NCBI GenBank assembly: GCA_964005815.1
Contig: CAXFSR010000060.1
Location: 1,257-65,256 of the forward strand
Direction of reading: 5' to 3'
DNA: 64,000 nt
DNA from: an uncultured Nitrospinaceae bacterium
GTDB lineage: Bacteria; UBA8248
In this document: piece by piece, positions 1 to 64,000 of the stretch
How the letters are laid out: each line of letters opens with the position of its first letter
Numbering within the stretch: position 1 is the stretch's first letter
Program-made: the position numbers and the translations under genes
The notes under the pieces: generated by a model
What the model saw: the letters and a program-made list of their open reading frames with translations, nothing else
The model's database searches: none
Told to the model about the DNA's origin: nothing

Positions 1-29
1 AATCTATAGAAAAACATAGAAAGTCGATC

Positions 30-1295
30 TTGAAAAATCCTGCAAAAGATGGAATGGCGATGACTTCAAAAAAAATTCTTCAAAAGATAAAAAAAAATGT
101 AACAGAAGAACTTCTATCTGAAGAAGAACAAAATTTAAGATCTGTAATTAACGCTACAGGTATCGTAATACATACAAATTTAGGCCGAGCCCCACTTAGC
201 GATTCTGCTTGTAATTCATTACTTGAAGTAGCTAAAGGATATTCAAACCTTGAATTCGATCTACATTCTGGAAAAAGAGGAAAACGTGAACATAGTATTG
301 AGTCGATTTTATGCAAACTTACCGGCTCAGAAGATGCATTAGTTGTTAACAATAATGCAGCTGCAGTTATGTTTGCACTAAAAGTTATGAGTAAAGATAA
401 AGAATCAATTGTTTCTAGAGGAGAACTAATTGAAATTGGGGGTTCTTTTAGAATTCCCGACATTATGAAAGAAAGTGGCGCAGAACTTATAGAGGTTGGC
501 ACAACTAATAAAACATATATCAAGGATTATGAAAACGCTATAAATAACAATACTGCTCTCCTATTTAAAGCACATACAAGTAATTTCTATATTTCGGGAT
601 TTACAGATACCCCCAGCAGGGAGGAATTATCAAAACTAGGAAAAGAAAAATCACTCCCAGTTCTTGAAGACTTAGGAAGTGGATCTCTTTATAAATTTTC
701 CATTCTATCTACTGAACCTACAGTCATGGATTCGATAAAATCAGGAGTTGACGTAGTCACTTTCTCAGGAGACAAACTACTAGGGGGCCCTCAAGCAGGT
801 ATTATAGTTGGTTCAAAATATTGGATTCAAAAGATGAGGAAAGACCCTATGATGCGCATGCTCAGATTAGATAAATTAGTTATTACTGCTTTGGAAAAAA
901 CTCTGTTATCATTTTTGAATCCAGAAAAGTTAACTAAGGAAATTCCTGTTTACGCAATTCTTTTCCAAGAGAAAAAAACTTTACGAAATAGAGCAAAAAA
1001 ACTTTTAAAGACTTTAGAAAAAAAACAAAAAACTAAAGCTACTTTTTCTATAGAAGAATCCATTGGTCAGGTTGGAGGGGGAACTATGCCATCTACTAAA
1101 CTAGAAAGCTATAGTTTAGTAATTCAAACAAAAAATAAAAGTCCTGATTTTTTTTCAAAATATCTTCGGAAAAGTAAAAACCCAGTAATAGCAAGAATTA
1201 AAGATAACAAGATTTACTTAGATATGCTTTGTGTGAAAGATGGAGATCTGAAATTATTACAACAAACTATAGAAGAAGCACTTTCAATGACTTAG
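30..1295 (+). CDS. selA: L-seryl-tRNA(Sec) selenium transferase (selenocysteine synthase)
   Basis: 421 aa. Shows SelA-type PLP-enzyme motifs (GKREHSIESILCKLTGSEDALVVNNNAAAVMFAL...SGDKLLGGPQAG). It is the first gene of a tightly spaced + strand operon with selB. The start is uncertain: TTG at 30, or ATG at 54 or 60. Confidence 0.85.
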   Translation: MKNPAKDGMAMTSKKILQKIKKNVTEELLSEEEQNLRSVINATGIVIHTNLGRAPLSDSACNSLLEVAKGYSNLEFDLHSGKRGKREHSIESILCKLTGSEDALVVNNNAAAVMFALKVMSKDKESIVSRGELIEIGGSFRIPDIMKESGAELIEVGTTNKTYIKDYENAINNNTALLFKAHTSNFYISGFTDTPSREELSKLGKEKSLPVLEDLGSGSLYKFSILSTEPTVMDSIKSGVDVVTFSGDKLLGGPQAGIIVGSKYWIQKMRKDPMMRMLRLDKLVITALEKTLLSFLNPEKLTKEIPVYAILFQEKKTLRNRAKKLLKTLEKKQKTKATFSIEESIGQVGGGTMPSTKLESYSLVIQTKNKSPDFFSKYLRKSKNPVIARIKDNKIYLDMLCVKDGDLKLLQQTIEEALSMT

Positions 1296-1326
1296 TTTTT
1301 TCTTGAATTAAATATAAGAGAATTTC

Positions 1327-2136
1327 ATGGCTACAGTTTTATCTCATGACGTGAAGATTGATTATGAAGTTTTAAATTCAGAAGGAAAGGGAATTCCTGT
1401 TTTTTTTATTAGCGGACTAGGAGGCGTTAGGAATTCATGGGAAAAACAATTATCTTGCTTCATGTCTCGAGGGCCTGTCATCTTACATGACCACAGGGGA
1501 ACTGGAAAAAGCGACAAACCCTCTGGAGTATATAGCATAGAAAAAATGGCCGAAGACATTATCTCTATCATGAATGAACTTTCGATAGAAAAAGCACACA
1601 TGGTGGGAACCTCTACAGGCGGTGCAATAATACAAATTTTATGTATTAAATATGGAAATAGAATCCAAAGTGGAGTTATAGCTAGTTCCTGGCCTAAGAG
1701 TGACCCTTACTTTATTCGTCAGTTTGAAGTTAGAAAGGAGATCCTCCTCAATATGGGATGGAAAACACATAATCGTCTTTCATCTTTCACTTTATATAGT
1801 CCAGAATTTTTCTCAAATAATTATGCAAAAATAGAAGAAAATGAAGAAAACCAACTCAAAAATATGCCTCCTGAAGAAATAATGGCTGAGAGAATTGACT
1901 GTATTATCAAACACGACCAATTAGAAGGATTACCAAAAATAAAAAATCCTATCCTAGTTTTAGTTGGAAGGGAAGATTTTGTTACGCCGGTATACTACTC
2001 TGAAAAAATTGCATCCTTGATCCCTAAATCTGAATTAAAGATCTTTGATAAAGGTGGGCACTTTATCTATCTGACTTATCCAAATGAGTTTAATAATACA
2101 GTTCTAGATTTTATTAATCGAAATGAAATTATCTAA
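1327..2136 (+). CDS. alpha/beta-fold hydrolase
   Basis: 269 aa. Nucleophile elbow GTSTGG (GxSxG) and a HDHRGTGKSD region. Sits between selA and selB. Confidence 0.75.
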   Translation: MATVLSHDVKIDYEVLNSEGKGIPVFFISGLGGVRNSWEKQLSCFMSRGPVILHDHRGTGKSDKPSGVYSIEKMAEDIISIMNELSIEKAHMVGTSTGGAIIQILCIKYGNRIQSGVIASSWPKSDPYFIRQFEVRKEILLNMGWKTHNRLSSFTLYSPEFFSNNYAKIEENEENQLKNMPPEEIMAERIDCIIKHDQLEGLPKIKNPILVLVGREDFVTPVYYSEKIASLIPKSELKIFDKGGHFIYLTYPNEFNNTVLDFINRNEII

Positions 2137-2156
2137 CAACTCGAGAGATCATTACT

Positions 2157-4061
2157 TTGGATAACCAAGTCATTATTGGTACAGCAGGTCATATCGACCA
2201 TGGAAAAACAACACTAGTTCGCTCACTAACAGGTACAGAAACAGATCGTTTGAAAGAGGAAAAAGAACGCGGAATAACAATAGATCTTGGTTTTGCAAAG
2301 TTTAAATTTGATGAAATTAATGCAGGTATAGTTGATGTCCCTGGTCACGAACGATTCGTAAAAAATATGCTTGCGGGTATTGGTGGTATAGATTTAGTTA
2401 TGCTGGTAATCGCCGCAGATGAAGGAGTGATGCCACAAACAAGAGAACATTTATCAATTTGTGAATTACTAGGTGTGAAAAATGGTCTTATCGTAATCAC
2501 AAAATCAGATCTTGTTGAAAATGAGTGGATTTCTTTAGTAGAGGATGATTTAAAAGAATTTGTAAAGGGAACATTTTTACACGAAAAACCCATCCTTAAA
2601 GTATCCTCTGAAACTGGAGAGGGTATCAGTCAATTGAAACAGACATTAAACAATCTAATTTCTCAAGTTAATCCTAAGGATCAGAATGGTGTTTTTCGAA
2701 TTCCAATAGATAGAGTTTTTACGATGCATGGCTTTGGAGTGGTCGTAACCGGAACGCTTTTCAGTGGAAAAATTGAAACTGGTCAGACCATTGAAATATA
2801 TCCGACTGAAAAAAAAGCAAAAATAAGAGGAATGCAGGTCCATAGTGAATCAGTAGACAAATCTACTGCAGGCTTTCGAACTGCAATCAATATACAAGGA
2901 ATTGAAAAAACTAAATTAGAAAGAGGATATGTATTAGGATTTCCTGAAGAAATGCATTCGACTTACATGCTTGATGTATCTTTAAAACTCCTTGAAAATG
3001 CATCTAATCCTCTCAAAAATCGCGCGCGTATTCGATTTCATTCTGGAACTGTCGAAGTTATGGGAAGAGTAATTATCTTAGAAAAAGACTTTGTAAGTCC
3101 AGGAGATAAAACTTTTGCACAAATTAGACTGGAAAAACCAATTACAGTTCTACCAAGAGATCGTTTTGTAATTAGGAGCTATTCACCTATGACTACTATA
3201 GGTGGTGGTGAAATTTTAGATGTAGACCCTCCAAAATTAAAAAGAATGAAAAAAGAATCTAAATCCAGATTCGAATTTTTTGAAAAAAGTTCGGATAGAG
3301 AACGATTGAAAAAAATAATTGAAGAAAATGGTATATCTGGTTCAAGTATAAAAGAACTTTCAGGAAGAGTTCCTCAAACGATTGATAAAATACGCTCATT
3401 TATTGTTGAATTAAGAGAAGCAAACGAAATATTAATTATGGATTTAGAAACCGGTCTTTCAATTGAGAAAAATGAGTTTGAAAAATTCAAAAAAGATTTA
3501 GAAAGTGAAATTGAAAATTATCACAAAAAAAACCCCCTAAAATCGAGTGCGCCCAAAGAAGAAATTAGAAGTAGATTGGGAAAAATTAATGAGAAGATTT
3601 TTTCTATGGGGTTAGAAGATTTAAAAAAAATTGGCTCTATTAGTGAGGATCAAACAACAGTTAAAATATCTTCACACTCTATAGTGCTAGATAAGGAACA
3701 GAAATTATTATCTAAAAAAATTGAGAACATTTTTTTAGATGCTAAATTTCAACCACCAACTTTTAAAACCCTACTCTCAGATGTAAAATTAACAGAAGAA
3801 AAACTTACGGAAATTATTCAGATATTGGTTACAGAAAAAAAACTTGTTATTTTAAAAGGAGATCTGATTTTTCATTCAAAATCTCTGGATAATGCTCGTT
3901 CTGAGTTAGAATCTTTTATTCGGGGAAATAACGAGATTACCGCATCTGAATTTCGTGATCTACTAGGAATTTCCAGAAAATTTGCAATACCAATACTAGA
4001 ACATTTTGACATTATGAAAATAACAGTCAGGGTGGGAGATAAACGAATAATTAAAAAATAA
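2157..4061 (+). CDS. selB: selenocysteine-specific translation elongation factor SelB
   Basis: 634 aa. N-terminal GTPase motifs [23 protein letters not shown] and TKSDL, followed by a long C-terminal winged-helix extension typical of SelB. Probable TTG start. Confidence 0.9.
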
Positions 4062-4066
4062 ACCAA

Positions 4067-5227
4067 ATGAAAAAAAAATTTCAAAAAATAAGAGAAAATA
4101 TTCCTGCTTTAAAAAGTCAAATCTATGTAAATTGGGGAGGTGCTGGTCCTTCGCCAAAATTTATAGTTGACAAGATTGCTACTTACTTGAAATGGGAATC
4201 TAAAATTGGACCATTCCATCCAAAAGTTAGAGAAGAAACATTAAAAATTAAACAAACTTTACGGAATACTGTTGCTAAAGTTTTCAAATCATCCCCAGAT
4301 GAAATTGCTATTACTGACAATACAACTTCTGGAATCAATATCGCTGCATCCGGAATTGACTGGAAAAAGTCTGATGAGGTAATAGTTGCTAATGAAGAAC
4401 ATCCAGGAGGTTTTCTCCCTTGGTTGGTTTGGGTCAAAAGAAAAAAAATTAAAGTCAAACTTCTGGATGTTGGAGAATCCGACAAACAATTAATCAATAA
4501 TCTAAATCATTTAATAACAAAATCTACAAAAGCTATATGTATAAGTCACATCTCATGGCTCTCAGGAAAGATTTTTCCTGTTCAATTAATTTCAAAGATA
4601 TGTAAAAAAAATAATATTTTGCTTATTGTAGATGGAGCACAATCTATAGGGCAAAAAGAAATTAATATTCCGAATACGGGAGCAGATATTTATACTATTT
4701 CTGGACAAAAATGGCTTATGGGACCTCAAGGAACAGGGGCACTATATATCAGGAAAAGAAAATCTAGAAACATCCTATTATCAAGAGCAGCATATGGAAC
4801 TGCAAGAATAAAAAATCTTAATAAACTATCATTCACTCCATTTTCAACAGCAAAAAAATTTGAAAGTGGAACTATGAATATGGGTCTTATTTCTGGTTTA
4901 ACAGAAAGCTTAAATCTATTCTACAAACTAGATCCATCAATAATAGAAAATCGAATCAAGACTCTGACAGAACAATTAATTGGAATGATACGAAACCGAG
5001 AAAGAATTCAATTTCTTTCCCCAACTAAGGAAATTGAATCTGGAATTGTTTCTTTTTCTATCAAAGGTATTAACTCAACTAAAATTGTGAAACTTCTTCT
5101 TAAGAAGAAAATTGTTTTACGAGAAGTCGAATCATCTCCCTCATCCGTTAGAATTTCTATTCATTACGTAAATACCGAAAAAGAAATAGAAGAAATTGCC
5201 TGTGCTATAAATGAGATCTCGCAATAA
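4067..5227 (+). CDS. class-V aminotransferase-fold PLP enzyme, SufS/CsdA-like but lacking the catalytic Cys
   Basis: 386 aa. Motif LIVDGAQSIGQ...ISGQKWLMGPQGTGALYIRK contains the PLP-binding Lys, and a FESGTMN motif follows. At the position of the SufS RAGHHCA loop this protein has REVESSPSS, so the persulfide Cys is replaced by Ser. Starts 5 nt after the selB stop. Confidence 0.7.
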   Translation: MKKKFQKIRENIPALKSQIYVNWGGAGPSPKFIVDKIATYLKWESKIGPFHPKVREETLKIKQTLRNTVAKVFKSSPDEIAITDNTTSGINIAASGIDWKKSDEVIVANEEHPGGFLPWLVWVKRKKIKVKLLDVGESDKQLINNLNHLITKSTKAICISHISWLSGKIFPVQLISKICKKNNILLIVDGAQSIGQKEINIPNTGADIYTISGQKWLMGPQGTGALYIRKRKSRNILLSRAAYGTARIKNLNKLSFTPFSTAKKFESGTMNMGLISGLTESLNLFYKLDPSIIENRIKTLTEQLIGMIRNRERIQFLSPTKEIESGIVSFSIKGINSTKIVKLLLKKKIVLREVESSPSSVRISIHYVNTEKEIEEIACAINEISQ

Positions 5228-5256
5228 AAAAAGGCGGCAAGATAAACTCACCGCCC
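5226..5256 (-). terminator. putative rho-independent terminator for the convergent gene pair
   Basis: GGCGG(5233-5237) ... CCGCC(5251-5255) hairpin. An A7 run on the + strand at 5226-5232 gives a T-run on the minus strand just after the hairpin, downstream of the minus-strand gene that ends at 5279. Confidence 0.35.
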
Positions 5257-5278
5257 TAAGTTGTCTTGGTAGTTACAA

Positions 5279-5989
5279 TCAGTTCATTTTTATAGAAAGC
5301 TCGGTTTTTCCACTGGCCTTAACGGTTACCATTTGTTCTTTTTTCCCAAGCTTCTCATGCCATACTTTAACTTTATATTTCCCAGCAGGAACATCAGATA
5401 TTTTGAATTTTCCACTATTTCCAGTTACAGTAATATAAGGATGTTTTGAAACCGCAACATATCCAACCATCCAATTATGGACATCACATGTTATTTTTAC
5501 GATTCCTGGTTTTGAAAAAAATCTCTTACTCATCTTTAATTTTTTCTTAAATTTTGGCTGTGCAATATTTGCAGTCTTATTTCCGGTTTTTCCAGGATAG
5601 GTATGAATATTGTGAAGAATTTTATCACTATTTTTAATAGTAAGTTTTCCTTTGACTTTCATTACAACTACTCTAGGCAGATAAATACACCCTTTCTGAT
5701 CTATTACAACTTTTTTCATTTTCTTGGACCACTTCTTTTTCTTTTTTATTCCTTCGATAGAAACTACTGCATACTGAACTCCACCATTTTGAACAAGAAG
5801 ACTTTGATCGTATATAGGTTTCTTTGCACATGCTTTCTTATCTTTGTTCACAGAAAGTTTCTTTGCGCTGGGAACTTTTCCATCATATTTGATTACACCA
5901 GAAACCGTACCAGCACTCACTAAGCCTACTTGTGAAACTAAGAAAATTGCCGATAATAGAAAGAAGAAACTACGAGTAAAAATGTGCAT
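5279..5989 (-). CDS. secreted cupredoxin-like (type-1 blue copper) protein with C-terminal extension
   Basis: 236 aa. N-terminal signal peptide MHIFTRSFFFLLSAIFLVSQVGLVSA. Has an HN motif (LHNIH) about 38 residues before C-D-V-H-N-W-M. Both the spacing and the C-x2-H-x2-M ligand loop match amicyanin/pseudoazurin Cu sites. About 55 additional residues follow the Cu site. Confidence 0.5.
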   Translation of the reverse strand: MHIFTRSFFFLLSAIFLVSQVGLVSAGTVSGVIKYDGKVPSAKKLSVNKDKKACAKKPIYDQSLLVQNGGVQYAVVSIEGIKKKKKWSKKMKKVVIDQKGCIYLPRVVVMKVKGKLTIKNSDKILHNIHTYPGKTGNKTANIAQPKFKKKLKMSKRFFSKPGIVKITCDVHNWMVGYVAVSKHPYITVTGNSGKFKISDVPAGKYKVKVWHEKLGKKEQMVTVKASGKTELSIKMN

Positions 5990-6149
5990 TTCCGTTACCT
6001 CTCAAATTAAAATCAAAAAAAAATAACAATTAGTATGATTCTAAACAACTTAAAAAAAGATTCAATAGTTAATGAAACATAATTCTTATTTCTATATCCT
6101 TTTATAATTTGTTATTCATAAGTAGAATACATTTAGGAAAAATAACATT

Positions 6150-6989
6150 TTGAATTATAGGGTTAAAAAAATGTCAGTAGAAAAAACAAGAATTAAAGTG
6201 CCAGAAACCTTGGAAGGTTGGGCAATTTTGCATCAAATTTACAAGGTCAAATGGGATGAATGGAAATTAAATTCCGATGTTAAAATGGTAGATTTGCTTT
6301 GCAAAACGATAGAAGGAGTTAACCAATCAGAAAATAGTCAATCTGCTGTCTTTTCAATTTTAGGACATAAAGGGGATTTACTGTTCATCCACTTTCGAAA
6401 AACACTTGATGAGTTAAATGAAATAGAAAGAACTTTTAAAAAATTAGAAATTTTTAAATATATGGAAGAAACCACCTCTTATGTTTCTTTCCTGGAACTT
6501 GGTCTTTATGAGATGACTTTAAAATTGCATAAAAAATTTGTCGACGAGGGTATCGAATATGGAACTGAAGAATGGAAAGAAAAATGGAAATTAGCTCTTG
6601 AATCAGAAAAAGAGAGAATGCTTAGTCGATTATATATGGACATCCCTGATGAAAAGTATCTTTGTTTCTATCCTATGAATAAACTAAGAGGAGAAGAGAA
6701 AAACTGGTATGCATTAGATATTCAAGAAAGACAAGCATTAATGAGAGAACACGGATTTGTTGGAAGAAAATATGCCGGAAAAGTCAAACAAATTATTACC
6801 GGTAGTATTGGTTTTGACGACTGGGAATGGGGAGTATATCTTTTCTCGCAAGATCCACTTGTTTTCAAAAAATTAATCTACGAAATGAGATTTGATGAAG
6901 CAAGTATCTGGTACGCAGAATTTGGTCCTTTTTATATAGGACTCAGAAAAAAATTAAATGAAATTCCAGGTTTTTTTAATCCTTATTAA
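6150..6989 (+). CDS. chlorite dismutase family protein (Cld/HemQ-like haem enzyme)
   Basis: 279 aa. Shows the YPMNKLRGEEKNWYALDIQERQALMREHG and FDDWEWGVYLFSQDP regions characteristic of the Cld/HemQ fold. Start is TTG at 6150 or ATG at 6171. Confidence 0.75.
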   Translation: MNYRVKKMSVEKTRIKVPETLEGWAILHQIYKVKWDEWKLNSDVKMVDLLCKTIEGVNQSENSQSAVFSILGHKGDLLFIHFRKTLDELNEIERTFKKLEIFKYMEETTSYVSFLELGLYEMTLKLHKKFVDEGIEYGTEEWKEKWKLALESEKERMLSRLYMDIPDEKYLCFYPMNKLRGEEKNWYALDIQERQALMREHGFVGRKYAGKVKQIITGSIGFDDWEWGVYLFSQDPLVFKKLIYEMRFDEASIWYAEFGPFYIGLRKKLNEIPGFFNPY

Positions 6990-6998
6990 AAAAAATTT

Positions 6999-7835
6999 AT
7001 GAAAAAAATTCTTATCGCTGGTTGTGGTTACGTAGGCAATGAACTTGGAGAGAGACTAAGCTCACAGGGACATGAAGTATGGGGTATTAAAAGAGAAATC
7101 AATTCAATTCATCCATCTATTCAATCAATTTCTGCTGACTTAAGTAAAAAAGACACTTTGCAAATTCTTCCAAAAGATATTGATTATGTTTTTTATATGC
7201 CATCTCCGAGGACAAGAAACGAAAATGTGTATAACAATGTTTTTCTTAAAGGCATCAGAAATTTAGTAGAATGTATGAAAAAAAATAAATATGAAACAAA
7301 AAAAATTTTTTTTATTTCAAGTACTTCTGTATATGGACAAAATTCTGGAGAATGGATAGATGAAAACTCTACAACAAAACCAAAATCTTCTACAGCAAAG
7401 ATAATTCTCCAAACAGAAAATTATATTCTAAAGAATTACTTAAAAACTACTATTGTAAGATTTTCTGGTATTTATGGACCTGGGCGAACAGGATTTTTAA
7501 ATAAAATGATTAATGAGGGCAAAACGTTTACCCATAATCGATATACCAATAGAATACACAGAGATGATTGTGCAAACGCACTGATTCACTTAATGAATTT
7601 ACCTAATTGTGAAAATATCTATCTCGTTTCAGACAATGAGCCAGTAGATCTTTCTGAGTTAGCAAACTGGATTAAAATAAAAAAGGGATTAAAAAATGAG
7701 GGTCTTGAATACTTAACAAAGATCCCATTTATTAAAACTAAATCAAATAAAAGATGTTCAAATAAAAAATTAATAGATTCAGGATATAAATTTTTATTTC
7801 CAAGCTTTCGCGAAGGATACAGTGGAATAATTTAG
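6999..7835 (+). CDS. NAD-dependent epimerase/dehydratase family protein
   Basis: 278 aa. Rossmann motif ILIAGCGYVGNELGERL at the N-terminus. Short-chain epimerase-like fold. Confidence 0.7.
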   Translation: MKKILIAGCGYVGNELGERLSSQGHEVWGIKREINSIHPSIQSISADLSKKDTLQILPKDIDYVFYMPSPRTRNENVYNNVFLKGIRNLVECMKKNKYETKKIFFISSTSVYGQNSGEWIDENSTTKPKSSTAKIILQTENYILKNYLKTTIVRFSGIYGPGRTGFLNKMINEGKTFTHNRYTNRIHRDDCANALIHLMNLPNCENIYLVSDNEPVDLSELANWIKIKKGLKNEGLEYLTKIPFIKTKSNKRCSNKKLIDSGYKFLFPSFREGYSGII

Positions 7836-7840
7836 TTTCT

Positions 7841-8530
7841 TTACTTATTGAAATTCAATAATATATTTATATCTTTCCTCAGTTTACGTAATTCTTCCTT
7901 GTTATTGCTCATATAATATCCACGAACTCTCAGTTCTGTATCAATTAATACAAAACGAAAACTATGCAAAATACTTATTTTTTTCTGATGACCTGGGTGA
8001 TGTGCATATGCATTTGGCAAAAAAGAAGCATTATTTAAAAATTCAAAAAAAGAAGAAATTTTTTTCTGTTTTTTATATAAAGCAATGTCTGCGCTTAATC
8101 CAAGTCCAGATTTCACTAAATTATGTATCTCTGATTTTTCTCCTGTAAGAAAAAACCATTTTTCAAAGTTTGCATTAAACCGTTTTCCATATTTTTGGAG
8201 TACACTAGAAGTATCAAATTCGGGATTAAGAGTGACAGAAAATTGTGAAAAAAGTTTTTCCTTCACAAACTCTCTTTGTAATTTTGACATTTCGGATGAT
8301 TGCAAAGGACAAGTATCATTACACCGGGTAAAGATTAAATCTCCAACCCAAATTTTTCCTTTTAAATTTTTCTCCGTAAAAACGATATTTCCCTGATCTT
8401 TTAGAGAAAACTTAGAAATGTCTTTAAAAGTCGGCAGAATATTGTTGTTCTGCTTACACCCAGTAAATAAAAATAAACATAAAAAAACGTACAAGAAAAA
8501 ATAATTGTTCTTTGTAGTACTTTTTCTCAA
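7841..8530 (-). CDS. SCO1/SenC family copper chaperone lipoprotein
   Basis: 229 aa. Lipobox LFTGC, thioredoxin-like CxxxCP motif (FTRCNDTCP) and a conserved downstream His. Confidence 0.8.
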   Translation of the reverse strand: MRKSTTKNNYFFLYVFLCLFLFTGCKQNNNILPTFKDISKFSLKDQGNIVFTEKNLKGKIWVGDLIFTRCNDTCPLQSSEMSKLQREFVKEKLFSQFSVTLNPEFDTSSVLQKYGKRFNANFEKWFFLTGEKSEIHNLVKSGLGLSADIALYKKQKKISSFFEFLNNASFLPNAYAHHPGHQKKISILHSFRFVLIDTELRVRGYYMSNNKEELRKLRKDINILLNFNK

Positions 8531-8531
8531 T

Positions 8532-9713
8532 TTAAGTGCCTTCCTTAGTATTTCTATGTCGGTGAATGTTCATTGAAACTAAAAGAGCAACGAAACACAA
8601 AAATGAGAAAAACAAAAATGTTTTCTCTACCCCATAGGCCTCGGCAACTAATCCTGCAATTAAAGGTGATAAAATAGAAGCAACTTCATTGACACTATAC
8701 AATAATCCAATAGAACTGGCTCTATTGTCCTCTTCTACCACTTTCGTAGCTACTGACAAAATAAGGCCTTGTGTAGGATTTAGGGTCCCACCAAGTAAAA
8801 TAATAAATATGAAAGTTAAAAAAATTGAAAGATTAGATGACAAAAATACTAATGAAATAGAAGCAATTATCATCATCAAAGAGAGATATAATGTTTCCCG
8901 ATCTCCTTCTGCAATCTTCCCCCAAAAAATGGAGCTGAGAGTTCCTACTAAAAAATAGAGTGTTAGAATCCACCCTATAGACGTGACATTAAAACCAAGA
9001 CTTTCTGCAATCCAGATAGGCAAAAATGTCATAATTCCTCTAAGACCCATCACTCGACAACTTGATAATAAAAGAATGAACATTAATATTTTATTATGAA
9101 ATAATTGAGAAAATGTTCTCTTTACCTCATTTTTTAATTCTTTCTTCTCTCTAGAAAAATCGGTAAAACTAAACCAAATAACTAAGGAAAATATAACTCC
9201 CGGAAGAACAAAAAACTGAACTGCGGTTCTCCAATCACCAAAGTAATATGTTAACCAACCAACTAGAACAGGAGTAAAAATACTGCCAAAATCTCCTCCA
9301 GCCTTAAAAATACTCATATGAAAAGAAAGTTTTTTTGTCGCTTCCCTTGCAAGTAACGCTACTGCAGGAGGATGGTAAGCAGAACTACCAATTCCACTAA
9401 GAAAAACCAAAAAAAGCAAAACGAAAAACGATTCAAGAAAACCAAAGAAAATTAAGGGTATTGCGCTAATGACAAGCGATAGGCATAAAATAAGCCTATG
9501 CCTGTTTAAGTAATCTGCAAAAAAAGATATAGGAAATTGAAAGATGCCACACGCAAATGAATAAGTAGATACAATTAATCCAGTTTCAAAATAACTCAAT
9601 TTGAAATCAAGTAGTATAAGAGGCAAAACCGGAGTCAGAACCCTAGCATAGACTGAATTGACGGCATGACTACCCGACAATAAAAAAACACTTTTAAGAT
9701 TAGGAGATTCCAT
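8532..9713 (-). CDS. MFS transporter
   Basis: About 12 TM helices. The tracked ORF 8532-9854 is extended at its N-terminus by reading through the reverse complement of tRNA-Phe (VAQSVEQRTENPRVGGSIPPRG). The real start is taken as the ATG at 9711-9713 (MESPNLKS...). Confidence 0.75.
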   Translation of the reverse strand: MESPNLKSVFLLSGSHAVNSVYARVLTPVLPLILLDFKLSYFETGLIVSTYSFACGIFQFPISFFADYLNRHRLILCLSLVISAIPLIFFGFLESFFVLLFLVFLSGIGSSAYHPPAVALLAREATKKLSFHMSIFKAGGDFGSIFTPVLVGWLTYYFGDWRTAVQFFVLPGVIFSLVIWFSFTDFSREKKELKNEVKRTFSQLFHNKILMFILLLSSCRVMGLRGIMTFLPIWIAESLGFNVTSIGWILTLYFLVGTLSSIFWGKIAEGDRETLYLSLMMIIASISLVFLSSNLSIFLTFIFIILLGGTLNPTQGLILSVATKVVEEDNRASSIGLLYSVNEVASILSPLIAGLVAEAYGVEKTFLFFSFLCFVALLVSMNIHRHRNTKEGT

Positions 9714-9772
9714 AATATTGAATTTTCTGGCAGAGAAAACGGACTTCTTTAAATCAATTTTAAAGTAAAAAA

Positions 9773-9848
<76 letters not shown>

Positions 9849-9898
9849 ACACAAAAACTTTTCTAAATCATCAAAAAAGATTTGTATTCAAGAAAATA

Positions 9899-9927
9899 AT
9901 TCTAGGTGCATCAAAAAATAGCGTCAA
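9899..9927 (-). promoter_or_regulatory. putative sigma70-type promoter for tRNA-Phe
   Basis: On the minus strand: TTGACG (complement of 9922-9927), a 17-nt spacer, then TAGAAT (complement of 9899-9904). This lies about 45 nt upstream of the tRNA 5' end. Confidence 0.35.
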
Positions 9928-10039
9928 GCGCAGTCAAAATTAAAGTATTTAAAAATTAACATTGCAAATAATACTTGTTTCAATCAAATTATGAAATTAG
10001 TTTCGTGCAAAATATTTAACCATAAGAAAGAGGAATTTT

Positions 10040-11050
10040 TTGAATAAAGAAATACTACCGTTAGGAAAAATAGAACATGATCTATTAAGAGAATTTTTAG
10101 ATGACCTTGAAGGTGACCCTCGTCTAATAGTAGGACCAAAAGTTGGAGAAGATGCTGCTGTAATCGATTTTGGGGATAAATATCTTGTAGCAAAATCAGA
10201 TCCAATTACATTCACGGAAGAAAAAATAGGATGGTATGCAGTTCATATTAATGCCAATGATATCGCTTGTATGGGAGCTGAACCTAAATGGTTTCTCATT
10301 ACTCTTTTAATGCCAGATGGTAAAACTTATAAATCTTCAATAAAAAAAATATTCAAAGATATTAAAAGAGCCTGTAAAGAACTAGGTGTAATCTTATGTG
10401 GTGGTCACACTGAGATAACAAAAGGTTTAGAACGGCCTATTTTGTGTGGCCAGATGCTTGGTGAAGTTAAAAAAAATAATCTCATACAGGGATCTAAATC
10501 TAAGAAAGGTGATTCCATATTAATGACCCAAAAAATTCCTATAGAAGGAACTGCAATTTTAGCAAATCATAAAAATAAAGAATTACTTAATACAATAGAT
10601 AACAAATTACTTAAAAAAGCTCAGAGATTTTTAGAAAAACCTGGAATCAGTGTGGTAAAAGCAGCTATTACCGCAGCAAAAACTGGTCATATACATTCTA
10701 TGCATGATCCTACAGAAGGTGGACTAGCAACAGGAATCCATGAACTTGCTCTTGCTTCAAATTTAGGAGCTTTAGTCAATTACGAATTAATTCCAATGTA
10801 TAAAGAGGGAATGGAAATTTGCAAAACATTCAATCTCGATCCGCTGGGCCTCATTACATCTGGAACTCTACTTATAACTACAAGTGAGGATAATGAAAAA
10901 AAGATTATAAAAAAATTAAAAAAAATAGAGATAGAGACAACTAAAATTGGTAAATTGGTTGATAAAAATCTTGGTGTGAAAATAAAAATAGGAAAAAAGA
11001 CTAGTGATTTACCCATTTTTCAAATGGATGAAATCTCAAAAGTTATTTAA
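10040..11050 (+). CDS. AIR synthase-related protein (PurM superfamily; HypE/ThiL/SelD-like fold)
   Basis: 336 aa. VGEDAAVIDFGDKYLVAKSDP and HINANDIACMGAEP N-domain motifs, plus MHDPTEGGLATG in the C-domain. Lacks both the SelD GCGCK motif and the HypE C-terminal Cys. TTG start with an AAGAGGA RBS. Confidence 0.6.
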   Translation: MNKEILPLGKIEHDLLREFLDDLEGDPRLIVGPKVGEDAAVIDFGDKYLVAKSDPITFTEEKIGWYAVHINANDIACMGAEPKWFLITLLMPDGKTYKSSIKKIFKDIKRACKELGVILCGGHTEITKGLERPILCGQMLGEVKKNNLIQGSKSKKGDSILMTQKIPIEGTAILANHKNKELLNTIDNKLLKKAQRFLEKPGISVVKAAITAAKTGHIHSMHDPTEGGLATGIHELALASNLGALVNYELIPMYKEGMEICKTFNLDPLGLITSGTLLITTSEDNEKKIIKKLKKIEIETTKIGKLVDKNLGVKIKIGKKTSDLPIFQMDEISKVI

Positions 11051-11072
11051 AAATAAGGTATGGAGAAATAAA

Positions 11073-11645
11073 GTGAAAGTTGGTGTATTACTCGATTTTG
11101 ATGGAACTATAACAAAACCTGTTTTTAACTGGCCGGCAATGAAAAGAGAAATGAATCTTACAAATGCAGATTTATCTATTCTCGATTATATCTCAACTGT
11201 AGATCCTGAAGACGCTGCAAAGATAGAAGCAATTCTCGAACGTTACGAAATAGAAGCCGCTCTTAAAGCTGAATTAAACGAAGGCGCTAAAGATTTAATT
11301 AATTTTTTAAGAGAAAAAAAAATCCCACATGCGATTGTTACTAATAATGCAAAAAGACATATTCTTAAAATGTTGGAAATTTTAGATCTTAGTTTTGAGA
11401 AAATAATAACCAGAGATATTGGATTTTGGAAACCAGATCCAAGGCAAGTTGTTGCGGGTGCACAGATAATTCAAACACCGCCAGATCGATGTCTTTTTAT
11501 AGGCGATGGACAATACGACATGCATGCAGCAACTGAAGCAGGGATGATTGCAATACATCTTTCAAAATCTAAAACACTTGAGTGTGACTATCAAATTACA
11601 AGCCTTAACGACGCAATCCCAATAATTTCTAGTTTTTATAAATAA
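11073..11645 (+). CDS. HAD-superfamily hydrolase
   Basis: DxDGT motif (VLLDFDGTIT). Likely GTG start at 11073 preceded by a GGAG RBS. The tracked ORF begins earlier, at 11004. Confidence 0.7.
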   Translation: MKVGVLLDFDGTITKPVFNWPAMKREMNLTNADLSILDYISTVDPEDAAKIEAILERYEIEAALKAELNEGAKDLINFLREKKIPHAIVTNNAKRHILKMLEILDLSFEKIITRDIGFWKPDPRQVVAGAQIIQTPPDRCLFIGDGQYDMHAATEAGMIAIHLSKSKTLECDYQITSLNDAIPIISSFYK

Positions 11646-11654
11646 ATTTTAGAT

Positions 11655-13160
11655 TTAAAATAAACTTGAAGCGGAAAGTTTTGTGATATCAATAAAACTA
11701 TCTGGGAAAAGACCAAGATAAAGGGTCATAGACAATAGAATGACCAAAGTAAAGATTAATGAGGAAGCACGGGAGAATTCAAAAGGAATGTCTGGGTCCT
11801 TTGCAGGTTCCATAAACATCACCATAATAACTCGTCCATAATAATACATAGAAATCGCACTTGTAAGTATCCCGATAACAGCCAACCAATAGAATTCATT
11901 TTGTATTGCCGCTGCGAAGAGATATAACTTTCCTACAAAACCTGCAGTTGGAGGTATCCCAGCCAATGAAAGAAGAAAAACCACGAAACACATACCGAAC
12001 CAAGGATGGGACTGACCTAATCCACGCCAATCTTCAATCTGATCTCCTCTTTTGCCTTCTTGGCACATCCATATCAGCATTCCAAAAGCACCTAAATTTG
12101 TAAACAAATATATACCTAAATAAAACAGTACTGAACTTACATTAAAATCACTAAAAAGATATTTCCCATTATGAATTGTGAAACATGAAACAAAACCCAT
12201 CAAAATATAACCGGCATGACTCATACTTGAATACGCAAGCATACGTTTTAGATTCTTCTGTGCAATTGCAGCAATATTACCCCAAACCATTGTCGCAGCA
12301 GTTAAAGCCCAAAAGAGAACAGTCCATCTTGTACTCATAGAAGGCAAGGCTATGACAAAAAGTCGGACTATAACTGCCACAGCTGCTGCCTTCACTGCAA
12401 CAGACATAAATGCAGTTACAGATGTTGGAGCGCCTGTATATGCATCTGGTAGCCACATATGAAAAGGAGCTAGCGCCATTTTAAAAGCAAAACCGCCAAC
12501 TAATAATATAACTGACAAAATTAAAACTGGCTGAGATACTACTGCATTTACATTAGAACTAGAAAGAGCCTTAGCGATAGCAGTAAATGATGTTGAACCG
12601 GTGTAGCCGTAGAGTAATGCGATACCATACAACAAAATTCCAGACGCAAAAGCACCCATCAAAAAATATTTAAATCCTGCTTCTCTACTTAATACATCAT
12701 TTCTCATAAATGCAACTAAAACATAAATACTTATACTCATAGTTTCTATACCAAGATATAGAGTCATTAGATCATTAGCTGAAACTAAAACTAGCATCCC
12801 AAAAACGGAAAACAAAAGCATGGCATAAAATTCACCATAATTAATTTTTTCAACTTTCAGATAATCAATCGACATTAAAACTGTAAGAGCAGCACAAACT
12901 AAAATAGTAGATTTTAAGAAAACACTAAAATTATCAACTATATAAAAATCACTAAAGGTAGTTTTTGGCCCAACACCCCACTGAGATAAAGTAAAATAAA
13001 GGACTATAATTATTCCAATTAAACTAACTAAACCAACTAGAGATTTCTTCTCTAATGAAACAAATAGATCAAAAATAAGAACAAATCCTATAAGAATAGC
13101 AAGACTAATCTCAGGCAAGGCCAGTGAAAATAATATGTCTGGTATAACTACTTGCTGCAT
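11655..13160 (-). CDS. nuoN: NADH-quinone oxidoreductase subunit N (copy 1)
   Basis: 501 aa polytopic antiporter-like subunit with NuoN-type motifs. Last gene of the downstream nuo operon. Confidence 0.9.
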   Translation of the reverse strand: MQQVVIPDILFSLALPEISLAILIGFVLIFDLFVSLEKKSLVGLVSLIGIIIVLYFTLSQWGVGPKTTFSDFYIVDNFSVFLKSTILVCAALTVLMSIDYLKVEKINYGEFYAMLLFSVFGMLVLVSANDLMTLYLGIETMSISIYVLVAFMRNDVLSREAGFKYFLMGAFASGILLYGIALLYGYTGSTSFTAIAKALSSSNVNAVVSQPVLILSVILLVGGFAFKMALAPFHMWLPDAYTGAPTSVTAFMSVAVKAAAVAVIVRLFVIALPSMSTRWTVLFWALTAATMVWGNIAAIAQKNLKRMLAYSSMSHAGYILMGFVSCFTIHNGKYLFSDFNVSSVLFYLGIYLFTNLGAFGMLIWMCQEGKRGDQIEDWRGLGQSHPWFGMCFVVFLLSLAGIPPTAGFVGKLYLFAAAIQNEFYWLAVIGILTSAISMYYYGRVIMVMFMEPAKDPDIPFEFSRASSLIFTLVILLSMTLYLGLFPDSFIDITKLSASSLF

Positions 13161-13189
13161 GATATTTAAGACTCCTATGGACTAAAATC

Positions 13190-14749
13190 TTAGTTTTTAG
13201 CAGAAACCTTTGAAATACGTTTTTGGATAATTGCAACGTTTTTACTCGTTTGATTCTGATCCACAATTTTCACAACTCTTTTAAGACTAGCCTCCATTTT
13301 ATTTATAAAAGGTTTAGGATAGAGACCAATCCAAAACATTAAAATAACTAAAGGAGCTAGATAAAGAATCTCTCTTAAATTACAATCTGGGATATTTTCA
13401 TTTTTTGGATTTTCCAATTTCCCAAAAAATACTCTTTGAAATAACCAAAGCATATAAGCAGCACCAAGAACAATTCCAATCACAGCAAATGCCGCGTAAA
13501 TATAACTTTTCTTAAATGCACCAATAAGGATTAAAAACTCACCTACAAATCCATTTAACCCAGGTAGCCCTATACTACTTAACATAGTTATTGCAAAAAT
13601 TACGGTAAAAATTGGCATTTGCTTTGAGAGTCCGCCATATTCGGAAATTTCGCGTGTATGTCTTCTTTCATAAACAACTCCGACAAGTAAAAAGAGTGCG
13701 CCGGTACTAATACCATGATTTATCATTTGTAATTGACCACCTATTAGCCCCTGTTCATTTAACGCAAAAACTCCCAGCATAACAAATCCTAGATGACTGA
13801 CTGATGAGTAAGCTACAAGCTTTTTAATGTCAGTTTGAGCCATCGCGACCAATGCTCCATATATAATTCCGATGATAGACAGAAGTACCATAAAAGGCAC
13901 AAAAAGTTGCGTCGCCTCTGGAAGAAGAGGCAATACAAATCGAACAAAACCATATGTACCCATTTTCAATAGAATTCCAGCAAGAATTACACTACCGGCA
14001 GTCGGTGCCTCTACGTGCGCGTCAGGCAACCATGTATGAAAAGGAAACATTGGAACTTTGATAGCAAAACCAATGAAAAAGGCAAGGAAAATCCATACCT
14101 GTAAACTTAGTGGAATCTTTGGTCCCACAAGATACAATTCGGTTAGACTAAAAGTTAAAGAACCGGTTCCTGACTTCATATTAAAGAAATATAAAGCAAG
14201 GATTCCTAGAAGCATTAAAACACTTCCGAAAAGCGTATAAAGAAAGAATTTTATTGCAGCATAGAGTTTTCTGGTTCCACCCCAAATACCAATCAAGAAA
14301 TACATCGGTACTAATGTAACTTCGAAGAAAACGTAAAACAGAAAGATATCAATTGCTAGAAATGTTCCAAGCATACCTGTTCCTAGCAAAAGCAAACAAA
14401 CATAATATTCTTTTTCACGTTCTTTAATAGCAGTAAAAGAACAAACAATAGAAATTAACATTGTTAACGTTGTTAGAAGAATCAAAAGTACACTAATCCC
14501 ATCTACTCCAAGATAATAACTGACACCAATTGATGGTATCCAGCTGACTTTTTCAACAAATTGAAATCCTGCCTCAGAGTCATTGAAGTTCGTCCATAAA
14601 GGAAGAGATATAAGAAAATCGAGAAATGCAACACCAGTAGCAAACATCTTGATTGTTTTCACTTGCTCTTTTTTTATAAAGAGCATAATAATAATTGCTC
14701 CCAGCAAAGGAAGAAAAATTATCAGCGAAAGAAGTGGAAGATTATTCAT
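13190..14749 (-). CDS. nuoM: NADH-quinone oxidoreductase subunit M (copy 1)
   Basis: 519 aa. WLPDAHVEAPTAGSVILAG motif typical of NuoM. Confidence 0.9.
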   Translation of the reverse strand: MNNLPLLSLIIFLPLLGAIIIMLFIKKEQVKTIKMFATGVAFLDFLISLPLWTNFNDSEAGFQFVEKVSWIPSIGVSYYLGVDGISVLLILLTTLTMLISIVCSFTAIKEREKEYYVCLLLLGTGMLGTFLAIDIFLFYVFFEVTLVPMYFLIGIWGGTRKLYAAIKFFLYTLFGSVLMLLGILALYFFNMKSGTGSLTFSLTELYLVGPKIPLSLQVWIFLAFFIGFAIKVPMFPFHTWLPDAHVEAPTAGSVILAGILLKMGTYGFVRFVLPLLPEATQLFVPFMVLLSIIGIIYGALVAMAQTDIKKLVAYSSVSHLGFVMLGVFALNEQGLIGGQLQMINHGISTGALFLLVGVVYERRHTREISEYGGLSKQMPIFTVIFAITMLSSIGLPGLNGFVGEFLILIGAFKKSYIYAAFAVIGIVLGAAYMLWLFQRVFFGKLENPKNENIPDCNLREILYLAPLVILMFWIGLYPKPFINKMEASLKRVVKIVDQNQTSKNVAIIQKRISKVSAKN

Positions 14750-14773
14750 AATATCTTAGACCCCCAAAACCTA

Positions 14774-16831
14774 CTATTGTAAAAGATAAGCACTTAACAT
14801 TAAGAAAACACCTAAAAGCATTGCAAGCAAATAATTCTGAACCATTCCAGATTGTAAAAATTTAAAAACTTGACTAAAGAAACGAACAAAGTTCGCTACA
14901 CCGTTCACTGCACCATCAACTGTCCTTATATCAAAAAGGGAAGACACTCGACTCGTTAAAACCGTTACAAATGTACTTCCATTTACAGCACCATCAACAA
15001 CTTTAGCATCAAAATTCCACAAAAAACGCATCAATCTATAAATTGGCTCTACAATACATTTTTGATATAACTCGTCTACATAATACTTATTCAGTAAAAT
15101 TTTATATAAACCTGGGAACTTTTGTTGTATTTGATCAGGCATGTTTGATTTTTTCCCATACATACTCCAAGCAATCACAATACCTCCAACAGCTATTATT
15201 ATAGCAAGTATAATTAAGTACATAGCTTCTGGTCCATGATGACCTCCGCTTTCTCCAGAAGCCGCATGAGCGGAAGAAATCAAATTAAAAGAAGAATGAT
15301 GAGTCACATGAGACATTTTAGCGAGAGAAGGAGCTAGAAAATCATGAATCCACCCTTTTTCTGGTGGAAACCCGGGAATAATTCCTCCAAAAATACTCAA
15401 AACTGCAAGTAAAATCAATGGTATTGTCATTGCGGGGGGAGATTCATGAATATGTTCCCTAGCATGAGTGTCTACTCTCATTTCTCCATGAAAAGTCATA
15501 AAAATCAGCCTAAACATATAAAAAGCAGTCATTAATGCTGCTATAGAACCAACTATCCATACAAAAGTATGTCCAGAGAAAAAAGCATTAGCCAAAATTT
15601 CATCTTTACTCCAAAATCCTGCAAAAGGCGGAACGCCTGCTATTGCTATCGCACCGATTAGAAAAGTCCAATATGTTATTGGCATCTTAGATTTAAGACC
15701 ACCCATATATCTCATGTCTTGCTGTTGCTCTTCGGGAGCATGATGTAAAGCATGAATTACACTTCCACTTCCAAGAAACAAAAGACCTTTAAAAAATGCA
15801 TGAGTCATAAGATGGAAAACACCTGCAGTAAATGCCCCAACCCCAAGCGCCATAAACATAAAACCTAATTGACTAACAGTACTATAAGCAAGCACACGTT
15901 TAATATCATTTTGCACGAGACCTATAGATGCTGCAAAAATTGCTGTAAGTGCTCCTACAACAGCAATAACTTCTAAAGCCAAAGCTGCATCAACATATAT
16001 AGGACTGGTTCTCGCAACCATATAAACGCCAGCCGTTACCATTGTAGCCGCATGAATTAGAGCACTAACGGGAGTAGGTCCTTCCATAGCATCAGGCAGC
16101 CAAACATAGAGAGGGATTTGAGCACTTTTTCCCATCGCACCAATAAAAAGCAGAAGTCCAATAATAGAAGCATAAGTAGTTTCAACACCAAGAACATTGA
16201 TATTTACGGCAAATTTCGATGTTGATTGCGACACTTCTTGGTAAGTGAGAGTATCTGCTAACATCCATATCAAAAACATTCCTAGTAAAAATCCAGCGTC
16301 TCCAATTCTGTTTACAATAAAGGCTTTTTTCCCTGCATCAGAAGCAGATTTTTTTTCATACCAAAAACCAATAAGCAAATAACTACATAAACCAACACCT
16401 TCCCATCCAACAAACATTACCAAATAGTTATCGCCAAGTACGAGGAGAAACATAGAAAGCATGAATAAATTGAGATATGTGAAAAATCTAGAGAATCCGG
16501 GATCCCCATGCATATATCCAATTGAATAAAGATGAACCAAAAATCCAACTCCAGAAACAACTAAAAGCATAATTGTACTTAATGGATCTATAAGAAAACT
16601 TAGCGAAACACTAAAACTTCCTGCGTGAATCCATTCCCAGAGATGAACGGTATGTTTTCCACCAGCACCAAAAATCATTTCATTCGCAATGAAAATTACA
16701 ACCAACAGAGACAATCCTGCCATTAAAGTTGCTATATAACCGGATTTCTCCCCTAATCGTTTTCCAAAAATTCCATTAATTAGAACACCTACAACAGGGA
16801 AAAAAGGAATTAACCATGCATTTAAAATCAT
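14774..16831 (-). CDS. nuoL: NADH-quinone oxidoreductase subunit L (copy 1)
   Basis: 685 aa. WLPDAMEGPTPVSALIHAATMVTAG motif and the long C-terminal horizontal helix region. Confidence 0.9.
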   Translation of the reverse strand: MILNAWLIPFFPVVGVLINGIFGKRLGEKSGYIATLMAGLSLLVVIFIANEMIFGAGGKHTVHLWEWIHAGSFSVSLSFLIDPLSTIMLLVVSGVGFLVHLYSIGYMHGDPGFSRFFTYLNLFMLSMFLLVLGDNYLVMFVGWEGVGLCSYLLIGFWYEKKSASDAGKKAFIVNRIGDAGFLLGMFLIWMLADTLTYQEVSQSTSKFAVNINVLGVETTYASIIGLLLFIGAMGKSAQIPLYVWLPDAMEGPTPVSALIHAATMVTAGVYMVARTSPIYVDAALALEVIAVVGALTAIFAASIGLVQNDIKRVLAYSTVSQLGFMFMALGVGAFTAGVFHLMTHAFFKGLLFLGSGSVIHALHHAPEEQQQDMRYMGGLKSKMPITYWTFLIGAIAIAGVPPFAGFWSKDEILANAFFSGHTFVWIVGSIAALMTAFYMFRLIFMTFHGEMRVDTHAREHIHESPPAMTIPLILLAVLSIFGGIIPGFPPEKGWIHDFLAPSLAKMSHVTHHSSFNLISSAHAASGESGGHHGPEAMYLIILAIIIAVGGIVIAWSMYGKKSNMPDQIQQKFPGLYKILLNKYYVDELYQKCIVEPIYRLMRFLWNFDAKVVDGAVNGSTFVTVLTSRVSSLFDIRTVDGAVNGVANFVRFFSQVFKFLQSGMVQNYLLAMLLGVFLMLSAYLLQ

Positions 16832-16841
16832 TTCTAGTTAC

Positions 16842-17147
16842 CTACCATTTTAAAAGATTTACTTCATCAACATTCATAACAGTTTTATCACGATTCAACG
16901 AAATCAAAATCGCCAATCCAACAGCAGCTTCACAGGCAGCAACGGCAATAACAAAAATCGCAAAAACTTGACCGGATAGATCCGCCCACTGTCTAGAAAA
17001 ACCAATTAAAGTAACATTTACCGCATTTAACATAAGTTCTATAGATAAGAGAATAATAATAGCGTTTCTTCTCATAAGAACACCTGCTGCACCAATAAGA
17101 AAAAGTACAGCTCCTAGAGTCAAAAAATGAGAAATAGGTATCATCAA
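16842..17147 (-). CDS. nuoK: NADH-quinone oxidoreductase subunit K (copy 1)
   Basis: 101 aa, 3 TM helices. Ends in NLLKW-like sequence typical of NuoK. Confidence 0.9.
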   Translation of the reverse strand: MMIPISHFLTLGAVLFLIGAAGVLMRRNAIIILLSIELMLNAVNVTLIGFSRQWADLSGQVFAIFVIAVAACEAAVGLAILISLNRDKTVMNVDEVNLLKW

Positions 17148-17153
17148 AATCTC

Positions 17154-17663
17154 CTATGAATCTATTCTTTTCTTAGCAAGCACAATTGCACCAATCATGG
17201 CGGCTAACAAAAGAATAGAAACTACTTCGAACGGAAAAACAAATTTCGTATACAAAACGCTTCCCAATGCTTCTACATTTCCAGGGGTTGCTCCTAACTT
17301 CCAAGGCCATACTTTCATTGCGGGGAAAACTCCCTTACCAAGAACAGACCAAATTTCGAAACCCAAAATTAACACAATTAGAATCGCAAAAAATCGTTGT
17401 CTGTGCCATTGACGAATTCGTACTGCAACCTGAACATTCATTAACATAATCGAGAATAGGTACAGAACCATAATACCACCAGAATAAATAAGAACTTGAA
17501 CAGCCGCAAGGAATTCAGCTCCAGCTAAGACAAAAAGTCCTGCCAAGAAGAAGAATGACAAAACTAATAAAAGAGCTGCATGAATTACATTAGACCTTGT
17601 AATCATGAACAAAGATGTAATCACTATACCGGCAGAAAAAAGATAGAAAAATGGCAGTTCCAA
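17154..17663 (-). CDS. nuoJ: NADH-quinone oxidoreductase subunit J (copy 1)
   Basis: 169 aa NuoJ-like membrane subunit. Confidence 0.85.
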   Translation of the reverse strand: MELPFFYLFSAGIVITSLFMITRSNVIHAALLLVLSFFFLAGLFVLAGAEFLAAVQVLIYSGGIMVLYLFSIMLMNVQVAVRIRQWHRQRFFAILIVLILGFEIWSVLGKGVFPAMKVWPWKLGATPGNVEALGSVLYTKFVFPFEVVSILLLAAMIGAIVLAKKRIDS

Positions 17664-17679
17664 ATGTAGCTCCTAAAAC

Positions 17680-18651
17680 TTATAAGAAAAGATACTTAAT
17701 CAAACCAGTTAGAAAAATATTAATGAGTACAAGAGGAAACATAAATTTCCAACCAACACGCATCAATTGATCATATCGATATCTAGGCAATGTAGCTCTA
17801 AGCCAAATAAAAACAAAAATCATAGCGGCTAGCTTTAGCACAAACCATACAAAACCTGGTAAAGGAATTCCAGGAATTCCCATCCAACCACCAAAAAACA
17901 ACGTAATTCCAACGGTTGAAACAACCATAATATTTGCATACTCAGCTAGAAAGAAAAATGCGAACTTCATTCCACTGTATTCTGTATGAAAACCAGAAAC
18001 GAGTTCCGTCTCAGCTTCAGGCAAATCAAAAGGGACACGATTAGTTTCCGCTAAAGCAGCAATGAAGAATACTATAAAAGCCAACGGTTGCGAGAATACA
18101 AACCAACCTTCGGACTGTGCTTCAACAATTTTTTGCATATTTAGTGAACCCGCAAGCATCAAAGGACCGATGAGAGCAAAACCGAGAAAAATTTCGTAAC
18201 TCAACATTTGCGCAGCACTTCTCAATGCACCTAGTAGACTATACTTACTGTTTGATGCCCAACCAGCCATAACAACTCCAAAAACACCTAGAGAACTTAT
18301 AGCTAGAATCAAAAATAATCCAATATTTACTTGGGTAATATAGAAATTTTCACTAAAAGGTAAAACTGAATATACTACAAACGCGGGGACTAAAACCATG
18401 ATAGGAGCAAGGACAAAAACAACTTTGTCTGATTTTGCAGGAATTATATCTTCTTTCAAGAAAAGCTTAAGTCCATCGGCAATAGGCTGTAAAAGACCGT
18501 GCCAGCCTACTCGCATTGGACCCAATCGCATTTGTATGTGAGCAATAATTTTTCTCTCCAGATAGGTCAAATAAGCAACCACTAGAGAAACAACTAAAAG
18601 TACTACTGCAATTTTAATAAACGCTATTAATGCCTCTGTTGCAATATCCAA
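17680..18651 (-). CDS. nuoH: NADH-quinone oxidoreductase subunit H (copy 1)
   Basis: 323 aa. [12 protein letters not shown] and [15 protein letters not shown] motifs. NuoJ follows directly, with no nuoI between them. Confidence 0.9.
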
Positions 18652-18672
18652 TGAAATAAACTCCCAAACAAA

Positions 18673-19815
18673 TTATCTATCACATTCCCCAAGTACGATA
18701 TCTATGCTTCCAATAACGGCAACAACATCTGCAAGTAGACCTCCAACACACAATTTTTTTAGAGCAGCTAAATTTATAAATGACGGGGGTCTAATACGCA
18801 CACGATATGGTGTTTCTGTACCATCGCTAACTATATAGAATCCGAATTCTCCTTTAGGGTTTTCAATACTATGATATATTTCACCCTCTGGAGGCTTAAT
18901 TGTTCTTGGTGTTTTACAGCTCACAGGTCCATCAGGTAATTGCTCTAAACACTGCTGTATGATTTTCACACTTTGCCTTAATTCTTCAATCCTAACGATA
19001 TACCTGTCATAAATATCTCCATTTTCGCCAGTAGGAACTACAAAATCTAAGTATGGATAGGCCGCATATGGTTTAGCCCTTCTCAAATCATAATTTACTC
19101 CACTTGCTCTCAAGAGAGGACCAGACAAACCAAAATCAACTGCATCTTCACCTGAAATAACTCCCACTCCACGAGTACGTTGAAGCCAAATACGATTATT
19201 AGTCAAAAGTGTTTCATAATCTTGAATTCGACTGGGGAAAATATCGATAAACTCTTGTGCTAATGTCAAAAACTTTGCTGGAACATCTTGCTCCAATCCG
19301 CCTAAACGGAATGCATTCACAGTTAAACGACCACCAAACGCTGTTTCAAATAAATCAAGTACCATCTCCCTTTCTCTAAAGCACCATAGAAAAACTGTCA
19401 TTGCTCCAATATCAAGAGCATGAGTAGCTAACCATAACAAATGACTAGCAATACGAGAAAATTCACCAACCATAGAACGTATATAGTTGGCTCGCATAGG
19501 AATTTCCCAATCGAAAAATTTTTCAACTGCAGTTACCCATGCCAAATTATTAGAAGGAGCAGCTATATAATCCAAGCGGTCGGTATAAGGTATAAACATG
19601 GAATAGGTTATATTTTCACCTATTTTTTCGGTACCTCTATGCAGGTATCCAATATCACAATCAAGATCTGTCACTGTTTCACCATCTAGATGAAGAATCA
19701 CACGAAGTACACCATGTGTACTAGGATGCTGGGGTCCCATATTTACTACAAGTTCCTCAGCTCCAGTAACAGTCTTTGTTTGAATTTCTGAATTTGTTTC
19801 TTCTATTTCATACAA
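18673..19815 (-). CDS. nuoD: NADH-quinone oxidoreductase subunit D (copy 1)
   Basis: 380 aa. MGPQHPSTHGVLR motif at the N-terminus. Confidence 0.9.
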   Translation of the reverse strand: MYEIEETNSEIQTKTVTGAEELVVNMGPQHPSTHGVLRVILHLDGETVTDLDCDIGYLHRGTEKIGENITYSMFIPYTDRLDYIAAPSNNLAWVTAVEKFFDWEIPMRANYIRSMVGEFSRIASHLLWLATHALDIGAMTVFLWCFREREMVLDLFETAFGGRLTVNAFRLGGLEQDVPAKFLTLAQEFIDIFPSRIQDYETLLTNNRIWLQRTRGVGVISGEDAVDFGLSGPLLRASGVNYDLRRAKPYAAYPYLDFVVPTGENGDIYDRYIVRIEELRQSVKIIQQCLEQLPDGPVSCKTPRTIKPPEGEIYHSIENPKGEFGFYIVSDGTETPYRVRIRPPSFINLAALKKLCVGGLLADVVAVIGSIDIVLGECDR

Positions 19816-19834
19816 ATTTCAAATCTCCTAATCA

Positions 19835-20428
19835 TTACTCTCCTATTTCCTTTCGTTGAGGCTTTTCATATACTCTCTCGCCTTTTCCTTCTATAGGGTA
19901 GCTTTTAAGCATTGGATGGCTCCCCCAATCATCAGGCAATAAAATTCTTCTCAAGTCAGGATGACCAGAAAAATCAATTCCAAAAAGATCAAAAACTTCC
20001 CGTTCCATCCAATTGGCACTAGACCAAAGATTGGATAATGTAGGAATGGATTGCTCTTCTTGTAATTTCACTTTTAAACGTACACGTCGATTTCTTTCAA
20101 TGCTATATAGTTGGTATATTAAATGAAGGGGTAGATCGTCATCTGGATAATGCGTAGCTGTCAAATCAACAAGCATAGTGAACTTAAAGACTTCATCATC
20201 CCTAAGTAAAAGCGCAACTTCTTCTATGGAATCCGGTTTTATAGTAATACTAAGCTCATCCTCAAAATCACTAAATGCTTCAGCATCAAATGTAGACCCT
20301 GAAAATTTAGCCTCTAGAAAATCAAGGATATCCTTACCAACGTCTTCTTTCGAATCTTCCTCTGGGTTTTTTTCTGAGGTCTCTTCCTCTACCTCGGAAT
20401 TCTCACCTTGAACTGACTCGTCTGCCAT
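19835..20428 (-). CDS. nuoC: NADH-quinone oxidoreductase subunit C (copy 1)
   Basis: 197 aa. NuoC core (NLWSSANWMEREVFDLFGIDFSGHPDLRRILLPDDW) preceded by an acidic N-terminal extension of about 60 aa. Confidence 0.85.
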   Translation of the reverse strand: MADESVQGENSEVEEETSEKNPEEDSKEDVGKDILDFLEAKFSGSTFDAEAFSDFEDELSITIKPDSIEEVALLLRDDEVFKFTMLVDLTATHYPDDDLPLHLIYQLYSIERNRRVRLKVKLQEEQSIPTLSNLWSSANWMEREVFDLFGIDFSGHPDLRRILLPDDWGSHPMLKSYPIEGKGERVYEKPQRKEIGE

Positions 20429-20457
20429 CTCATTCCTTAAAAGTTAATTTCTGAATC

Positions 20458-20955
20458 TTATTTGCGAATAAATTTCTCTTGTTCAATTTTTTTCTGTAAC
20501 TGCATTACTCCCCACATAAGAGATTCCGGTCTGGGAGGACATCCAGGAATGTAAACATCAACGGGAATAATCTCATCTACCCCTTGCATTACTGCATAAT
20601 TTGGATAAGGTCCACCACAAGTTGCGCAATTTCCCATAGCTATAACCCATCTTGGTTCAGGCATTTGATCATAAACTTTTCTAATTGCACTTCCCATTTT
20701 ATGAGTGACTGTTCCAGCAACTATAATTACATCTGATTGTCTTGGGGTAGCACGAAAAATTACTCCAAATCTATCAAAATCATACCTTGCCGCACCTGAA
20801 GCCATCATTTCAATCGCACAACAAGCAAGACCAAATGTCATCGGCCATAAAGCACTTTTCCTAGCCCAAGCAACAAGACTATCTACCTTGGAAGTAATAA
20901 AATTGTCGTTAAATTTTCCTTCTACTACGCCCATTCCAGAGCTCCTTTTTTCCAA
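20458..20955 (-). CDS. nuoB: NADH-quinone oxidoreductase subunit B (copy 1)
   Basis: 165 aa. Cluster-N2 cysteines present ([20 protein letters not shown]). Confidence 0.9.
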
Positions 20956-21335
20956 GCATAAAAGTATCCTACTAATAAAACTAAAATGAATAACATCATT
21001 TCGACAAAACCAAATAAACCTAAAGCATCATACTTAACTGCCCAAGGGAAAAGAAAAAGAGCTTCTACATCAAATAATAAAAACAAAATCCCTAATAGAT
21101 AGAAGCGTACAGAGAACCTTTCATTCGCCTCCATTAATGGAGGAGAACCACATTCATATGCTGATAATTTCTCTGGATCTGGATTATTGGGTCTAATTAA
21201 TAGAGCAATTAATAATGTTATGCCTGCAAACGCAAAAGCGAACATTACAAAAATAAAAATAGGCAAATAACCATTAATGAGTTGATAATCTCTAAAAAAC
21301 ACACTTAGAAATTCTGGCACAACAAAATCTTCCAA
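20925..21335 (-). CDS. nuoA: NADH-quinone oxidoreductase subunit A (copy 1)
   Basis: 136 aa. YECG motif, 3 TM helices. Overlaps the nuoB start. Confidence 0.85.
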
Positions 21336-21427
21336 AAAAATAAAAAAATCGTTTGTAAAAAAGTTCAGAATTAAAATCTACAAAAATTTTTATACCATGC
21401 TATTGATTCTAAACCAAGTCCAAGCTA

Positions 21428-22912
21428 TCAATTCAAGGAAATATTTGAGCTCAAGGCAAAATCCAAAAAGAAAGATGGAAAGACGCCTAAACTCAATGTT
21501 CCAATTACACATATAACTAATGCAACTACAGCATAAGATAATCTAGACCCCCATACAAATATGAACTGCTCTTTTTTTACATCTTCTACAGGGTCATTCA
21601 TATACATTACAACAATTACTCTTAAATAATAAAATACCGAAACTACGCTATTTAAAACAGCAATAATAGCGAGCCAAACAAAGTCTGACTTTATAGCAGC
21701 GCTAAAAATATAAAATTTTGCAACAAATCCACCTGTTGGAGGAATTCCCGCCAATGCAATCATAAAGATTGCCATGGATAATGCTAATCCTGGTCGAGTT
21801 AAACCTAACCCAGAGAATTCTTCTATAAGTATTCTTTCTTTTCCATCTTCCTTTTTCGCAAGCATTACGACAGCAAATGCGCCTATATTCATAAATGTGT
21901 AAACAAATACATAGAAGAGAAAACTAGCAGAGGATAAGGTCCCAGCTTGTTTAATTGTGACTAATGCAATGAGTAAATAACCAGCATGGGCAATACTGGA
22001 ATAAGCAAGCATTCTTTTAATATTTGTCTGCCATATAGCTACAAGATTTCCTAAAGTCATAGTTAATACTGCAATTATCCATATTGTTATCTCAATTTTA
22101 TTGGCAGAAAAACCAGAGGAGGCAATAAAAACACGGAACAGCGCTGCAAATGCGGCTACTTTTGGACCTACAGACATAAAAGCAGTAGCAACAGTAGGAG
22201 AGCCTTGATATACATCCGGAGTCCACATATAAAATGGGAAAGCTCCTATTTTAAATCCAAAACCAACAATAATAAGACTGAGCCCCAAAAAGAACACTAA
22301 CTTTTGGGAAGAAACTTCATATAATTTGATAATTTCAAAAAGATCTGTAGACCCTGTTGATCCATAAATAAGCGCTATACCAAAAAGTAAAAATCCCGAA
22401 GCAAAAGAACCTAACAGAAAGTACTTCAAAGAAGCTTCATTTCCAATAGAACTAGAACGGAAAAAACCAGCTAGGACATAGAGGGAAAGTGAAAAAATCT
22501 CTAGAGCAATAAAAATCATTACAAGATTTCTTGTCGATACCATAAGCATCATTCCTAGTGTTGCAAAAAGTATCAGCCCTAAAAAATCCCCATATGAGTT
22601 TTCTTCAAATTTTCTCTCCATCGAAGAAATTAAAACAACTAAAAAACTTGAAAAAAGAATTATAAGAAAAAGAGTTCTTGTAAAACCATCAAACAAATAC
22701 ATTCCGCCAAAAGAAATTTTGGTGGTTTCCGGACTTGAAAGCAAACATGAGACAAATGTGGTCAACAAAACTATAATAGACAACCAAAACGTGATTTTTC
22801 GATTTTTATCAGAGGTAAAAATATCGAAAAGTAGAACCATGACAGCGCCAAAAGTTAGAATTGGTATAGGTAGAAAGCTTTTCCAAAAAATTACAGGAAA
22901 AATAAATTCCAT
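21428..22912 (-). CDS. nuoN: NADH-quinone oxidoreductase subunit N (copy 2)
   Basis: 494 aa. Last gene of the upstream 14-gene nuo operon. Only 92 nt separate it from nuoA of copy 1. Confidence 0.9.
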   Translation of the reverse strand: MEFIFPVIFWKSFLPIPILTFGAVMVLLFDIFTSDKNRKITFWLSIIVLLTTFVSCLLSSPETTKISFGGMYLFDGFTRTLFLIILFSSFLVVLISSMERKFEENSYGDFLGLILFATLGMMLMVSTRNLVMIFIALEIFSLSLYVLAGFFRSSSIGNEASLKYFLLGSFASGFLLFGIALIYGSTGSTDLFEIIKLYEVSSQKLVFFLGLSLIIVGFGFKIGAFPFYMWTPDVYQGSPTVATAFMSVGPKVAAFAALFRVFIASSGFSANKIEITIWIIAVLTMTLGNLVAIWQTNIKRMLAYSSIAHAGYLLIALVTIKQAGTLSSASFLFYVFVYTFMNIGAFAVVMLAKKEDGKERILIEEFSGLGLTRPGLALSMAIFMIALAGIPPTGGFVAKFYIFSAAIKSDFVWLAIIAVLNSVVSVFYYLRVIVVMYMNDPVEDVKKEQFIFVWGSRLSYAVVALVICVIGTLSLGVFPSFFLDFALSSNISLN

Positions 22913-24462
22913 TACTGACCTCCTCTAGTAGTAATTGAAGATGAAACTAGTCGAGGTTTAATATTTTTTGTCTCTTTTGCAACAAGTTTGCGCCCTTTAA
23001 TTTTAAGAAGCAAAGATTTTGTAGAAGGTTCGATTATCTTAAGTATTGGCTTTGGATAAATACCTAACAAAAAAACTAAGAAAATCATCGGCACCAACAC
23101 AAACCATTCGCGAAGATTTAGGTCAGTTAAAATCTTATTAGCTTCTATTCTTATTTTTCCAAATATCACCTTCTGCACCATGGGCAACATGTAGACAGCG
23201 GAAAGAACAACACCAATAGTTGCTATTATCGTGGGGATAAAGTGTGATTGGAAAGAGCCAGACAAAATGGCAAATTCTCCTACAAAACCGTTTAATCCAG
23301 GAAGTCCAATACTACTGAAAACAGTAATCACAAAAAAAACAGAAAAAGCAGGCATCACTTTTGCGATCCCACCAAAATCATCTATCAAACGTGTATGTCT
23401 TCTTCTATAGAGCATGCCAACCATCAAGAAAAGTAGTCCGCTACAAATACCATGGTTGACCATCTGCAAAACACTTCCACCAAGAGCTAAGAGATTAAAT
23501 GAAAAAAGCCCGAACATAACAAATCCTAAATGACTTATAGAGGAATAGGCTACAAGTTTTTTTGCATCCCTTTGAATCATAGCCATCAATCCACCATAAA
23601 TAATGCCAACCAACGAAAGAAAAACAAAAAGAGGTGAAAACACAATAGCAGCTTCGGGAAAAAGTGGAATTGCTAGTCTTATGAAACCGTAAGTACCCAT
23701 TTTCAAAAGAACACCAGCAAGAATTACACTCCCTGCTGTTGGCGCCTCTACATGTGCATCAGGCAACCAGGTATGAAAAGGGAACATTGGCACCTTGATT
23801 GCAAAAGCTATTGCAAACGCAACAAAAAGCCATGTCTGGAGTAAAGGGTCAACAGGAGAATTTAAGAAAACTAAAATATTAAAAGTCCCAACACCAGTTG
23901 CAAAATATAGCCATAAAATTGCAATAAGCATCAAAACACTTCCGGCCATTGTATATAGGAAAAATTTCATTGCAGAGTAAATTCTTTTCTTCCCACCCCA
24001 AATTCCAATAATGAAATACATTGGAATTAGCATAGCTTCCCAGAACACATAAAAAAGAAAAAAATCTAAAGAAACAAAAACACCTAACATCGCGGTTTCA
24101 AGAAGAAGCATAGAGAAATAATACAAACGAATGCGTTTCTTGATATCATCCCAAGAAAACAACAAGACTATTGGAGTTAAAAAAGTCGTAAGTAGAATTA
24201 ACGGGAGACTAATTCCATCCAACCCAACTCTATAAGAAACCCCCATAGAATCTATCCATTTAAAATTCTCTACAAATTGCATTTCTGGAGATGATTGAAA
24301 ATTTACAAAAATTACCAATGAAAAAAGAAAAGAAACTAGACTAGAAATTATCGCAATAAGAAAAATTTTTTTACATTGCTTTTCGTTTTTATCCCCAAAA
24401 AACAAAATAAAAAAAGCACCAATTAAGGGAGAAAAAACCATCCAGCTAATAACAGGAAACAA
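22912..24462 (-). CDS. nuoM: NADH-quinone oxidoreductase subunit M (copy 2)
   Basis: 516 aa. WLPDAHVEAPTAGSVILAG motif. Confidence 0.9.
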   Translation of the reverse strand: MFPVISWMVFSPLIGAFFILFFGDKNEKQCKKIFLIAIISSLVSFLFSLVIFVNFQSSPEMQFVENFKWIDSMGVSYRVGLDGISLPLILLTTFLTPIVLLFSWDDIKKRIRLYYFSMLLLETAMLGVFVSLDFFLFYVFWEAMLIPMYFIIGIWGGKKRIYSAMKFFLYTMAGSVLMLIAILWLYFATGVGTFNILVFLNSPVDPLLQTWLFVAFAIAFAIKVPMFPFHTWLPDAHVEAPTAGSVILAGVLLKMGTYGFIRLAIPLFPEAAIVFSPLFVFLSLVGIIYGGLMAMIQRDAKKLVAYSSISHLGFVMFGLFSFNLLALGGSVLQMVNHGICSGLLFLMVGMLYRRRHTRLIDDFGGIAKVMPAFSVFFVITVFSSIGLPGLNGFVGEFAILSGSFQSHFIPTIIATIGVVLSAVYMLPMVQKVIFGKIRIEANKILTDLNLREWFVLVPMIFLVFLLGIYPKPILKIIEPSTKSLLLKIKGRKLVAKETKNIKPRLVSSSITTRGGQ

Positions 24463-24475
24463 GACAAAACCCTTT

Positions 24476-26404
24476 TTAAAATCTATTTGAAAAATTAAAA
24501 ACCATCAATAAAATAATACACACTAAGCCAAACAAAATAGATACTGCATATGTTTTAACGTATCCATCTTGTAAAAAACGCAGCGTTAATCCTAGAGACT
24601 TAACCAATCGACCAGTACCATTCACTGTTGCATCAATTACGTTTTGCTCAAAAAGCTTGAAAAACAAACTTGCAATAGTTCTTAATGGACGTACCAGAAT
24701 GAAATCATAAATTTCATCAATATAATATTTATTTTCAAGAAGAGAATAAATACTTACATTGAGTGTTGATGTACTAGGAAGAATTTGTCGTTTTTTGCAA
24801 CAGGTTTGATAAGCTAGGAAAATACCTAATAAAGCAACACCAAGAGATAAAAACATTAAGACAAGTTCTAAAGTTAAATTATGATGTAGTTCCACCGAAC
24901 CTGATGGACTCAATGCTGAGGAAAGAAATTCAGCAAAAACATTTCCCCCTGATATAATTGGGATACCTACCCATCCTCCCACAATAGAGAAAAAAGCAAG
25001 AACAAATAATGGGAAAATCATAATCGGTGGCGATTCGTGTACATGTATTTTATTTTCGTTGAAATTTTTATCTCCATAAAAAACCTTAAATACCAGTCTA
25101 AAGGTATAGTAAGAAGTCATTAAAGCACCTAATATCCCCGCAAACCAAAAAAGATTAGAGAAAGAACCACTTGTAAAAGCGGAAAACAAAATTGCATCCT
25201 TACTAAAAAATCCTGCTAAAGGAAAAACTCCTGAAATTGCCAGAGAACCAATCAAGAAAACAAAACTAGTTTTGGGGATATCAGATTTTATTCCCCCCAT
25301 TTTTTCAATATCTTGTTCCCCATCCATTGCATGAATTACACTTCCCGCACCAAGAAAAAGCAAAGCCTTAAAAAAAGCATGAGTCATAAGATGAAACATT
25401 GCTGTTGCATAAGCTCCAAGACCGCAAGCTAAAAACATATAGCCTAGCTGACTTAAAGTACTGTATGCTAAAATTTTTTTAATATCTTTCTGAACCAGTG
25501 CAATAGAAGCCGCAAATAATAAAGTGAAAGTTCCTATAATCGCTATGATCATAAGAGTCGATGGCGCAAGGCTAAACAGAACATCGTTTCGAACAAGCAA
25601 ATAAATCCCTGCAGTTACCATAGTTGCCGCGTGTATGAGAGCACTTACAGGCGTAGGACCCTCCATGGCATCCGGAAGCCATACATGAAGTGGAAACTGT
25701 GCACTTTTTCCAGCTGCTCCCAAAAATAAAAAGAGACATAATAAATTTACATTAAGGCTATCTTTGACGAATAGTTCGGATGCACTTTTAGAAATATCTG
25801 TAAAATCAAATGTTCCAAAGACAGTTAGAATATAAAATAAGGCAATAAGAAAACAGAAATCTCCAACTCTATTTACTATGAATGCTTTTTTCCCAGCCTC
25901 TGTAGCAGAAGGTTTTTCATACCAAAACCCGATAAGTAAATAACTACACAAACCTACTGCTTCCCAACCAACAAACATCAATAAAAAATTATCAGCCAAC
26001 ACTAGTAATAACATAGAAAAAGAAAAAAGATTCAAATAAATGAAATAACGAACAATACCCAAATCTTCACGCATGTATGCGACAGAATAAATATGAACCA
26101 TGAATCCGACACCAGTAATAATTAAAGTCATAATAGAAGATATCGGATCAATCACAAATCCAATTTTAATTATCAAATTCCCAATAGGGATCCAATTAAA
26201 AAGAAATATAGAAACGATTCTATCTTGCGGACTTTGGGATAAAAAACTAAAGAATAGAAATAGAGAAACTAGAAACGATAACAATATTGCTGTGGAAGCT
26301 ATCCAACCAGATAATGACTCTTTTTTCCCTTTCCCCAACAACAGAAGATTTGCGAACAAACCCAAAAGCGGGAAAAAAAGTATCAAGAGAATTAATTTGC
26401 TCAT
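24476..26404 (-). CDS. nuoL: NADH-quinone oxidoreductase subunit L (copy 2)
   Basis: 642 aa. WLPDAMEGPTPVSALIHAATMVTAG motif. Confidence 0.9.
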   Translation of the reverse strand: MSKLILLILFFPLLGLFANLLLLGKGKKESLSGWIASTAILLSFLVSLFLFFSFLSQSPQDRIVSIFLFNWIPIGNLIIKIGFVIDPISSIMTLIITGVGFMVHIYSVAYMREDLGIVRYFIYLNLFSFSMLLLVLADNFLLMFVGWEAVGLCSYLLIGFWYEKPSATEAGKKAFIVNRVGDFCFLIALFYILTVFGTFDFTDISKSASELFVKDSLNVNLLCLFLFLGAAGKSAQFPLHVWLPDAMEGPTPVSALIHAATMVTAGIYLLVRNDVLFSLAPSTLMIIAIIGTFTLLFAASIALVQKDIKKILAYSTLSQLGYMFLACGLGAYATAMFHLMTHAFFKALLFLGAGSVIHAMDGEQDIEKMGGIKSDIPKTSFVFLIGSLAISGVFPLAGFFSKDAILFSAFTSGSFSNLFWFAGILGALMTSYYTFRLVFKVFYGDKNFNENKIHVHESPPIMIFPLFVLAFFSIVGGWVGIPIISGGNVFAEFLSSALSPSGSVELHHNLTLELVLMFLSLGVALLGIFLAYQTCCKKRQILPSTSTLNVSIYSLLENKYYIDEIYDFILVRPLRTIASLFFKLFEQNVIDATVNGTGRLVKSLGLTLRFLQDGYVKTYAVSILFGLVCIILLMVFNFSNRF

Positions 26405-26405
26405 A

Positions 26406-26708
26406 TTAAAATTTCAACAAATTGACTTCGTCAAGGTCAGTAGATTCTCGATTCCTGTATATCATTACAACAATCGCCAAACCTATCGCCGCTTCTGCAG
26501 CAGCTACAGCCATAACAAAAAAAACAATTAGTTGTCCATCCATAGAATTTAAAAAATATCCATAACTAACAAAGGCAAGATTTGCACCACTCATCATAAG
26601 TTCAATACATAAAATAACAACTATTACACTCCGTCTTACAATTACGCCAATAACACCCAACGTAAAAAGAATTGAACTAAGAAAAAGATAATTTTCTAAA
26701 GGTACCAT
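26406..26708 (-). CDS. nuoK: NADH-quinone oxidoreductase subunit K (copy 2)
   Basis: 100 aa NuoK. Confidence 0.9.
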   Translation of the reverse strand: MVPLENYLFLSSILFTLGVIGVIVRRSVIVVILCIELMMSGANLAFVSYGYFLNSMDGQLIVFFVMAVAAAEAAIGLAIVVMIYRNRESTDLDEVNLLKF

Positions 26709-26725
26709 ACGTCTTCATCCCAAAA

Positions 26726-27244
26726 TTAACGACTTTTTTTTCTTCCTAAAACAACTGCTCCAATGATGCCGACAAAAAGAAGGACTCCCATTGTTTGAAA
26801 TGGCAAAAGATATTTCGATAGCAAAAACTGTCCTATTAACTGTGTGTTTCCAACTTCATTAATAAATTGCGGAGTGAAAACTCCCTTGATTTGAGGAGAA
26901 ATACTCATATCTTTCAAAACGATTATTAAGACCAAAAATACAAATAAACCAAAAACAATCCCCAGTAGTTTCTGGAAAGGAATTTTTAAATCCTTTTTTT
27001 CCTCTTTGTCTAAATTTATAAGCATAATGACGAATAAGAAAAGCATCATTATTGCACTTGCATAAACAATAATTTGAACTATCGCAACAAATTGGGCGTT
27101 TAAAGATAAGAATAATCCAGCAAGACCAAGGAAAGTTACTATCAAACTAAAAACACAATACATGGGATTAGGCAAAGCAACAACTGAAACTGCGCCGACT
27201 GTGGTTACTATTGCCAAGAAATAAAAAACTAAAGTTGATGCCAT
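26726..27244 (-). CDS. nuoJ: NADH-quinone oxidoreductase subunit J (copy 2)
   Basis: 172 aa NuoJ. Confidence 0.85.
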   Translation of the reverse strand: MASTLVFYFLAIVTTVGAVSVVALPNPMYCVFSLIVTFLGLAGLFLSLNAQFVAIVQIIVYASAIMMLFLFVIMLINLDKEEKKDLKIPFQKLLGIVFGLFVFLVLIIVLKDMSISPQIKGVFTPQFINEVGNTQLIGQFLLSKYLLPFQTMGVLLFVGIIGAVVLGRKKSR

Positions 27245-27256
27245 AAATCATAAACC

Positions 27257-27736
27257 TTATAAATAGGTAAGAAGTTTTTCTTCAGGATAGCGGTTTTTTA
27301 ATTCAGGATAATCTTCGTTCCGTTTTACTAAAAAATCTTCTTTTTCATATAAAAATTTACTTCTGTCATCCGCACAAAATTCGTATTCATTGCTAAGAAC
27401 AATTGCACCAACCGGACATGCTTCTTCACAATATCCACAAAAAATACATCTCAGTTCATTGATCTCATAAACAGAAGCATACCGCTCTCCTTTAGAAACA
27501 GGGGAACTAGACTCATTCTCTTCAGACTCAACATAAATACAATCTACTGGACAAGCTGCAGAACAAAGTTTACATCCTACACAACGTTCAAGACCGTCTT
27601 CCCATCGAAGTAATTTGTGTAAACCTCTATATCCTATTGGCATACTTTCTTTTTGCTCTGGATATTGAACAGTCTCACGGCTTTTCCAGGAATGTTTCAG
27701 AGTAAGCCAAAGACCTCTAAAAATAGCAGTAAACAT
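27257..27736 (-). CDS. nuoI: NADH-quinone oxidoreductase subunit I (2x[4Fe-4S] ferredoxin subunit)
   Basis: 159 aa. Two CxxCxxCxxxCP motifs (CVGCKLCSAACP, CIFCGYCEEACP). This is the only nuoI in the 24-gene array. Confidence 0.9.
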   Translation of the reverse strand: MFTAIFRGLWLTLKHSWKSRETVQYPEQKESMPIGYRGLHKLLRWEDGLERCVGCKLCSAACPVDCIYVESEENESSSPVSKGERYASVYEINELRCIFCGYCEEACPVGAIVLSNEYEFCADDRSKFLYEKEDFLVKRNEDYPELKNRYPEEKLLTYL

Positions 27737-27760
27737 TGAAATCCCTCTATTTTCTGAAAT

Positions 27761-28744
27761 TTACAAATTAAAAAAAGTAATAGCTCCTGCAGTTACTATC
27801 GCATTTAAAATCGAGACAGGAAGTAAAATCTTCCAACCAAAATCCATCAATTGATCGTATCTCAATCTTGGCGTAGTTGCTCTTAACCACATAAAGAAAA
27901 ACATGAAAGCAATTACCTTTATTAAAAACCAAACAACTGGAGGCAAAAACGGACCTCTCCATCCTCCCAAAAAGAAAGTAGCACCAACTGCTGAAAGAGT
28001 AATCATATTGCAGTATTCAGCAAGAAAATATACTGCAAAATGCATACTACTATACTCAGTGTGAAAGCCTCCTGTTAATTCACTTTCAGCCTCAGGCAAA
28101 TCAAATGGAGCACGATTCGTCTCTGCTAACATACAAATCACAAACAAAACAAATCCAAGAGGCTGTAAAATAATGAAAGGTAATTCAGATTGTGCATCAA
28201 CAATTCCTTTCAAACTTAATGTTTCAGATAACATCACTACACCAAGAAGTGACAATCCTAATGACAATTCATAACTAATTAGCTGGGCTGCAGAACGAAG
28301 TCCCCCAAGCAAAGGGTATTTACTATTAGAAGACCAGGAACCAAGAACAATTCCGTATACACCCAGTCCACTTAGAGCAAAAATATATAGTATGCCAATA
28401 TTTACATCAGCCAAAAACAAATCAATCTGATAGCCAAAAATCTCAACCTGATCTCCAAACGGAATAACTGCAATAGAAGATAACGCTGGAATAAGCGTCA
28501 GAGTAGGAGCTAAAATAAAAACAATTTTATTTGCATCTGCCGGAATCAAAGTTTCTTTGAACATTAGTTTTATTCCATCCGCAATTGGCTGCAGTAGACC
28601 CGCAGGACCAACCCGATTTGGTCCTACTCGAACTTGAACTAAGGCAAAAACTCTCCTTTCCATCCAAGTCATATACGCCGCAAGAATTAACAAGACAGTA
28701 AAAACTACAATCACTTTTATTAAAATTACACCGGCAATCGCCAT
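27761..28744 (-). CDS. nuoH: NADH-quinone oxidoreductase subunit H (copy 2)
   Basis: 327 aa NuoH with [12 protein letters not shown] motif. Confidence 0.9.
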   Translation of the reverse strand: MAIAGVILIKVIVVFTVLLILAAYMTWMERRVFALVQVRVGPNRVGPAGLLQPIADGIKLMFKETLIPADANKIVFILAPTLTLIPALSSIAVIPFGDQVEIFGYQIDLFLADVNIGILYIFALSGLGVYGIVLGSWSSNSKYPLLGGLRSAAQLISYELSLGLSLLGVVMLSETLSLKGIVDAQSELPFIILQPLGFVLFVICMLAETNRAPFDLPEAESELTGGFHTEYSSMHFAVYFLAEYCNMITLSAVGATFFLGGWRGPFLPPVVWFLIKVIAFMFFFMWLRATTPRLRYDQLMDFGWKILLPVSILNAIVTAGAITFFNL

Positions 28745-28756
28745 TTTTTTAAATCC

Positions 28757-31300
28757 CTATAAATTTTCTTTTTTTTCTTCTAAGAGCAAAGAAAACTCTC
28801 CATTATTTAACAAACTATCATTGTATATTTTCAAAAATCCTTCTGGAGCGAAAACTAGACCAGAAGGAATAGATGGATCAATTTCGACCGGCAATTTTAA
28901 AATTTTCTCTCCAACTTTAAATTCGACTTCATCCCCATTCGAAATTCCAAGTATTTGTCCATCCGATTCACACATTCTTATACACGCATCTGGCATATCC
29001 CAAAGATGAAATGACGATGAAACATAAACACCAGAAAGAGGCAAATTAGGAGTTAAGATTAATTTGATATCTTGTTCGTCCATCTGTTGCGGATTAGATA
29101 TTTCTGGAACTACAAACTGCCCTTCTTTTTCTTGCGATAAACAAATTCCATACTGTTTTGAACCTGTATAAACAAACTCATAATCATCTAAAGATTTAGA
29201 AATATCAATTTGTATTTTCTCTATAGAATTAGTTTTCATTGGAATTTCCATAGCCTTTGCAATTTCGCTAAATACTTTCCAAGCTTCTTTCCCAAATAAA
29301 CCATTAACAGGTTTAATAGCTCTTCTATTCCTTAAAACTCTTCTCTCTATATTTGTATAAGAACCATTTTCTTCATAAGAGGTTAACGATGGCAGAACTA
29401 CATCTGCAAAAGGGACCGTAGCATTTACATGCGTAGCGTGAACAACGACGAAACAGGAAGATTCCATAGCCTGCCGAACTAATTTTCCATTAGGATGTTC
29501 GGAAACAGGATCACAATCCATCAAATATAAGGAAGAAATTTTCCCAGCTAAAATAGAATCAAAAACTTCTTCACTTCTTTTAAATTCGACGTTTTCTTTA
29601 TGTATACCTTTTGCAGAAGAAGAAATCATCATATCAAATGCGCCCTGAAGATTTGGAGGCACACTTGCAAAAAAGAAATTACAGTCAAGAATTTTAGCGA
29701 GATTCAATATCTCTGAATTTAGAGAGAGACTTTGGATAAAAGGTCCAATGACGAAGGTAAGATTATCTTTATTTGTTATTAATCTAGTCGTAATTTCCTC
29801 TAAGAGCGACATCTCCATTTCAGTTTCATCCGTATTTTCATCAGAAATCCTTTTCAGAAATTCATCTAGCCCATCAAATCCTTTTGGATTATTTCCATTG
29901 CTAAAATTAGACACTCCATCTGGAAAGAGTTTTCTAGAGACAATCTTTTGAATTGCTTTAATGAAATTAATCTCTTGACCTATTGAAGGAATAAAATGAG
30001 ACATTCTACTATTTAGACGCAAATCGATTTTTCTAGGATTAATACTATCTATAAAAGCGCCTTTTGAATGGGCTTTTCTTATCTGAAGAGCTAAAATTGG
30101 ATTTTCTAGAAAAGGATCAGAACCGAATAAAACAATTTGACTCGAATTTGACAAATCCGATAATGTAGCAAAACCACCGGTGTGACCGAACACAGAAGTT
30201 TGTGCAACCGTTTGAGAAAAATCACGTGGATGTATTCTACAATCTATTTGTTCGCTTTCTAAAACAGTTCGAAAGAATTTTTGGAACTGGTATGCAGCTT
30301 CATTACTTGAATAAGAACCACCCAAACCTGCAAACGAGTTCCCACCATTTATTTGTTTTAAAGAAATATACTTATCTGCTATATATTGAACTGCTTCACC
30401 CCAATTAACCTCTTTCAAAATACCGTCTACTTTAATCATTGGTTTGCTAATTCTGTTTTCAGCATGGACTCCACTCCAACCATACCGTGCAACATCACAT
30501 ATCCAGGTATCATTGACTTCTGGATTTTCAGAAGCTGTTACTCTTTTCAAAATACCCTCTTGCGACCAAACGCTTTGCTTACAACCAATACTACACAGAG
30601 TACACGAAGTATCGATATGTTCCATCTCCCATACTCTTGAAGTAAAACGATATTTGTTGTCAGTGAGAGCACCTACTGGACAAATATCAATTACATTTCC
30701 TGAAACTATACTAGAAAGAGGGAGATCCTCATAAATTCCTACTTCCGTTTTATCTCCTCTAAAAGCCCAACCAAATTCTTCACCACCATCAATTTCGGAA
30801 GTAAATCTTATACAGCGTGTACAATGAACACAACGATTCATTTCAGGTTTAATAAAGGGACTAATTTCTTTCTTAGGAAAGATTCTTCTGAGTTCTTGAG
30901 TACGACTTATTGCATTGGCATAAGACATTGTTTGGTCTTGCAACGGACACTCTCCACCCTGATCACATACAGGACAGTCCAAAGGATGATTTTTTAATAG
31001 AAATTCGAAAACACCCTTTTGAGCTTCATCTACCTTCGGTGTTTCAGAACTTACAACCATTCCTTCAGAAGGAAACGTTGCGCAGGAAGGCTGTAACTTG
31101 GGAATTGGTTTTCCATTTCCCGCATCTGTAATTTCTACTAAACATGCACGACACTGACCAACCACGGAAAGATTTTTGTGATAACAAAAATGAGGAATAT
31201 GTATACCCGCATCTAGGGCAGCTTGAATAATAGGCTCACCGTGTTTTGCCTTTAATTCTTTTCCATTAAAAATAAAATTTATTTTTGATTCCTGTGACAA
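28757..31300 (-). CDS. nuoG: NADH-quinone oxidoreductase subunit G
   Basis: 847 aa. N-terminal 2Fe-2S ferredoxin domain (CYHKNLSVVGQCRACLVEI), a 4Fe-4S/His-ligated cluster region and a molybdopterin-like domain. Confidence 0.9.
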   Translation of the reverse strand: MSQESKINFIFNGKELKAKHGEPIIQAALDAGIHIPHFCYHKNLSVVGQCRACLVEITDAGNGKPIPKLQPSCATFPSEGMVVSSETPKVDEAQKGVFEFLLKNHPLDCPVCDQGGECPLQDQTMSYANAISRTQELRRIFPKKEISPFIKPEMNRCVHCTRCIRFTSEIDGGEEFGWAFRGDKTEVGIYEDLPLSSIVSGNVIDICPVGALTDNKYRFTSRVWEMEHIDTSCTLCSIGCKQSVWSQEGILKRVTASENPEVNDTWICDVARYGWSGVHAENRISKPMIKVDGILKEVNWGEAVQYIADKYISLKQINGGNSFAGLGGSYSSNEAAYQFQKFFRTVLESEQIDCRIHPRDFSQTVAQTSVFGHTGGFATLSDLSNSSQIVLFGSDPFLENPILALQIRKAHSKGAFIDSINPRKIDLRLNSRMSHFIPSIGQEINFIKAIQKIVSRKLFPDGVSNFSNGNNPKGFDGLDEFLKRISDENTDETEMEMSLLEEITTRLITNKDNLTFVIGPFIQSLSLNSEILNLAKILDCNFFFASVPPNLQGAFDMMISSSAKGIHKENVEFKRSEEVFDSILAGKISSLYLMDCDPVSEHPNGKLVRQAMESSCFVVVHATHVNATVPFADVVLPSLTSYEENGSYTNIERRVLRNRRAIKPVNGLFGKEAWKVFSEIAKAMEIPMKTNSIEKIQIDISKSLDDYEFVYTGSKQYGICLSQEKEGQFVVPEISNPQQMDEQDIKLILTPNLPLSGVYVSSSFHLWDMPDACIRMCESDGQILGISNGDEVEFKVGEKILKLPVEIDPSIPSGLVFAPEGFLKIYNDSLLNNGEFSLLLEEKKENL

Positions 31301-31325
31301 ACTGAATCTCCAATACTAATTTTAA

Positions 31326-32627
31326 TTACACCGAATATGGACTGTTAAGAGGACAACATTTCTTGCTGATATGCTCCTCAAATTCATTCTGGAATTTATT
31401 TAAAATTGCTCCAAACATCATCGCACATGCATCCGATAGAACACATATAGTGTTTCCTCGCATGTTTGGGTCAATTGACTTTAAAGTCGAAATATCTTCC
31501 TTGACCCCTTTTCCACTTTCTATGCGAGATATTATTTCGGAAACCCATCCTGTTCCTTCTCGACAAACTGAACACTGGCCGCAAGATTCATGCTCGAAGA
31601 AACGAGAAAGTCTAGCGGCAACTTCTACCATACAGGTTGATTCGTCCATTACAACAACACCGCCACTTCCACCCATACTTCCTGCTGCAGCCAAAGAATC
31701 AAAATCCATCTTTATTTTATCTTCGTAAACTTCCTTTGAGGTTAAAACTGGAGCACTTGCACCACCTGGAATAACTGCTTTTAATTTTTTGCCATCAATT
31801 ATTCCGCCACAATGCTCTTCAATGATCTCCTCACAAGTAAGCCCGAGAGGCAATTCATAGAGTCCTGGTTTTTTTACATGTCCAGAAACACAGTACATAC
31901 GAGTTCCAGAATTTTTCTCATTTATCCCTATCTGGGAAAACCAGTCCGCACCTTTATTAATAATATGAGGAAGATTACTAAGCGTTTCTACATTATTAAT
32001 TACCGTTGGACGACCATACAAACCTTCAACTGCAGGAAAAGGGGGTTTTAAACGTGGATGACCTCGCTTTCCTTCTAATGATTCTAGTAAACCAGTTTCC
32101 TCGCCACAAATATATGCACCAGCTCCCGAATGGACATATATGTCACAATCAAAATTACTACCAAAAACATTTTTACCTACATAACCCCTTTCATATGCCT
32201 CTCGGAGTGCCTTTTCTACAACCAAAATAGGAGCAGAATATTCCCCACGAATATAAATGTAGGCCTTCTCTATTCCAACCGCATAACAAGTAATTAAAAT
32301 TCCTTCAATTAATTGATGCGGATCTCGAAGCATCAATTCTCGATCTTTGAAAGTTCCTGGTTCACCTTCATCAGCATTAACAGCCAAATATTTTGGCCCA
32401 TCAACTTTAGGCACAAAACTCCATTTCAATCCACATGGGAAACCTGCTCCACCTCTTCCTCGAAGACCAGATGTTTTTACAATTTCAATAACGTCTTCGC
32501 TTGAGATATTTTTGTCTAAAATAGATCGGATTGCCTGATAACCCGAGGTTTTTTCATAAGCATCTATTTTTTGACATGCAGGATCTTCAAAACGCGATGT
32601 TACAATTTTTTCTAAAGTAAAATTCAT
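31326..32627 (-). CDS. nuoF: NADH-quinone oxidoreductase subunit F
   Basis: 433 aa. GRGGAGFP FMN/NADH site and a C-terminal ESCGQCSVCREG 4Fe-4S motif. Confidence 0.9.
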   Translation of the reverse strand: MNFTLEKIVTSRFEDPACQKIDAYEKTSGYQAIRSILDKNISSEDVIEIVKTSGLRGRGGAGFPCGLKWSFVPKVDGPKYLAVNADEGEPGTFKDRELMLRDPHQLIEGILITCYAVGIEKAYIYIRGEYSAPILVVEKALREAYERGYVGKNVFGSNFDCDIYVHSGAGAYICGEETGLLESLEGKRGHPRLKPPFPAVEGLYGRPTVINNVETLSNLPHIINKGADWFSQIGINEKNSGTRMYCVSGHVKKPGLYELPLGLTCEEIIEEHCGGIIDGKKLKAVIPGGASAPVLTSKEVYEDKIKMDFDSLAAAGSMGGSGGVVVMDESTCMVEVAARLSRFFEHESCGQCSVCREGTGWVSEIISRIESGKGVKEDISTLKSIDPNMRGNTICVLSDACAMMFGAILNKFQNEFEEHISKKCCPLNSPYSV

Positions 32628-32646
32628 AATTTAATCCATAAAAAAA

Positions 32647-33261
32647 TCATTCTAAAATAGTCTTTGTTTTATTTTCACTTGAAGCGAATGAACTCTCTTT
32701 TGTCAAATTTAAAGCAACTTCATCTGCTCCTATCGGAGCAACTACTTCACCTTTCTCCAGAGAAACTATAATTGGTTCTAAAATTTCTTCTGTTAAATTT
32801 TCAAAATAATCGGTATTGATTATTAAACAAGGGGCACCTCCACATGCACCAAGACATTCGACTCTTTCTATAGAAAATTTTTTATCCGAACGAGTTTTCC
32901 CAGAAGCACAATCCAAGCGTTTTTCTAGAAAGTTAATTAATTTTCCTGCCCCCATTAATGCACAAGATAAATTATCACAAACTTGAAAATGGAACTCGCC
33001 CAAATCGTTCGTTTTTAACATTGTATAAAAACTAACTACGCTCCAAATTTCCATTGCTGAGGTTTCAAAATATCCCGCTAAATACTGCATAGCTTTACTT
33101 GAAATTTTTCCCTCCTGTTTTTGAATAAGTATCAATGCAGGAATGAGCGCAGAACGCTTGACAGGATATTTTTTAACAATCCTTTCAAGTTCTTCTTTGT
33201 TTTCGTCTGAAAATTCAAAATCTTCTTCATCTGAAGAATTTGGAAAGTGTGCAAAAACCAA
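32647..33261 (-). CDS. nuoE: NADH-quinone oxidoreductase subunit E
   Basis: 204 aa. Thioredoxin-like 2Fe-2S subunit (CDNLSC ... CLGACGGAP) with an acidic N-terminal tail. Confidence 0.85.
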   Translation of the reverse strand: MVFAHFPNSSDEEDFEFSDENKEELERIVKKYPVKRSALIPALILIQKQEGKISSKAMQYLAGYFETSAMEIWSVVSFYTMLKTNDLGEFHFQVCDNLSCALMGAGKLINFLEKRLDCASGKTRSDKKFSIERVECLGACGGAPCLIINTDYFENLTEEILEPIIVSLEKGEVVAPIGADEVALNLTKESSFASSENKTKTILE

Positions 33262-33280
33262 GCGAAATTACTCCTTAAAT

Positions 33281-34504
33281 TTAACGATCAATTTCACCTA
33301 AAACAATATCAATACTTCCTATTGCAGCAACCACATCACCAATTAAACATTCTGAAGTGATCTCAGAAAGTGAATGTAAATTTGCAAAACTTGGGGCTCT
33401 CACTTTTACTTTATATGGTTTTGTGCCCCCATCACTTATAATAAAATAACCAAGCTCCCCGCGTGGAGACTCAATAACTTGATAGACCTCACCAGCCGGC
33501 ACGTCATATCCTTCAGTAAAAATCTTAAAATGATGAATTAAAGCCTCCATATCATGAGACAGTTGTTCCTTAGGAGCAGGAACAACTTTAGGAGCATTAG
33601 ACATTAAAGGTCCTTCTGGCATCCCCTCTAGAACTTGTGTAGCAATTTTCTGAGATTCACGCATTTCCGAAATACGAACTGAATATCGATCAAAAACATC
33701 ACCATTTTTTCCAATCGGAATATTAAAATCGAATTCCTGATAACAAGAATATGGCTCTTTCTTTCTTATATCGTAAGAAACTCCACAAGCCCTAAGTATA
33801 GGACCTGTAATTCCAAGAGCAAATGCTTTCTCTTTCGTGATTGGACAAGTTCCTTCTGTACGCCTTCTAAAAATAGGGTTGTTAGTAAGCAATTCTTCGT
33901 AATCATTCACTCTACTAATAAAGTCCTTCAAAAAAACTTCACAATCTGAGTAAAATTCGGGATAAGGTTCTCTTGCGACCCCACCAACCCTAAAATAACT
34001 TGTCATCATACGAACACCTGATACTTTTTCAAAAATCTTTAAGAGTTTTTCTCTTTCTCGAAAACAGTAAAGGAAAACCGTCATCGCACCTAAATCTAGA
34101 GCATGTGTCCCCAACCATACAAGATGACTATTTAAACGGGTAAGTTCTACTAGTAAGACTCGCAAATAGGAACATCTTCGAGTAATTTCAATACCAAGAA
34201 GTTTCTCTACAGCAAGTACATATCCTAAGTTATTTGACATGGGTGCGAGATAATCCATTCTATCTGTCATAGGTAAAGCTTTATTAAAAGTCTTAACCTC
34301 CATATTTTTTTCTATCCCTGTATGAAGGTATCCAATTACAGGCTTACAAGATTTAACAGTTTCCCCCTCTAACTCTAAAGACACTCTTAAAACACCGTGA
34401 GTAGAGGGATGTTGTGGACCCATGTTAAGGGTCATCCTCTCCGTGCCAATGGGTCCTAGAGTCTCTTCGTTATAATCTTGTTCTTCTTCTAATTCTATAG
34501 ACAT
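33281..34504 (-). CDS. nuoD: NADH-quinone oxidoreductase subunit D (copy 2)
   Basis: 407 aa. MGPQHPSTHGVLR motif. Confidence 0.9.
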   Translation of the reverse strand: MSIELEEEQDYNEETLGPIGTERMTLNMGPQHPSTHGVLRVSLELEGETVKSCKPVIGYLHTGIEKNMEVKTFNKALPMTDRMDYLAPMSNNLGYVLAVEKLLGIEITRRCSYLRVLLVELTRLNSHLVWLGTHALDLGAMTVFLYCFREREKLLKIFEKVSGVRMMTSYFRVGGVAREPYPEFYSDCEVFLKDFISRVNDYEELLTNNPIFRRRTEGTCPITKEKAFALGITGPILRACGVSYDIRKKEPYSCYQEFDFNIPIGKNGDVFDRYSVRISEMRESQKIATQVLEGMPEGPLMSNAPKVVPAPKEQLSHDMEALIHHFKIFTEGYDVPAGEVYQVIESPRGELGYFIISDGGTKPYKVKVRAPSFANLHSLSEITSECLIGDVVAAIGSIDIVLGEIDR

Positions 34505-34530
34505 AATTATGTAATCTCTTTAATTTAAAC

Positions 34531-35091
34531 TTATTCTTTAGCAGAAGGCTTACCATCAGGAGTAGGGCGAAAACTAAATTCTACTGTTTCAGACGATACA
34601 TCAAAATCTTTACGATGCGGGAAACCCTCAAATCCTTCAGGAGTAAAAATTCTTTCTAAATTTGGATGCCCTTCAAAATGAATACCAACTAAATCAAAAG
34701 CTTCTGACTCGTGATAATTTGCACCAGTCCAAACAGAACAAACACTAGGCAAACTAGGCATTAAATCATTTTCACAGAACACTTCTAAACGAATACGCTT
34801 ACTTCTTTCAAAATCGAGGAGTGAGTACACAACTTTAAATCTATATTCCAGATTCAGTTCAAGACAATCCACTCCCGCTAGAAAACTGAGTTGCTTGAAA
34901 TTTCTTTCTTTTAATAAAAAATCTGAAACACTGAGAAGTTCGGAAGGAGAAATCTGAACCGTAATTTGATCTAAATATTCAAAAAAAAGAAGGTTTGAAC
35001 TATGAAAATTTTTTTTTAAAGCGATAACATCTTCGTCTTGATCTAAGATGTTATTTCCAGCAATACCTTCATCTTCAATTTGACTCTGCAT
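34531..35091 (-). CDS. nuoC: NADH-quinone oxidoreductase subunit C (copy 2)
   Basis: 186 aa NuoC core. Confidence 0.85.
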   Translation of the reverse strand: MQSQIEDEGIAGNNILDQDEDVIALKKNFHSSNLLFFEYLDQITVQISPSELLSVSDFLLKERNFKQLSFLAGVDCLELNLEYRFKVVYSLLDFERSKRIRLEVFCENDLMPSLPSVCSVWTGANYHESEAFDLVGIHFEGHPNLERIFTPEGFEGFPHRKDFDVSSETVEFSFRPTPDGKPSAKE

Positions 35092-35140
35092 CTTTTACCC
35101 TTTGTATCTTTCACCTAAAAAATGGAAATCAACTGAGGAT

Positions 35141-35638
35141 TTAATTCTTAACAAGACCTTCTGCCTCAATTTTCTTTTGAAGTTTCAAAATCCCGTCTAT
35201 GAGTGTCTCCGGCCTAGGAGGACAACCAGGCACATAAATATCAACAGGCACTACCTCATCCACTCCCTGAACAAGGGCATAATTATTAAAAACACCTCCT
35301 GTTGAAGCACAAGCCCCCATTGAAATGACCCATTTTGGTTCTGGCATTTGATCATAAATCTGTCTTAAAACTGGCGCCATCTTTTTTGACACTCTGCCCG
35401 CAACAATCATTAAGTCAGCTTGTCTAGGAGAAGCACGAAAAACCTCGGCTCCAAATCGAGAAATGTCATATTTCGAAGCAGAAGTAGACATCATTTCTAT
35501 AGCACAACACGCGAGACCAAATAGTGCAGGCCACAGACTGTTTTTTCTAGCCCATTTTATTGCATCAGATATCCTACCTAGAACAACACTACCTTCCAAT
35601 TTTTCTTCTAATCCCAATCTAAAGCCCCTCTTTTCCAC
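35141..35638 (-). CDS. nuoB: NADH-quinone oxidoreductase subunit B (copy 2)
   Basis: 165 aa. [15 protein letters not shown] and PGCPP N2-cluster motifs. Confidence 0.9.
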
Positions 35639-35964
35639 TCATAAATTAAGCTTGCAAAAAGTAAAAAAACAAAAGGCATCACTGCCACAAAACCAAAAAC
35701 CCCAAGACTTTTCAAATTAACAGCCCATGGATATAAAAAAATTATTTCAACATCAAAGACAATAAAGAGAATTGCTACCAAAAAGAATTGTATTGAAAAA
35801 CGTCCTCGTGCACTCGTTTCTGGTATAATTCCGCATTCATAAGCTACATTCTTTTTGTTTGAAGGAGTTCTCTTCCCAAACAAAAAAGTTATACAAATAT
35901 TTAAAAAAGCAAAACAAGTTGCTAATCCAATCATCATGAAAATAGGGAGAAAATCTTGAGACAA
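35608..35964 (-). CDS. nuoA: NADH-quinone oxidoreductase subunit A (copy 2)
   Basis: 118 aa. YECG motif. First gene of the array. Confidence 0.85.
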
Positions 35965-36023
35965 ATTAAACCTCTAAAACTTAAAAATAAAATGAAAAAA
36001 CAAAATCTGTAAAACTCAGGAGC

Positions 36024-36053
36024 ATATTAGGGATGGTGGGGGGCAAGTGTCAA
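36024..36053 (-). promoter_or_regulatory. putative sigma70-type promoter upstream of the nuo array
   Basis: On the minus strand: TTGACA (complement of 36048-36053), an 18-nt spacer, then TAATAT (complement of 36024-36029). This lies about 60 nt upstream of the nuoA (copy 2) start. Confidence 0.3.
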
Positions 36054-36065
36054 CATTTACTCGGA

Positions 36066-36935
36066 TTAACCTAACAGAATTAAAATCACAAGCCCTGATA
36101 TAATTATTGACCCACCAAAAAAAACTTCCCAAAAACGTTCCCTTTCTTTAAAAAAAACATATCCAATGAATATAGCAAGCAAAACTTCTGTCTGCCTAAC
36201 TGATTCTACATATGATGCAAAAGTCATTTGATATGCTTCTGCGAGAATCAAGCTATTAAGAGCAGCAAAAAAACCTAACGCTAAAAAATCTTTCCAAGAA
36301 GAAGAGATTTTTGATAAACCTGATGTTGATTTATAAAACGCTATTGGTAACGTAAAGACAAATGCAGCCGTATACGTACCAAATGTTCCCATAGGTCCAC
36401 TTGAAGAAGCTGCCGCCCATTTAAAGGTTAGCGCTGAAGGTGCAAACATGATTGATGAAATTAAAGCATATCTCATCCCTTTGTCTTTAAAAAGTATTCT
36501 TAATGGCTCCCAAAATGATATTTTTGACCTAGAAACATTAAGAAAATAAACTCCCAAAAGAGTAATTAAAATACCAATGACACCAAAAAAAGTAGGAGTA
36601 TCGTCAGCAGTAAAATATTCAAGCAACATCAGCCATACAATTGAAATCTTCCAAAGTGCTGTTACAGCACCAATGCTTCCGTATAATAGCGCTTTCGATA
36701 GTGCAAGTGTGGCAACAGTTTGTGACACTGCAAAAATACTACAAGCAATATAAAAATCGGTATGGATTTTAGGAATACCAGTCAAAAAGAGGACTACTCC
36801 TGCAAATGGCAATGTCATAAAAAATCGACCTAAAACATTTATATATTCATCTAGATTATGTCCAATCGATTTCATAGATACGTTTCTTAACACTTGAGCC
36901 ATTGCAGAAACAAGAGATAAGGCGATCCAGTCCAA
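36066..36935 (-). CDS. DMT-superfamily (EamA-like) membrane transporter
   Basis: 289 aa, about 10 predicted TM helices arranged as two repeated halves. No specific motif beyond the fold. Confidence 0.5.
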   Translation of the reverse strand: MDWIALSLVSAMAQVLRNVSMKSIGHNLDEYINVLGRFFMTLPFAGVVLFLTGIPKIHTDFYIACSIFAVSQTVATLALSKALLYGSIGAVTALWKISIVWLMLLEYFTADDTPTFFGVIGILITLLGVYFLNVSRSKISFWEPLRILFKDKGMRYALISSIMFAPSALTFKWAAASSSGPMGTFGTYTAAFVFTLPIAFYKSTSGLSKISSSWKDFLALGFFAALNSLILAEAYQMTFASYVESVRQTEVLLAIFIGYVFFKERERFWEVFFGGSIIISGLVILILLG

Positions 36936-37087
36936 AAGAAACTCCTACACAACAATTATTTATAGTGAAAACGAAAAGATTATACCTAGAATTTCAAAAA
37001 AGTGTTTCTTCTTTCTCTTAAAAATTAACTTTGAGTTCAAGCCCACTATGTTATACGATCAATAAAAATCTAATCTGGAGAGTAACA

Positions 37088-38107
37088 ATGATAGAGAAAG
37101 ACGTATTCATTTTCGATAACGTTGTCCACATGTACGATTATTCCGACGAAAATTTAAAATCAAAAGAGAGCGATTTTGATAGACAATATCATTTAAATAA
37201 AGTTCTTGGTCGAAGACAAAAATCAGCAAATGATATTTACTCTTCTTGGGACCCCATTAAAGGGTTTGCTAGAAAATGGACTTCTGAAGACCTAGGAAAA
37301 TTGCTTTTTGAGGATTCTGGAACAGATATGGCAATGGCTCAAGCAGTTCCTTTATTCGACCTATATAAAGACGGTTTTGCTCCCGTGAAAGCACAATATG
37401 AATTTTCAAAAACCTATCCAGAAAGAGTTTTATTTTGCGGTGCAGTTGATCCTATGTACCCAAGTTTAGAGGGAGCACTAGAACAAATGGAAGAACAGGT
37501 CAAAGTAATGGGCGCAAAATCAATTAAAATATACAATGCACATGTAGATGGAAAATCTTGGGCATGTGATGATCCTGAAATTGCCTATCCTCTCTACGAA
37601 AAAGGTCTTGAACTTGGAATGAAAATTTTTCAGTTCCATAAAGGCAATCCAATTACTAGAGCAAGTTTAAGGGATCTTTCCCCACTAGATATTGAAAGAG
37701 CTGCTATGGATTTCCCAGATTTGTCTTTTGGAATACATCATCTAGCCGTCCCATATTTTGAAGAAACCGTTTGGATTGCCTCTAGATACCCAAATGTTTT
37801 CTTAGTTCTTTCAGGGATAGGACATACTCCTATGGTCGCACCTAGAACTTTCAAAGAGTGGATAGGAAGGCTACTAAGGGACGTAGGTTCTGATCGAATT
37901 CTCTGGGGATCAGAAGCACCACTCCTTGGAAATCCAAGACCTATCCTAGAATGGATATGGAACATGAAAATTGACGAACAACTTCAAGAGGATTACGGTT
38001 ATCCAGAAATTACAGAAGAAGACAAAAGAAAAATCTTAGCAGAGAACCAGGCAAGATTATTTAATATAAATCTAGAATCTAAGAAAAAAGAATTTTTCAA
38101 TAAATAA
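37088..38107 (+). CDS. amidohydrolase-2 family (TIM-barrel metal-dependent hydrolase/decarboxylase-like) protein
   Basis: C-terminal DRILWGSEAP ... ILAENQARLF signature of PF04909-type enzymes. ATG at 37088 with a GGAG RBS 7 nt upstream. The tracked ORF starts at TTG 37031. Confidence 0.65.
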   Translation: MIEKDVFIFDNVVHMYDYSDENLKSKESDFDRQYHLNKVLGRRQKSANDIYSSWDPIKGFARKWTSEDLGKLLFEDSGTDMAMAQAVPLFDLYKDGFAPVKAQYEFSKTYPERVLFCGAVDPMYPSLEGALEQMEEQVKVMGAKSIKIYNAHVDGKSWACDDPEIAYPLYEKGLELGMKIFQFHKGNPITRASLRDLSPLDIERAAMDFPDLSFGIHHLAVPYFEETVWIASRYPNVFLVLSGIGHTPMVAPRTFKEWIGRLLRDVGSDRILWGSEAPLLGNPRPILEWIWNMKIDEQLQEDYGYPEITEEDKRKILAENQARLFNINLESKKKEFFNK

Positions 38108-38124
38108 AATGGTGCGATTTCCCT

Positions 38125-38433
38125 ATGCAAGAACATGAACTAGAAAAAGATATTAACAACCTCATAGAAACACAAATCAAACCACTTCTAAAAATACATG
38201 GAGGTGGTATACGCTTTATTAAAATAACCGAAGATAAAACAGTTCAACTTGCCTTTGAGGGAGCTTGTCTTGGATGTCCTTTGAAGAGTGTTACCTATGC
38301 ACTCGGTGTAAGACAAAGATTATTACAACATCCAGAAATTCACGAAGTAGAAATTGAAGGGGTACGTTTATCTAGAGCTGCATTGAATAGAGTAGAAAAA
38401 ACTTTTTCTGGCTATTCCTTTTGGGAAAACTAA
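38125..38433 (+). CDS. NifU-like (Nfu-type) domain protein
   Basis: 102 aa. KIHGGGIRFIKI...LAFEGACLGCP CxxC scaffold motif of the NifU C-terminal domain. Confidence 0.7.
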   Translation: MQEHELEKDINNLIETQIKPLLKIHGGGIRFIKITEDKTVQLAFEGACLGCPLKSVTYALGVRQRLLQHPEIHEVEIEGVRLSRAALNRVEKTFSGYSFWEN

Positions 38434-38458
38434 AAATACTCCTATCAGGGAATAATAA

Positions 38459-39721
38459 TTGAACCTACAATCATCAAAAAACCAAAAAAAGATATGGTAT
38501 GGATGGATCGTACTTTCAATTGTTTATTTTGTAATGCTCTCCCTCATAGGAACACGTTCAAGCTTTGGTTTTTTCTTTAAACAAATTTCAAACGAATTTT
38601 CGTGGTCACGCGCTGAAACTGCCGCTGCATTTTCAATTGGCATGTTTGCACAATCAGTCTGCTCACTTTTTTCTGGATGGATTTCTGATAGATTAAGCAT
38701 CCGTTTAACAATGTCTGCAGGCATTGCTATTTTCGGATTTTCTGTATTATTAGGAAGTCAAATAAATAGTCTTGCTTTTTTTTATCTGACTTACGTTCTT
38801 ATGAATATTGGATTTGCATCCAGTACTTGGGTTGCACAAGTCCCAACTCTTTCTAACTGGTTTGTTACTAAAAGGGGACTTGCTCTAGGAATATCTAGTT
38901 CCGCTCAAGGTACAGCATTTATTTTAAATTTTTTTACTCCAATTCTTATACTTACTCTTGGCTGGAGAATGAGTTACGTTTTTTTTTCTATTTTGATTCT
39001 GTTCATAACACTTCCTCTCGCTGCAATATTTCATCGTGACCATCCCGATCAAAAAAATACAGTTGCCGATCAGCCCTTTTTAGATTCAGAGAATATCCCT
39101 ACAAAAAAAGAAAAATCTTTTCCAAAAAAAATTCTTAATGATCCTGTCAATTTCTTTTCATTTCGTTTTTTCCTTTTTTTAGTTTTATTTCTCCCAATTG
39201 CTTATGTTTTTACTGTTCTTCTAGTTCACTTTCCTGCTCATTTGACAGACCAAGGGATAACGGATCTTTCTTCTGCAGGAATTTTTGCAATCTGGGGGGC
39301 ATCTTTAATTGTCGGATATTTGATCAGTTCAATTTCAGATTATTACGGAAGAACTTCTACATTTTCAACAGGTAGTTTGCTCGGTGTACTTTCAATGTTT
39401 TTAATAGGGAAATACAATATTTCTTTTGAACCATGGGTAATTTATGTGCTCACTATGACAAATGGAATCGCTCTCGGTCTTATACGTTCAACTGCATCAG
39501 CAATAATGGCAGACCATTTTTCAGGTGAAAAATTTGGCAAAACAAATGGTATCGCAATGTGTCTTTTTGCCATTTTTGGCGGATTTGGTGCATGGTTCAC
39601 CGGATTTCTTTACGATTTACACTTGAATTACTACTGGGGATTTTCTATCGCTTCACTAATGTTTATGATATCCGGGGTTTCCGCATTAATTTTATCTACA
39701 CAAGAGAAAAAAACTAATTAA
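38459..39721 (+). CDS. MFS transporter
   Basis: 420 aa, 12 TM helices with a central loop. The 3' end overlaps the convergent NHase-like alpha gene by 4 nt. Confidence 0.7.
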   Translation: MNLQSSKNQKKIWYGWIVLSIVYFVMLSLIGTRSSFGFFFKQISNEFSWSRAETAAAFSIGMFAQSVCSLFSGWISDRLSIRLTMSAGIAIFGFSVLLGSQINSLAFFYLTYVLMNIGFASSTWVAQVPTLSNWFVTKRGLALGISSSAQGTAFILNFFTPILILTLGWRMSYVFFSILILFITLPLAAIFHRDHPDQKNTVADQPFLDSENIPTKKEKSFPKKILNDPVNFFSFRFFLFLVLFLPIAYVFTVLLVHFPAHLTDQGITDLSSAGIFAIWGASLIVGYLISSISDYYGRTSTFSTGSLLGVLSMFLIGKYNISFEPWVIYVLTMTNGIALGLIRSTASAIMADHFSGEKFGKTNGIAMCLFAIFGGFGAWFTGFLYDLHLNYYWGFSIASLMFMISGVSALILSTQEKKTN

Positions 39722-40470
39722 TCGAACGCTACCTTTTCATACTCTTCCGGTGTCAATGCATCTGCAACCCCAATCATAGAATCACGAGTAACGAGCCTAG
39801 CCAATGCCTCTTCTCCCAATTCTTCTGTTCCGGCAGGGCGACGAGGTATTACAAGATATCGACAATCAGCATTACTATCTATGACAATCAATTCAATATC
39901 TTCTGGAGGAGTGTAACCCAAATCAAGCAAGGCACCTCTAGGATCCGTAACTGCTTTTGACCGGTATGGGAAACTTTTATACCAGGTAGGAGGTTGTCCA
40001 AGAAGTACTCTTGGATAACAAGAACACAAAGTACAAACAACCATGTAATGCACACTGTCAGTATTTTCAAGAACTATCAATTTATTAACACTGCTTGCTT
40101 CTATATCTATTTCCATTTCTCCACATGCAGAATGTGCATCAGAAAGAAGACGTTCTTTAAATTCATCGTCAACCCAGGCTCGAGCAACTACCCTAGCACC
40201 AGTAGTTGGAGTTTGAGCATATATTTCCTCCACCGTACGTCGCATTTCATCAGTAGTTACTATTCCCTTCTCTCTCAAAAGATTCAATATTCCAACAACA
40301 CGCACCTGAAAATAATCTAGATCATGTTCTACAGGAACAACCTTATCTTCCATGTAAGCTTCATCGGACTTCATTCGAGCATTATGCGATGACAAATCAT
40401 GACTATATGGACTTTCATTGTCATGAGGGTGATTATGGTGATGGCCACTTCCATGGTGGTTATCTGACAT
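39718..40470 (-). CDS. nitrile hydratase alpha / thiocyanate hydrolase gamma-family metal-binding subunit with His-rich N-terminal tail
   Basis: 250 aa. The active-site claw VCTLCSCYP and downstream LGQPPTWYKSFPYRSKAV, LVIPRRPAGTEEL and LVTRDSMIGV are collinear with NHase alpha. There is an extra N-terminal tail MSDNHHGSGHHHNHPHDNE. AAGGAG RBS. Local GC is clearly higher than in flanking DNA. Confidence 0.8.
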   Translation of the reverse strand: MSDNHHGSGHHHNHPHDNESPYSHDLSSHNARMKSDEAYMEDKVVPVEHDLDYFQVRVVGILNLLREKGIVTTDEMRRTVEEIYAQTPTTGARVVARAWVDDEFKERLLSDAHSACGEMEIDIEASSVNKLIVLENTDSVHYMVVCTLCSCYPRVLLGQPPTWYKSFPYRSKAVTDPRGALLDLGYTPPEDIELIVIDSNADCRYLVIPRRPAGTEELGEEALARLVTRDSMIGVADALTPEEYEKVAFD

Positions 40471-40490
40471 TTATTTTCTCCTTAAAGAAA

Positions 40491-40772
40491 CTACAATGCT
40501 TCAATCCAATGATCGTAAATTTCAATGTTCAACTTATCTTTCTTCTCTCCTGGGTTATGTTCCCAAAGATCATTTAAATTAAACTGAACCCAATATAAGT
40601 CCTGAAACGGCTTTCCGTCTCCACCATAAGCAAGGATTTCGGGGTTCTCGTAACTTCCGAAATAACGAATAATCTTCCCAGATTTACCTTTCACATATTC
40701 AGTTGTTCTGTGATGACCTTCGAAATAAGTGTTCTTTATTCGAACCTCTTCACCAATCTCAAATTTTGACAC
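40491..40772 (-). CDS. nitrile hydratase beta-subunit C-terminal-domain homologue (SCNase alpha-like), stand-alone 93 aa
   Basis: EGHHRTTEYVKGKSGKI ... YWVQFNLNDLWE matches the beta C-terminal barrel (the GH.R.P.Y.RGK.G.I...Y.V.F...LW pattern). No N-terminal beta domain is encoded anywhere nearby. GTG start with a weak RBS. Confidence 0.65.
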   Translation of the reverse strand: MSKFEIGEEVRIKNTYFEGHHRTTEYVKGKSGKIIRYFGSYENPEILAYGGDGKPFQDLYWVQFNLNDLWEHNPGEKKDKLNIEIYDHWIEAL

Positions 40773-40846
40773 TTTTACCCCACAAATTTAATTAAAAAAG
40801 AAATTTAAAATCAGTACAAAAAGAGTACCGAAAGACAAATCTATTT

Positions 40847-41869
40847 TCAAGTAATTTGAAATAGCTTTCGTACATTCTCAACCAAAATCTCATTCTGCTG
40901 TTTCTCTTCCAACTTGCTCATTCCAGGAATTTCGCGACAATTTTCATGGTTAGCCATGTCAGCTGGATAATCGGTACCATACACGACTCTTTCGGAACCC
41001 AAAGTTTTTACGGCAAATTCAAAGGAATCAGCATTATGAATTATCGTATCGTAAAAAAATCTATTAATATATTCTTCTGGGTTCTTAGAACCATGTACTT
41101 TTGGCTCTCTTCTTTCCCCATAACCATGTTCCCAACGTCCACGAATCCAGGGAAGAAAACCACCTAGATGAGAAAGCAAGAAATTAAGATTTGGGAAACG
41201 ATCCAAAACCCCTCCAAAAATCAAACATGCAGCAGCTATAGTTGTATCAAGAGGATTTCCAATGAAATTGCGTAAATAAAAATCCTTGAGTCTATCTGCA
41301 GCACCCATTGTATCAATTGGATGGATAAAAATAGTAATACCTAAATCTTGCGCTTTTTGCCAAAAAACATCGAGATCAGGATCGTCCAAATTTTTTCCTG
41401 CAACATTCGAGGCAATCTGTACACCAAGATGCCCGTTGTTTATTGCACGTTCTAATTCTTCTGCTGCTAATTCAGGATCTTGTAGAGGAACTGTCGCCAT
41501 ACAGGAAAAATTAGAAGGGTTATCGTTTGAAATTCTAATTAGTGCGTCGTTCATAGATTGAGCAAGATCATGTGTAATCGACTTATCAAGAGAATAAAAA
41601 GTAAGTGACGGAGAAACAGATAGAATTTGTCTACTAACTCCCATACGCTTCATATCTTCTAAACGCAAATCAACTTCATAATACATAGGAGTCAGAATAT
41701 TTCTTAATTCCCTACTTTTCCCAAGAACATTACTCTTCGTAACTATCCATTCCTTACCATCCGCATTTTGAACGGTTACAGTATCTCCAAAAGCCTTGTT
41801 TCTAACGTCTTCTAAAAAACCTAAAGGAACAATATGCGTATGAGGATCAATAACCATCTTAAACTCCAA
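40847..41869 (-). CDS. amidohydrolase-2 family protein (ACMSD/LigW-like)
   Basis: 340 aa. IDPHTHI metal-binding HxH, SHLGGF, and YGTDYPADM ... NVRKLFQI C-terminal signature. Confidence 0.75.
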   Translation of the reverse strand: MEFKMVIDPHTHIVPLGFLEDVRNKAFGDTVTVQNADGKEWIVTKSNVLGKSRELRNILTPMYYEVDLRLEDMKRMGVSRQILSVSPSLTFYSLDKSITHDLAQSMNDALIRISNDNPSNFSCMATVPLQDPELAAEELERAINNGHLGVQIASNVAGKNLDDPDLDVFWQKAQDLGITIFIHPIDTMGAADRLKDFYLRNFIGNPLDTTIAAACLIFGGVLDRFPNLNFLLSHLGGFLPWIRGRWEHGYGERREPKVHGSKNPEEYINRFFYDTIIHNADSFEFAVKTLGSERVVYGTDYPADMANHENCREIPGMSKLEEKQQNEILVENVRKLFQIT

Positions 41870-41883
41870 AGTCTAAAAAGAAA

Positions 41884-42891
41884 TTATATTTTATAAAGTT
41901 CCTTTACATTTCCACACAAGATTTTATCCTGATCTTCATCTGACAATCTTGAAAGGCCAGGAATGTCCTTTGCAGCACCTAAATATCCCATATCAAACGG
42001 GTAATCAGTCCCATATAAAATACGTTCTGACCCTAAAGTGTTTACGGCAAATTCAAAAGAATCGGCATTATGAATTATTGTGTCATAATAAAAATTGTTA
42101 ATATATTGCTCAGGATTTTTTGCACCATGAACCTTCGGCTCACGTCTTTCTCCATACCCGTGTTCCCAACGACCACGAATCCAAGGAGTAAAACCACCTG
42201 TATGGGAAACTAAAAATTTAATTTTTGGGAACCTGTCAAAAACACCACCAAAAATTAAACACGCCATGGAAATTGTAGTATCTAAAGGATTACCAATAAA
42301 ATTGCGAAGATAGTAATCTTTAAGACGATCATTTACACCCATAACATCTGAAGGATGAATAAAAACAGGGACGTCTAATTCGCAAGCCTTTGCCCACACA
42401 ACATCAAGACTAGGATCGTCAAGGTTTGTTCCTGCAACGTTTGATGCTATCTGGCAACCTTTATGTCCATTCTTTACGGCACGATCTAATTCAGTAGCCG
42501 CCGCATCTGGATCTTGCAGCGGAATCTGAGCCATGCAATGAAACTGTTCTGGATATGTCTTGGTCAATTCAGTTAAGGCATCATTTAAGGATGAAGAAAT
42601 TTCTTTATTCAACCCAGCATCTAAAGCGTAAAATGTCATGGGAGGAACCACCGATAAAACCTGCATATCGACTCCCATATTCTTCATATCAGAGAGTCTA
42701 AGATCAACGTCATAAGTTGTTTTTGGTAGAGGATTTTTATGAACTCTTTCCTGTCCCAAAACCGTATTCTTGGTTGTTAGAAATTCCCAGTCTTCTCCTG
42801 GTTCAATAATTACAGAATCACCAAAACTACCTTTTCTTACATCTTCGATAAAACTAGGCGGTGCTATATGGGCATGAGGGTCAATTATCAC
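41884..42891 (-). CDS. amidohydrolase-2 family protein (paralogue of 40847-41869)
   Basis: 335 aa. IDPHAHI, SHTGGF, YGTDYPFDM. Clearly alignable along its full length with the downstream neighbour. Confidence 0.75.
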   Translation of the reverse strand: MIIDPHAHIAPPSFIEDVRKGSFGDSVIIEPGEDWEFLTTKNTVLGQERVHKNPLPKTTYDVDLRLSDMKNMGVDMQVLSVVPPMTFYALDAGLNKEISSSLNDALTELTKTYPEQFHCMAQIPLQDPDAAATELDRAVKNGHKGCQIASNVAGTNLDDPSLDVVWAKACELDVPVFIHPSDVMGVNDRLKDYYLRNFIGNPLDTTISMACLIFGGVFDRFPKIKFLVSHTGGFTPWIRGRWEHGYGERREPKVHGAKNPEQYINNFYYDTIIHNADSFEFAVNTLGSERILYGTDYPFDMGYLGAAKDIPGLSRLSDEDQDKILCGNVKELYKI

Positions 42892-43018
42892 TGATTTCTC
42901 CTTATTGGAAAGATTTTATAATTAAACATATAAGATTATAAATTTTCTTTTTAAAAGTATTTAAACAAAAAACGGGTCATTTTCAAGTTATAGAAAAAAA
43001 TTACTTTAAATGATCAAT

Positions 43019-43843
43019 CTAATATTTTTTATTTATATTGATACGTACTTCAGAGGAACCAACGGAAATTTCCTCTTTGGAGATACCTTCCATGTCTCCT
43101 TTTCTAACTGGACCAGCAATACCATCAGAATCAAGACGTGCTATGATTCGATACCTCCCATCAAATTTCACGCCTCTAATCATGACATTTTTTTCAGACA
43201 ATTCAAATTTCAAAGGAAATGAAGGTGACAATATCCTTACAACTGCGACTGGAGCTGGTCTATTTTGATTTTTAGCTATGATATATAAGACAGATTTTTT
43301 ATTTTTAAAAGAAACCAAAGAATCATCAATTGTAATGACCCCAGATATTTTTCTAACAAAAGAATTCCTTTTTGTTTTTTTGAGTAAAGAAGGCTGAATT
43401 TTTGAAATTTTTTTACTTTTTCCTTCTCTTGCGATAACAACGTTGACATCCTTTGTCCCTATTTGGACTATATTACGTGAAACGCCCTCAAAATCACCTT
43501 TAGAGAGAGGGCCGACAATTCCGTCAGCATCTAGTCTTGCCCTAACTAAAACACGACCGCTAAAAGAAACTCCCGGCATCATAGAATCGTTCTTTGTTAT
43601 AATAAAATGGTAAGGAAACTTAACATTAATTAATTTTTGTACCCCTAAAGGAGGTCCACCTCTCTCCGACTGTAAATATAAAAAAAGTGTTCTTACATTT
43701 TGGACTCTTTTTTTAAGTTGAGGGGTTATACGAACAACTCCAGAAACTGATTCTTTTGGCACAGAAAAAATCGGATAAAAATCACATCCATAAATTAAAA
43801 AACTAAACCCAAATAAGAAATAAAAGAAAATTCTCGAACACAT
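43019..43843 (-). CDS. lipoprotein with an internally duplicated ~55-aa domain
   Basis: Lipobox LIYGC. Two repeats: GRVLVRARLDADGIVGPLSKGDFEGVSRNIVQIGTKDVNVVI and GRYRIIARLDSDGIAGPVRKGDMEGISKEEISVGSSEVRININ. Confidence 0.5.
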   Translation of the reverse strand: MCSRIFFYFLFGFSFLIYGCDFYPIFSVPKESVSGVVRITPQLKKRVQNVRTLFLYLQSERGGPPLGVQKLINVKFPYHFIITKNDSMMPGVSFSGRVLVRARLDADGIVGPLSKGDFEGVSRNIVQIGTKDVNVVIAREGKSKKISKIQPSLLKKTKRNSFVRKISGVITIDDSLVSFKNKKSVLYIIAKNQNRPAPVAVVRILSPSFPLKFELSEKNVMIRGVKFDGRYRIIARLDSDGIAGPVRKGDMEGISKEEISVGSSEVRININKKY

Positions 43844-43848
43844 TTTGA

Positions 43849-44778
43849 TTATTTTCCCTTTTTGTTGATACGCAAGAAATCAGAAACTTCCTCTGAAGAA
43901 GGAAGAGCAGAACGTCCTCCAAGTTTTGTGCAATTTATCGCAGCAACAGCATTTCCATATCGAAGAGATTCTTCAATGGAAAAATTCTTTAGTTGACCAT
44001 ACAGGAACCCTGCATGGAATGCATCTCCTGCACCAGTTGTATCTACAACATCTACCGGAAAAGATTCAACTTCATAAAAAGTACTGCCATCATAGGCTAG
44101 AACCCCTCTATATCCAAGAGTCATTCCAACCAATTTTGGTCCAAAGGAAAAGATCCTTTTCAAAGACTCTAACGGATTTTTTTTGCCGGTAAATTGTTCA
44201 GGAAAATGTTCTGATGATATGAAAAAATCAGTTTTTTCTATCAATTTTTCTACGCCGGGAAAAACACGTTCTGCATCAAAAGAAATTAATGTTCCTTCAC
44301 TTTTAGCAATCTCACATGCAAGAATTTCTGCGTCTAGATTATGCCCATCGATATGTAGAAACTTTGAGGAACCAATAAGTTTAGGGTCTATATTTTCCGG
44401 AGCTATAAAAGTATCTCTTTTCCATATAATTGTTCTACCTCCACGCAATTCTTCTTTTCCCTCTCTTTGGACCAACACAATTGCAAACTGACTAGACAAT
44501 CCAATCTGTGTAGTTACATTTTCAACATTTACCCCTTCATTACGGAGACTTTCAATAGAAAATTTTCCAAGCTCATCATCTCCGATTGAACCTATATAAG
44601 AAACATTTTGTCCCAATCTTGAAAGTGCAACCATTGCAGTTGCAACTTGACCACCACCTTGATAGGTAATATTTCTAGCCTCAGATTTTGAATTAAAAAC
44701 AGGGAACGTTCCTAACTCACATAACAAATCAACTGAATTAAGACCAAGACCGACAACATCAAAAATATAATTTTTCAT
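43849..44778 (-). CDS. PfkB-family carbohydrate kinase
   Basis: 309 aa. C-terminal DTTGAGDAFHAGFLYG motif and an N-terminal GG dipeptide region. Confidence 0.8.
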   Translation of the reverse strand: MKNYIFDVVGLGLNSVDLLCELGTFPVFNSKSEARNITYQGGGQVATAMVALSRLGQNVSYIGSIGDDELGKFSIESLRNEGVNVENVTTQIGLSSQFAIVLVQREGKEELRGGRTIIWKRDTFIAPENIDPKLIGSSKFLHIDGHNLDAEILACEIAKSEGTLISFDAERVFPGVEKLIEKTDFFISSEHFPEQFTGKKNPLESLKRIFSFGPKLVGMTLGYRGVLAYDGSTFYEVESFPVDVVDTTGAGDAFHAGFLYGQLKNFSIEESLRYGNAVAAINCTKLGGRSALPSSEEVSDFLRINKKGK

Positions 44779-44781
44779 TTT

Positions 44782-45525
44782 TTAATTAAATTCTCTATAG
44801 CGAATTCCAAATGGATCAACTTCATGAAGAGCAGCTATCTCTTCACTAGAAGGTTCAACTGTTTCAGAGCAATTCTTGATACTTCCAATATCAAAACCAG
44901 TAGATTCAATTAAACGTTTTTCGTCAGTTCCATAATGTTTGCTATGCAAAGAAAGATTCCCTTCTGTTTTTTTAAAAATACAAAGTGGTGTAACTATTTT
45001 ATCGACATTTCCTGATGCTGTTATAAAAGAACAATCCTTAGGAAATGTTTTTTTTGTATGAACGGTTCTCCATAAGACAATTCGATTTGCCGTAGGAAGC
45101 AGCATTGCACTTCCCGCACCACCAGGAAATTTTATCTTAGGTTTATCAGATTCACCTATAAAGGAAAGATTTACATTCCCAAATGAATCTATTTGAGCAC
45201 CACTCAAAAAAGCCAAATCTAATTTCCCTCTAGCAGAAAGATCAAAAATTTCAGAAAGAGAGAAAAATGATCTGTTACCTTCCATTAATTCTATCCCAAC
45301 TGTCGTTAATGGCATTTTTGAAGGAATCGCATCGACTCCACCAGGAATATTAAGATATGTAATATTTGGTGCTTTAGTTAACCTTGCCAAAAAAATTGCT
45401 ACCATAGGTAAAATGGAAGAAACCCCATGAAAAACTGTCTGATAGTCTCTAATCTCTCTTGCAAGGAAAACAACCATCCTATCTGCAATTTCTTTTGTTT
45501 CTATAGAAACTTGAGAATTGTTCAT
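44782..45525 (-). CDS. CoA-transferase family I, subunit B (glutaconate/3-oxoacid type)
   Basis: 247 aa. Adjacent to and co-oriented with the subunit A homologue. Confidence 0.65.
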   Translation of the reverse strand: MNNSQVSIETKEIADRMVVFLAREIRDYQTVFHGVSSILPMVAIFLARLTKAPNITYLNIPGGVDAIPSKMPLTTVGIELMEGNRSFFSLSEIFDLSARGKLDLAFLSGAQIDSFGNVNLSFIGESDKPKIKFPGGAGSAMLLPTANRIVLWRTVHTKKTFPKDCSFITASGNVDKIVTPLCIFKKTEGNLSLHSKHYGTDEKRLIESTGFDIGSIKNCSETVEPSSEEIAALHEVDPFGIRYREFN

Positions 45526-45545
45526 CTAAAACCTATTTATTTTTC

Positions 45546-46358
45546 CTATGCGTAATCTATATTTTCTAAAGAAACAAGATGATCTTTTACAGCATTATTG
45601 GATTTTGATTGCAAAAAATATTTTTTTATAACTTCCTCATCATAATCATAGAAAGGGTAGCAAGACATAGGGAATGCACCCTTTTCTATTTGAACCACAG
45701 CCCTAATCAGAAAAGACGGAATTTTAGTCTTCATAGGATTTTCCTGAAAAAAAGACGTTTCTTTAATTTTCTCGGTCGTTAAAATTACTTGTGTTGAGGC
45801 TCTTGTCATTAAAATATCTTCAAATACTCCACCGTCTATTCTAGCATTACCAAATTTGTCCGCATAAGGAACATGAATGATTGCCCAATCAGGTGTAATA
45901 GAAGGAATCATGAAAATTTCTTCCCCAGTATACGGATCAGATGTTTTATCAAAACCAGTCAATTTTGGAACATCACTTCCCTGCAAACCAGCTATAGGCT
46001 GACTAGGAATACCGTAAGAAGATGCACGCAATCCTGCAATAACAGTTGCACATGCATGTTCTTTAACTTTCACTATTCCAGACTCGACAGATCTCCGAAA
46101 AGATGGACATAAACCTAAAACATTCTCAAATCCAACATATCCGACAGTCACTTCAGAAACGACTTCTGCAAAACATAGAAGATCGATATCATAACCACCT
46201 GCAGTTTTTACCAATGATAGATTTCGTTTTTTTTGACGTGCAAGTTCACGAACAAACGAAGAGGGAATTCTAGAAAATGAGTTCCCGCCTAAGGCCAACA
46301 TCTGTCCGTTCTCCACTAGCGAAACGGCATCAGACAAAGATGTAAGTTTAGAGTCCAT
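45546..46358 (-). CDS. CoA-transferase family I, subunit A
   Basis: 270 aa. N-terminal LSDAVSLVENGQMLALGG motif. Confidence 0.65.
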   Translation of the reverse strand: MDSKLTSLSDAVSLVENGQMLALGGNSFSRIPSSFVRELARQKKRNLSLVKTAGGYDIDLLCFAEVVSEVTVGYVGFENVLGLCPSFRRSVESGIVKVKEHACATVIAGLRASSYGIPSQPIAGLQGSDVPKLTGFDKTSDPYTGEEIFMIPSITPDWAIIHVPYADKFGNARIDGGVFEDILMTRASTQVILTTEKIKETSFFQENPMKTKIPSFLIRAVVQIEKGAFPMSCYPFYDYDEEVIKKYFLQSKSNNAVKDHLVSLENIDYA

Positions 46359-46512
46359 ACAAAACCTTCAGCAATGCGACAAATATAATTAAACCACAAT
46401 TACACATTTAAGCACGATTCCAATTTAAATTCTAACAAATAGAATCTTATTGACAATTATAGGTGAATTGCCTACGCTAGTTGTTGTTAAAGCCAAGTAT
46501 TTTATTACTTAA

Positions 46513-46540
46513 TCCGCCTTCCCCCCAAACCTTGGGGAAG
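46513..46540. other. GC-rich hairpin immediately upstream of scpA
   Basis: CTTCCCC ... GGGGAAG inverted repeat (inner CCCCAA/TTGGGG) in an otherwise AT-rich divergent intergenic region. Confidence 0.3.
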
Positions 46541-46545
46541 TAAAC

Positions 46546-47487
46546 TTGAAAGAGATTCTTCATAACAATTCGACTTCATCTCCAGGAATGAAAAAGCCTA
46601 TCCAAAAAGAAAAAAAAGATGGGAATTTTGAAGACGTTCATTCTGACGATTGGATTGAAAGTTTGCATCAAGAACAATTACCTTCCCTACAACTTTCTTC
46701 CAAAAATATTGATCAACCCGAATTTCTTACTACAAAAGAAGAAAATAAATTTAGAGTAAAATTGCAAGTTTTCGAAGGTCCACTAGAACTACTTCTTAAC
46801 TTAGTAAAAGAACATGAATTGAATATAAACGATATTCCTATCGCATTTATAACAGACCAATACATGGAATATGTAAATTTGATGAAAAATTTAAACATCA
46901 ATCTTGCATCAGAATATCTAGTTATGGCTTCTTGGCTTATTTACATAAAAAGTAGGACCTTACTACCAAAAACTGATGGTGAGGAACTTCCTGAAGAAGA
47001 CCCAGAAATGCTTCGCGAAGAGTTACAAAAACAATTAATAGAATATCAAAAATTCAAGAATTTAAGTGGTTACTTTAAAATTGCCGAGGAAGAACAATCC
47101 CTCCATTTTGAAAGGGGTGGTGATCAAGAAATAGAATCTATTGTTAGGAAAATTGATCCTGAAGAGGACGGGAAAATCATCCTGACAACATTTGAACTCA
47201 TGAACGCAATGAAGAATATGCTTGCTTTAGAAGATGGAGAAAATGTACATTTAGTCGAGATAGACGAATTAGAAGTAGCCGACAGGCAAAACTATATATT
47301 AGATTTCATCAAAAATTTAGACTCTGAAGGCATAGTTTTCGAAAAAATTCTAGAAAACAAGAGAACTTTAACAATCGTTGCTACGTTCCTAGCTCTACTT
47401 GAACTCATAAAAAGAAATTTGATCATTGTTTTTCAAAATCAAAGTTTTTCAGAAATCAGGATTAAAAAGGCGGTGCTTAATGAATAA
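46546..47487 (+). CDS. scpA: segregation and condensation protein A
   Basis: 313 aa. FEGPLELLLNLVKEHELNINDIPIAFITDQY. Start is TTG at 46546 or ATG at 46588. Confidence 0.8.
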   Translation: MKEILHNNSTSSPGMKKPIQKEKKDGNFEDVHSDDWIESLHQEQLPSLQLSSKNIDQPEFLTTKEENKFRVKLQVFEGPLELLLNLVKEHELNINDIPIAFITDQYMEYVNLMKNLNINLASEYLVMASWLIYIKSRTLLPKTDGEELPEEDPEMLREELQKQLIEYQKFKNLSGYFKIAEEEQSLHFERGGDQEIESIVRKIDPEEDGKIILTTFELMNAMKNMLALEDGENVHLVEIDELEVADRQNYILDFIKNLDSEGIVFEKILENKRTLTIVATFLALLELIKRNLIIVFQNQSFSEIRIKKAVLNE

Positions 47488-48265
47488 AGACGAACAATCC
47501 AAATTTGAGTTAGCTTCAGATCATACTTCTTCTCCTGAAGAAAGTGCTAAGGCTCTTGCAGACCATCAAATGGAAGCTATGGAAGAATTGCCTACTCATG
47601 CTACTTTTGATCTAGTTGCCGGTGAAGAAGAAGTAAAAAAATCAGAAGAAATTCCTCTAATCATAGAAGAAAGTGAAGCAAAAAAAATAGTGGAAACTCT
47701 TCTTTTTGCTTCCAAAGAACCTCTCCGTGCACGTGATATTTCTGCCGTATTTAGAGGAGTAGAAAATATTGATGTAAAAAAAGTAAGAAAAATTCTTCTG
47801 GGTCTAGTAGATGAATATAAAGATAAAACCTTTCAAATAGTAGAGATAGCAGAAGGTTTCCAAATTAGGACTAGATCCGAATTTCATCCTTGGGTGAGAA
47901 AACTTCTAAGAAAAGAAAAAAACAAAAAATTGTCTCAAGCTGCACTCGAAACACTTGCTATAATTTCATACAAACAACCTATTACACGAATAGAAGTAGA
48001 AGAAATCAGAAGAGTGGATTGTAGCGGTGTGATGAATACACTTTTAGAGAAAAATATAATAAAAACTATGGGAAGAAAAGATGTCCTTGGGAAACCTATA
48101 GTTTACGGCACTACTCCTTTATTTCTTAAACATTTTGGATTTAAAAGTATTTCTGACATGCCAAATCCAGAGGAATACCTTTCTGAAATTGGTTTAGAAC
48201 AAAATCTCCAAAGCATAAACGTTATGGATAGTAACGGTGACAAAAACGACAATGAAAATAATTAA
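47480..48265 (+). CDS. scpB: segregation and condensation protein B
   Basis: IVETLLFASKEPLRARDI winged-helix motif. ATG at 47480 overlaps the scpA stop by 8 nt. The tracked ORF starts at 47426. Confidence 0.8.
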   Translation: MNKDEQSKFELASDHTSSPEESAKALADHQMEAMEELPTHATFDLVAGEEEVKKSEEIPLIIEESEAKKIVETLLFASKEPLRARDISAVFRGVENIDVKKVRKILLGLVDEYKDKTFQIVEIAEGFQIRTRSEFHPWVRKLLRKEKNKKLSQAALETLAIISYKQPITRIEVEEIRRVDCSGVMNTLLEKNIIKTMGRKDVLGKPIVYGTTPLFLKHFGFKSISDMPNPEEYLSEIGLEQNLQSINVMDSNGDKNDNENN

Positions 48266-48302
48266 TTTCTTTTATTTCAAAACCACTTAGAAAAAAATCA
48301 CG

Positions 48303-48989
48303 TTGATTAAATTCCCAAAAAGTATTCGGAGATTCTTAGCTAGACACGGATCTAATGTTGGTTATTTCACAAGTAGAAATAGATTAGATAAGAGAATTGC
48401 AGAACTTTTTTCCTATAAAAGAAATGGTGTTTTCATCGAAGCTGGTGCAGCAGATGGTTTTATTGAATCACATACACTTCTTTTAGAAAAGAATTATGGT
48501 TGGACCGGTTTATTAGTTGAACCAGAACCAGAACAATTTAATTTTTGCAAACGATTCAGAAAAAATTGTATCGTGGAAAATTTTTTCCTTACTGATTTTT
48601 CAAATACTTCTTCAAAAACACAAATGAGAGATGCGCAACGTAGTTCAAGAAAAGTCGGACATAATTTAAATTCAGATTCAACTTACAACCGATTTAATCA
48701 AAAAATTATTGAAGAAACAAAGAATAAAACTTTTTTTGCAAAAAATACAAATTTAAAATCTCTACTAGAAAAACATTCTATTAATCAGGTTGATATAATG
48801 ATACTTGACGTTGAAGGTGATGTTTTCGAAGTACTAAATGGATATGATCATAATTCGAAAATTATTGATTTTTTATTAGTTGAAGTTTGGAGAGACGATC
48901 TTTCACATTTTTTACAAATGGCTGAAGAAAAAAAATGGGAATATATTGGACCTTGGGGTGGTTCTGATCACCTTTTTAAGCTGAAATAA
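48303..48989 (+). CDS. FkbM-family SAM-dependent methyltransferase
   Basis: 228 aa. FIEAGAADGFIESHTLLLEKNYGWTGLLVEP and ILDVEGDVFEVL motifs. TTG start. Confidence 0.65.
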   Translation: MIKFPKSIRRFLARHGSNVGYFTSRNRLDKRIAELFSYKRNGVFIEAGAADGFIESHTLLLEKNYGWTGLLVEPEPEQFNFCKRFRKNCIVENFFLTDFSNTSSKTQMRDAQRSSRKVGHNLNSDSTYNRFNQKIIEETKNKTFFAKNTNLKSLLEKHSINQVDIMILDVEGDVFEVLNGYDHNSKIIDFLLVEVWRDDLSHFLQMAEEKKWEYIGPWGGSDHLFKLK

Positions 48990-49029
48990 GATTTTTCTTA
49001 CAAAAAACCTTTTTAATGCAGGGCAACAA

Positions 49030-49956
49030 ATGAAATTTGGAATTATGGCATGTGGAGGAGTTGGGGGGGATTTTGGAGGCCTACTCGCAGCTTCAGGAAA
49101 TGAGACTCACTTTATAGCACGAGGGGAACACCTGAAAGCTATAAAAAAAAGAGGCTTAAAAGTACAATGTATTGAACCAAAAGATTTCACAATTAAGGAC
49201 GCTTCCTTCACAAACGATCCACAAGATGTCGGGCCTTGCGATGTTATCCTTTTTTGCGTCAAAACTATTTCCAATAAATCAACGATACCTGCTATCGCAC
49301 CCATGGTTGGAAAGAATACAACAATAATTAACTTACAAAATGGTGTAGATAATGAGAAACAACTTGCCGATTTCTATGGCAAAGAGAAAATTATGGGGGG
49401 TGCTGCGTATATTTTCACTTCGGTGACCGGACCAGGAGTTATTACTCAAATCGGAGGCCCCAGAAAATTTGTTTTCGGTGAATTAGATCGCACTTATACT
49501 GAAAGATCAGAAGAAATTCTTGATATTTTGAAAAAAGCAAAAATCAATGTATTTCTTTCTGATGATATTCAAAAGGAATTATGGACGAAATTTATTTTTA
49601 TTTGTGCTGTCGGTGGCATGACCGCTTTAACACGCTCTTCAATCGGAGAGATTATGAAATATGAAGGCACGAAAACTATGACTCGATCTATGATGAAGGA
49701 AGTTTATGATATTTCAAAAGCCGAAGGAATAAATCTTCCTACAGGAACAGATGAAGACAGATTTAATTTTATTAAAGAACAAGACCCTTTAAGTAAGGGA
49801 AGTTTGTGTCATGATTTAGAGGCAGGAAAGATAACAGAGATAGATTCTCTTTGCGGTTTTGTTTCCAAGTTGGGAAAAAAACATAAAATTTCTACACCCA
49901 TCAATGATTTTGTTTGTCATACAATTAAATTTCATGAATCTAAACAAAATAGGTAA
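49030..49956 (+). CDS. 2-dehydropantoate 2-reductase family (ApbA/PanE-like)
   Basis: 308 aa. N-terminal Rossmann FGIMACGGVGG and a C-terminal ketopantoate-reductase domain. Confidence 0.7.
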   Translation: MKFGIMACGGVGGDFGGLLAASGNETHFIARGEHLKAIKKRGLKVQCIEPKDFTIKDASFTNDPQDVGPCDVILFCVKTISNKSTIPAIAPMVGKNTTIINLQNGVDNEKQLADFYGKEKIMGGAAYIFTSVTGPGVITQIGGPRKFVFGELDRTYTERSEEILDILKKAKINVFLSDDIQKELWTKFIFICAVGGMTALTRSSIGEIMKYEGTKTMTRSMMKEVYDISKAEGINLPTGTDEDRFNFIKEQDPLSKGSLCHDLEAGKITEIDSLCGFVSKLGKKHKISTPINDFVCHTIKFHESKQNR

Positions 49957-50067
49957 TAAAAATAAAACATGTCTGTTCACTAGAATTTCCCCGCTTAATT
50001 TGAATATAATCATTTAAACAAAATTTCTAATTGAAATTGTTCTTTCTTTTTTCCAAAGGATCTTTGT

Positions 50068-50559
50068 ATGAAAAAATCAGATTCTAAAAAAAACAAGATT
50101 CAATATTGGCTAATGAAAAGTGAACCAGAATCATATTCATTCGACGATTTACTCTCTGAGCCAAGTAGTCAGGCTTGTTGGGATGGAGTCCGTAATTATC
50201 AAGCTCGAAATCTGATGATTTCGATGAAAATCGGAGACCAAGCCTTTTTCTATCACTCTAATTGCAAGCCACCACATATCATTGGAATTGTCGAAATAGT
50301 TCGTGAATCATATCCCGATCATACAGCTCTAGATAAAAAATCTATCTACTATGATGCAAAAGCATCTAAAGAAAATCCAAGATGGTTTATGGTAGATGTG
50401 AAACCAATAAAGAGACTAAAAAAAATTGTAACTTTAGAAGAACTCAAATCAAATCCTAAACTAAAAGAAATGCGTGTAACTCAGAAAGGACAAAGGTTGA
50501 GCGTACAGCCTGTAGAGAAAAAAGAATTTGATGAAGTAATCAAAATGTCTAATTTATAG
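50068..50559 (+). CDS. EVE (PUA-like) domain protein
   Basis: 163 aa. YWLMKSEPESYSFDDLL ... WDGVRNYQARNLM hallmark of the EVE domain. Confidence 0.75.
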   Translation: MKKSDSKKNKIQYWLMKSEPESYSFDDLLSEPSSQACWDGVRNYQARNLMISMKIGDQAFFYHSNCKPPHIIGIVEIVRESYPDHTALDKKSIYYDAKASKENPRWFMVDVKPIKRLKKIVTLEELKSNPKLKEMRVTQKGQRLSVQPVEKKEFDEVIKMSNL

Positions 50560-50595
50560 ATAATATTTTTCAATTAATGCTTTGAGGGGAATCAT

Positions 50596-51459
50596 ATGAA
50601 TGAAAAAAATGCCAAATATCGTTTTTTGTTAGTTCAAGCATTCGAGATACCTGGGAAAAGTAAATACTACGCTTCAAGAGCTAATCTTCCAAAAGAAGAA
50701 GCTTTAAGAAATTATAAAGACATTTCGCATTTACTTGAGGACGTAGATTGGGAAATACATCTTGGTGGTGTCCCTCAATATGGTGATTGGGCAGTAGAAA
50801 ATAGAGAAGAGTTTGCATACGCTGCTTCAGCCCGTCTTCCCGCCGTTCGTGAGGCTGCTGAAAGTGGAAAATATAACGGAATAATTCTCTTAGGGGGTGG
50901 TGAACCCGGTTTTCTTGAATCCAGAGAAATTTGCCGAAAAAATAACGTTGTCGTTACATCCTGTGGTTTTTCACAAATGCATATTGCTACCATGCTTGGC
51001 AATAAATTCAGTGTTATAGATTTCGCCGAACCACATAATATGTATTACTACAATCTAGTCGTTCAACATCGCTTTGATAGAAGATGTGCTTCAATAAGAA
51101 ACATTGGTTACTACCATCCAAGACCTGGTTACGACGGGGAACCAGACCTCACTCAAGAAAATATCAAAGCCTTAAACGGTGAACATTCAGATGCAGTTGA
51201 AAGGGCAGTAGAAGAAGCCGAGTCAGCTTTAAAAGAGGATGGCGCTGAAGTTTTAACTTTTGGATGTTCTGGTATGTTTTGGCTTCAACCTTTTTTACAA
51301 AAACGATTATCTGAGTTGGGATGGGAAGTCCCTGTGCTCGAAGGATACAGCTGTTCAATCATGTTAGCAAAAATGATGGTCGATATGGGAATTAATGCAA
51401 GTGGTATTACCTTTCCAGGAGATAGACCTAAGAAAAGCCCTAGAAGAGTACTTTTTTAA
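50596..51459 (+). CDS. Asp/Glu/hydantoin racemase family protein with N-terminal extension
   Basis: GGGEPGFLESREI...VVTSCGFSQ and EVLTFGCSGM align with the two-Cys halves of HyuE-type racemases. The N-terminal extension is about 70 aa. Locally elevated GC. Confidence 0.5.
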   Translation: MNEKNAKYRFLLVQAFEIPGKSKYYASRANLPKEEALRNYKDISHLLEDVDWEIHLGGVPQYGDWAVENREEFAYAASARLPAVREAAESGKYNGIILLGGGEPGFLESREICRKNNVVVTSCGFSQMHIATMLGNKFSVIDFAEPHNMYYYNLVVQHRFDRRCASIRNIGYYHPRPGYDGEPDLTQENIKALNGEHSDAVERAVEEAESALKEDGAEVLTFGCSGMFWLQPFLQKRLSELGWEVPVLEGYSCSIMLAKMMVDMGINASGITFPGDRPKKSPRRVLF

Positions 51460-51479
51460 TAAATACTTAATGATAAATT

Positions 51480-52586
51480 CTATCCTCCAACAGGAGGAGA
51501 GAATTTATCTAAAATTCCTTTTTTTATTTCCAAACCAATACCAGGTTCTTCTGACAGGATCATTTCTCCTTTGTATATTTGATGTTTTATTTCAAAGATA
51601 CATTCCCACCAAGGCATATATTCACACCAAAAATCTTCGTTCTCTTTACTCATTAAATGAGCAGAAACTTCATGAAACAAATGAGAAGTAAGTGTTATAG
51701 AGTATTTTTGAGCTACCTCAGAAACTTTATTCCACCCAGTAATCCCAGAACATCTTTGTAAATCTGGCATTAAAAAATCTACACAATTTTCAGAAAGCAG
51801 TCTAAGCATGCCTCCAACATTATAATTTGTCTCGCCACTACAAATCGGGATTGTACTTTTTTTCCTGATTTCGCTACAAAGAAAATAATCCTCATGATCA
51901 ACGGGTTCTTCAATCCATGTCAAATTAAAAAGTTTTAAACTTTCAATCGCTTCAAATGCTTTTTCTCTACTCCAACCTTGATTTACATCAATCATCAAAT
52001 TCATTTCTTCACCTACGGCTTCTCGAACAGCGATAATTCTATCAATATCCTCCTGTAACTCGTCCTTCCCAACGCGCAATTTCATTCCCTGAAATCCTTG
52101 ACTTTTAAAAAATAACGCCTCTTCTTGCAATTGTTCCAATGAATAGTTTAACCATAATCCTTCACTTGCGTAGCAACGTATGTTTGTCCTCTTTCCACCT
52201 AAATATTTCCAAAGGGGCATATCGAAAATTTTAGAGCTTATATCCCAACAAGCTGTATCTAGGGCAGCAATAGCCATTGCGCTTATCCCATCTCTGCCGA
52301 CAAAACTTACAGAATTTCTCATACAATTCCAATTTTCTTCAAGTTTTGTAGAATCTTTTCCTACTAAAACTCCTGCCAGATCTCTAACCATTGCAACTAT
52401 TGCTCGAGCGCGTTCTGCACCAAAAGCAAAACTCCATCCCAATCCTTCCAAACCGTCTTTCGTCCTAACCTTAACTAGACATGTCTCTACTGACTTCATG
52501 TGAAAAGTCGAAACATAAACAGGTTTTGCAAGAGGAATACTCAAATGAATAGGAGTAACACTTAAAATTTTAGAATCAAAAGACAA
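51480..52586 (-). CDS. mandelate racemase/muconate lactonizing enzyme family (enolase superfamily) protein
   Basis: 368 aa. N-terminal capping domain plus a TIM barrel with conserved KxK and metal-binding acidic positions (MIDVNQGW, WIEEP). Confidence 0.8.
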   Translation of the reverse strand: MSFDSKILSVTPIHLSIPLAKPVYVSTFHMKSVETCLVKVRTKDGLEGLGWSFAFGAERARAIVAMVRDLAGVLVGKDSTKLEENWNCMRNSVSFVGRDGISAMAIAALDTACWDISSKIFDMPLWKYLGGKRTNIRCYASEGLWLNYSLEQLQEEALFFKSQGFQGMKLRVGKDELQEDIDRIIAVREAVGEEMNLMIDVNQGWSREKAFEAIESLKLFNLTWIEEPVDHEDYFLCSEIRKKSTIPICSGETNYNVGGMLRLLSENCVDFLMPDLQRCSGITGWNKVSEVAQKYSITLTSHLFHEVSAHLMSKENEDFWCEYMPWWECIFEIKHQIYKGEMILSEEPGIGLEIKKGILDKFSPPVGG

Positions 52587-52738
52587 AGTTCTACACCTTT
52601 TTTTAAAGTTTGTATCTCATTCTGATTTATTACTGTAAAAAAGATAGATTAAAAGCTAGAAAGATTATAATTATTAATTTGCAAAAAAAACATGCTAACA
52701 TTTAAGTTAGATTTCATTTTTTAATCAGGTACAATTAA

Positions 52739-53509
52739 ATGACCTCTTTAAGACTTCAGAAAATAATTGCACAAGCGGGTGTTGCTTCAAGGCGCAAAGC
52801 TGAAGAGTTTATCTCAAGTGGAGTTGTTAGTGTAAACGGTAAAATCATCCGTTCCTTGGGGACAAAAGCTGAACCCTTAATTGATTCTATTAAGGTAAAT
52901 GGGAAATTAATAACGAAACGAGAAGGGTTACTATATCTAGTCATGCATAAACCTCGTTCTGTTCTAACTACTATGAGTGAAAATGAAGGCGAAACCCGTT
53001 TGCGGATTCCTGACTTTCTCCCAACAAAAAAAGCCAGAGTATTTCCTGTAGGAAGGTTAGATTTTGATGCAAAAGGTACCCTTATTTTGACAAATGATGG
53101 AGAACTAGCAAATCGGTTAATGCATCCAAAATATGAAATACAGAGAGTTTATATGGTAAAAATAGAAGGCATCCCAGACAAAAAAGATCTAGAAAAAATG
53201 GAATCAGGATCCTGGGTAGCCCTTGAAAAGAATAAAGTGGGTAGCCAAAAAAGAAAAACAAAAAAAATTTTAAGAAGCGAAGTTGAAATTCTTCCTAAAA
53301 AAACAAAAAAAAATACATGGCTTAGAATCAAACTTAGAGAAGGCAAAAATCATCAAGTTAAGAGAATGTGTGATGCTGTGGGCCATCCCGTGATACAATT
53401 AAATCGTTATTCATACGCAGGAATTACAATTAAAGGTCTTTTGCCTGGAAAGATAAGACCTCTAAAACCTGAAGAAATCCTAAAATTAAAAAAACTTACT
53501 AACTTATAA
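52739..53509 (+). CDS. rRNA pseudouridine synthase (RsuA/RluB family)
   Basis: N-terminal S4 domain (LRLQKIIAQAGVASRRKAEEFI) and a catalytic GRLD motif. Contains a Lys-rich insertion. Confidence 0.8.
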   Translation: MTSLRLQKIIAQAGVASRRKAEEFISSGVVSVNGKIIRSLGTKAEPLIDSIKVNGKLITKREGLLYLVMHKPRSVLTTMSENEGETRLRIPDFLPTKKARVFPVGRLDFDAKGTLILTNDGELANRLMHPKYEIQRVYMVKIEGIPDKKDLEKMESGSWVALEKNKVGSQKRKTKKILRSEVEILPKKTKKNTWLRIKLREGKNHQVKRMCDAVGHPVIQLNRYSYAGITIKGLLPGKIRPLKPEEILKLKKLTNL

Positions 53510-53626
53510 AATTAAGTTTTCTACGTAATGAAAAAGTATTTTAGTAGGACAGTGTTCTAATTTTAACTAAAAATTTTACAAGAATTAGGATAAAATGATT
53601 TTTTCTAAAAAAATTCGGGTTTCCTT

Positions 53627-54190
53627 ATGAATAAAAATCTTACCTTAGCAAATAAGGTTACACTTGTGAGACTAATTTTGGTCCCCTTATTCGTTATGTC
53701 TATCCTTTATGGATTTAAAGGTTATGCTTTGATTTTCTTTGCAATAGCTAGTATTGCAGACGGTGTAGATGGTTACTTAGCAAGGAGCAGAAACGAAATT
53801 ACATTACTCGGAAGTATCCTAGATCCAGCAGCAGATAAAATTTTAATGCTCACTGCTTTTCTATTATTGTCTTCTTTTAATTATTTGCCCGTTTGGCTTG
53901 CAATATTAGTAATTGGGAGAGACATAGTTCTGGTTTTAGGGTTTTTGATTCTTAGAACAATCACAACCTCTGATACTATAAAACCATCGTTCCTAGGAAA
54001 AACAACAACAGTTTTACAAATGTCTACTATCATTTTTGTACTTCTGGTATCCTTATCATCAGACATAAAAAATCTTGATACTTTGTACATTTTATTTATA
54101 CTTACAGGAATGTTTACCATTGTTTCAGGAATACATTATCTTTTCTTCGTTGGTTTACGTTTAATTGGAAAAGATTTTTTAAAAACTTAA
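53627..54190 (+). CDS. pgsA: CDP-diacylglycerol--glycerol-3-phosphate 3-phosphatidyltransferase
   Basis: CDP-alcohol phosphatidyltransferase motif DGVDGYLAR...G...D...AD. Confidence 0.8.
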   Translation: MNKNLTLANKVTLVRLILVPLFVMSILYGFKGYALIFFAIASIADGVDGYLARSRNEITLLGSILDPAADKILMLTAFLLLSSFNYLPVWLAILVIGRDIVLVLGFLILRTITTSDTIKPSFLGKTTTVLQMSTIIFVLLVSLSSDIKNLDTLYILFILTGMFTIVSGIHYLFFVGLRLIGKDFLKT

Positions 54191-54208
54191 CTTTTTAAAG
54201 AGATTCTC

Positions 54209-55285
54209 TTGGATAAAAACTCTCCATTTATGACCTGGAAAAGATTGTGGCTAGTAATAATTTTTTGTTTTAGTCTATGGGTCATTTTTTCTGCCCGTTC
54301 TGCACTTACTCCTATTATTTTCTCTTTTATTTTCGCTTATGCAACACAACCAATAGTTGAATTTCTTCATGATAGAAAGATACCTCGTGGATTTGGTATT
54401 TTAATAGTTTTGTTTATCTTTGCTTTTTCGTTAGTCCTTCTATTTGTAGGTCTGGCTCCTCAGGTGCAAAACCAGATTGAATCATTTTCAAGTAATATTC
54501 CAAAATATATTAAAATTTTAGAATTGTGGATTTTAAAATTTCTTATGAAATTAAAAATAAGTTCACAGGCAGAATTACAAAAATTCATCTCTGACAATTT
54601 AAATCTAATCGTATCTGTTCCATTCAAAACTCTTCAAGCTTCGGGTAATTTTTTGCTTTCTACTACAAAGGGTATTTTCTCCATAGCTATGAGCATCTTA
54701 TATATAGGTCTTATTCCAGTAATTGTTTTTTATATCGGAAGAGATATGAAAGGAATTTCTCCAATTTGTTTACAATATGTACATCCTGACTATCGAAAAG
54801 AAGTAGAAAAACGTTTTTTCCGTTTGGATGAATTACTGTCTGCCTTTATCAAGGGGCAACTAATTGTAGGAATCATACTTTCTGTACTATATATGTCGGG
54901 TTTTTATTTTATGGATGTCCCCCTTTGGCTTTTACTTGGCATTCTAACAGGCCTTGCAAGTATGTTTCCTTATGTTGAATGGATTATAGCATTTCCTTTA
55001 GTAGTTCTTCTGACTATACTCCAACATCAAGATTGGACTCATTTCTTTGGAGTACTCTTAATTTTTGGGGTTTTATCAAGCTTAACTGGTATGTTCTTAG
55101 TTCCAAAAATTCTTGGAGAAAAAATTGGTTTACATCCGATAGTAATCTTGACTGCAATTTTAGTTGGTGGAGAGTTACTTGGCTTTATAGGGATACTGCT
55201 AGCTGTACCTTTGGCAGCAACAGCAAAAGTAGGCTTAGAAGCAGTCTATGACTATTATATTATCTCAAACGATAAAAATTCATGA
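54209..55285 (+). CDS. AI-2E family (UPF0118/PerM-like) membrane transporter
   Basis: 358 aa, 8 TM helices. C-terminal LLAVPLAATAKV motif. Confidence 0.7.
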   Translation: MDKNSPFMTWKRLWLVIIFCFSLWVIFSARSALTPIIFSFIFAYATQPIVEFLHDRKIPRGFGILIVLFIFAFSLVLLFVGLAPQVQNQIESFSSNIPKYIKILELWILKFLMKLKISSQAELQKFISDNLNLIVSVPFKTLQASGNFLLSTTKGIFSIAMSILYIGLIPVIVFYIGRDMKGISPICLQYVHPDYRKEVEKRFFRLDELLSAFIKGQLIVGIILSVLYMSGFYFMDVPLWLLLGILTGLASMFPYVEWIIAFPLVVLLTILQHQDWTHFFGVLLIFGVLSSLTGMFLVPKILGEKIGLHPIVILTAILVGGELLGFIGILLAVPLAATAKVGLEAVYDYYIISNDKNS

Positions 55286-55804
55286 GGAAATCTTAATTTC
55301 CTGATCGCAAGCTCTTGCCATAAGAAATAATAAATCTGAAAGACGATTTAAGTAAATCATTAAATGTGGATTCTCTATATATCCCTCATCTCGTATTTTG
55401 ACTACCCAACGTTCTCCTCTTCTAATAATTGAAAGTGCAAGGTCAAGTGCTGAACCACAGGCAGATTCTCCAGATATGTACCAATCTTCTATTTTAATAA
55501 CTTTTTCATATCTTTCGATCTGACAATCGATCCATTCCTCCATTTTCTTATTAATTCTTTCCTTAAGTAAAGAATTCTTTCCTCGAAGAGTTGCTAACTC
55601 TGCACTAATCACAAAAATATCTTTCTGTATTTTTAAAATTTCGGGTTTTAACCACTCGGGAGCATTCGTTCGGGCTAATCCAAGAGCTCCTTGAGATTCA
55701 TACATTGCACCATAAGCTTCAACTTGAGGATGATACTTAGAAACTCTGTCTGCAAACCATAAATCAGTTTCTCCATCGTCCCCACGTCTTGTAACAAGAG
55801 ACAT
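55280..55804 (-). CDS. PduO-type ATP:cob(I)alamin adenosyltransferase
   Basis: TRRGDDGETDLWFADRVSKYHPQVEAYGAMYE matches the TRTGDxGxT...RVxK...EAYG N-terminus of MMAB/PduO-type enzymes. Confidence 0.75.
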   Translation of the reverse strand: MSLVTRRGDDGETDLWFADRVSKYHPQVEAYGAMYESQGALGLARTNAPEWLKPEILKIQKDIFVISAELATLRGKNSLLKERINKKMEEWIDCQIERYEKVIKIEDWYISGESACGSALDLALSIIRRGERWVVKIRDEGYIENPHLMIYLNRLSDLLFLMARACDQEIKISS

Positions 55805-55825
55805 ACACTAATTCCTTTCAGTCAT

Positions 55826-56887
55826 TTACAATTTTTTTATAATTTCATTAGCAACAGATTTAGTAGAACCTGAACCCCCTAAATCCGGTGTAGTATTTCC
55901 TGAAGATAAATGCTCACGAACTGAAGCATCCAAACGGGAAGATGCTTTTTCTTCTCCAAGAAATTCAAGCATCATGGAAGCCGAAAAGAGTGTTGCTACA
56001 GGATTTGAAATTCCTTTTCCCATTATGTCTGGGGCAGATCCATGAACAGGTTCAAAAAGCCCTGGAACTTTTCCGTTAGGATTGTAATTCGCACTTGCTG
56101 CAATTCCTAAACCTCCTACAATACCTGCACCAAGATCTGTCAGAATATCTGCAAACAAATTCGTCGATACTACCACATCAAAAATTTCAGGCTTTCTCAC
56201 AAAATCTAAAGCTGCAGCATCTACGAGAAGTTTATTTGTCTGCACTCTTTGATATTTTTTTTGTTTAGAAACTTCGTCGAAAATTTCATCCCATAAAACT
56301 AAAGTATGTCCTTGTGCATTTGATTTTGTCACACTGGTTACATGTTTTTTCCTTTTTAAAGAAGCTTCGAATGATTCTTCAATAATTCTTTTACAACCTA
56401 AACGTGAAAAAATAGCTATTTGAGTCGCAATTTCATTAGGATAGCCTTCATAATGACGCCCTCCCATAGGACTATATTCCCCCTCGGTATTTTCACGAAA
56501 AAAAAGGATGTCTATATCCCCGGGGACGTAATCTCTGAGAGGAGATTTTAAACCTTTATAAAGAATAATTGGTCTCTTATTTACATACAAATCGAAACCT
56601 CTTCTTATCGGCAAAAGCAACTCATTTAGTGTAATATGATCTGGAATATCAGGCCTTCCAACTGCACCTAGAAGTATTGCATCAAACGTTTCTAGAGTAG
56701 TTAAATAATTTTCTGGACACATTTTTCCATGCTTGTGATAGAAATCGCTCCCCCATGGAAATTTCTTAAAATCTAATTTTAATTTTTTTTCAATCCCACA
56801 TAGGGCCTGAAGAACGCGAACAGTTTCACCTATAACTTCAGGACCTATCCCATCGCCGGGAATTAGTCCTATGGAATGCTTTGCCAT
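55826..56887 (-). CDS. tartrate/D-malate dehydrogenase (decarboxylating) family, isopropylmalate-dehydrogenase fold
   Basis: IGLIPGDGIGPEV, GKMCP, FDAILLGAVGRPDIPDHITL and NLFADILTDLG are collinear with YeaU/TtuC-type enzymes. Confidence 0.7.
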   Translation of the reverse strand: MAKHSIGLIPGDGIGPEVIGETVRVLQALCGIEKKLKLDFKKFPWGSDFYHKHGKMCPENYLTTLETFDAILLGAVGRPDIPDHITLNELLLPIRRGFDLYVNKRPIILYKGLKSPLRDYVPGDIDILFFRENTEGEYSPMGGRHYEGYPNEIATQIAIFSRLGCKRIIEESFEASLKRKKHVTSVTKSNAQGHTLVLWDEIFDEVSKQKKYQRVQTNKLLVDAAALDFVRKPEIFDVVVSTNLFADILTDLGAGIVGGLGIAASANYNPNGKVPGLFEPVHGSAPDIMGKGISNPVATLFSASMMLEFLGEEKASSRLDASVREHLSSGNTTPDLGGSGSTKSVANEIIKKL

Positions 56888-57013
56888 ATCAATTTCCTAT
56901 AAGAAACAATTTAAATATTAAGTATATATACCCTTCAATTTATCACAAATTAAGATTATAAATAGATAAATGATTAAAATATTTACTTCTTCTAAATAGG
57001 TTCATTAATAATT

Positions 57014-57709
57014 ATGGAAATTTTTTCAAAAAAAATCATTCCCTCATCTTATGAAGCTGTTTCTGAAATCCAAGATGGATCCATAGTATCAATTGGTGGA
57101 TTTGGAGGGATAGGAATCCCTGAGAACTTATTAGAAGCATTACTGAAACACGATGTGTGTGATCTAACAATAGTTTCGAATCATGCTGGTCAGGGAGAAA
57201 AAGGGTTGTCAGCTTTAATAAAACAAAAAAAAGTAAAAAAACTAATATGTTCTTATGCTTTTCACAAAAATTCTTATATTTTCCGTGATCTTTTTTTATC
57301 TAAAGAAGTAGAGCTTGAACAAGTCCCCCAGGGAACACTTGCGGAAAGATTAAGAGCGGGCGGTGCTGGAATTCCTGCTTTTTATACTAGAACTGCTGTA
57401 GACACAGATTTTGAAAAAGGGAAAGAAACAAGAAATTTCAATGGGGAAAAAACCGTTCTGGAATTTGCTCTGCAAACTGACTTTGCTTTAATTAAATGTT
57501 ATGAAGCAGATAAACTTGGAAATCTAACTTACAGAGGAACTGCAGGAAATTTTAATCCTGTAATGGCAAAAGCCGCAAAAATAACTATTGCAGAAACAGA
57601 GTTATTATTAGAAGCAGGAGAAATCGAACCTGAATCCGTACAAACTCCTAGCGTTTATGTGAATAAAATCGTCGTTGGAGAAAATATTGAGCTTAGATCC
57701 GAAATATAG
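57014..57709 (+). CDS. 3-oxoacid CoA-transferase subunit A
   Basis: IQDGSIVSIGGFGGIGIPE N-terminal motif. Confidence 0.8.
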   Translation: MEIFSKKIIPSSYEAVSEIQDGSIVSIGGFGGIGIPENLLEALLKHDVCDLTIVSNHAGQGEKGLSALIKQKKVKKLICSYAFHKNSYIFRDLFLSKEVELEQVPQGTLAERLRAGGAGIPAFYTRTAVDTDFEKGKETRNFNGEKTVLEFALQTDFALIKCYEADKLGNLTYRGTAGNFNPVMAKAAKITIAETELLLEAGEIEPESVQTPSVYVNKIVVGENIELRSEI

Positions 57710-58379
57710 CGATCTTTTGTTGACTCCAAAAGATATAGCTAAACGTATTGCAAAAGAAATTCCTGATGGATCTACCGTTAACCTCGGCATTGGAATTCCT
57801 ACCCTTGTCGCAAATTACGTCGACCCATTAAAAGGGATTTTATTTATGGCAGAAAACGGAATATTAGGAACTGGACCTAAACCAAAAAAAGGAGAAGAGG
57901 ATTTAAATTATATTAATGCGTCAAGAGAACCCGTAATTCCAATAAAAGGGGCATCAATCTTCGACCATGCTGAAGCGTTTTCTATGATAAGAGGAGGACA
58001 CATTGACATTGCAATTTTGGGTGCTCTTCAAGTATCTGAAAACGGAGATCTTTCGAACTGGACCGTACCTGGAGAAGCCAGAGGTGGAATCGGTGGAGCG
58101 ATGGATTTAGCTAAGGGAGTTAAGGAAGTATATGCTGTGATGAAACATATCACTAAAGATGGGATGCTCAAATTTCTCAAAAAATGCTCTTATCCACTAA
58201 CTGCAAAAAAAGTGGTAACGAAAATTTTTACTGATATGGCACTAATAGAAATTACTGAGAAGGGCCCTATACTCAAGGAAATGGCAACTGGCCTTAATCA
58301 AGAATTGATTGAAAAATTCTCTGAGCCAAAATTAATTATTCCTAGTAAGACAAGTTTCATTTTAAAGGAAGAAGAATAA
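57675..58379 (+). CDS. 3-oxoacid CoA-transferase subunit B
   Basis: VNLGIGIPT and SENGDLSNW (catalytic Glu) motifs. The exact start is uncertain, because the tracked ORF overlaps subunit A by 35 nt. Confidence 0.8.
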   Translation: MEKILSLDPKYSDLLLTPKDIAKRIAKEIPDGSTVNLGIGIPTLVANYVDPLKGILFMAENGILGTGPKPKKGEEDLNYINASREPVIPIKGASIFDHAEAFSMIRGGHIDIAILGALQVSENGDLSNWTVPGEARGGIGGAMDLAKGVKEVYAVMKHITKDGMLKFLKKCSYPLTAKKVVTKIFTDMALIEITEKGPILKEMATGLNQELIEKFSEPKLIIPSKTSFILKEEE

Positions 58380-58442
58380 AACAGAAATACACAAAAAATT
58401 TTCAGGTCATATAGAAAAGAAAATTAAATTGGAGAAATAAAA

Positions 58443-58862
58443 ATGCCCATACATAAAATTTTTGAAATGGAAAAAAATCGAGAAGAATCTACTCCTGAAG
58501 CAGAAATGCAAAGAGTTAAAGGGGAACTAATGAAAGTTGGTATAGTTGTTTATCAAAAAGACAAAGGTGCGCCTCCACATTTTCATCCGAATGATGAACA
58601 ATTTAATTTAATTTTAGAAGGACGTAGAGTAATGATCCTAGACGGCGAAGTAGTATATGCCGAACCCGGTGACTTAATTCATATTCCTAGAAATTCTGTC
58701 CATGGCGGAGGGCAATCTCTCGATGATAAGTGTGTTTTTTTTGCGGCAAAAAGTCCTGCAGGTAGCGGAGTCATGGGAGAAGATTACAACCCTGTTGAAA
58801 ATGCGGAAGAACTTATGCAGTTAGTTGAAGATCGTGTCAGAGAAATTAGAGAAAAAGAATGA
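58443..58862 (+). CDS. cupin-domain protein
   Basis: G(x)5HxH...E...G...H two-motif cupin (PPHFHPNDEQFNLILEG, IHIPRNSVHGG). Confidence 0.7.
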   Translation: MPIHKIFEMEKNREESTPEAEMQRVKGELMKVGIVVYQKDKGAPPHFHPNDEQFNLILEGRRVMILDGEVVYAEPGDLIHIPRNSVHGGGQSLDDKCVFFAAKSPAGSGVMGEDYNPVENAEELMQLVEDRVREIREKE

Positions 58863-58968
58863 AAGTTTATTATAGTTGCAAATCGTAATATAATGGGAAT
58901 TAGCAACGATAATACTTTATTGTAAGTTTTTAGAATTTAAATTTTAATCAATGTAGGAGTTTCCAACC

Positions 58969-59397
58969 ATGGGATATAGTACTGGGAACATAATTGTCAC
59001 AACTTTGCACGTAATATGTGCAATCCTTTCAGTAGGTGGAGTAGCTTTTCTCAGATTTGTAGCATTACCGTTTTCAGAAAGTCTTTCAGATGAAGAAAAA
59101 CAGCGATTTCAATTAACACTCAGAAAACGTTTTGTTCCTATTCTTCATACTTCATTTTTACTTCTTATTTTAACGGGAATACACCATATAACACGCCTTA
59201 TTAGAGAAGGCATGACAATCCCAACTCCACTTATAGTGAAAATAGTTCTCGCTCTGATTATAATTTTTATAGGGATCGCATTAACAATACCAAAAGGATT
59301 TGAAGGTTTAAAGAATAAGAAAAAATCTTGGCTTTCATTCAACTTGCTTCTTGCAACTATTGTTGTCTATCTAGGGATTTCGGTCACGCACGGTTAA
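58969..59397 (+). CDS. hypothetical small membrane protein (4 TM)
   Basis: 142 aa with four hydrophobic segments. No recognisable motif. Confidence 0.4.
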   Translation: MGYSTGNIIVTTLHVICAILSVGGVAFLRFVALPFSESLSDEEKQRFQLTLRKRFVPILHTSFLLLILTGIHHITRLIREGMTIPTPLIVKIVLALIIIFIGIALTIPKGFEGLKNKKKSWLSFNLLLATIVVYLGISVTHG

Positions 59398-59425
59398 AAC
59401 TAATTAATTTTTTTAAGGATTTCAA

Positions 59426-60433
59426 ATGTTTGCAGCTTGGTATGAGAAAAAAGGAAAAGCAAGAGATGTTTATAATATTGGGGAATTAGATAATCCAGAA
59501 CCAATGCCAAATGAGGTCAGAGTTCGTCTTTATGCCTCTGGAGTCAATCATACTGACTGTAAACGAAGATCTGGACATGGTAATGAAGACTGGAATTATG
59601 CGCATCACTTCCCTGACTTTCCAATTATTATTCCAAATAACGATGGTGCAGGAATTGTTGATAAAGTAGGCAGCGATATTTCAGCTTTCTCTATTGGAGA
59701 TAGAGTTTGGGTTTTTAATGCAAGGTACAGAAGAGCATTCGGTACTGCTGCAGAATTTATCACAATTCCTGCAAATCTAATCTCTCCTTTACCAGATAAT
59801 ACTTCATTTATAGAAGGAGCTTGTCTTGGAGTTCCTGCTATGACTGCTCATCGCTGTCTTTATTCAGATGGAGATATCCAAGGGAAAAATATACTAGTAA
59901 CGGGAGGTGCTGGTAGTGTTGGAAACTATGCAGTACAACTTGCAAAACTAGGGAAAGCTAATGTTATAACTACCGTAAGTTCTCCTGAAAAAGGAGAAAA
60001 AGTTTCTATGGCTGATCACATTATTAATTACAGAGAAACAGATGTTGTTTCAGAGGTTATGCGTATTACCGATGGAGAAGGAGTAGACCGGATAGTAGAC
60101 GTAAATTTAGGAGTACATTGGGAAATAAATTATAAAATTCTAAAAGAAAATGGAACTATCACTTCTTACTCTTCCATGGGAAATAGAAACCCTAGTTTCC
60201 CGCACTATGAACTAATGTTAGGCAATGCAAATATTCGTCTAGTAATGATTCACTGTTCTCCTTTTGAGGCTCTTCAAAAAGCAGCGGATGAAATTACAAA
60301 CACACTCAAAACCAATAGCTTGATTCACAACGTTGCTAAATTATTTCCTCTCGACAAAATTCACGAATCTAACGAAGCTGTTGAAAGTGGAAAAATGATT
60401 GGAAATGTAATTATTGAAATAAGTGACAATTAG
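59426..60433 (+). CDS. zinc-type alcohol dehydrogenase/quinone oxidoreductase (MDR) family protein
   Basis: 335 aa. Nucleotide-binding LVTGGAGSVG, GroES-like N-domain. Confidence 0.75.
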   Translation: MFAAWYEKKGKARDVYNIGELDNPEPMPNEVRVRLYASGVNHTDCKRRSGHGNEDWNYAHHFPDFPIIIPNNDGAGIVDKVGSDISAFSIGDRVWVFNARYRRAFGTAAEFITIPANLISPLPDNTSFIEGACLGVPAMTAHRCLYSDGDIQGKNILVTGGAGSVGNYAVQLAKLGKANVITTVSSPEKGEKVSMADHIINYRETDVVSEVMRITDGEGVDRIVDVNLGVHWEINYKILKENGTITSYSSMGNRNPSFPHYELMLGNANIRLVMIHCSPFEALQKAADEITNTLKTNSLIHNVAKLFPLDKIHESNEAVESGKMIGNVIIEISDN

Positions 60434-61662
60434 TTTTTACACGAAGAAATGTTTAGTTTCTTAGCTCCTATCTCTAACGCATTCAAAAGATTGTCAATAT
60501 GTTCTTTTTTATGGGTAGCCATTAAACTAATTCTAATTCTACTCGTACCTTCGCGAACTGTAGGAGGTCTAATAGCTAAAGAAAAAATTCCTGCTTTCAT
60601 TAAAAAATCTGATAATCGTAAAGTTTTTAATGTATCTCCGATTACAAGAGGAAAAATAGGAATTTCTTTACATTTTTTTTCACTAACAGGAATTCCTATT
60701 TTAGTAAGTCCATCCGACAAGTAATGACTCAAATCTGAAAGTTTTTTCCTTCTTCTTTCGCCTTCATTCCCTTGAACTAGACGGATTGATTTAAGAGCAC
60801 TTCCAACGGCTGAAGGTGGAAGGCTAGTCGAATAAATAAATGATTTCGCTTTATTAGTTAGATATTGAATTACATCACTTTTTGAAGAAACAAAAGCTCC
60901 ATAAGATGCAAGCGATTTTCCAAGAGTCCCCATACTGATATCTACTTCTTCTTCAACTTTGAAAAGAGAAGCGGCCCCCCTTCCTTTTTTCCCTAAAACT
61001 CCAGTTGCATGCGCCTCATCAACAACTAATAAAGCATTAAATTTTTGTGCAAGATCAACTATTTCATCCAAAGGAGCGAGGTCACCGTCCATACTAAAAA
61101 CACCATCTACGACAATCAAACGTTTACTTTTTCTGCTAGTTTCTTTTAAATATTTTGAAAGTATAGAAAGATTATTATGTGGAAAAATCTTTACTTTTGC
61201 AGCACTTAATCTACATCCCTCTATTATACTCGCATGGTTAAGCTCATCACTAAAGACAACATCTCCCTTGCCCATCAAAGAAGAAATTATTCCTATATTC
61301 GCTAGAAATCCTGAACCAAAGAGAATCGTTTGATCTTTTTCTTTCCAAGAAGAAATAAGTTTACATAAAGATTCATGAATTTGCATAAATCCAGACAATA
61401 AAGGACTTGCTACAGAACTGTTCCCAAATTTTTTCGAGGCTAGAATAGCTGAGCGAATCACTTCTGGATGATCTGCTAATCCTAAATAATTATTGGACGA
61501 CATCATTATTATTTCTTTTCCATTAAATTTCATGATTGGAGATTGAGAACCATGAACTTTTCTTAATGAACGAAAAAGATCATTTTCTTTCATTAATGAA
61601 ATATCCGTACCAATGAAATCAGACCATTTTTTTTTATCAACTTTGTGATTAATAGGTTTCAT
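60430..61662 (-). CDS. class-II aminotransferase, alpha-oxoamine synthase family (BioF/Kbl/SPT-like)
   Basis: 410 aa. SDELNHASIIEG and a GTLGKSLAS PLP-Lys motif. Confidence 0.75.
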   Translation of the reverse strand: MKPINHKVDKKKWSDFIGTDISLMKENDLFRSLRKVHGSQSPIMKFNGKEIIMMSSNNYLGLADHPEVIRSAILASKKFGNSSVASPLLSGFMQIHESLCKLISSWKEKDQTILFGSGFLANIGIISSLMGKGDVVFSDELNHASIIEGCRLSAAKVKIFPHNNLSILSKYLKETSRKSKRLIVVDGVFSMDGDLAPLDEIVDLAQKFNALLVVDEAHATGVLGKKGRGAASLFKVEEEVDISMGTLGKSLASYGAFVSSKSDVIQYLTNKAKSFIYSTSLPPSAVGSALKSIRLVQGNEGERRRKKLSDLSHYLSDGLTKIGIPVSEKKCKEIPIFPLVIGDTLKTLRLSDFLMKAGIFSLAIRPPTVREGTSRIRISLMATHKKEHIDNLLNALEIGAKKLNISSCKN

Positions 61663-61720
61663 AATAGAATTTCTTAGTAAAAATTAAATACATAAAAAAA
61701 GCTACATAAATGGGCCTATC

Positions 61721-62098
61721 GTGAATATTATCATACTAGTTGCATTTGGAGGCGCTTTAGGAAGTCTCATACGCTACTTTACAGAGTTGGCTTGTAAAAG
61801 ATTGTCTTTTTTTTCGGTACCAATTGGAACAATAGTAGTGAATATTATTGGTTCTTTCTTGATTGGTTACACCCTTCAATTTCTTCTATCTAGAAATATA
61901 GCGACAGAAGAATACAAACGTTTAATAATGACTGGTTTTCTAGGAGGATTAACTACTTTTTCTTCTTTCAGCCTAGAAATTCTACAAATGTTACAAGAGG
62001 GGAAATTATTTCTCGCGGTTACTTATGTGGTTCTATCAATTTCTATAGGGCTACTCGCTGTTTGGTTTGGTATATCAATTGCTTCGAATTCTAGCTAA
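61721..62098 (+). CDS. crcB: fluoride ion channel CrcB/FluC
   Basis: 125 aa, 4 TM. GFLGGLTTFSSF signature. Confidence 0.85.
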   Translation: MNIIILVAFGGALGSLIRYFTELACKRLSFFSVPIGTIVVNIIGSFLIGYTLQFLLSRNIATEEYKRLIMTGFLGGLTTFSSFSLEILQMLQEGKLFLAVTYVVLSISIGLLAVWFGISIASNSS

Positions 62099-62103
62099 AT
62101 ACT

Positions 62104-62889
62104 TTAGACTCCTCTTAGTTCTCCACCGTCAACCTGAATATTCGTTCCAGTAATAAAACTTGCTCTTTCGCTGGCGAGAAATGCAACAGCAGCTGCAAAT
62201 TCTTCTGGTTTTCCAAGACGACCTATTTTAATATCTTTAATTACTTCAGAGTAGATTTCATCCGTAGATTTTCCAGTTTCCAACGACATTGCTTCAATCC
62301 TATCTTGCCAATGTGTATCAAAGCGTCCAGGACTTATCATATTCACAAGAATACCATCAAGAACAAATTCATTTGCGATAGATTTCATAAAATTCAAGAG
62401 CGTAGATTTTGTAACATTCGCAACACTCCTTTTTTCCCTTGGTTGTTTGATACTAGTCGAACCCGTAAAAATAATTCGACCCCATTTTTGTCTTTGCATG
62501 TGAGGAATAACTTCTTTACATAGTTGTACGCCAGCATAAAGATTAAGATCCATCAATTCTTTCCAGTCATTAATTTCAAGATCCAGGAAATTCTTTGTCA
62601 AACTAATTCCAGCATTACTAAGCAATATATGAACGGCCCCAAAGTGATCTACCACCTCTTTGACTATCTTTTTATTATCGGAAAAAGAGGAAACATCAGC
62701 TTGAATTGTCAAAACTTTAGAATTTGCAATTTGTTCAATATCTTTTTTTGCACTCAAAAGTCTTTCTGGATTTCTGGCACAAATAACTACATGACAACCC
62801 TCTTTTGCCAATTCACATGCCGATGCTAGACCAAGACCAGCACTACCACCAGTTATAATCGCAATTTTGCCCCTAAGACCTAATTCCAA
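62104..62889 (-). CDS. SDR-family oxidoreductase
   Basis: IAIITGGSAGLG cofactor motif. The NAG and YxxxK catalytic motifs are present. Confidence 0.8.
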   Translation of the reverse strand: MELGLRGKIAIITGGSAGLGLASACELAKEGCHVVICARNPERLLSAKKDIEQIANSKVLTIQADVSSFSDNKKIVKEVVDHFGAVHILLSNAGISLTKNFLDLEINDWKELMDLNLYAGVQLCKEVIPHMQRQKWGRIIFTGSTSIKQPREKRSVANVTKSTLLNFMKSIANEFVLDGILVNMISPGRFDTHWQDRIEAMSLETGKSTDEIYSEVIKDIKIGRLGKPEEFAAAVAFLASERASFITGTNIQVDGGELRGV

Positions 62890-63008
62890 ATCTCACCTCT
62901 TGTTATTTTTTAGTGAAATTATTTGATGGACATATTAAAACTCGTTTAGGATAAATTGCAATATTTGATTTTTCCACAATTTACCAAACCATTTAAAAAG
63001 GACTCATA

Positions 63009-63293
63009 ATGCCAGACAAATCAGATTTTCGTAAATTTTATCGCGATGCACACAGTTCTGATCTACTAACAGAAAGAGAAAGAATTCTAATAGGTCTCTC
63101 GGTAGCCATCTCGAGAAATTGCCAACCCTGAGTAAACCATCGTCTAGCAGATGCTAGAAAAAAAGAAATATCAGAGGAAACCTTAGATTCTACTTTCAAC
63201 GTGGTCTCTGCCGTAATAGGTGGAATAGCTCAAAGCATGAACCAAAGATTCAAGGCATCTCAAAAAACGACTGAAGAAAAAAAACCTACCTAA
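63009..63293 (+). CDS. AhpD-like (carboxymuconolactone decarboxylase core) selenoprotein; TGA at 63129-63131 read as Sec
   Basis: Not in the ORF track. ATG 63009 ... ERILIGLSVAISRNCQP-TGA-VNHRLADARKKEISEETLDSTFNVVSAVIGGIA ... TAA 63293. The TGA falls exactly where the AhpD-core CxxC(x)2H motif has its second Cys, giving CQPU-VNH. The frame stays open for 53 more codons, and a hairpin follows 11 nt downstream. selA and selB are present in the same window. Confidence 0.7.
63143..63158 (+). promoter_or_regulatory. putative bacterial SECIS upper stem-loop
   Basis: TCTAGC-AGAT-GCTAGA. A 6-bp stem with a G/U-containing apical loop, starting 11 nt 3' of the in-frame TGA. Confidence 0.4.
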
Positions 63294-63891
63294 CACCAGA
63301 TGGTTTAGGACGTTTTTTTCTATCAGAAATAGCTTTTTTTACTTGGGCAGAACTTTTTCCTTCCAGTTCTATCCCGAATACTTCACCTACACGTGTATGC
63401 TTATCCATCAGTCTCATGAAATCGATACCATCAATCTCGGCTATTACCATCTCGCAAGTACTAAAAATCTCACACCCTTCAACAAGGTGACCACCAAAAC
63501 AGGTTGCCTCAGGCCTTCCCATTGAAATAGTTACATGTGCATGTAAATATGGTTCTCCATTTTCCGTCTGAGTAATGTTTCCACTCATTTGTAAAAGTTC
63601 TAAAGGTCCATTGATAGGAGTAAAAATTCTACATTCATCATTAATAGGGAATGGTTCTGGGAATTTCCACACATTTCTCAATGTAGCTTTTCTAAGACTA
63701 GCCGCTACACTCAAGATCACCCCTGATTTTAATTTTTTTTCTTTACATATCTTTACTGTAGTTCCGAACAAATCATCACCTGGTGCCATTCTCACTGTGA
63801 GCACTCTGCCGATTTTTCCCTCAGCAACATCATATCTCGGTTTTCGGGTTTTCCAATTGGTTTTATCAAATAACATTTCTTTTTTTGGCAT
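63286..63891 (-). CDS. PPC-domain (DUF296) protein
   Basis: 201 aa. PYLHAHVTISMGRPEATCFGGHLVEGCEIFSTCEMVI matches the PPC/DUF296 core. N-terminal basic extension. Confidence 0.6.
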   Translation of the reverse strand: MPKKEMLFDKTNWKTRKPRYDVAEGKIGRVLTVRMAPGDDLFGTTVKICKEKKLKSGVILSVAASLRKATLRNVWKFPEPFPINDECRIFTPINGPLELLQMSGNITQTENGEPYLHAHVTISMGRPEATCFGGHLVEGCEIFSTCEMVIAEIDGIDFMRLMDKHTRVGEVFGIELEGKSSAQVKKAISDRKKRPKPSGVR

Positions 63892-64000
63892 TAGAAAAAA
63901 TTCTCCTCTCTGGACTAACTAGGCCCATCAATTAATTGAATGTAAAATTCTTCTCTATTCAAACCTATTCATGTTTTTTTTTCAAATCGTATTATTCCGT

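Follow-up and report, generated by a model that had tools for sequence, protein, structure and literature searches.

In the window, i.e. the whole stretch of 64,000 nucleotides that was analysed, selA and selB are accompanied by two additional genes, coding for an alpha/beta-fold hydrolase and for a class-V PLP enzyme devoid of the catalytic Cys. The favoured interpretation, held as one joint statement with a confidence slightly short of even, is that selA, hydrolase, selB and lyase form a self-contained four-gene operon, specific to one Nitrospinota/UBA8248 clade, and that the lyase may be a beta-eliminating C-Se/C-S enzyme, salvaging or detoxifying free selenocyst(e)ine; we infer both its chemistry and its substrate, and the sequence does not separate S from Se. 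The features of the locus are the following.

1..1295, + strand: selA, L-seryl-tRNA(Sec) selenium transferase, 5'-truncated at the window edge (ORF called 30..1295)
1327..2136, + strand: alpha/beta-fold serine hydrolase, 269 aa, esterase/RutD-like
2157..4061, + strand: selB, selenocysteine-specific elongation factor, 634 aa, TTG start
4067..5227, + strand: C-DES-type Cys-less class-V PLP enzyme, 386 aa, probably a C-S/C-Se beta-lyase
5231..5257, strand unassigned (site called on the - strand): GC-rich hairpin with an 11-bp stem, between convergent stop codons

The genes lie head-to-tail on the + strand, separated by 31, 20 and 5 nt. This spacing, the identity of the four products and the presence of two genuine extra genes, co-oriented with selA and selB, had been put forward in the original prediction, and were confirmed by the ORF coordinates and by matches to TIGR00474 (SelA), Abhydrolase_1 (hydrolase), TIGR00475 (SelB) and Aminotran_5 (PLP enzyme). 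The hairpin, located between the lyase stop (5227) and the stop of a convergent gene (5279..5989, - strand), likely marks the end of the transcription unit; it is a consensus match only, and terminator-like sites in the region are not above shuffled expectation. In relatives, a divergent gene is found upstream of the operon and a convergent one downstream, the upstream context being taken from loci L003, L078 and L080.

SelA matches TIGR00474 with 551.6 bits (cut-off 267.9) and Pfam SelA (PF03841) with an E-value of 4.3e-149, while SelB scores 402.3 bits against TIGR00475 (cut-off 242.25) and contains the Pfam domains GTP_EFTU, GTP_EFTU_D2, Beta-barrel_SelB, SelB-wing_2 and SelB-wing_3 (winged-helix). 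Judged by these matches, the two genes code for a canonical selenocysteine synthase and a canonical Sec-specific elongation factor. The arrangement of canonical bacterial selAB(C) operons, in which selB follows selA on one strand, is kept, and both products are past the equivalog cut-offs; the locus differs in having the hydrolase gene between selA and selB and the lyase gene after selB, and in lacking an adjacent selC. The selA start had been placed at position 30, where the TTG is instead an internal Leu codon, about 53 N-terminal codons being missing. The gene is cut by the window edge, since its frame is open from base 3, with no in-frame stop in bases 3..29, the match to TIGR00474 spans model positions 50-454 only (positions 1-49, the N-terminal tRNA(Sec)-binding extension, fall outside the window), and residues ...AIEKYRKSILKN... 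of the L003 orthologue, which is full length (474 aa) and 91% identical, match window codons upstream of position 30. SelA orthologues range between 474 and 480 aa.

The PLP enzyme matches Pfam Aminotran_5 with an E-value of 4.4e-63, and reaches no NCBIfam equivalog cut-off. The motifs IVDGAQSIGQ, SGQKW and REVESSPSS, on which it had been described as a SufS/CsdA-like protein carrying Ser in place of the catalytic Cys, are all present. The description holds in part: the second Ser of VESS does align with the Cys of the SufS GQHCAHP loop, but this is no point substitution, as the loop has lost about 10 residues and the position is occupied by S, T or A across the family. A Cys is found in that column in none of the sel-linked members covering the region. 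The loop Ser was also considered as a replacement nucleophile, and rejected because it is not conserved, the position varying between S, T and A across the clade. Rather than to SufS/CsdA, the protein belongs to the already described Cys-less branch of C-DES-type C-S lyases.

According to both sequence and predicted fold, C-DES from Synechocystis (PDB 1ELQ, 1ELU, 1N2T, 1N31) is the nearest characterised and solved relative. It provides the best PDB sequence match (1elq/1n2t, E-value 1e-37 by phmmer), with 133 bits versus at most 113 bits for SufS-type proteins, and, when the AF2 model (pLDDT 90.8) was compared by Foldseek, also the best two-way TM-score (0.88-0.89/0.89, rmsd 2.3-2.4). The two enzymes share the class-V PLP fold, the short loop without catalytic Cys (20 residues here, 19 in C-DES, versus 30 in SufS), the EHPG motif (EHHAN in SufS), a Lys-Trp insertion after the Schiff-base Lys and both conserved Arg residues. 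They differ in that identity is about 26% in the structural alignment, a Gln here replaces the His before the PLP Lys, and the Nitrospinota enzyme, embedded in a selAB operon, belongs to a sub-branch of its own within the Cys-less family in the NJ tree. In this tree, built without bootstrap, C-DES nests within the wider Cys-less family, several members of which are named 'L-cysteine/cystine lyase' by JGI. The key residues, namely Lys215, which forms the Schiff base with PLP, the PLP-stacking His112 (EHPG), Asp189 and Gln192 (VDGAQS), and the carboxylate-binding Arg352 and Arg362, are invariant in 33 family members. The short loop covers residues 349-368.

C-DES lacks the conserved Cys and releases pyruvate, ammonia and persulfide (PMC8300815), and YcfC, another C-DES-like enzyme, is a Cys-independent C-S lyase (PMC12494993). 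The Nitrospinota enzyme has the full machinery for binding PLP and the alpha-carboxylate, but as it is devoid of the mobile loop that carries the Cys in cysteine desulfurases, no enzyme persulfide or perselenide can form. By analogy with C-DES, a cyst(e)ine-type amino acid would be bound as external aldimine and undergo alpha,beta-elimination; the chalcogen would depart as leaving group, and the aminoacrylate formed at the same time would decay to pyruvate and ammonia.

A different chemistry had been suggested as possible originally, that of a Sec-specific lyase releasing selenide without a covalent intermediate. Taken as a NifS-type selenocysteine lyase, such an enzyme would set Se(0) or selenide free from a ketimine, with alanine remaining, the selenol being reactive enough to make an active-site Cys unnecessary. 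Cys-to-Ala mutants of E. coli NifS homologues, described by Mihara et al. in 2000, reportedly retain Sec-lyase activity, which speaks for this mechanism. So do the fold and the PLP-site residues, common to SufS/CsdB-type Sec lyases, and the argument that, with Sec instead of Cys as substrate, the role of the active-site Cys and its protonation state matter less (PMC3266904). The derived features of the enzyme (loop deletion, EHPG, K-W) are, however, shared with C-DES, whose products are pyruvate and ammonia, not alanine (PMC8300815); moreover, the Cys is considered critical in human SCL (PMC6770646), and where group II enzymes carry a second His beside the PLP-stacking one, with a proposed action on the Cys, a Pro is found here. 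NifS-type chemistry is rated as improbable.

Group II enzymes (SufS/CsdB/CsdA), cysteine desulfurases and selenocysteine lyases known to deliver Se from Sec (PMC9312934), do share the fold (TM about 0.87) and the residues that bind PLP, but their RxGHHCA loop is missing here, owing to the 10-residue deletion, and EHPG replaces EHHAN. Scores fall far short of the cut-offs for SufS (TIGR01979, 168.4 versus 475.1; PRK09295, 97.7 versus 661) and for CsdA (PRK10874, 118.1 versus 607). That class-V enzymes can serve to deliver Se has a precedent in PF00266-family genes located beside selD, including the gene for the characterised Sec lyase SclA (PMC2276186, PMC5029168, bioRxiv 10.1101/2020.02.07.939272). 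SclA and the TIGR01977 proteins (EF_2568-type, gene beside selD) resemble the enzyme under study in being class-V PLP enzymes neighbouring selenium-utilisation genes (PMC2276186; bioRxiv 10.1101/2020.02.07.939272), but they form another subfamily (TIGR01977, 154.8 versus a cut-off of 377; NF040779, 104.6 versus 525); in the present locus it is selA and selB, rather than selD, that lie next to the gene, and no candidate Cys is found at the desulfurase-loop position.

Class-V enzymes without a Cys loop also include EgtE/Egt2 and PvdN, and the enzyme might, like these or isopenicillin-N epimerase, catalyse another class of reaction, converting a metabolite without selenium, be it as aminotransferase, epimerase or C-S lyase, with the hydrolase in the same small-molecule pathway. 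Its failure to reach any equivalog cut-off would fit such a role. The matches to EgtE (69 bits) and PvdN (97 bits) are weaker, far below those to C-DES and SufS, and the operon holds no other biosynthetic genes; this is considered the least probable of the explanations examined.

The operon context suggests a selenium-salvage role for the Cys-less lyase. Its physiological substrate, as inferred from co-transcription with selA and selB, would be free selenocysteine, selenocystine or a Se-conjugate; Se from degraded selenoproteins could thus be handed back to SelD, in the form of selenide or perselenide, and/or free Sec, which is toxic, could be removed.

Absence of the extra genes from the selAB loci of relatives had been set beforehand as grounds for rejecting the original prediction; synteny was instead found to be kept. 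The full four-gene order is present in 29 species-level Nitrospinota/UBA8248 genomes, and two more (L006, L008) lack the hydrolase gene only. With four short contigs added, selB is directly followed by the lyase gene in 35 genomes. That hydrolase and lyase are atypical for sel loci, as had also been claimed, is borne out by a negative control, in which either gene was beside selB in none of the 80 other selB loci among the matches listed; the metagenome matches listed are distant SelBs, with 38-48% identity. Taken together, the order kept in 29 genomes and its absence from the 80 unrelated loci listed indicate a lineage-specific operon variant. The flanks are also syntenic between distant members, with a CoA-transferase gene upstream and genes for CarboxypepD_reg-like, HemQ, epimerase and SCO1 proteins downstream; part of the conservation of the order is thus regional, and this part is not due to selection on the operon.

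This regional component, with an entire neighbourhood of about 12 kb being syntenic and not the operon alone, is what would be expected if lyase and hydrolase were hitch-hikers, i.e. an ordinary cystine/cysteine C-S lyase, with the function suggested for C-DES, in mobilising sulfur or in cysteine catabolism, and a general esterase, both co-transcribed with selAB by historical accident and without a selenium-specific role. The wider family, C-DES included, consists of sulfur enzymes which elsewhere are not sel-linked: neither the sister-clade lyase paralogues (36-40% identity) nor any of the homologues in other phyla are, so that selenium is not a family-wide theme. The hydrolase gene can be missing from the operon and also occurs elsewhere, and neither selD nor selC was found nearby, which again fits accidental linkage. 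Against it, the tight same-strand packing is kept in the 35 genomes, although these span a GC content of 0.32-0.72 and protein identities of about 45-50%; the sel-linked lyases group together in the NJ tree, in a single clade from which the unlinked paralogues are separate; and the lyase gene still adjoins selB where the hydrolase gene has been lost (L006, L008). Accidental linkage is regarded as unlikely, while retaining a substantial share of the probability.

The hydrolase is a Pfam Abhydrolase_1 protein (E-value 1.8e-27) with an intact triad, formed by the G-T-S-T-G nucleophile, the Asp of GREDF and the His of GGHF, all three of which align with their counterparts in Est1 (6eb3). Among PDB entries it matches the esterases Est1 6eb3 and 8v16 best (E-value 7e-29), followed by RutD (3v48, 3.6e-20). 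With RutD, a putative aminoacrylate hydrolase, and with Est1/Est816 it shares the alpha/beta-hydrolase fold of about 268 aa and the Ser-Asp-His triad; in PDB searches it is nearer to esterases than to RutD (104 versus 75 bits). RutD orthology was rejected, as TIGR03611, its best NCBIfam match, scores 162.9 bits versus a cut-off of 238.5 and rut genes are absent nearby; many members of the hydrolase family are named 'aminoacrylate hydrolase' by JGI. Equally similar homologues (46-54% identity) occur in unrelated, non-sel contexts. Within the salvage interpretation, the protein would be a predicted active serine esterase-type enzyme recruited into the operon, where it might process a by-product, either an ester or an enamine; of all parts of the explanation, this one is the weakest.

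Both selD and tRNA-Sec had been reported as missing from the 64 kb, and searches by tblastn, NCBIfam, ARAGORN and Rfam agree. No tRNA-Sec was detected in the window by ARAGORN or by Rfam, either at the gathering threshold or at E<=1, nor by ARAGORN within 10 kb of the operon in 31 related loci. SelD was searched by tblastn with an approximate E. coli SelD sequence as query. The only match in the window is an AIRS-family ORF (10040..11050), with orthologues matched in L001-L003 and L008; it was rejected as selD, because it scores 86.5 against TIGR00476 (cut-off 125) and higher, 116.8, against HypE, is nearer to HypE/ThiL by NCBIfam, and has the N-terminus LPLGK, without the Cys of the SelD loop (G-x-G-C/U-K). 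Neither the window nor, at 77 genome loci, the 10 kb around the operon thus yielded a selD. As selD would be the presumed selenium recipient, its absence from these surroundings counts against a selenium role.

According to a recent review, it is mainly animals that possess specific Sec lyases, whereas bacteria and archaea have none (PMC9312934). More speculatively, and with rather low confidence, the lyase, possibly with the hydrolase, might be a dedicated bacterial module for selenocysteine/selenocystine recycling, recruited into the selAB operon and working by beta-elimination, not by NifS chemistry. Prokaryotes would then have, for the first time, a dedicated equivalent of animal SCLY, working by another mechanism and found in a lineage whose selenoproteomes are among the largest known in bacteria. 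A genuine link to selenium would imply that simple beta-elimination is sufficient to mobilise Se and that no enzyme perselenide is required; otherwise, the locus is a lineage-specific operon quirk, holding an ordinary cystine lyase. For the way in which bacteria rich in selenoproteins reuse selenium or deal with free selenocysteine, the locus supplies a clonable candidate, a putative Cys-less C-S/C-Se lyase in a predicted operon with selA and selB.

A crude scan of the 64 kb, for ORFs with a single in-frame TGA, revealed no convincing selenoprotein gene. In favour of a selenium context, UBA8248 'Nitrospinota' MAGs are in the top ten of the selenoprotein-rich bacteria catalogued (PMC13326102), and the operon clade takes in three of the ten most selenoprotein-rich bacterial genomes of the same catalogue. 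FO_M_Nitrospinota_01, for which 54 selenoprotein genes are reported (PMC13326102), corresponds to locus L005, where the operon is present.

The operon at the left edge of the window consists of four plus-strand ORFs separated by 31, 20 and 5 nt, as originally predicted, and is followed by a block of genes also found in relatives. ORF positions and family scans gave the following features:

30..1295 (+), selA, listed ORF of a gene entering from the window edge; TIGR00474, 551.6 bits against a cut-off of 267.9
1327..2136 (+), alpha/beta-fold hydrolase; Abhydrolase_1, E 1.8e-27
2157..4061 (+), selB; TIGR00475, 402.3 bits against a cut-off of 242.25
4067..5227 (+), class-V PLP enzyme, here called the lyase; Aminotran_5, E 4.4e-63
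5231..5257, GC-rich hairpin between convergent stop codons, downstream of the lyase
within 5279..8530 (-), CarboxypepD_reg-like protein, syntenic with the distant members L078 and L080
6150..6989, HemQ/coproheme decarboxylase; PRK12276, 297 bits
6999..7835, NAD-dependent epimerase-family protein
7841..8530 (-), ORF in the position of SCO1/SenC of L078 and L080, itself with no NCBIfam match

SelB has the complete architecture of EF-Tu-like, beta-barrel and winged-helix domains. The selA gene is truncated by the window edge, with about 53 codons outside. The TTG at 30 is an internal Leu codon, and the listed start a window-edge artefact, because the frame is open from base 3, the SelA model match starts at model position 50, and orthologues are longer: 474 aa in the close relative L003 (91% identity over the shared part), whose residues ...AIEKYRKSILKN... 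match window codons upstream of position 30, and 475-480 aa in the remaining ones.

The lyase reaches no NCBIfam equivalog cut-off (best scores/cut-offs: SufS subfamily 168/475, TIGR01977 155/377, CsdA 118/607, SclA 105/525). By sequence, its nearest solved relative is C-DES, the L-cyst(e)ine/cystine C-S lyase of Synechocystis (1elq/1n2t, E 1e-37, 133 bits); SufS-type desulfurases rank below it in the PDB search, at 113 bits or less. The motifs from which a SufS-like enzyme with a Cys to Ser exchange had been proposed are all present in the protein. When aligned to SufS 6wci, the lyase places VESS..P........SSVRISIHY opposite SGQHCAHPLLQYFGVAATCRASLAFY, so that a Ser does face the catalytic Cys; a plain exchange is not what is seen, since the loop, too, is shorter by 10 residues. 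The loop segment measures 20 residues in every sel-linked member (lyase genes of a sel operon), 19 in C-DES and 30 in SufS. The residue in the Cys column varies between S, T and A across related genome loci, and Cys is absent from it in all sel-linked sequences of this alignment. The lyase also resembles C-DES, and differs from SufS, in the E-H-P-G after the PLP-stacking His (SufS E-H-H-A-N) and in a Trp inserted behind the Schiff-base Lys (GQKW/GHKW vs SufS GHK-).

The structure was modelled by AlphaFold from the family alignment (pLDDT 90.8, pTM 0.90) and compared with the PDB by Foldseek. C-DES ranked first by reciprocal TM-score (0.88-0.89/0.89, rmsd 2.3-2.4 A); SufS structures followed closely (target-normalised TM 0.81-0.84). 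A neighbour-joining tree, with one SufS as its outgroup and without bootstrap, places C-DES within the broader Cys-less family and unites the sel-linked lyases in one clade. Several family members are annotated by JGI as 'L-cysteine/cystine lyase'. Residues H112, D189, Q192, K215, R352 and R362, which make up the PLP and substrate-carboxylate machinery, are invariant in 33 family members. An unrelated reaction class is very improbable for the enzyme.

C-DES represents a distinct class without the conserved active-site Cys; its reaction gives pyruvate, ammonia and a product persulfide, not alanine plus an enzyme persulfide (PMC8300815). A recent study established a second C-DES-like enzyme, YcfC, as a Cys-independent C-S lyase (PMC12494993). 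In view of this literature, the 'Cys-less SufS-like' protein is a known kind of enzyme and not a degenerate desulfurase. It is predicted to be a catalytically complete C-DES-type PLP enzyme, in which an enzyme persulfide or perselenide would be impossible. The original prediction had also suggested a Sec-specific lyase that releases selenide without a covalent intermediate; read as a NifS-type mechanism, giving alanine and selenium without Cys, this is unlikely, as the enzyme shares its derived features with the beta-eliminating C-DES branch. A different Cys, Cys158 (window 4538..4540), lies two residues ahead of a conserved S-H, on the strand that runs towards the PLP site; it is kept in 30 of the 33 family members and replaced by Ser in the other three, and C-DES has Ile.

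Species-representative genomes were scanned with the lyase family, and gene order in the resulting 77 loci was determined by tblastn with the four window proteins. The order selA-hydrolase-selB-lyase, on a single strand, was found in 29 loci; two more (L006 and L008) have selA-selB-lyase without the hydrolase, and four short contigs have selB followed by the lyase. Intergenic gaps are mostly 80 nt or less, locus GC lies between 0.32 and 0.72, and the most divergent proteins are about 43-55% identical to those of the window. In L032, about 2.2 kb of small ORFs separate selA-selB from the lyase; the L044 contig is too short for a gene-order call. L011 has only 527 nt upstream of the lyase and no selB there; because its lyase nests among the linked ones in the tree, the likely cause is a break in the assembly or a local rearrangement. 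Lyase paralogues and sister-clade genes (40% identity or less) and homologues from other phyla have no sel neighbours. Some sister-clade lyases are tandem duplicates (L039 8664..11119; L083 8608..11323), those of L083 lying near the polyphosphate-metabolism genes PPK, Ppx-GppA and CHAD. Conserved co-orientation and tight spacing are confined to one clade.

The control set consisted of 80 metagenomic selB loci of other lineages, whose SelB is 38-48% identical. Among the matches listed, none had the hydrolase, and one had a weak class-V match, about 5 kb downstream of selB. Both extra genes are therefore atypical of sel loci, as had been supposed, and their synteny is conserved. In relatives the operon has a divergent neighbour upstream and a convergent one downstream. 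Gene order alone over-states selection on the operon, because the flanking genes are syntenic too: a CoA-transferase and an OB-fold protein upstream, and the CarboxypepD_reg-like, HemQ, epimerase and SCO1 genes downstream, are shared between distant members. The 5279..8530 block is common to L078 and L080 at a lyase identity of only ~47%, and regional synteny is accordingly unusually stable in this lineage. In L079, a second assembly of the L078 region, selB appears as two ORFs (8067..9977) and HemQ is shortened (13570..14163), probably through long-read indel errors rather than biology.

The hydrolase is predicted to be an active-looking serine hydrolase: its G-T-S-T-G nucleophile elbow, GREDF acid and GGHF His align with the triad of the metagenomic esterase Est1, the best PDB match (6eb3/8v16, E 7e-29). 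RutD is a weaker match (3v48, E 3.6e-20), and its NCBIfam model, the top one, stays under cut-off (162.9 vs 238.5). Operon-encoded orthologues from distant Nitrospinota (55-60% identity) are about as similar as homologues outside sel contexts (46-54%). One of the latter (53%), on chromosome OZ245330.1, the source of L006, adjoins RidA-family and M20 peptidase genes, and forms a tandem with another alpha/beta hydrolase (L084 6001..7747). Another lies near serine-acetyltransferase-like and PALP genes, and a further one among TctC and ABC-transporter genes. Since similarly close homologues occupy unrelated contexts, the family is general and its position in the operon a local recruitment. The main rival explanation, that both extra genes are hitch-hikers from sulfur or general metabolism, is less probable than the selenium reading given below.

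The lyase would catalyse alpha,beta-elimination of a cyst(e)ine-type compound. Its presumed co-transcription with the Sec genes makes free selenocysteine, selenocystine or a selenium conjugate a plausible substrate. The selenide or perselenide set free could feed SelD, or toxic free Sec could be removed. A beta-eliminating lyase acting on a selenium amino acid, in salvage or detoxification, is the best, if tentative, reading of this operon context. It fits a selenoprotein-rich lineage: of the ten bacteria richest in selenoprotein genes, three are UBA8248 'Nitrospinota' MAGs (PMC13326102), and one of these, FO_M_Nitrospinota_01 (54 such genes), is the operon-bearing L005. Class-V enzymes adjoining selD, including the characterised Sec lyase SclA, provide a precedent (PMC2276186, PMC5029168, bioRxiv 10.1101/2020.02.07.939272). 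The role of the hydrolase is the weakest point; handling of an aminoacrylate/enamine by-product, or hydrolysis of an ester (e.g. aminoacyl-tRNA), is speculation. The components (selA, selB, C-DES-type lyases, esterase-like hydrolases) are already known; their combination is a lineage-specific operon variant, of which no description was found in the literature searched. Selenium biology gains a useful lead here: by its context, the lyase is a candidate bacterial Sec-recycling enzyme of different mechanism.

The reported absence of selD and selC from the window stands. ARAGORN and Rfam (gathering threshold and E<=1) found no tRNA-Sec in the window, only a tRNA-Phe (9773..9848, minus strand), and ARAGORN found none in 31 related loci; relatives likewise showed neither selD nor selC within 10 kb of the operon. 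By tblastn, an approximate E. coli SelD query retrieved only an AIRS/AIRS_C-family ORF (10040..11050, plus strand, 336 aa) and its orthologues in four close loci. This ORF reaches no equivalog cut-off (HypE 116.8/251.6, ThiL 101.3/184, SelD 86.5/125) and was ruled out as selD, being nearer to HypE; its N-terminal loop, LPLGK, lacks the Cys/Sec of SelD (G-C/U-G-C-K). Its end is overlapped by a HAD-IA phosphatase gene (11004..11645, plus strand), and the pair is kept beside tRNA-Phe and nuo genes in L001-L003, L008 and L080. In the window, 11655..16831 (minus strand) holds three successive Proton_antipo_M-type genes of an NADH:quinone oxidoreductase operon (nuoN/M/L-like), an ordinary arrangement. 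The mechanical ORF of an MFS-type transporter (8532..9854, minus strand) takes in the tRNA-Phe gene, and its first ~25 residues (MCATVAQSVEQRTENPRVGGSIPPRG) are the tRNA translated as protein; translation probably begins at the Met of MESPNLKSV, about 46 codons inward.

What the first reader, a model, noticed from the sequence alone, without database searches (positions are those of the whole stretch)
11655..35964. Two respiratory complex I operons in direct tandem (14-subunit followed by a 10-subunit copy)
The minus strand carries nuoA-B-C-D-E-F-G-H-I-J-K-L-M-N. After a 92-nt gap it carries a second set, nuoA-B-C-D-H-J-K-L-M-N, as 24 consecutive co-oriented genes. This could be one transcript. 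The copies are divergent paralogues rather than recent duplicates. For example, NuoB reads GNCATCGG in one copy and GACASTGG in the other, and NuoC of copy 1 carries a 60-aa acidic extension. Having a full and a reduced complex I genetically coupled in one array is unusual.
Basis: seen in the sequence. Interest (0 to 1): 0.6.

Follow-up and report, generated by a model that had tools for sequence, protein, structure and literature searches.

The report
Tandem full and reduced complex I operons
An uncultured marine bacterium (UBA8248/Nitrospinota-related) carries a complete 14-gene respiratory complex I operon followed directly by a separately promoted 10-gene set that lacks every iron-sulfur subunit except NuoB, so the second enzyme probably has to borrow at least NuoI from the first.

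Summary
The minus strand carries nuoABCDEFGHIJKLMN (35964-21428), a 92-107 nt spacer, then nuoABCDHJKLMN (21335-11655).

It is not a mis-assembly. The same head-to-tail array occurs in about 35 genomes of one lineage, including closed long-read chromosomes. One member (ODZ_NOB7a) is classified as GTDB phylum UBA8248, formerly Nitrospinota.

- **Age:** the copies are ancient paralogues, 30-55% identical.
- **Function:** both are under strong purifying selection (dN/dS 0.007-0.21). Both keep all proton-channel, cluster N2 and quinone-site residues.
- **Transcription:** the spacer holds a promoter-like motif, TTGGWT-N14/15-TGnTATAR, found in at least 30 of the 34 tandem junctions. No terminator was found. 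Operon 2 therefore has its own promoter, and read-through is not excluded.
- **Affinity:** copy 2 has the short NuoD form, and its nearest relatives all lack nuoEFG. Those relatives also variously lack nuoB, nuoI or both.

Best reading: a second, N-module-less complex I-type enzyme that has lost its own nuoI and recruits NuoI from operon 1. This is inferred, not shown. The electron donor is unresolved.

This is a new variant of known kinds (complex I isozymes, partial nuo operons). Interest is moderate.

The parts
36024..36053 (-). Putative promoter P1 of operon 1: TTGACA (36053-36048), 18-nt spacer, TAATAT (36029-36024)
   Evidence: Read directly from the sequence. Consensus match only. Conservation was not tested because the related loci do not reach this far.
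35608..35964 (-). nuoA1
   Evidence: NCBIfam NuoA models, E 1.8e-35. D79/E81 equivalents conserved.
35141..35638 (-). nuoB1 (cluster N2 ligands CC..C..C present; motif GACASTGG)
   Evidence: NF005012, 255.6 bits, above cut-off. Alignment.
34531..35091 (-). nuoC1
   Evidence: TIGR01961, E 5e-34.
33281..34504 (-). nuoD1, long form with the 25-aa segment [26 protein letters not shown]
   Evidence: TIGR01962, 551.8 bits, above cut-off. Indel shown.
32647..33261 (-). nuoE1
   Evidence: TIGR01958, 153.8 bits, above cut-off.
31326..32627 (-). nuoF1
   Evidence: TIGR01959, 604.2 bits, above cut-off.
28757..31300 (-). nuoG1
   Evidence: TIGR01973, 518.2 bits, above cut-off.
27761..28744 (-). nuoH1
   Evidence: NuoH equivalog models, E 2.3e-132. 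Loop residues conserved.
27257..27736 (-). nuoI1, the only nuoI in the window; two CxxCxxCxxxC motifs
   Evidence: TIGR01971, 140.9 bits, above cut-off. Motifs. tblastn finds no second copy.
26726..27244 (-). nuoJ1
   Evidence: NuoJ models, E 1.3e-34.
26406..26708 (-). nuoK1
   Evidence: PF00420, E 7e-29. E36/E72 conserved.
24476..26404 (-). nuoL1
   Evidence: PF00361, PF00662 and PF06455. Channel residues conserved.
22912..24462 (-). nuoM1
   Evidence: PF00361. Channel residues conserved.
21428..22912 (-). nuoN1
   Evidence: PF00361. Channel residues conserved.
21336..21427 (-). Spacer between the two operons (92 nt, or 107 nt if nuoA2 starts at GTG 21320)
   Evidence: A spacer is retained in all related tandem loci: about 85-92 nt in the window's clade, and about 40-190 nt by the longest-ORF nuoA2 start in the others.
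21389..21417 (-). Putative promoter P2 of operon 2: -35 TTGGTT (21417-21412), 17-nt spacer, extended -10 TGgTATAAA (21397-21389). It begins 11 nt after the nuoN1 stop.
   Evidence: The pattern TTGGWT-N14/15-TGnTATAR occurs once in the window, against 0.06 expected. It occurs exactly once in each of 30 loci, always at the nuoN1/nuoA2 junction. Alignments.
20925..21335 (-). nuoA2 (start TTG 21335 or, more likely, GTG 21320)
   Evidence: NuoA models, E 4.7e-36. Public gene call of 131 aa.
20458..20955 (-). nuoB2 (N2 ligands present; motif GNCATCGG)
   Evidence: NF005012, 252.8 bits, above cut-off. PDB alignments. dN/dS 0.007-0.008.
19835..20428 (-). nuoC2, with an acidic N-terminal region
   Evidence: TIGR01961, 138 bits, above cut-off; domain starts at residue 60. 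22 D/E in the first 60 aa.
18673..19815 (-). nuoD2, short form (380 aa, lacks the 25-aa segment). Quinone-site His (HPSTHG), Tyr (PYTDR) and Asp (HALD) are present.
17680..18651 (-). nuoH2
   Evidence: NF004741, 390 bits, above cut-off..
17154..17663 (-). nuoJ2, 16 nt after nuoH2; no nuoI between them
16842..17147 (-). nuoK2
   Evidence: NF004320, 116.9 bits, above cut-off.
14774..16831 (-). nuoL2
   Evidence: TIGR01974, 772.9 bits. Channel residues conserved.
13190..14749 (-). nuoM2
   Evidence: TIGR01972, 649.6 bits. Channel residues conserved.
11655..13160 (-). nuoN2
   Evidence: TIGR01770, 450.5 bits. Channel residues conserved.

Best explanation
The array encodes two different complex I-type enzymes.

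Operon 1 is a canonical 14-subunit NADH:quinone oxidoreductase.

Operon 2 is driven by its own conserved promoter in the spacer and may also receive read-through from operon 1. It encodes an alternative quinone module (NuoB, C, D) and a complete proton-pumping membrane arm (NuoA, H, J, K, L, M, N). This set is of a separate, N-module-less type with a short NuoD. It has lost its own nuoI.

Every characterised enzyme of this superfamily needs the NuoI ferredoxin-like subunit next to NuoB. The closest relatives of copy 2 that still carry a nuoI have a bona fide one. The second enzyme therefore most likely completes itself with NuoI made from operon 1, about 6 kb upstream.

The result would be two isoenzymes that share iron-sulfur hardware but differ in quinone site and pump.

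- **Shown:** gene content, conservation of the array, purifying selection, intact catalytic and channel residues, and the promoter motif.
- **Inferred:** subunit sharing.
- **Open:** whether NuoEFG is also shared (a second NADH-dependent isoform), or the enzyme uses another donor or acceptor such as ferredoxin. The second case could include reverse electron flow in these nxr-carrying organisms.
For: - **Gene content.** 14 + 10 genes. nuoE, F, G and I are single copy in the window. No copy-2 protein carries a 4Fe-4S ferredoxin motif that could replace NuoI.
- **Conserved array.** In every related locus where the flank reaches nuoI1 (about 30), the array has exactly one nuoI-like gene, in operon 1. 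The 10-gene set is never seen without nuoN1 immediately upstream when the flank is long enough.
- **Both sets functional.** dN/dS is 0.007-0.21, and lower for copy 2. The N2 cysteines, the NuoD His/Tyr/Asp and all tested NuoA/H/J/K/L/M/N channel residues are intact in both.
- **Relatives of copy 2.**
  - L036 and the NC10 loci have a bona fide nuoI between H and J. Phycisphaerae have it moved upstream of nuoA.
  - Thirteen Vicinamibacteria loci have nuoACDHJKLMN with neither nuoB nor nuoI within 10 kb. NC10 loci lack nuoB.
  - An enzyme without NuoB cannot be redox active, so those clusters must draw iron-sulfur subunits from other loci.
- **Precedent.** Spero et al. [quoted passage not shown] 2018, BBA Bioenergetics). 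The best solved-structure match of NuoD2 is the A. aeolicus NuoC/D2 chain 7q5y_B.
- **Separate promoter.**
Against: - **No direct evidence of sharing.** There are no protein-level, transcript or whole-genome data.
- **nuoI can lie outside the operon.** L062 has nuoABCDEFGHJKLM without nuoI. N. gracilis has stand-alone nuoB2 and nuoF2 (PMC3578206).
- **Stoichiometry.** One nuoI would have to serve two enzymes.
- **Sharing of NuoEFG looks doubtful.**
  - NuoC is an assembly determinant in E. coli (PMC7050243), and it is the most divergent pair here at 30%.
  - NuoD2 has the short form, which in this data set occurs only in clusters without nuoEFG.
- **Weak deep phylogeny.** Support is 54-68% for NuoD and lower for H, L and M.
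Confidence: 0.5

Rival explanations
1. The second enzyme is an ordinary 11-subunit N-module-less complex. Its nuoI, of its own clade, is encoded at a third locus elsewhere in the genome. Nothing is shared with operon 1, and the adjacency is historical or regulatory.
For: - nuo genes are often scattered. N. gracilis has stand-alone nuoB2 and nuoF2.
- L062 has a nuoEFG-containing operon without nuoI.
- ANGP1 loci have a separate B-D-I-C cluster.
- Phycisphaerae have relocated nuoI.
- Kop et al. describe a UBA9942 MAG with 'all genes twice except nuoEFG'.
Against: - No second nuoI lies within the 64-kb window or within 10 kb of the array in any related locus.
- It does not explain why the two operons stay strictly adjacent while orthologues diverged to about 55% identity.
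Confidence: 0.25
2. The 10 subunits form a complete enzyme without any NuoI. An unknown donor, such as a soluble ferredoxin or another redox protein, delivers electrons directly to cluster N2 in NuoB2.
For: - The 10-gene composition is strictly conserved and highly constrained. NuoB2 has dN/dS 0.007.
- NuoB2 carries an extra cysteine (GNCATCGG) and NuoC2 an acidic N-terminal region, either of which could form a new docking surface.
Against: - No precedent. From my own knowledge of the family, all characterised members (complex I, NDH-1, Fpo, Mbh, Ech, FHL) keep the NuoI homologue.
- Sister clusters keep a bona fide NuoI.
- Vicinamibacteria clusters lack even NuoB, which shows that missing genes in this clade are supplied in trans.
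Confidence: 0.1
3. The array is a single 24-gene transcription unit, or an assembly artefact joining two loci, or the second set is a decaying duplicate.
For: - All 24 genes are co-oriented.
- No terminator-like hairpin lies in the spacer, so read-through is possible.
Against: - The junction is present in 14 contigs and about 35 genomes, including closed chromosomes.
- A conserved promoter motif sits in the spacer.
- Paralogues are only 30-55% identical.
- Copy 2 is under stronger purifying selection than copy 1.
Confidence: 0.03

Closest known systems
Canonical bacterial 14-subunit complex I (NuoA-N; e.g. E. coli, Thermus thermophilus)
   Same: Operon 1 has all 14 genes in the canonical order. 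The B, D, E, F, G and I models score above their curated cut-offs, and all channel residues are present.
   Different: Nothing unusual was seen in operon 1 itself, apart from being followed directly by a second nuo set.
N-module-less 11-subunit complex I-like enzymes ('NUO11': Bacillus cereus-type, Chlorobi, cyanobacterial NDH-1, archaeal Fpo)
   Same: Operon 2 lacks nuoEFG. NuoD2 has the short form and aligns in one stretch to PRK12322 (366 aa) and FpoD. Its nearest relatives are clusters without nuoEFG.
   Different: - Operon 2 also lacks nuoI, which all described 11-subunit enzymes keep.
- It sits directly behind a full 14-gene operon.
- NuoB2 is most similar to mitochondrial-type PSST rather than to NdhK or Fpo.
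Complex I isoenzymes that share subunits: Aquifex aeolicus NQOR1/NQOR2 (recalled from memory, Peng et al. 2018); Syntrophobacter fumaroxidans (Spero et al. 2015, PMC4453560)
   Same: Two sets of quinone-module and membrane subunits are paired with single-copy electron-input subunits. The best PDB match of NuoD2 is A. aeolicus NuoC/D2.
   Different: - Here NuoB is duplicated and NuoI is single. Aquifex is the reverse.
- Sharing is only inferred here.
- The two sets lie head to tail with an internal promoter.
Nitrospina gracilis NUO-1 / NUO-2 (Lücker et al. 2013, PMC3578206; Kop et al. 2024, PMC10839748)
   Same: A related phylum with two complex I gene sets. The second was proposed to drive reverse electron flow from quinol to ferredoxin.
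   Different: - N. gracilis NUO-2 is scattered (nuoACHIJKLMN, nuoEGD, nuoB2, nuoF2) and has modified NuoF and NuoG.
- Its NUO-1 is nuoA-M with nuoN apart.
- A Nitrospinaceae NUO-1-type locus (L054) is only about 50% identical to either window copy.
nuoACDHJKLMN operons of Acidobacteria (noted in passing by Hausmann et al., bioRxiv 10.1101/197269)
   Same: These are the closest relatives of copy 2 outside the lineage, about 60% NuoD identity. They also lack nuoI and nuoEFG.
   Different: They additionally lack nuoB, and they are not adjacent to a 14-gene operon.

Membership tests
14-subunit NADH:quinone oxidoreductase (operon 1) | All 14 core genes nuoA-N | tested here: met
14-subunit NADH:quinone oxidoreductase (operon 1) | NADH/FMN module NuoE, F, G scoring above curated family cut-offs | tested here: met
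   TIGR01958 153.8 vs 142.4; TIGR01959 604.2 vs 558.65; TIGR01973 518.2 vs 470.05.
14-subunit NADH:quinone oxidoreductase (operon 1) | N2 ligands in NuoB, two 4Fe-4S motifs in NuoI, and conserved Lys/Glu channel residues in L/M/N/K/J/A/H | tested here: met
11-subunit N-module-less complex I-like enzyme (operon 2) | Absence of nuoEFG from the cluster | tested here: met
11-subunit N-module-less complex I-like enzyme (operon 2) | Presence of all 11 genes A, B, C, D, H, I, J, K, L, M, N | tested here: not met
   nuoI is absent. The nuoH2-nuoJ2 gap is 16 nt. The same holds in all related tandem loci.
11-subunit N-module-less complex I-like enzyme (operon 2) | Short NuoD, and grouping with clusters that lack nuoEFG | tested here: met
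   The 25-aa indel separates the two groups cleanly. Tree support is only moderate, 54-68% for NuoD.
11-subunit N-module-less complex I-like enzyme (operon 2) | Electron donor other than NADH (ferredoxin, F420H2 or similar) | not testable with these tools
   Needs biochemistry.
Subunit-sharing complex I isoenzymes (Aquifex type) | Single-copy electron-input subunits alongside duplicated quinone-module and membrane subunits in one genome | tested here: inconclusive
   Met within the 64-kb window and the 21-kb loci: E, F, G and I are single and the rest duplicated. The whole genome was not scanned.
Subunit-sharing complex I isoenzymes (Aquifex type) | The same polypeptide is physically present in both purified complexes | not testable with these tools
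   Needs proteomics or complexome profiling.
2M-type complex I (extra NuoM) | A second NuoM-like antiporter subunit in the cluster | tested here: not met
   Each set has one NuoL, one NuoM and one NuoN.
Nitrospina gracilis-type NUO-2 | Scattered clusters nuoACHIJKLMN plus nuoEGD, with modified NuoF and NuoG | tested here: not met
   The gene order here is ABCDHJKLMN, with no E, G or F of its own.

The most novel reading that the evidence does not exclude
Complex I can be built as interchangeable modules. In several phyla a second nuo cluster has repeatedly shed the genes for cofactor-bearing subunits: nuoI in the UBA8248 lineage, nuoB in NC10, and both in Vicinamibacteria. These clusters would encode only an alternative quinone site and proton pump, which is mounted on iron-sulfur subunits made from another operon. 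In UBA8248 this dependence would be what keeps the two operons locked head to tail, with an internal promoter setting the ratio of the two isoenzymes.
Probability: 0.4. Interest if true: 0.65.

Novelty: new variant of a known kind. Interest (0 to 1): 0.5.

Why it matters
Members of this lineage (GTDB UBA8248, formerly placed in Nitrospinota) occur in oxygen-deficient ocean water and in sponges. Some carry nxr genes, and the role of their respiratory chain in forward versus reverse electron flow is unknown.

A conserved pair of complex I-type enzymes, one of which cannot be complete on its own, gives a concrete and testable case of subunit sharing between respiratory isoenzymes. Together with the clusters in Vicinamibacteria and NC10 that lack nuoB and/or nuoI, it warns against a common annotation habit. 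Pipelines that score 'complex I present' or 'partial' cluster by cluster will misread such genomes.

Tried and rejected
- **Mis-assembly.** Rejected. The junction is in 14 contigs and about 35 genomes, including closed chromosomes.
- **Recent duplication or pseudogenes.** Rejected. Identity is 30-55% and dN/dS is low.
- **Hidden nuoI.** None found in the H2-J2 gap, as a fused domain, or elsewhere in the window.
- **Terminator or conserved RNA hairpin in the spacer.** None found.
  - The consensus scan found no site in the spacer.
  - The fold of the spacer has z = 0.57.
  - RNAalifold predicts no pairs across 19 sequences.
  - Some lineages have inverted repeats flanking the -10, but these are not shared by all.
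- **2M-type and N. gracilis NUO-2-type membership.** Not met.
- **Deep phylogeny.** Neighbour-joining bootstraps from the sequences in hand resolve only the monophyly of copy 2 (100%). Its wider placement is not resolved.
- **Literature.**
  - The Chadwick et al. 2018 paper on unusual complex I homologues is not held.
  - A search for the Aquifex NQOR1/NQOR2 paper found nothing, so that precedent rests on memory.
  - No description of the 14+10 tandem array was found.
- **Not attempted.**
  - The large protein-database searches. They could not tie a stand-alone nuoI to the same genome.
  - Multimer structure prediction. The tool folds single chains only.

Full report
**Observation.** The minus strand of the window carries 24 consecutive co-oriented ORFs between 35964 and 11655. 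NCBIfam and Pfam scans assign them as follows:
- nuoA-B-C-D-E-F-G-H-I-J-K-L-M-N, from 35964 to 21428;
- nuoA-B-C-D-H-J-K-L-M-N, from 21335 to 11655.

The NuoB, D, E, F, G and I models of set 1 score above their curated cut-offs. So do the NuoB, C, D, H, K, L, M and N models of set 2.

The spacer between the nuoN1 stop and nuoA2 is 92 nt for a TTG start at 21335. It is 107 nt for the GTG at 21320, which has a GGAAGA Shine-Dalgarno-like sequence and matches the public gene call. Every other intergenic gap in the array is 49 nt or less.

nuoH2 and nuoJ2 are 16 nt apart. tblastn finds no further nuoE, F, G or I in the whole window. No protein of set 2 contains a CxxCxxCxxxC motif. The second set therefore lacks nuoE, F, G and I. 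These are all the cofactor-bearing subunits except NuoB.

The one exception is the acidic NuoC extension, which belongs to the 10-gene copy.

**Not an artefact, and not a one-off.** An identical NuoD2 is encoded on 14 public contigs, 11 of them with the same neighbours.

A scan of one genome per species returned 80 loci. I annotated them with the window's 24 proteins. About 35 loci show the same head-to-tail order (...G1 H1 I1 J1 K1 L1 M1 N1 | A2 B2 C2 D2 H2 J2 K2 L2 M2 N2). They include closed long-read chromosomes such as OY843592.1 and OZ244906.1. Each locus that reaches nuoI1 has exactly one nuoI-like gene, in operon 1.

The records are labelled Nitrospinaceae, Nitrospinota, Tectomicrobia or simply 'bacterium'. 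One of them, ODZ_NOB7a, is classified by its authors as GTDB phylum UBA8248, formerly placed in Nitrospinota (PMC11373643).

A Nitrospinaceae locus with the NUO-1 layout described for Nitrospina gracilis (L054, nuoA-M) is only about 50% identical to either window copy. The array is therefore not the published Nitrospina arrangement.

**The two sets are old, distinct and both in use.**
- Paralogue identities range from 30% (NuoC) to 55% (NuoB).
- Copy-2 orthologues form a clade with 100% bootstrap support for NuoD, H, L and M. The split therefore predates the lineage.
- Against close relatives, all 18 comparable genes have dN/dS of 0.007-0.21. Copy 2 is more constrained than copy 1, for example L2 0.040 against L1 0.086, with B2 at 0.008. 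Across the lineage, copy 2 is also better conserved in sequence.
- I aligned both copies to E. coli, with the E. coli residue at each position checked in the script. Both keep the canonical channel residues of NuoL, M, N, K, J, A and H.
- Both keep the four cysteine ligands of cluster N2 in NuoB. Both keep the quinone-site His, Tyr and Asp in NuoD.
- Each set has one L, one M and one N, so neither is a 2M-type enzyme.

**The spacer.** A spacer is retained in all related tandem loci. It begins, 10-22 nt after the nuoN1 stop, with a motif that is conserved from this 34%-GC genome to visibly GC-rich relatives: TTGGWT, then 14-15 nt, then TGnTATAR. This has the spacing and form of a sigma-70 promoter with an extended -10.

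The exact pattern occurs once in the 64-kb window, at 21417-21390, against 0.06 expected. It occurs exactly once in each of 30 loci, always at this junction. The pattern was derived from these sequences, so its presence at the junction is partly circular. Its absence everywhere else is the informative part.

No terminator-like site or conserved hairpin was found. I therefore conclude that operon 2 has its own promoter and that read-through from operon 1 remains possible.

Operon 1 is preceded by a near-consensus TTGACA-N18-TAATAT.

**What copy 2 is related to.** NuoD2 lacks a 25-residue segment that is present in NuoD1, in E. coli and in all nuoEFG-containing relatives. It aligns in one stretch to the 366-aa PRK12322 model and to FpoD.

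All homologues with this short form come from clusters without nuoEFG. These are an 11-gene-type cluster (L036), Vicinamibacteria, NC10/Methylomirabilota, Phycisphaerae and ANGP1. Tree support for this wider group is only moderate: 54-68% for NuoD and lower for H, L and M.

Within this group, the genes for iron-sulfur subunits are repeatedly missing.

| Lineage | Cluster |
|---|---|
| L036 | nuoI between H and J |
| NC10 | nuoI present, nuoB absent |
| Phycisphaerae | nuoI moved upstream of nuoA |
| Vicinamibacteria (13 loci) | nuoACDHJKLMN; no nuoB or nuoI within 10 kb |

The Vicinamibacteria layout was mentioned in passing for peatland Acidobacteria. A complex without NuoB has no cluster N2, so these clusters must be completed from other loci.

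**Mechanism.** The best-supported reading is as follows. Operon 2 encodes an alternative quinone module and membrane arm of an N-module-less type, and it takes NuoI from operon 1. That dependence would also explain why the two operons have stayed adjacent.

There is precedent for such sharing. Spero et al. noted that Syntrophobacter fumaroxidans has one nuoEFG and two copies of the rest. From memory, the two Aquifex aeolicus isoforms share NuoB, E, F and G. The best solved-structure match of NuoD2 is the Aquifex NuoC/D2 chain.

Whether NuoEFG is also shared is open. Two points argue against it:
- the short NuoD form, which here is restricted to clusters without nuoEFG;
- the 30% identity of the NuoC pair. 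NuoC is an assembly determinant in E. coli.

A ferredoxin-linked role, possibly in reverse, as proposed for other nitrite oxidisers, is therefore at least as likely as a second NADH-dependent isoform.

**Rivals.**
- A third-locus nuoI remains a serious alternative. nuoI can lie outside a nuo operon, as in L062, which has nuoABCDEFGHJKLM. Stand-alone nuoB2 and nuoF2 exist in N. gracilis.
- A truly NuoI-less enzyme has no precedent and is less likely.

**Novelty.** Multiple complex I isozymes and partial operons are known. The idea of shared modules has been raised before. What I did not find described is:
- the conserved 14+10 head-to-tail array with an internal promoter;
- the nuoI-less composition of the second set;
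- the wider pattern of iron-sulfur gene loss in the sister clusters.

I rate it a new variant of known kinds, of moderate interest.

Noticed in passing
L037-L049 (e.g. L038:8841-18100): Thirteen Vicinamibacteria loci carry a 9-gene nuoACDHJKLMN cluster with neither nuoB nor nuoI (nor nuoEFG) within 10 kb. The A-to-C gap is 17 nt in L038. This means every cofactor-bearing subunit is absent from the cluster.
   Followed up: partly
L053, L055, L059-L061 (e.g. L061:8911-18745 and 20083-21116): NC10/Methylomirabilota clusters are nuoACDHIJKLMN, without nuoB. In L061 a second nuo cluster (nuoA then nuoE) starts about 1.3 kb downstream. This is another tandem arrangement, with the reduced set first.
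   Followed up: no
L075:6748-19544, L076, L079, L081: Phycisphaerae clusters have a bona fide NuoI-family gene directly upstream of nuoA, and none between nuoH and nuoJ (order I-A-B-C-D-H-J-K-L-M-N).
   Followed up: partly
L062:783-12516: A MAG (KW1-S15_112) has nuoA-B-CD(fused)-E-F-G-H-J-K-L-M. nuoI is missing from between H and J (22-nt gap) even though nuoEFG are present.
   Followed up: no
L071:9105-12235 (also L065, L072, L078): 'ANGP1' and related MAGs have a small stand-alone cluster in the order nuoB-D-I-C (quinone module only), with short-form NuoD.
   Followed up: no
L007:2776-2830, L032:8292-8330, L025 junction (aligned): In several relatives the -10 element of the spacer promoter is flanked by an inverted repeat whose sequence differs between lineages (CCGCCATGA..TCATGGCGG; GGCCAGTG..CACTGGCC; CCGGGC..GCCCGG). 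It could be an operator or a hairpin. It is absent from the window's own clade and is not recovered as a consensus structure.
   Followed up: partly
window 20458-20955 (NuoB2) and 18673-19815 (NuoD2): NuoB2 has an extra cysteine next to the third N2 ligand (GNCATCGG). NuoD2 ends in GECDR where the usual ending is GEIDR. The significance is unknown.
   Followed up: no
window 28757-31300 (nuoG1): The C-terminal half of NuoG1 evolves much faster than all other genes in the array. Its dN/dS is 0.18-0.21 against 0.12 or less for the rest, and it is only about 40% identical in more distant relatives.
   Followed up: no
window 30-4061, 6150-6989, 7841-8530: Upstream neighbourhood: selA and selB (selenocysteine incorporation), a chlorite dismutase-family gene, and an SCO1/SenC copper chaperone.
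   Followed up: no
window 9773-9848 (-) and 8532-9854 (-): A tRNA-Phe (GAA) overlaps the 5' end of the longest ORF of the MFS transporter gene. The transporter's true start must lie further downstream.
   Followed up: no
window 39718-42891 (-): A nitrile hydratase alpha-family protein (250 aa) lies next to two amidohydrolase-2 genes. They are unrelated to the nuo array.
   Followed up: no

Follow-up and report, generated by a model that had tools for sequence, protein, structure and literature searches.

A 10-gene nuoABCDHJKLMN cluster (hereafter copy 1) in an uncultured Nitrospinaceae bacterium lacks nuoI as well as nuoEFG, and belongs to a clade in which this layout is conserved. The cluster lies on the minus strand (21335-11655) of the window, the 64,000-nucleotide stretch of DNA analyzed here (GCA_964005815.1 CAXFSR010000060.1:1257-65256), directly behind a complete nuoA-N operon. 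Our preferred interpretation, held at somewhat better than even confidence, is that copy 1 encodes a functional second complex-I-like enzyme with NuoI supplied in trans, the upstream operon being the simplest source.

The ten minus-strand ORFs are identified by NCBIfam models as NuoA, B, C, D, H, J, K, L, M and N (E = 1e-34 to 3e-232; Table 1), and all are intact, with coupled ribosome-binding sites. Their identity to the upstream paralogues is 31-55% (blastp, with the upstream operon as the reference set). A Shine-Dalgarno-like GGAG lies just ahead of a TTG start in both the D-H and H-J spacers, while neither a terminator-like hairpin nor a sigma-70-like match is found in the spacer between the two operons.

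Table 1. Features of the copy-1 operon and the preceding nuo operon (positions counted from the first letter of the window).
Feature	Position	Strand	Basis
nuoA copy 1	20925..21335	-	NCBIfam NuoA models, E = 5e-36
nuoB copy 1	20458..20955	-	NCBIfam NuoB, E = 1e-75
nuoC copy 1	19835..20428	-	TIGR01961, E = 2e-40
nuoD copy 1, short form	18673..19815	-	TIGR01962, E = 7e-153
nuoD-nuoH spacer, 21 nt, with ribosome-binding site	18652..18672	-	sequence
nuoH copy 1	17680..18651	-	NCBIfam NuoH, E = 8e-117
nuoH-nuoJ spacer, 16 nt, AGGAG then TTG start; nuoI position in sister operons	17664..17679	-	
nuoJ copy 1	17154..17663	-	NCBIfam
nuoK copy 1	16842..17147	-	NCBIfam
nuoL copy 1	14774..16831	-	NCBIfam
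nuoM copy 1	13190..14749	-	NCBIfam
nuoN copy 1, operon end; convergent HAD-hydrolase gene next	11655..13160	-	NCBIfam
Inter-operon spacer, 92 nt, AT-rich, upstream nuoN to copy-1 nuoA	21336..21427	-	
Upstream complete 14-gene nuoA-N operon	21428..35964	-	ORF list
Upstream nuoI, proposed trans-acting NuoI donor for the copy-1 complex	27257..27736	-	CxxCxxCxxxC motifs

The absence of nuoI from the copy-1 operon is confirmed. With the minimum length of a nuoI gene taken as about 400 nt, the D-H and H-J spacers leave no room for it, in agreement with the initial annotation, which had nuoD abutting nuoH. The short H-J gap that it described is also real, though one nucleotide shorter than the 17 nt given (nuoJ starts 17 nt past the last nuoH base). 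A six-frame scan of the 64 kb finds two CxxCxxCxxxC motifs, both in the upstream nuoI, and the only nuoE, F and G genes in the window are those of the upstream operon. The earlier claim that copy 1 lacks both nuoI and nuoEFG is correct. No ferredoxin domain is fused into any of the ten copy-1 proteins, which have too few cysteines (zero in NuoC, H and J), and no small ORF is found hidden within the operon.

An assembly deletion had been raised as a possible cause of the short H-J gap. It is excluded because three separate assemblies from nearly identical organisms (JGI 3300009703, ENA ERZ27251152 and Logan SRR6056609; ∼98% NuoH identity) repeat both the D-H-J order and the 16-nt gap, and because the same order recurs in distant relatives. 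In all, the nuoI-less operon is present in the window and in loci L092-L094 (98% NuoH identity), L001/2 (86%), L089 (72%), L003/4 (71%) and L005 (60%), spanning GC contents from 34% to high, and the identical layout occurs in at least eight independent assemblies. In four of the five nuoI-less lineages the operon lies directly behind a nuoI-carrying cluster. In the window this cluster is the full nuoA-N operon; in the relatives its visible part is H-I-J-K-L-M-N. In L005 the operon stands alone, and neither nuoI nor a ferredoxin motif is found within 10 kb of it.

Trees assign the copy-1 operon to the NuoEFG-less "11-subunit" lineage, with the whole clade grouping with operons of this type, and the closest outgroup NuoD, at 62% identity, belongs to an ABCDHIJKLMN operon of Acidobacteriota. 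The closest relatives of copy 1 (63-73% NuoH identity) keep their own small nuoI, encoding 147-153 aa, between nuoH and nuoJ (L086, L087, L088, L090 and L091). Two of these sister operons, L087 and L091, immediately follow a further nuo cluster (visible only as J-N and L-N, respectively), so the tandem arrangement is probably older than the nuoI loss; L088 is a stand-alone EFG-less unit. The nuoI-less operons are monophyletic with 92% bootstrap support in a tree built on A, B, C, D, H and J, implying that nuoI was probably lost once, at most twice. An earlier tree with fewer taxa (A, D, H, J, K, L and M) placed the nuoI-containing L086 inside the nuoI-less group with 76-82% support, which is why a second loss is allowed for. 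The loss is old and is conserved in a Nitrospinota-related clade. Copy 1 is secondarily reduced, in a tandem context, from an ancestor with the 11 genes nuoABCDHIJKLMN, and does not represent a primitive module without NuoI. The initial annotation was correct on the gene content, and lacked this evolutionary context, in which the sisters reveal a nuoI-containing ancestor.

The 11-subunit complex I of Desulfitobacterium hafniense, Bacillus and Acidobacteriota (PMC3144371, PMC11238625) likewise has no nuoEFG and has a short NuoD without the MEALIHHFK segment, and shares with copy 1 its gene order, N2 and quinone-site motifs and three antiporter-like subunits. The copy-1 operon differs in lacking nuoI and in its position directly behind a full 14-gene operon. 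No common electron donor has been identified for the 11-subunit enzymes (PMC3144371, PMC11238625). A related case in Nitrospinota was noted by Kop et al. 2024 (PMC10839748, supplementary text), who describe the MAG GEM_3300024259_23 of class UBA9942 as having 'all genes twice except nuoEFG'; their supplementary tables contain no per-gene nuo counts. This non-Nitrospinia Nitrospinota MAG is probably the source of locus L087, which is from the same JGI metagenome. L087 contains an orthologous operon, also tandem behind another nuo cluster and without nuoEFG, in which every gene best-matches copy 1 (48-67% identity), but it keeps a 147-aa nuoI between H and J where the window clade has lost it.

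The copy-1 operon is under strong purifying selection, with dN/dS of 0.00-0.19 across all ten genes (0.009 for nuoB). Universal columns (conservation of 93% or more among nuoI-containing operons) are all kept in NuoA, NuoB (50), NuoD (73), NuoH (71), NuoM (69), NuoN (44), NuoJ and NuoK. In NuoL, 97 of the 98 are kept, and the remaining one shows an A-to-G change. The antiporter-like subunits and the E-channel retain their conserved charged residues, as judged by alignment columns. NuoB has the four N2 cysteine ligands, including the tandem CC, and the motif GCPPRP, upholding the earlier claim that the N2 cysteines are intact. NuoD passes the NuoD equivalog model (509 bits, with a cut-off of 459), has no NiFe-ligand cysteines, ends in the NuoD-type DIVLGECDR, and contains intact quinone-site motifs HPSTHG and DRLDY, the His and Tyr of which we take, by motif matching, to be H38 and Y87 of Thermus thermophilus Nqo4. 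The enzyme is thus intact and constrained, including its N2 and quinone-site motifs, so N2 would still need an electron relay.

The 25-aa MEALIHHFK segment missing from copy-1 NuoD is present in all 39 NuoD from nuoEFG-containing operons, and missing in 23 of 24 NuoD from nuoEFG-less operons (the exception, L028, has unrelated filler). NuoC has an acidic N-terminal extension of about 55 aa, and carries D93H and R100P in place of a widely conserved Asp/Arg pair that is lost in all nuoI-less members. These replacements were considered as a signature of nuoI loss and ruled out, since nuoI-containing L019 (H/Q), L072 (H/H) and Bacillus-type operons (D/H) also depart from the pair. Lineage-specific substitutions in NuoB/C/D/H occupy 7/330 and 3/302 columns in the two nuoI-less subclades, compared with 3/347 in the nuoI-containing sisters; the lack of a burst suggests that the NuoI-contacting surfaces may still face a NuoI-like partner. 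No adaptive or convergent changes toward the upstream copy are found in copy-1 NuoB, D or H.

Copy 1 is distinct from other members of the superfamily. The canonical 14-subunit NADH:quinone oxidoreductase has NuoE, F and G in the same unit, and copy 1 has none of them. Cyanobacterial/chloroplast NDH-1 and archaeal Fpo are also NuoEFG-less, with ferredoxin or F420 as partner, and are functional analogues with respect to a non-NADH donor; they differ in retaining NdhI/FpoI and in having lineage-specific accessory subunits, and the NCBIfam NDH-1 and Fpo scores of the copy-1 proteins are far below cut-offs. Nor is copy 1 a group 4 [NiFe] hydrogenase (Ech, Mbh, Hyc/Hyf) or Mbx: in the PDB it matches complex I far better than MBH or FHL, and copy 1 has three antiporter-like subunits (L, M, N) compared with few in group 4 hydrogenases.

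The view that a nuoI-less nuo operon is exceptional does not hold at the operon level. In a contig scan with NuoH alignment, 21 of 80 sampled GTDB species loci, among the matches listed (distant phyla, not close Nitrospinota relatives), have no nuoI in the operon, nuoH being directly followed by J or K. Most are from Acidobacteriota, and 17 of the 21 contain nuoEFG genes, so NuoI must come in trans there. The literature found on such operons is limited to a passing mention in Acidobacteria (bioRxiv 10.1101/197269). The nuoACDEFGHJKLMN and nuoACDHJKLMN operons of Acidobacteriota (bioRxiv 10.1101/197269) resemble copy 1 in that nuoH is directly followed by nuoJ, but nuoA is also directly followed by nuoC and many contain nuoEFG, whereas copy 1 has nuoB. 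Lacking both nuoB and nuoI, these operons must have Fe-S subunits supplied from elsewhere in the genome; they form a separate clade in trees, indicating a loss independent from that of copy 1. In an Eisenbacteria MAG, nuoI occurs as an orphan, with the surrounding 10 kb free of other nuo genes. NuoI encoded in trans therefore has precedent. Since nuoI-less operons are common and an orphan nuoI exists, absence of nuoI from an operon is weak evidence for absence of NuoI from the enzyme.

In the proposed explanation, copy 1 would be a quinone-linked, proton-pumping oxidoreductase with an N2 cluster and a normal quinone pocket, whose ancestral operon, nuoABCDHIJKLMN, encoded a small NuoI of its own. 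The nuoI would have been lost in the ancestor of the Nitrospinota-associated clade, once the operon had come to follow a complete nuoA-N operon directly. The copy-1 enzyme most likely still holds a NuoI subunit provided in trans, and the simplest donor would be nuoI of the upstream operon, which lies some 6 kb away and may be on the same transcript. NuoI would pass electrons between N2 and a cytoplasmic partner other than NADH, probably a carrier of the ferredoxin type. In a chemolithoautotroph, the proton-motive force could drive the enzyme backwards, so that electrons move from quinol to the low-potential carrier. A second complex I is also present in another Nitrospinota member, Nitrospina gracilis, whose NUO-2 has been suggested to power reverse electron transport onto ferredoxin (Lücker et al. 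2013, PMC3578206). NUO-2 differs in its scattered genes (nuoACHIJKLMN, nuoEGD, nuoB2, nuoF2), in retaining nuoI, and in its modified NuoE/F/G with extra Fe-S clusters (PMC3578206).

Sharing of the upstream NuoI was one of the options listed in the initial annotation and is the one favored by the evidence, from which we infer assembly of this protein into the copy-1 complex. The upstream NuoI is of the standard 14-subunit type with no departures from consensus, and in genomes with a nuoI-less operon it has neither adaptive departures from that consensus nor changes toward the sister-type NuoI, hence no positive signature of dual use. Interchangeability of the sister-type and upstream NuoI, which are 31-38% identical, is assumed in this explanation, and the stand-alone L005 operon, with neither nuoI nor a ferredoxin motif within 10 kb, weighs against it.

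Of the alternatives, the best surviving, which we regard as possible though unlikely, is that the copy-1 complex is completed by a relocated sister-type nuoI paralog or another 2x[4Fe-4S] ferredoxin-like protein encoded elsewhere. Such relocation has parallels in the Eisenbacteria orphan nuoI, the Acidobacteriota operons without nuoB and nuoI (both of which must sit elsewhere) and the scattered NUO-2 genes of N. gracilis (PMC3578206), and L005, with no nuoI within 10 kb, is in line with it. Against it, a word-indexed search matched 42 relatives of the sister-type NuoI, none attributable to the megabase contigs that carry nuoI-less operons, with 90% clusters obscuring contig assignment; the 64-kb window contains no other ferredoxin motif; and the tandem position behind a nuoI-bearing operon is conserved in four of five lineages.

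Less probable again is a NuoI-free enzyme, in which N2 is the sole Fe-S cluster and exchanges electrons directly with a soluble low-potential carrier or with a new docking partner on the surface otherwise covered by NuoI. Retention of the operon through deep divergence under strong purifying selection speaks for this, and the stand-alone L005 operon is compatible with it without demonstrating it. The lack of acceleration or remodeling of NuoB/C/D/H argues against it, as does the fact that NuoI is also structural in the Q-module, and to our knowledge no characterized member of the complex I / group 4 hydrogenase superfamily is without a NuoI homolog. The clade-wide loss of the Asp/Arg pair in NuoC, a subunit that contacts NuoI (PMC3144371), is likewise compatible without being conclusive, the pair also being replaced in some nuoI-containing operons.

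Slightly lower still we place a second NADH:quinone oxidoreductase, formed by the copy-1 subunits together with the upstream NuoI, E, F and G and differing in its membrane and quinone modules; as a sub-variant of sharing, its probability overlaps that of the preferred explanation. NuoE, F, G and I, which carry the Fe-S chain of the upstream operon, are precisely the subunits without a second copy, and the operons are tandem and possibly co-transcribed, but copy-1 NuoD lacks the segment found in all 39 EFG-linked NuoD, the sister operon L088 is EFG-less and stand-alone, and the whole clade groups with 11-subunit-type operons. A decaying, non-functional duplicate or assembly artifact, for which the missing gene and nothing more can be cited, is extremely improbable and is refuted by the ten intact ORFs with coupled ribosome-binding sites, the low dN/dS and the independent assemblies.

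The Nitrospinota-associated clade, which dropped its dedicated NuoI while the other subunits stayed under strong selection, is a natural experiment in complex I modularity. If one NuoI does serve two divergent Q-modules, with partners 31-55% identical, the NuoI interface would be generic and isoenzymes could have subunits in common. Should the enzyme instead work without NuoI, it would be the first complex-I-type enzyme without a NuoI homolog, a 10-subunit redox-driven proton pump that redefines the minimal core. A "missing nuoI" in MAGs is usually blamed on incompleteness (e.g. 10.1101/197269), and here it is a genuine heritable state, which is relevant to metabolic reconstruction of Nitrospinota and other MAGs. 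With about one quarter of sampled nuo operons lacking nuoI (among the matches listed), operon-based completeness rules should allow for its absence.

The two nuo operons of the window are arranged head to tail on the minus strand, the complete nuoA-N operon upstream and a ten-gene operon (copy 1) downstream, with a convergent HAD-hydrolase gene beyond the end of copy-1 nuoN. Each of the ten copy-1 proteins was assigned to the expected Nuo subunit by NCBIfam models (E values 1e-34 to 3e-232). The nuoD-nuoH and nuoH-nuoJ spacers of copy 1 measure 21 and 16 nt, and both contain a GGAG-type ribosome-binding site ahead of a TTG start. When the 64 kb were scanned in six frames, no CxxCxxCxxxC motif appeared outside the upstream nuoI, and copy-1 NuoC, NuoH and NuoJ contain no cysteine, so that they hide no cryptic fused ferredoxin domain. 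The short H-J spacer and the confinement of ferredoxin motifs to the upstream nuoI bear out the initial annotation in that copy 1 lacks nuoI, its gap of 17 nt differing by one base through the way of counting. Other genes of the neighbourhood encode a chlorite-dismutase-family protein, SCO1/SenC, a NifU-like protein, SelA and SelB of the selenocysteine machinery, and nitrile-hydratase-like alpha and beta subunits with three flanking amidohydrolases.

Coordinates of the nuo operons and of associated genes in the window and in comparison loci
Feature	Position	Strand	Remarks
Upstream complete 14-gene nuoA-N operon	35964-21428	minus
nuoD of upstream operon	33281-34504
nuoI of upstream operon	27257-27736		sole CxxCxxCxxxC-bearing gene in the window, two motifs
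Inter-operon spacer	21336-21427		92 nt, AT-rich
Copy 1, nuoA-B-C-D-H-J-K-L-M-N	21335-11655	minus	NCBIfam
nuoB of copy 1	20458-20955
nuoC of copy 1	19835-20428
nuoD of copy 1	18673-19815
Other neighbourhood genes of the window	30-4061, 6150-6989, 39718-40772
L087, front nuo cluster	1-7262
L090, GltD-like gene	1120-2556
L003, Thy1 gene	17467-18846
L005, Thy1 gene	17199-18617
L095, orphan nuoI	10001-10477

The same genes and an identical 16-nt H-J gap are present in three independent assemblies of near-identical organisms (JGI 3300009703, ENA ERZ27251152 and Logan SRR6056609; 98% NuoH identity), which disposes of the assembly deletion that the initial annotation had allowed for. Across the ten genes, dN/dS against the ENA contig (Nei-Gojobori) is 0.00-0.19, with values of 0.009 for NuoB, 0.024 for NuoD and 0.038 for NuoH. 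Copy 1 is neither an assembly artefact nor decaying. Its gene order recurs in the public loci L001/L002 (86% NuoH identity), L089 (72%), L003/L004 (71%) and L005 (60%), the last from a high-GC genome. A Thy1 (ThyX-family) gene of unusual length (459-472 aa) comes after nuoN in L003 and L005.

The two copies of the window are 31-55% identical, subunit by subunit, and are old paralogues, copy 1 being no recent duplicate of the upstream operon. Copy-1 NuoD lacks a 25-residue segment (MEALIHHFK..., residues 313-337 of upstream NuoD). Among the sampled public loci (L001-L085), this segment occurs in 39/39 NuoD proteins from nuoEFG-containing operons and is missing from 23 of the 24 encoded in nuoEFG-less operons, the exception having an unrelated Pro/Ala-rich filler at the site. 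Its absence, together with the nearest NuoD outgroups (Acidobacteriota nuoABCDHIJKLMN operons, 59-62% identity), places copy 1 in the NuoEFG-less "11-subunit" lineage of Moparthi and Hägerhäll (PMC3144371). Copy 1 is a variant of a known 11-subunit complex-I-like operon, not a new kind of system. The segment also provides a simple sequence marker to predict N-module association.

Beyond the nuoI-less group, the nearest relatives have a nuoI of 147-153 residues between nuoH and nuoJ. These sister operons are orthologous to copy 1, which is the best match of every gene, and comprise L088 (Nitrospinae RIFCSPLOWO2_12_FULL_45_22; 73% NuoH identity), L091 (67%), L086 (66%), L087 (JGI metagenome 3300024259; 63%) and L090 (62%). 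Their NuoI is only 31-38% identical to upstream NuoI. In a neighbour-joining tree of concatenated NuoA+B+C+D+H+J (1353 columns, 200 bootstraps), the five nuoI-less operons form one clade (92%) within a 93% clade that includes the nuoI-containing sisters. The loss of nuoI in the copy-1 clade is, on this sequence evidence, secondary, and would have occurred once or at most twice, since a previous tree, built from different subunits and fewer taxa, put the nuoI-containing L086 among the nuoI-less operons. In L090, a GltD-like gene (Fer4_20 plus pyridine-nucleotide-disulfide oxidoreductase) lies directly upstream of nuoA, a candidate for the NAD(P)H-linked input module of the EFG-less enzyme family.

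In four of the five nuoI-less lineages, the operon still lies directly behind a nuoI-carrying cluster; only L005 stands alone, and it is the key test case. Two sisters, L087 and L091, also directly follow another nuo cluster, of which only J-N and L-N, respectively, are visible. The tandem layout is therefore found on either side of the nuoI-loss split, and probably preceded the loss. The front cluster of L087 begins at nuoJ (J-K-L-M-N) and is preceded by a GCS2-family gene, not by a nuo gene; the upstream operon of this lineage is itself split.

Alignment columns with 93% or higher conservation in nuoI-containing operons number 15 in NuoA, 50 in NuoB, 73 in NuoD, 71 in NuoH, 12 in NuoJ, 11 in NuoK, 69 in NuoM and 44 in NuoN, and the nuoI-less members all keep every one of these; of 98 such columns in NuoL, one has changed, conservatively, from A to G. 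No nuoI-less member lacks the N2 ligand motifs or the quinone-site motifs of NuoD. The only universal residues lost are an Asp/Arg pair of NuoC (D93 to H and R100 to P in all nuoI-less members), situated in the motif xDY...RFxVVY. NuoC contacts NuoI (PMC3144371). In a larger alignment, similar replacements appear in some nuoI-containing operons, and the substitutions were rejected as a mark of nuoI loss. Across bacteria the two positions co-vary (D/R, D/H, H/Q, H/H, H/P), suggesting an interacting pair. Fixed substitutions specific to one lineage were counted in NuoB/C/D/H: the two nuoI-less subclades have them in 7/330 and 3/302 columns, no more often than the nuoI-containing sister pair (3/347), which argues that the Q-module was not remodelled after the loss. 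NuoB of the window and L001 has a fifth cysteine three residues past the third N2 ligand, absent at that site from L003, L005, L088, L090 and the upstream copy. A fifth cysteine is also present in other members, possibly at a different position.

Operons lacking nuoI also occur elsewhere. A profile search of public genome contigs yielded 80 loci from many phyla among the matches listed (48-58% NuoH identity), annotated by blastp against the window Nuo proteins. In 21 of these 80, the next gene after nuoH is nuoJ or nuoK, 111 nt or less away. Among these matches, the nuoI-less types are chiefly Acidobacteriota nuoACDEFGHJKLMN, with neither nuoB nor nuoI; others are nuoACDHJKL(M)N, Eisenbacteria nuoABCDEFGHJKLMN (L020) and one Calditrichaceae locus. 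Seventeen of the 21 carry nuoEFG. In known complex I architecture, N2 cannot be reached from EFG unless N6a/N6b are present, which requires a NuoI encoded elsewhere in these organisms. Neither NuoB nor NuoI is encoded within 10 kb of the Terriglobia A-C-D-E-F-G-H-J-K-L-M-N operons (L024, L031, L035, L041, L054, L055, L058, L061, L070, L080, L081 and others), suggesting unlinked nuoB and nuoI genes that may serve several complexes; further Acidobacteriota operons read A-C-D-H-J-K-L-M-N. An orphan nuoI in a Candidatus Eisenbacteria MAG (L095) encodes 158 aa, 54% identical to upstream NuoI; no further nuo gene lies within 10 kb of it. Two contigs with complex I operons come from MAGs named Bifidobacterium breve and Rickettsia typhi (L011, with an Acidobacteria-like A-C-D-H-J-K-L operon, and L033), likely mislabelled or contaminated bins. 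The sole literature mention found of such operons is a passing one of "nuoACDHJKLMN operons" in peatland Acidobacteria, where the missing nuoI was ascribed to MAG incompleteness (10.1101/197269); no description of the Nitrospinota-type nuoABCDHJKLMN operon was found.

Support is best for a copy-1 enzyme in which NuoI is still present and supplied in trans, a reading favored by the loss of nuoI in a tandem setting that has since been kept, by the conserved N2, which needs a relay, by the unremodelled Q-module, and by the clear precedent for trans-encoded NuoI. The simplest donor would be the upstream nuoI, ∼6 kb from copy 1; the inter-operon spacer contains no terminator-like hairpin, and both operons could be co-transcribed. 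Upstream NuoI yielded no positive sign of dual use. A sister-type nuoI that has moved elsewhere, or a different ferredoxin-like subunit, could fill the same place but is rather unlikely: a search with sister-type NuoI returned only 42 relatives, and none could be assigned to the long contigs bearing nuoI-less operons, which further favors supply in trans. A truly NuoI-free enzyme is more doubtful still. Correlative evidence argues against a sharing of NuoEFG: copy-1 NuoD is short, and some EFG-less sisters stand alone. By analogy with known 11-subunit enzymes, the redox partner of copy 1 would be a ferredoxin-type carrier, and electron flow may be reverse, as could occur in an autotroph. Such reverse flow has been suggested for enzymes of other Nitrospinota and of Nitrospira (PMC3578206).

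Copy 1 is genuinely nuoI-less, a conserved state not described before for its clade. The likeliest explanation, that the subunit is supplied in trans, is an ordinary one. The copy-1 clade offers a clean natural test of the exchangeability of NuoI and of the minimal complex I core.

Follow-up and report, generated by a model that had tools for sequence, protein, structure and literature searches.

Can an enzyme of the nitrile hydratase (NHase) family operate when its alpha subunit is paired with no more than the C-terminal half of a beta subunit? This question is raised by a minus-strand operon in a 64-kb stretch of DNA (the window) from an uncultured Nitrospinaceae bacterium, for which a first-pass annotation had proposed a previously undescribed two-subunit architecture. 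We analysed the four genes of this operon, the location of the missing N-terminal half (beta-N), and the conservation of the whole arrangement.

Gene organization and identity of the two NHase subunits

The operon consists, in this order, of AH2a (41884..42891, minus strand, 335 aa), its paralogue AH2b (40847..41869, minus strand, 340 aa), beta-C (40491..40772, minus strand, 93 aa, GTG start) and alpha' (39718..40470, minus strand, 250 aa), and all four ORFs and their Pfam families agree with the gene order and coordinates first reported. Both AH2a and AH2b belong to the Amidohydro_2 family (PF04909, E 2.6e-32 and 3.6e-28, respectively). A ribosome-binding site, GGGG, is located 6 nt 5' of the GTG start of beta-C, and another, AAGGAG, 8 nt upstream of alpha', which is separated from beta-C by a gap of 20 nt. 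The spacer between AH2b and beta-C (40773..40846, minus strand) sits where split-beta relatives have the beta-N gene; it encodes no beta-N, and its length is 74 nt and not 75 nt as first counted. A weak hairpin with a T-run is present inside this spacer (40831-40811), the terminator-like match being no more than expected by chance (4 found versus 4.6 expected). The block AH2a-AH2b-betaC-alpha was found again in Nitrospinota contigs or MAGs, about 15 of them independent (loci L001-L004, L006-L009, L013-L015, L017, L018 and L104, the last on a 2.93-Mb contig; hereafter the clade) with alpha identities of 62-96%, and the arrangement is therefore not due to chance.

The 93-aa protein had been described as the C-terminal half alone of an NHase beta subunit, and the Pfam, NCBIfam and PDB alignments agree on this point. 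The profile search identified a single Pfam family, NHase_beta_C (PF02211, E 6.9e-19, profile positions 11-97 of 98), while in NCBIfam the protein covers positions 137-224 of the 226-position NHase beta model. In the PDB alignments this SH3-like half, here a separate protein, corresponds to beta residues of about 129-217 (3QXE_B), and aligns also to the alpha subunit of thiocyanate hydrolase (SCNase). Its GHHR motif (40707..40718, minus strand), which contains Arg22, aligns with GHTR of the Pseudomonas putida beta subunit, and GHxR is invariant across all clade and split-type beta-C sequences; the 93-aa protein retains the conserved arginine of this motif. We take Arg22 to correspond to the arginine (betaArg141/157 of the reference enzymes) through which the C-half of beta forms hydrogen bonds with the oxidised Cys ligands.

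The 250-aa protein was confirmed to be a Co-type NHase alpha by the match to NHase_alpha (PF02979, E 4.5e-71) and to the Co-type alphas in PDB (E 2.5e-58), and its AF2 model (pLDDT 82) gave a Foldseek TM of 0.89 (target-normalised) to 3QZ5_A. At both the N- and the C-terminus the protein bears extensions specific to the clade. The metal claw VCTLCSCYP (40012..40038, minus strand; residues 145-153) carries the Co-type signature, of which C146, T147, L148, C149, S150, C151, Y152 and P153 are invariant among 58 aligned alphas, and the family-invariant alpha residues are all intact. The arm VPVEHDLDYFQVR (40300..40338, minus strand), which precedes helix 1, is invariant in the clade alignment, its model confidence being low in the AF2 model of alpha' in isolation. 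The C-terminal tail ALTPEEYEKVAFD (39721..39759, minus strand), predicted to be a helix (residues 241-249, pLDDT ~85), was found by alignment in the Nitrospinota clade alphas only. The His-rich N-terminal tail (40381..40470, minus strand) reads MSDNHHGSGHHHNHPHDNE... and includes 9 His among the first 30 residues; it is predicted to be disordered, with pLDDT <50 for residues 1-23. The first-pass annotation had presented this tail as part of the two-subunit design, possibly in place of the activator/metallochaperone, but at least 4 His residues precede helix 1 in 63% of the alphas with a split beta-N plus beta-C partner and in 45% of the alphas whose partner is a full beta. Judging from these sequences, the His-rich tail is a family-wide trait and no mark of the beta-N-less architecture.

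Absence of beta-N and conservation of the remaining pair

In order to locate beta-N, a local beta-N HMM was run against the six-frame translation of the 64-kb window, and neither a beta-N nor an activator ORF was detected in the window or in any of the clade loci (about 15), for which flanks of up to 10 kb on each side (down to ~2 kb on some contigs) were covered. As first claimed, the locus carries alpha and the beta C-half with no beta-N in cis. A beta-N domain is situated within ~1 kb of alpha at 70 other NHase alpha loci (67 from the metagenome/GTDB survey plus 3 further). The lack of an activator is in itself not new: three-subunit NHases without activator, in which beta-N itself is the chaperone, have already been characterised (PMC7329996); the notable absence here is that of beta-N.

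An orphan or second-locus gene might supply beta-N in trans and complete a normal three-subunit enzyme, the two-subunit look being then only apparent. In agreement with such an arrangement, both the full activity and the maturation of the S. canus enzyme ScNHase depend on its beta-N, AnhD (PMC7329996), and split subunits can be located apart, as in L010, where the beta genes are 3 kb away from alpha. We nevertheless consider it unlikely, given the contrast between the window and clade loci, covered over 64 kb and over flanks of up to 10 kb, respectively, and the 70 other loci, and given that betaC always adjoins alpha over the whole range of alpha identity, whereas beta-N never does. Moreover, natural betaC::alpha fusions (P0130 and P0199), which keep the claw intact and lack a beta-N domain, show that the pair can be a unit.

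A very unlikely possibility is that the extended N-terminus of alpha, with the arm VEHDLDYFQVR and the helix GxxTTDEMRR, represents a grafted or adapted copy of the first beta-N hairpin, replacing beta-N, including its DExR arginine, within the same chain. In the clades without beta-N, the beta-N HMM does match the N-terminal part of alpha (25-43 bits, HMM positions 7-60), and a first-hairpin sub-HMM gave 30-54 bits, whereas 67 partnered alphas had a median of 8.4 bits and did not exceed 29; the arm is moreover invariant in the clade. The prospective test failed, however, since P0036, P0117 and P0057 score 39-41 bits and yet carry a betaN+betaC pair directly upstream; the likeness does not predict beta-N loss. 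In addition, this alpha subfamily has DE(V/M)RR as its majority consensus in any architecture, the window alpha reaches only 32 bits, the AF2 confidence for the arm is low, and the two top scorers, L021 and L078, proved to be genuine betaN::alpha fusions.

The GTG start and the absence of half a subunit could raise the suspicion of a functionless, decaying remnant, be it the 93-aa ORF alone or the entire pair, but this reading has next to no probability after the selection analysis, which effectively refutes it. The dN/dS ratio is 0.03-0.2 for betaC (dS about 0.7) and 0.04-0.25 for alpha, indicating that purifying selection acts on both NHase genes. Orthologues of beta-C, 93-95 aa in length, lie directly upstream of alpha in nearly all clade loci and are in frame throughout, L015 carrying an in-frame insertion of ~23 aa; the ribosome-binding site, the claw and the invariant alpha residues are likewise preserved. 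Given its conservation and the selection acting on it, we conclude that the arrangement is not decaying.

The clade forms one monophyletic group that branches within the split-beta (betaN, betaC, alpha) enzymes, and thus beta-N was lost. A second beta-N-less lineage, in Chloroflexota (L011/L012), represents a separate loss, and other metagenomic fusions were identified in the forms betaN-betaC-alpha (P0183, P0252) and betaN::His-linker::alpha (L021, L078). By its sequence relationships, the Nitrospinota system belongs, as a derived member, to the large family of split-beta (three-gene) enzymes and does not constitute a separate family. The proposal of an undescribed architecture stands in so far as our literature search found no paper describing an NHase made of alpha and betaC only, with the restriction that it is a derived form of the split-beta type.

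ACMSD-like amidohydrolases, flanking genes and a proposed function

AH2a, present in every clade locus and always followed by AH2b, is 62% identical to AH2b. The best PDB relatives of AH2a are human and bacterial ACMSD (2-amino-3-carboxymuconate-6-semialdehyde decarboxylase; E 1.1e-49), and AH2b matches ACMSD at E of about 1e-44. Both proteins align with ACMSD in full length and retain the metal-ligand motifs, but differ in being tandem paralogues inside an NHase operon. AH2a has an N-terminal DPHAH motif, and HP.D, SH.GG and GTDYP are preserved in the alignment of AH2b with ACMSD. No kynurenine or nitroaromatic pathway gene is located near AH2a/AH2b, and neither gave an NCBIfam equivalog match. 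The two proteins are closest to ACMSD-type decarboxylases, not to amide hydrolases. Of the two ways in which they had been suggested to process the NHase product, decarboxylation is therefore the better option. Because neither an amidase nor a cobalt transporter gene was found in the 64-kb window, the ACMSD similarity is the one basis for this pathway logic.

Downstream of the operon, an MFS transporter gene (38459..39721, plus strand; PF07690, E 2.5e-39) is convergent with alpha', the 3' ends overlapping by 4 nt, followed by the genes for a NifU-like protein with the Nfu C-terminal domain (38125..38433, plus strand, 102 aa; PF01106, E 8.5e-16), a third and divergent Amidohydro_2 protein, AH2c (37031..38107, plus strand, 358 aa; PF04909, E 6.4e-30), with a weak match only in PDB, and an EamA-family transporter at the island flank (36066..36935, minus strand; PF00892, E 6.3e-16). 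Nearly all clade loci carry 1-2 MFS genes just past alpha on the opposite strand, and most carry the EamA gene at the island flank. Conservation of the NifU-like gene extends to L013-L015, the subclade of the window, and to the distant L104, and that of AH2c to L013-L015, L004 and L104.

With such unusual partners, two ACMSD-like proteins instead of an amidase, the alpha'/beta-C pair might catalyse a reaction other than nitrile hydration (on thiocyanate, another heterocumulene, isonitrile or a bulky substrate), an open pocket being the adaptation. The score of alpha' is below both NCBIfam equivalog cut-offs (223.5 versus 249.85 for NHase alpha; 173.5 versus 291.45 for SCNase gamma, TIGR03887), and loss of the pocket-forming half would be expected to alter specificity. 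We regard such a change in chemistry as quite unlikely, because in sequence as well as in fold alpha' is nearer to NHase than to SCNase, and nests among the split-beta NHases, the characterised members of which hydrate nitriles (PMC7329996).

Taken together, we favor as probable the explanation that this conserved Nitrospinota operon encodes a Co-type NHase-family enzyme, derived from split-beta ancestors minus beta-N, which most likely acts as a complex of alpha' and beta-C. The beta-N half of NHase normally gives the second active-site arginine (betaArg52/56) and aromatic pocket residues; bR56K mutant entries are present in PDB. In the proposed complex, alpha' with its intact Cys claw would associate with the 93-aa beta-C, which would give one of the two beta arginines holding the oxidised cysteine ligands. 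The pair would work without beta-N, and the pocket normally walled by beta-N would therefore be open or otherwise closed. Cobalt may be inserted directly, with no chaperone involved, as for the S. canus alpha in vitro, and the His-rich tail, being disordered, possibly assists in this step. The MFS and EamA transporters would import a small nitrile-bearing or similar substrate, the metal would hydrate it, and the two ACMSD-like metal enzymes might then process the product by decarboxylation or hydrolysis. If true, the operon is a route for scavenging organic nitrogen or carbon in Nitrospinota, the marine nitrite-oxidising bacteria.

Comparison with known NHases and thiocyanate hydrolase

The closest known systems, S. 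canus ScNHase (AnhD/AnhE/AnhA) and S. rimosus toyocamycin NHase (ToyJKL), are three-subunit split-beta, activator-less, Co-type enzymes. They share with the window the CTLCSC claw, a separate beta-C of ~95 aa directly upstream of alpha and the lack of an activator gene; many alphas of this type also have His-rich N-termini, and the window alpha core nests within their radiation. They differ in having a third gene, beta-N (AnhD), which every clade locus lacks in cis, its upstream place being taken by the two ACMSD-like genes. AnhD acts as a metallochaperone and a subunit-swapping chaperone; the S. canus alpha takes up Co in vitro under reducing conditions without activator, and the alpha+betaC form (Holo-AnhEA) bound 0.58 mol Co per mol and kept 4.17% of the activity (PMC7329996). 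For ToyJ, an alpha by itself, full modification and catalytic competence have been reported (Nelp et al. 2014, as cited in PMC7329996). Against the explanation favored here, removal of beta-N cost ~96% of the activity in the sole split-beta enzyme with subcomplexes assayed (PMC7329996), and no demonstrated element compensating for beta-N was found.

Canonical Co-type NHases such as those of Pseudonocardia thermophila (1IRE) and Pseudomonas putida (3QXE) are alpha2beta2 enzymes with an activator. The window alpha' has the same fold and claw (TM 0.84-0.89, target-normalised; 43-45% identity), with ~45 extra N-terminal and ~10 extra C-terminal residues, but the window lacks beta residues ~1-125, and with them the second arginine (betaArg52/56) and the aromatic residues of the pocket, as well as the activator. 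The beta subunit is split also in SCNase of Thiobacillus thioparus (alpha/beta/gamma), in which the 126-aa alpha subunit corresponds to beta-C (E 5.3e-06) and gamma to alpha' (E 1.4e-35); unlike the window, SCNase retains a beta-N-like subunit. In the eukaryotic NHase of Monosiga brevicollis, beta and alpha are fused in this order, and an insert separates the two (PMC2603476). This type of fusion holds a complete beta, in contrast to the separate genes without beta-N in the window; the fused NHases show how readily this family fuses, splits and rearranges its subunits.

Operon composition and family assignment

The four open reading frames that the first-pass annotation had placed on the minus strand were confirmed at their positions: AH2a (41884-42891, 335 aa) and AH2b (40847-41869, 340 aa), both members of Amidohydro_2 (Pfam PF04909), followed by the 93-aa protein herewith called beta-C (40491-40772) and the 250-aa nitrile hydratase (NHase) alpha subunit, alpha' (39718-40470; NHase_alpha, PF02979, E 4.5e-71). 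The intergenic gaps of 74 nt and 20 nt were both verified, and ribosome-binding sites precede both NHase genes; matches to promoter and terminator consensus sequences in the window were at the level expected by chance. The claim that beta-C is the C-terminal half of an NHase beta subunit alone holds, because its sole Pfam match is NHase_beta_C (PF02211, E 6.9e-19, profile positions 11-97 of 98) and it spans positions 137-224 of the 226-position NCBIfam beta model, and a canonical complete beta subunit, with N-terminal helical and C-terminal halves, is thus represented by its C-half only. Its score, 63.1 bits, is below the cut-off of the TIGR03888 beta equivalog (152.2), and in PDB alignments its counterparts are beta residues about 129-217 and, in thiocyanate hydrolase (SCNase), the alpha subunit. 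The GHHR motif of beta-C aligns with GHTR of 3QXE_B, and GHxR is invariant among beta-C sequences, so that the C-half arginine, which contacts the oxidised cysteine ligands in canonical NHase, is kept. The N-half arginine (DExR; betaArg52/56) and the YYxxW/Y pocket residues sit, by alignment, in the missing N-terminal half (beta-N), and hence are absent.

The metal-binding claw VCTLCSCYP (alpha' residues 145-153), invariant across 58 homologues, and the His-rich tail of the 250-aa protein, with 9 His among 30 residues, were both verified. The sequence V-C-T-L-C-S-C-Y, with Thr and Tyr, is the signature of Co-type enzymes, while Fe-type enzymes carry Ser and Thr. Co-type NHase alphas are the top PDB matches of alpha' (E 2.5e-58) and rank (E 1e-58 to 1e-46) before the Fe-type (1e-39); by claw signature and best PDB matches, alpha' is thus assigned as a predicted Co-type NHase alpha. 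In the profile searches proposed earlier against the NHase and SCNase families, alpha' stayed below both equivalog cut-offs of NCBIfam, with 223.5 bits for NHase alpha (TIGR01323, 249.85) and 173.5 bits for SCNase gamma (TIGR03887, 291.45). Its AF2 model (pLDDT 82) predicts the NHase alpha core with confidence, leaves the His tail (residues 1-49) disordered, gives low confidence to an arm before helix 1 (40300-40338) and shows the C-tail as helical, and a Foldseek search with this model returned Co-type NHase alphas (3QZ5_A; TM 0.89, normalised to target). Three features are specific to the alphas of the Nitrospinota clade that shares this gene block: the arm, invariant as VEHDLDYFQVR, the helix 1 sequence TTDEMRR, and an additional C-terminal tail, AL(T/S)PEE(Y/F)E.

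The two upstream enzymes, 62% identical to each other, have the Amidohydro_2 fold and its HxH...H...H...D metal/catalytic motif. Both are closest to ACMSD (E 1e-49 for AH2a and 1e-44 for AH2b), with other non-oxidative decarboxylases and hydratases more distant, and the full-length ACMSD alignment keeps the HP.D, SH.GG and GTDYP motifs together with the N-terminal DPH.H. Many AH2 relatives carry the JGI label aminocarboxymuconate-semialdehyde decarboxylase, and relatives also occur without any NHase (locus L103). The earlier proposal that these enzymes process the NHase product is therefore modified: they look like decarboxylases or hydratases, not amidases.

Conservation, selection and genomic setting

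The block AH2a-AH2b-betaC-alpha, with a betaC of 93-95 aa and an alpha of 232-255 aa, was found in identical order and orientation in the surveyed loci L001-L004, L006-L009, L013-L015, L017, L018 and L104, among which alpha identity ranges from 62% to 96%. The nearest GTDB loci are from uncultured Nitrospinaceae/Nitrospinota MAGs (alpha identity 96%, 95% and 85%), and the L104 block sits on a 2.93-Mb contig (ERZ25072258 ctg8069). At distances short of saturation, betaC has a dN/dS of 0.03-0.2 and alpha one of 0.04-0.25, and since these values are low, the 93-aa gene is not a decayed remnant, a possibility that the first-pass annotation had kept in view. The window-L014 value for alpha (0.20) is inflated relative to that of window-L013 (0.06) because a masked N run in the GTDB record of L014, at about 2598-2700, breaks the 3' end of the alpha gene. 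In the betaC orthologue of another Nitrospinota MAG (L015, 9573-9911), ~23 residues rich in Lys and Glu are inserted in frame ahead of the last strand, and the conserved motifs on both sides of them are retained.

Almost always the block is flanked by one or two opposite-strand MFS transporters and one EamA transporter; in the subclade to which the window belongs, and in L104, a distant relative, it is joined by genes for a NifU-like protein and a third Amidohydro_2 enzyme. In the window these two form a convergent unit (37031-39721, plus strand) with an MFS transporter gene: the divergent Amidohydro_2 gene AH2c (37031-38107) is followed by the NifU-like gene, whose CxxC-bearing product is a candidate metal-handling partner, and then by the transporter gene. 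The stop of the unit and that of alpha share 4 nt. The L104 island (6971-16514; alpha 68% identical) has phosphodiesterase/sulfatase-like and GRDB-family genes between alpha and the MFS genes. Within the 64-kb window no amidase, cobalt transporter or second NHase was detected, nor any Rfam element, riboswitches included.

The remainder of the window is ordinary chromosome, including SCO1, ScpAB and a single tRNA-Phe (9773-9848). The segments 30-5227, 6150-6989 and 10040-11050 encode selenocysteine machinery (SelA, SelB and a SelD-like protein of the AIRS family) and a member of the chlorite dismutase family, a content that fits a nitrite oxidiser of the Nitrospinaceae. Complex I (nuo) genes are present as two sets in tandem across 11655-35964 (minus strand), the first running from nuoA (35608-35964) via a nuoG-like 847-aa protein to about 21428, and the second opening with its own nuoA-, nuoB- and nuoD-like genes (20925-21335, 20458-20955 and 18673-19815).

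Absence in cis and probable loss of the beta N-terminal half

For detection of beta-N, an HMM was built from full-length and fused beta proteins and run on six-frame translations. No beta-N ORF was found by this local HMM in the 64-kb window, in agreement with the earlier observation that the N-half is absent from the locus, or in any clade locus within flanks of up to 10 kb per side (down to about 2 kb on some contigs). The same scan detected, in any clade locus, no beta-N-like ORF that could represent a dedicated activator or accessory protein of the TIGR03889 type; in the full-beta loci L047, L083, L091 and L093 the HMM did detect a second beta-N ORF, presumably activator-like. A control set of 80 additional metagenomic NHase loci was scanned identically, and among those with sufficient flank the beta-N domain was located at most about 1 kb from alpha in 67. 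The control loci mostly carry betaN, betaC and alpha as three genes in this order; in some a full beta follows alpha, and in some betaN comes last, behind betaC and alpha. In total, the adjacent three-gene form accounts for 55 of the 94 surveyed alphas with near-complete sequence. The order betaC, alpha, betaN marks a clade of its own (L065, L068, L069, L073, L077 and L096), in which the beta-N-like gene behind alpha may encode a subunit, an activator or a protein serving as both. In one split-beta locus (L010, 1809-5615) two Ala_racemase_N/D-Ser-dehydratase-like genes (3 kb) part betaN and betaC from alpha, indicating that subunit genes of the NHase family need not be contiguous.

Among loci with adequate flanks, only the Nitrospinota clade and one Chloroflexota pair (L011/L012) are without beta-N. 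The Chloroflexota neighbours are a molybdenum hydroxylase, an M20 peptidase and an NMT1-type binding protein, unlike the Nitrospinota context. Unannotated neighbours were considered as a hidden beta-N (146 aa in L012, 160 aa in L001, 198 and 137 aa in L004, 86 aa in L007 and 152 aa in L006), and were dismissed after giving neither a Pfam beta-N signal to E 10 nor a match to the local HMM. The main rival explanation, a beta-N encoded elsewhere in the genome, is disfavoured, given that beta-N strictly adjoins alpha in 70 other loci and that betaC has long been kept beside alpha on its own.

We also considered that the alpha N-terminus might be a grafted first beta-N hairpin, since the beta-N HMM matches the N-terminus of clade alphas with 25-43 bits over the hairpin that includes the DExR arginine, while alphas with a beta-N partner score 8.4 bits at the median and at most 29. 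This initially promising idea was rejected on three grounds. The two top scorers, L021 (about 6064-6678) and L078 (about 9941-10585), are true natural fusions of betaN, a His-rich linker and alpha; T.DE(V/M)RR.VE is the majority consensus of the entire alpha subfamily; and in a prospective test three previously unexamined high-scoring alphas (39-41 bits) all had a betaN and betaC pair directly upstream. Because of these last alphas, DEMRR in alpha is not evidence of beta-N replacement. The resemblance between alpha and beta-N is paralogous and no marker of beta-N loss. As fusions, L021 and L078 were also discarded as further beta-N-less loci; a betaC gene was not detected near either, and they form the mirror image of the window's architecture.

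A neighbour-joining tree of alpha cores, with the N-terminal helix excluded, was used for placing the Nitrospinota alphas. In this tree, of low resolution and carrying no support values, the clade is monophyletic, nested among split-beta enzymes and sister to the split-type loci L020-L038, and L011/L012 are placed elsewhere. Because of this nesting and separate placement, beta-N was probably lost from a three-gene ancestor, and probably twice. The word-index homologue search with the 93-aa protein gave 3 matches only, and the exhaustive representative search gave 560 representative clusters; among the best 150 of these 560, 123 are stand-alone proteins of at most 135 aa and 7 are of full-beta length. 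Natural betaC::alpha fusions devoid of the beta-N domain were also identified (representative proteins P0130 and P0199, with the claw intact, and P0156, with a degenerate claw), and since their alpha parts fall in other split-type lineages, betaC plus alpha as a unit is recurrent. The 310-aa fusion P0156 carries VSSLGGSYP in place of VCTLCSCYP, and is probably a non-catalytic pseudo-enzyme.

Interpretation and comparison with three-subunit enzymes

NHase is a textbook industrial metalloenzyme. The N-terminal half of its beta subunit is thought to form most of the substrate pocket and to contribute one arginine of the pair by which the oxidised cysteine ligands are tuned; where a three-subunit NHase has no activator, this half is also thought to be the cobalt chaperone. 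The best-supported reading of the present locus is a selected, conserved Co-type NHase-family enzyme composed of alpha' and beta-C, which arose from split-beta NHases by loss of beta-N, and whose genes belong, with those of the two ACMSD-like enzymes, to an island for uptake and catabolism. That the two subunits function without beta-N supplied in trans is inferred, as are the route of metal insertion and the substrate. In a tentative fuller scheme, which we regard with somewhat more doubt than belief, alpha and the SH3-like beta-C might form a minimal NHase-family enzyme that matures and works without beta-N or activator, with a half-open active site for an unusual, possibly bulky or charged substrate, and coupled with a heteromeric ACMSD-like decarboxylase pair; this could represent an undescribed organic-nitrogen or nitrile pathway in Nitrospinaceae, the main nitrite oxidisers of the ocean.

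A lineage that retains alpha and betaC under purifying selection without beta-N is a natural deletion experiment. It implies one of two things: the minimal catalytic unit of NHase is smaller than assumed, which would help in designing small or wide-pocket NHases, or a partner not yet recognised takes the place of the missing half. Nitrospinota are the dominant marine nitrite oxidisers, and the presence of this operon beside transporters and two decarboxylase-like enzymes hints at an uncharacterised route for scavenging organic nitrogen or carbon in this biogeochemically important group. In the searchable literature nothing specific was found on an NHase of alpha and betaC only, on the AH2a-AH2b-betaC-alpha operon or on a Nitrospina NHase. 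The earlier view of the two-subunit architecture as undescribed stands to that extent, and is tempered by the fact that all operon parts belong to known families, with known three-subunit NHases as the nearest relatives.

The suggestion that the His tail evolved as a substitute for the activator or metallochaperone did not survive. Four or more His within the 35 residues that precede helix 1 are found in 63% of split-beta, 45% of full-beta and 100% of beta-N-less alphas, and because the tail is common in both split- and full-beta alphas, it is a family trait, neither a hallmark of the two-subunit form nor an architecture-linked substitute. Moreover, activator-less three-subunit NHases have already been characterised (PMC7329996). 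In the S. canus enzyme ScNHase, AnhD is beta-N and AnhE is beta-C, an activator is not needed for entry of Co into alpha under reducing conditions, and AnhD acts as both metallochaperone and subunit-swapping chaperone (PMC7329996). Holo-AnhEA, that is alpha plus betaC, contained 0.58 mol Co per mol and exhibited 4.17% of the holoenzyme activity, while ScNHase alpha alone had zero activity (PMC7329996); ToyJ, the alpha of the S. rimosus counterpart ToyJKL, is active alone and fully modified according to Nelp et al. 2014, as cited in PMC7329996.

Compared with thiocyanate hydrolase, a three-subunit set that includes a beta-N-like subunit, the window and the clade loci have no beta-N-like gene. 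The arrangement also departs from that of three adjacent split-beta genes, as betaC and alpha adjoin and betaN is missing. With ScNHase and ToyJKL the window enzyme shares the placement of its alpha within the split-beta radiation (neighbour-joining tree). Its subunit set is that of the AnhEA subcomplex, of which it is a natural equivalent: it lacks precisely the part, beta-N, that gives ScNHase most of its activity and its chaperone function.
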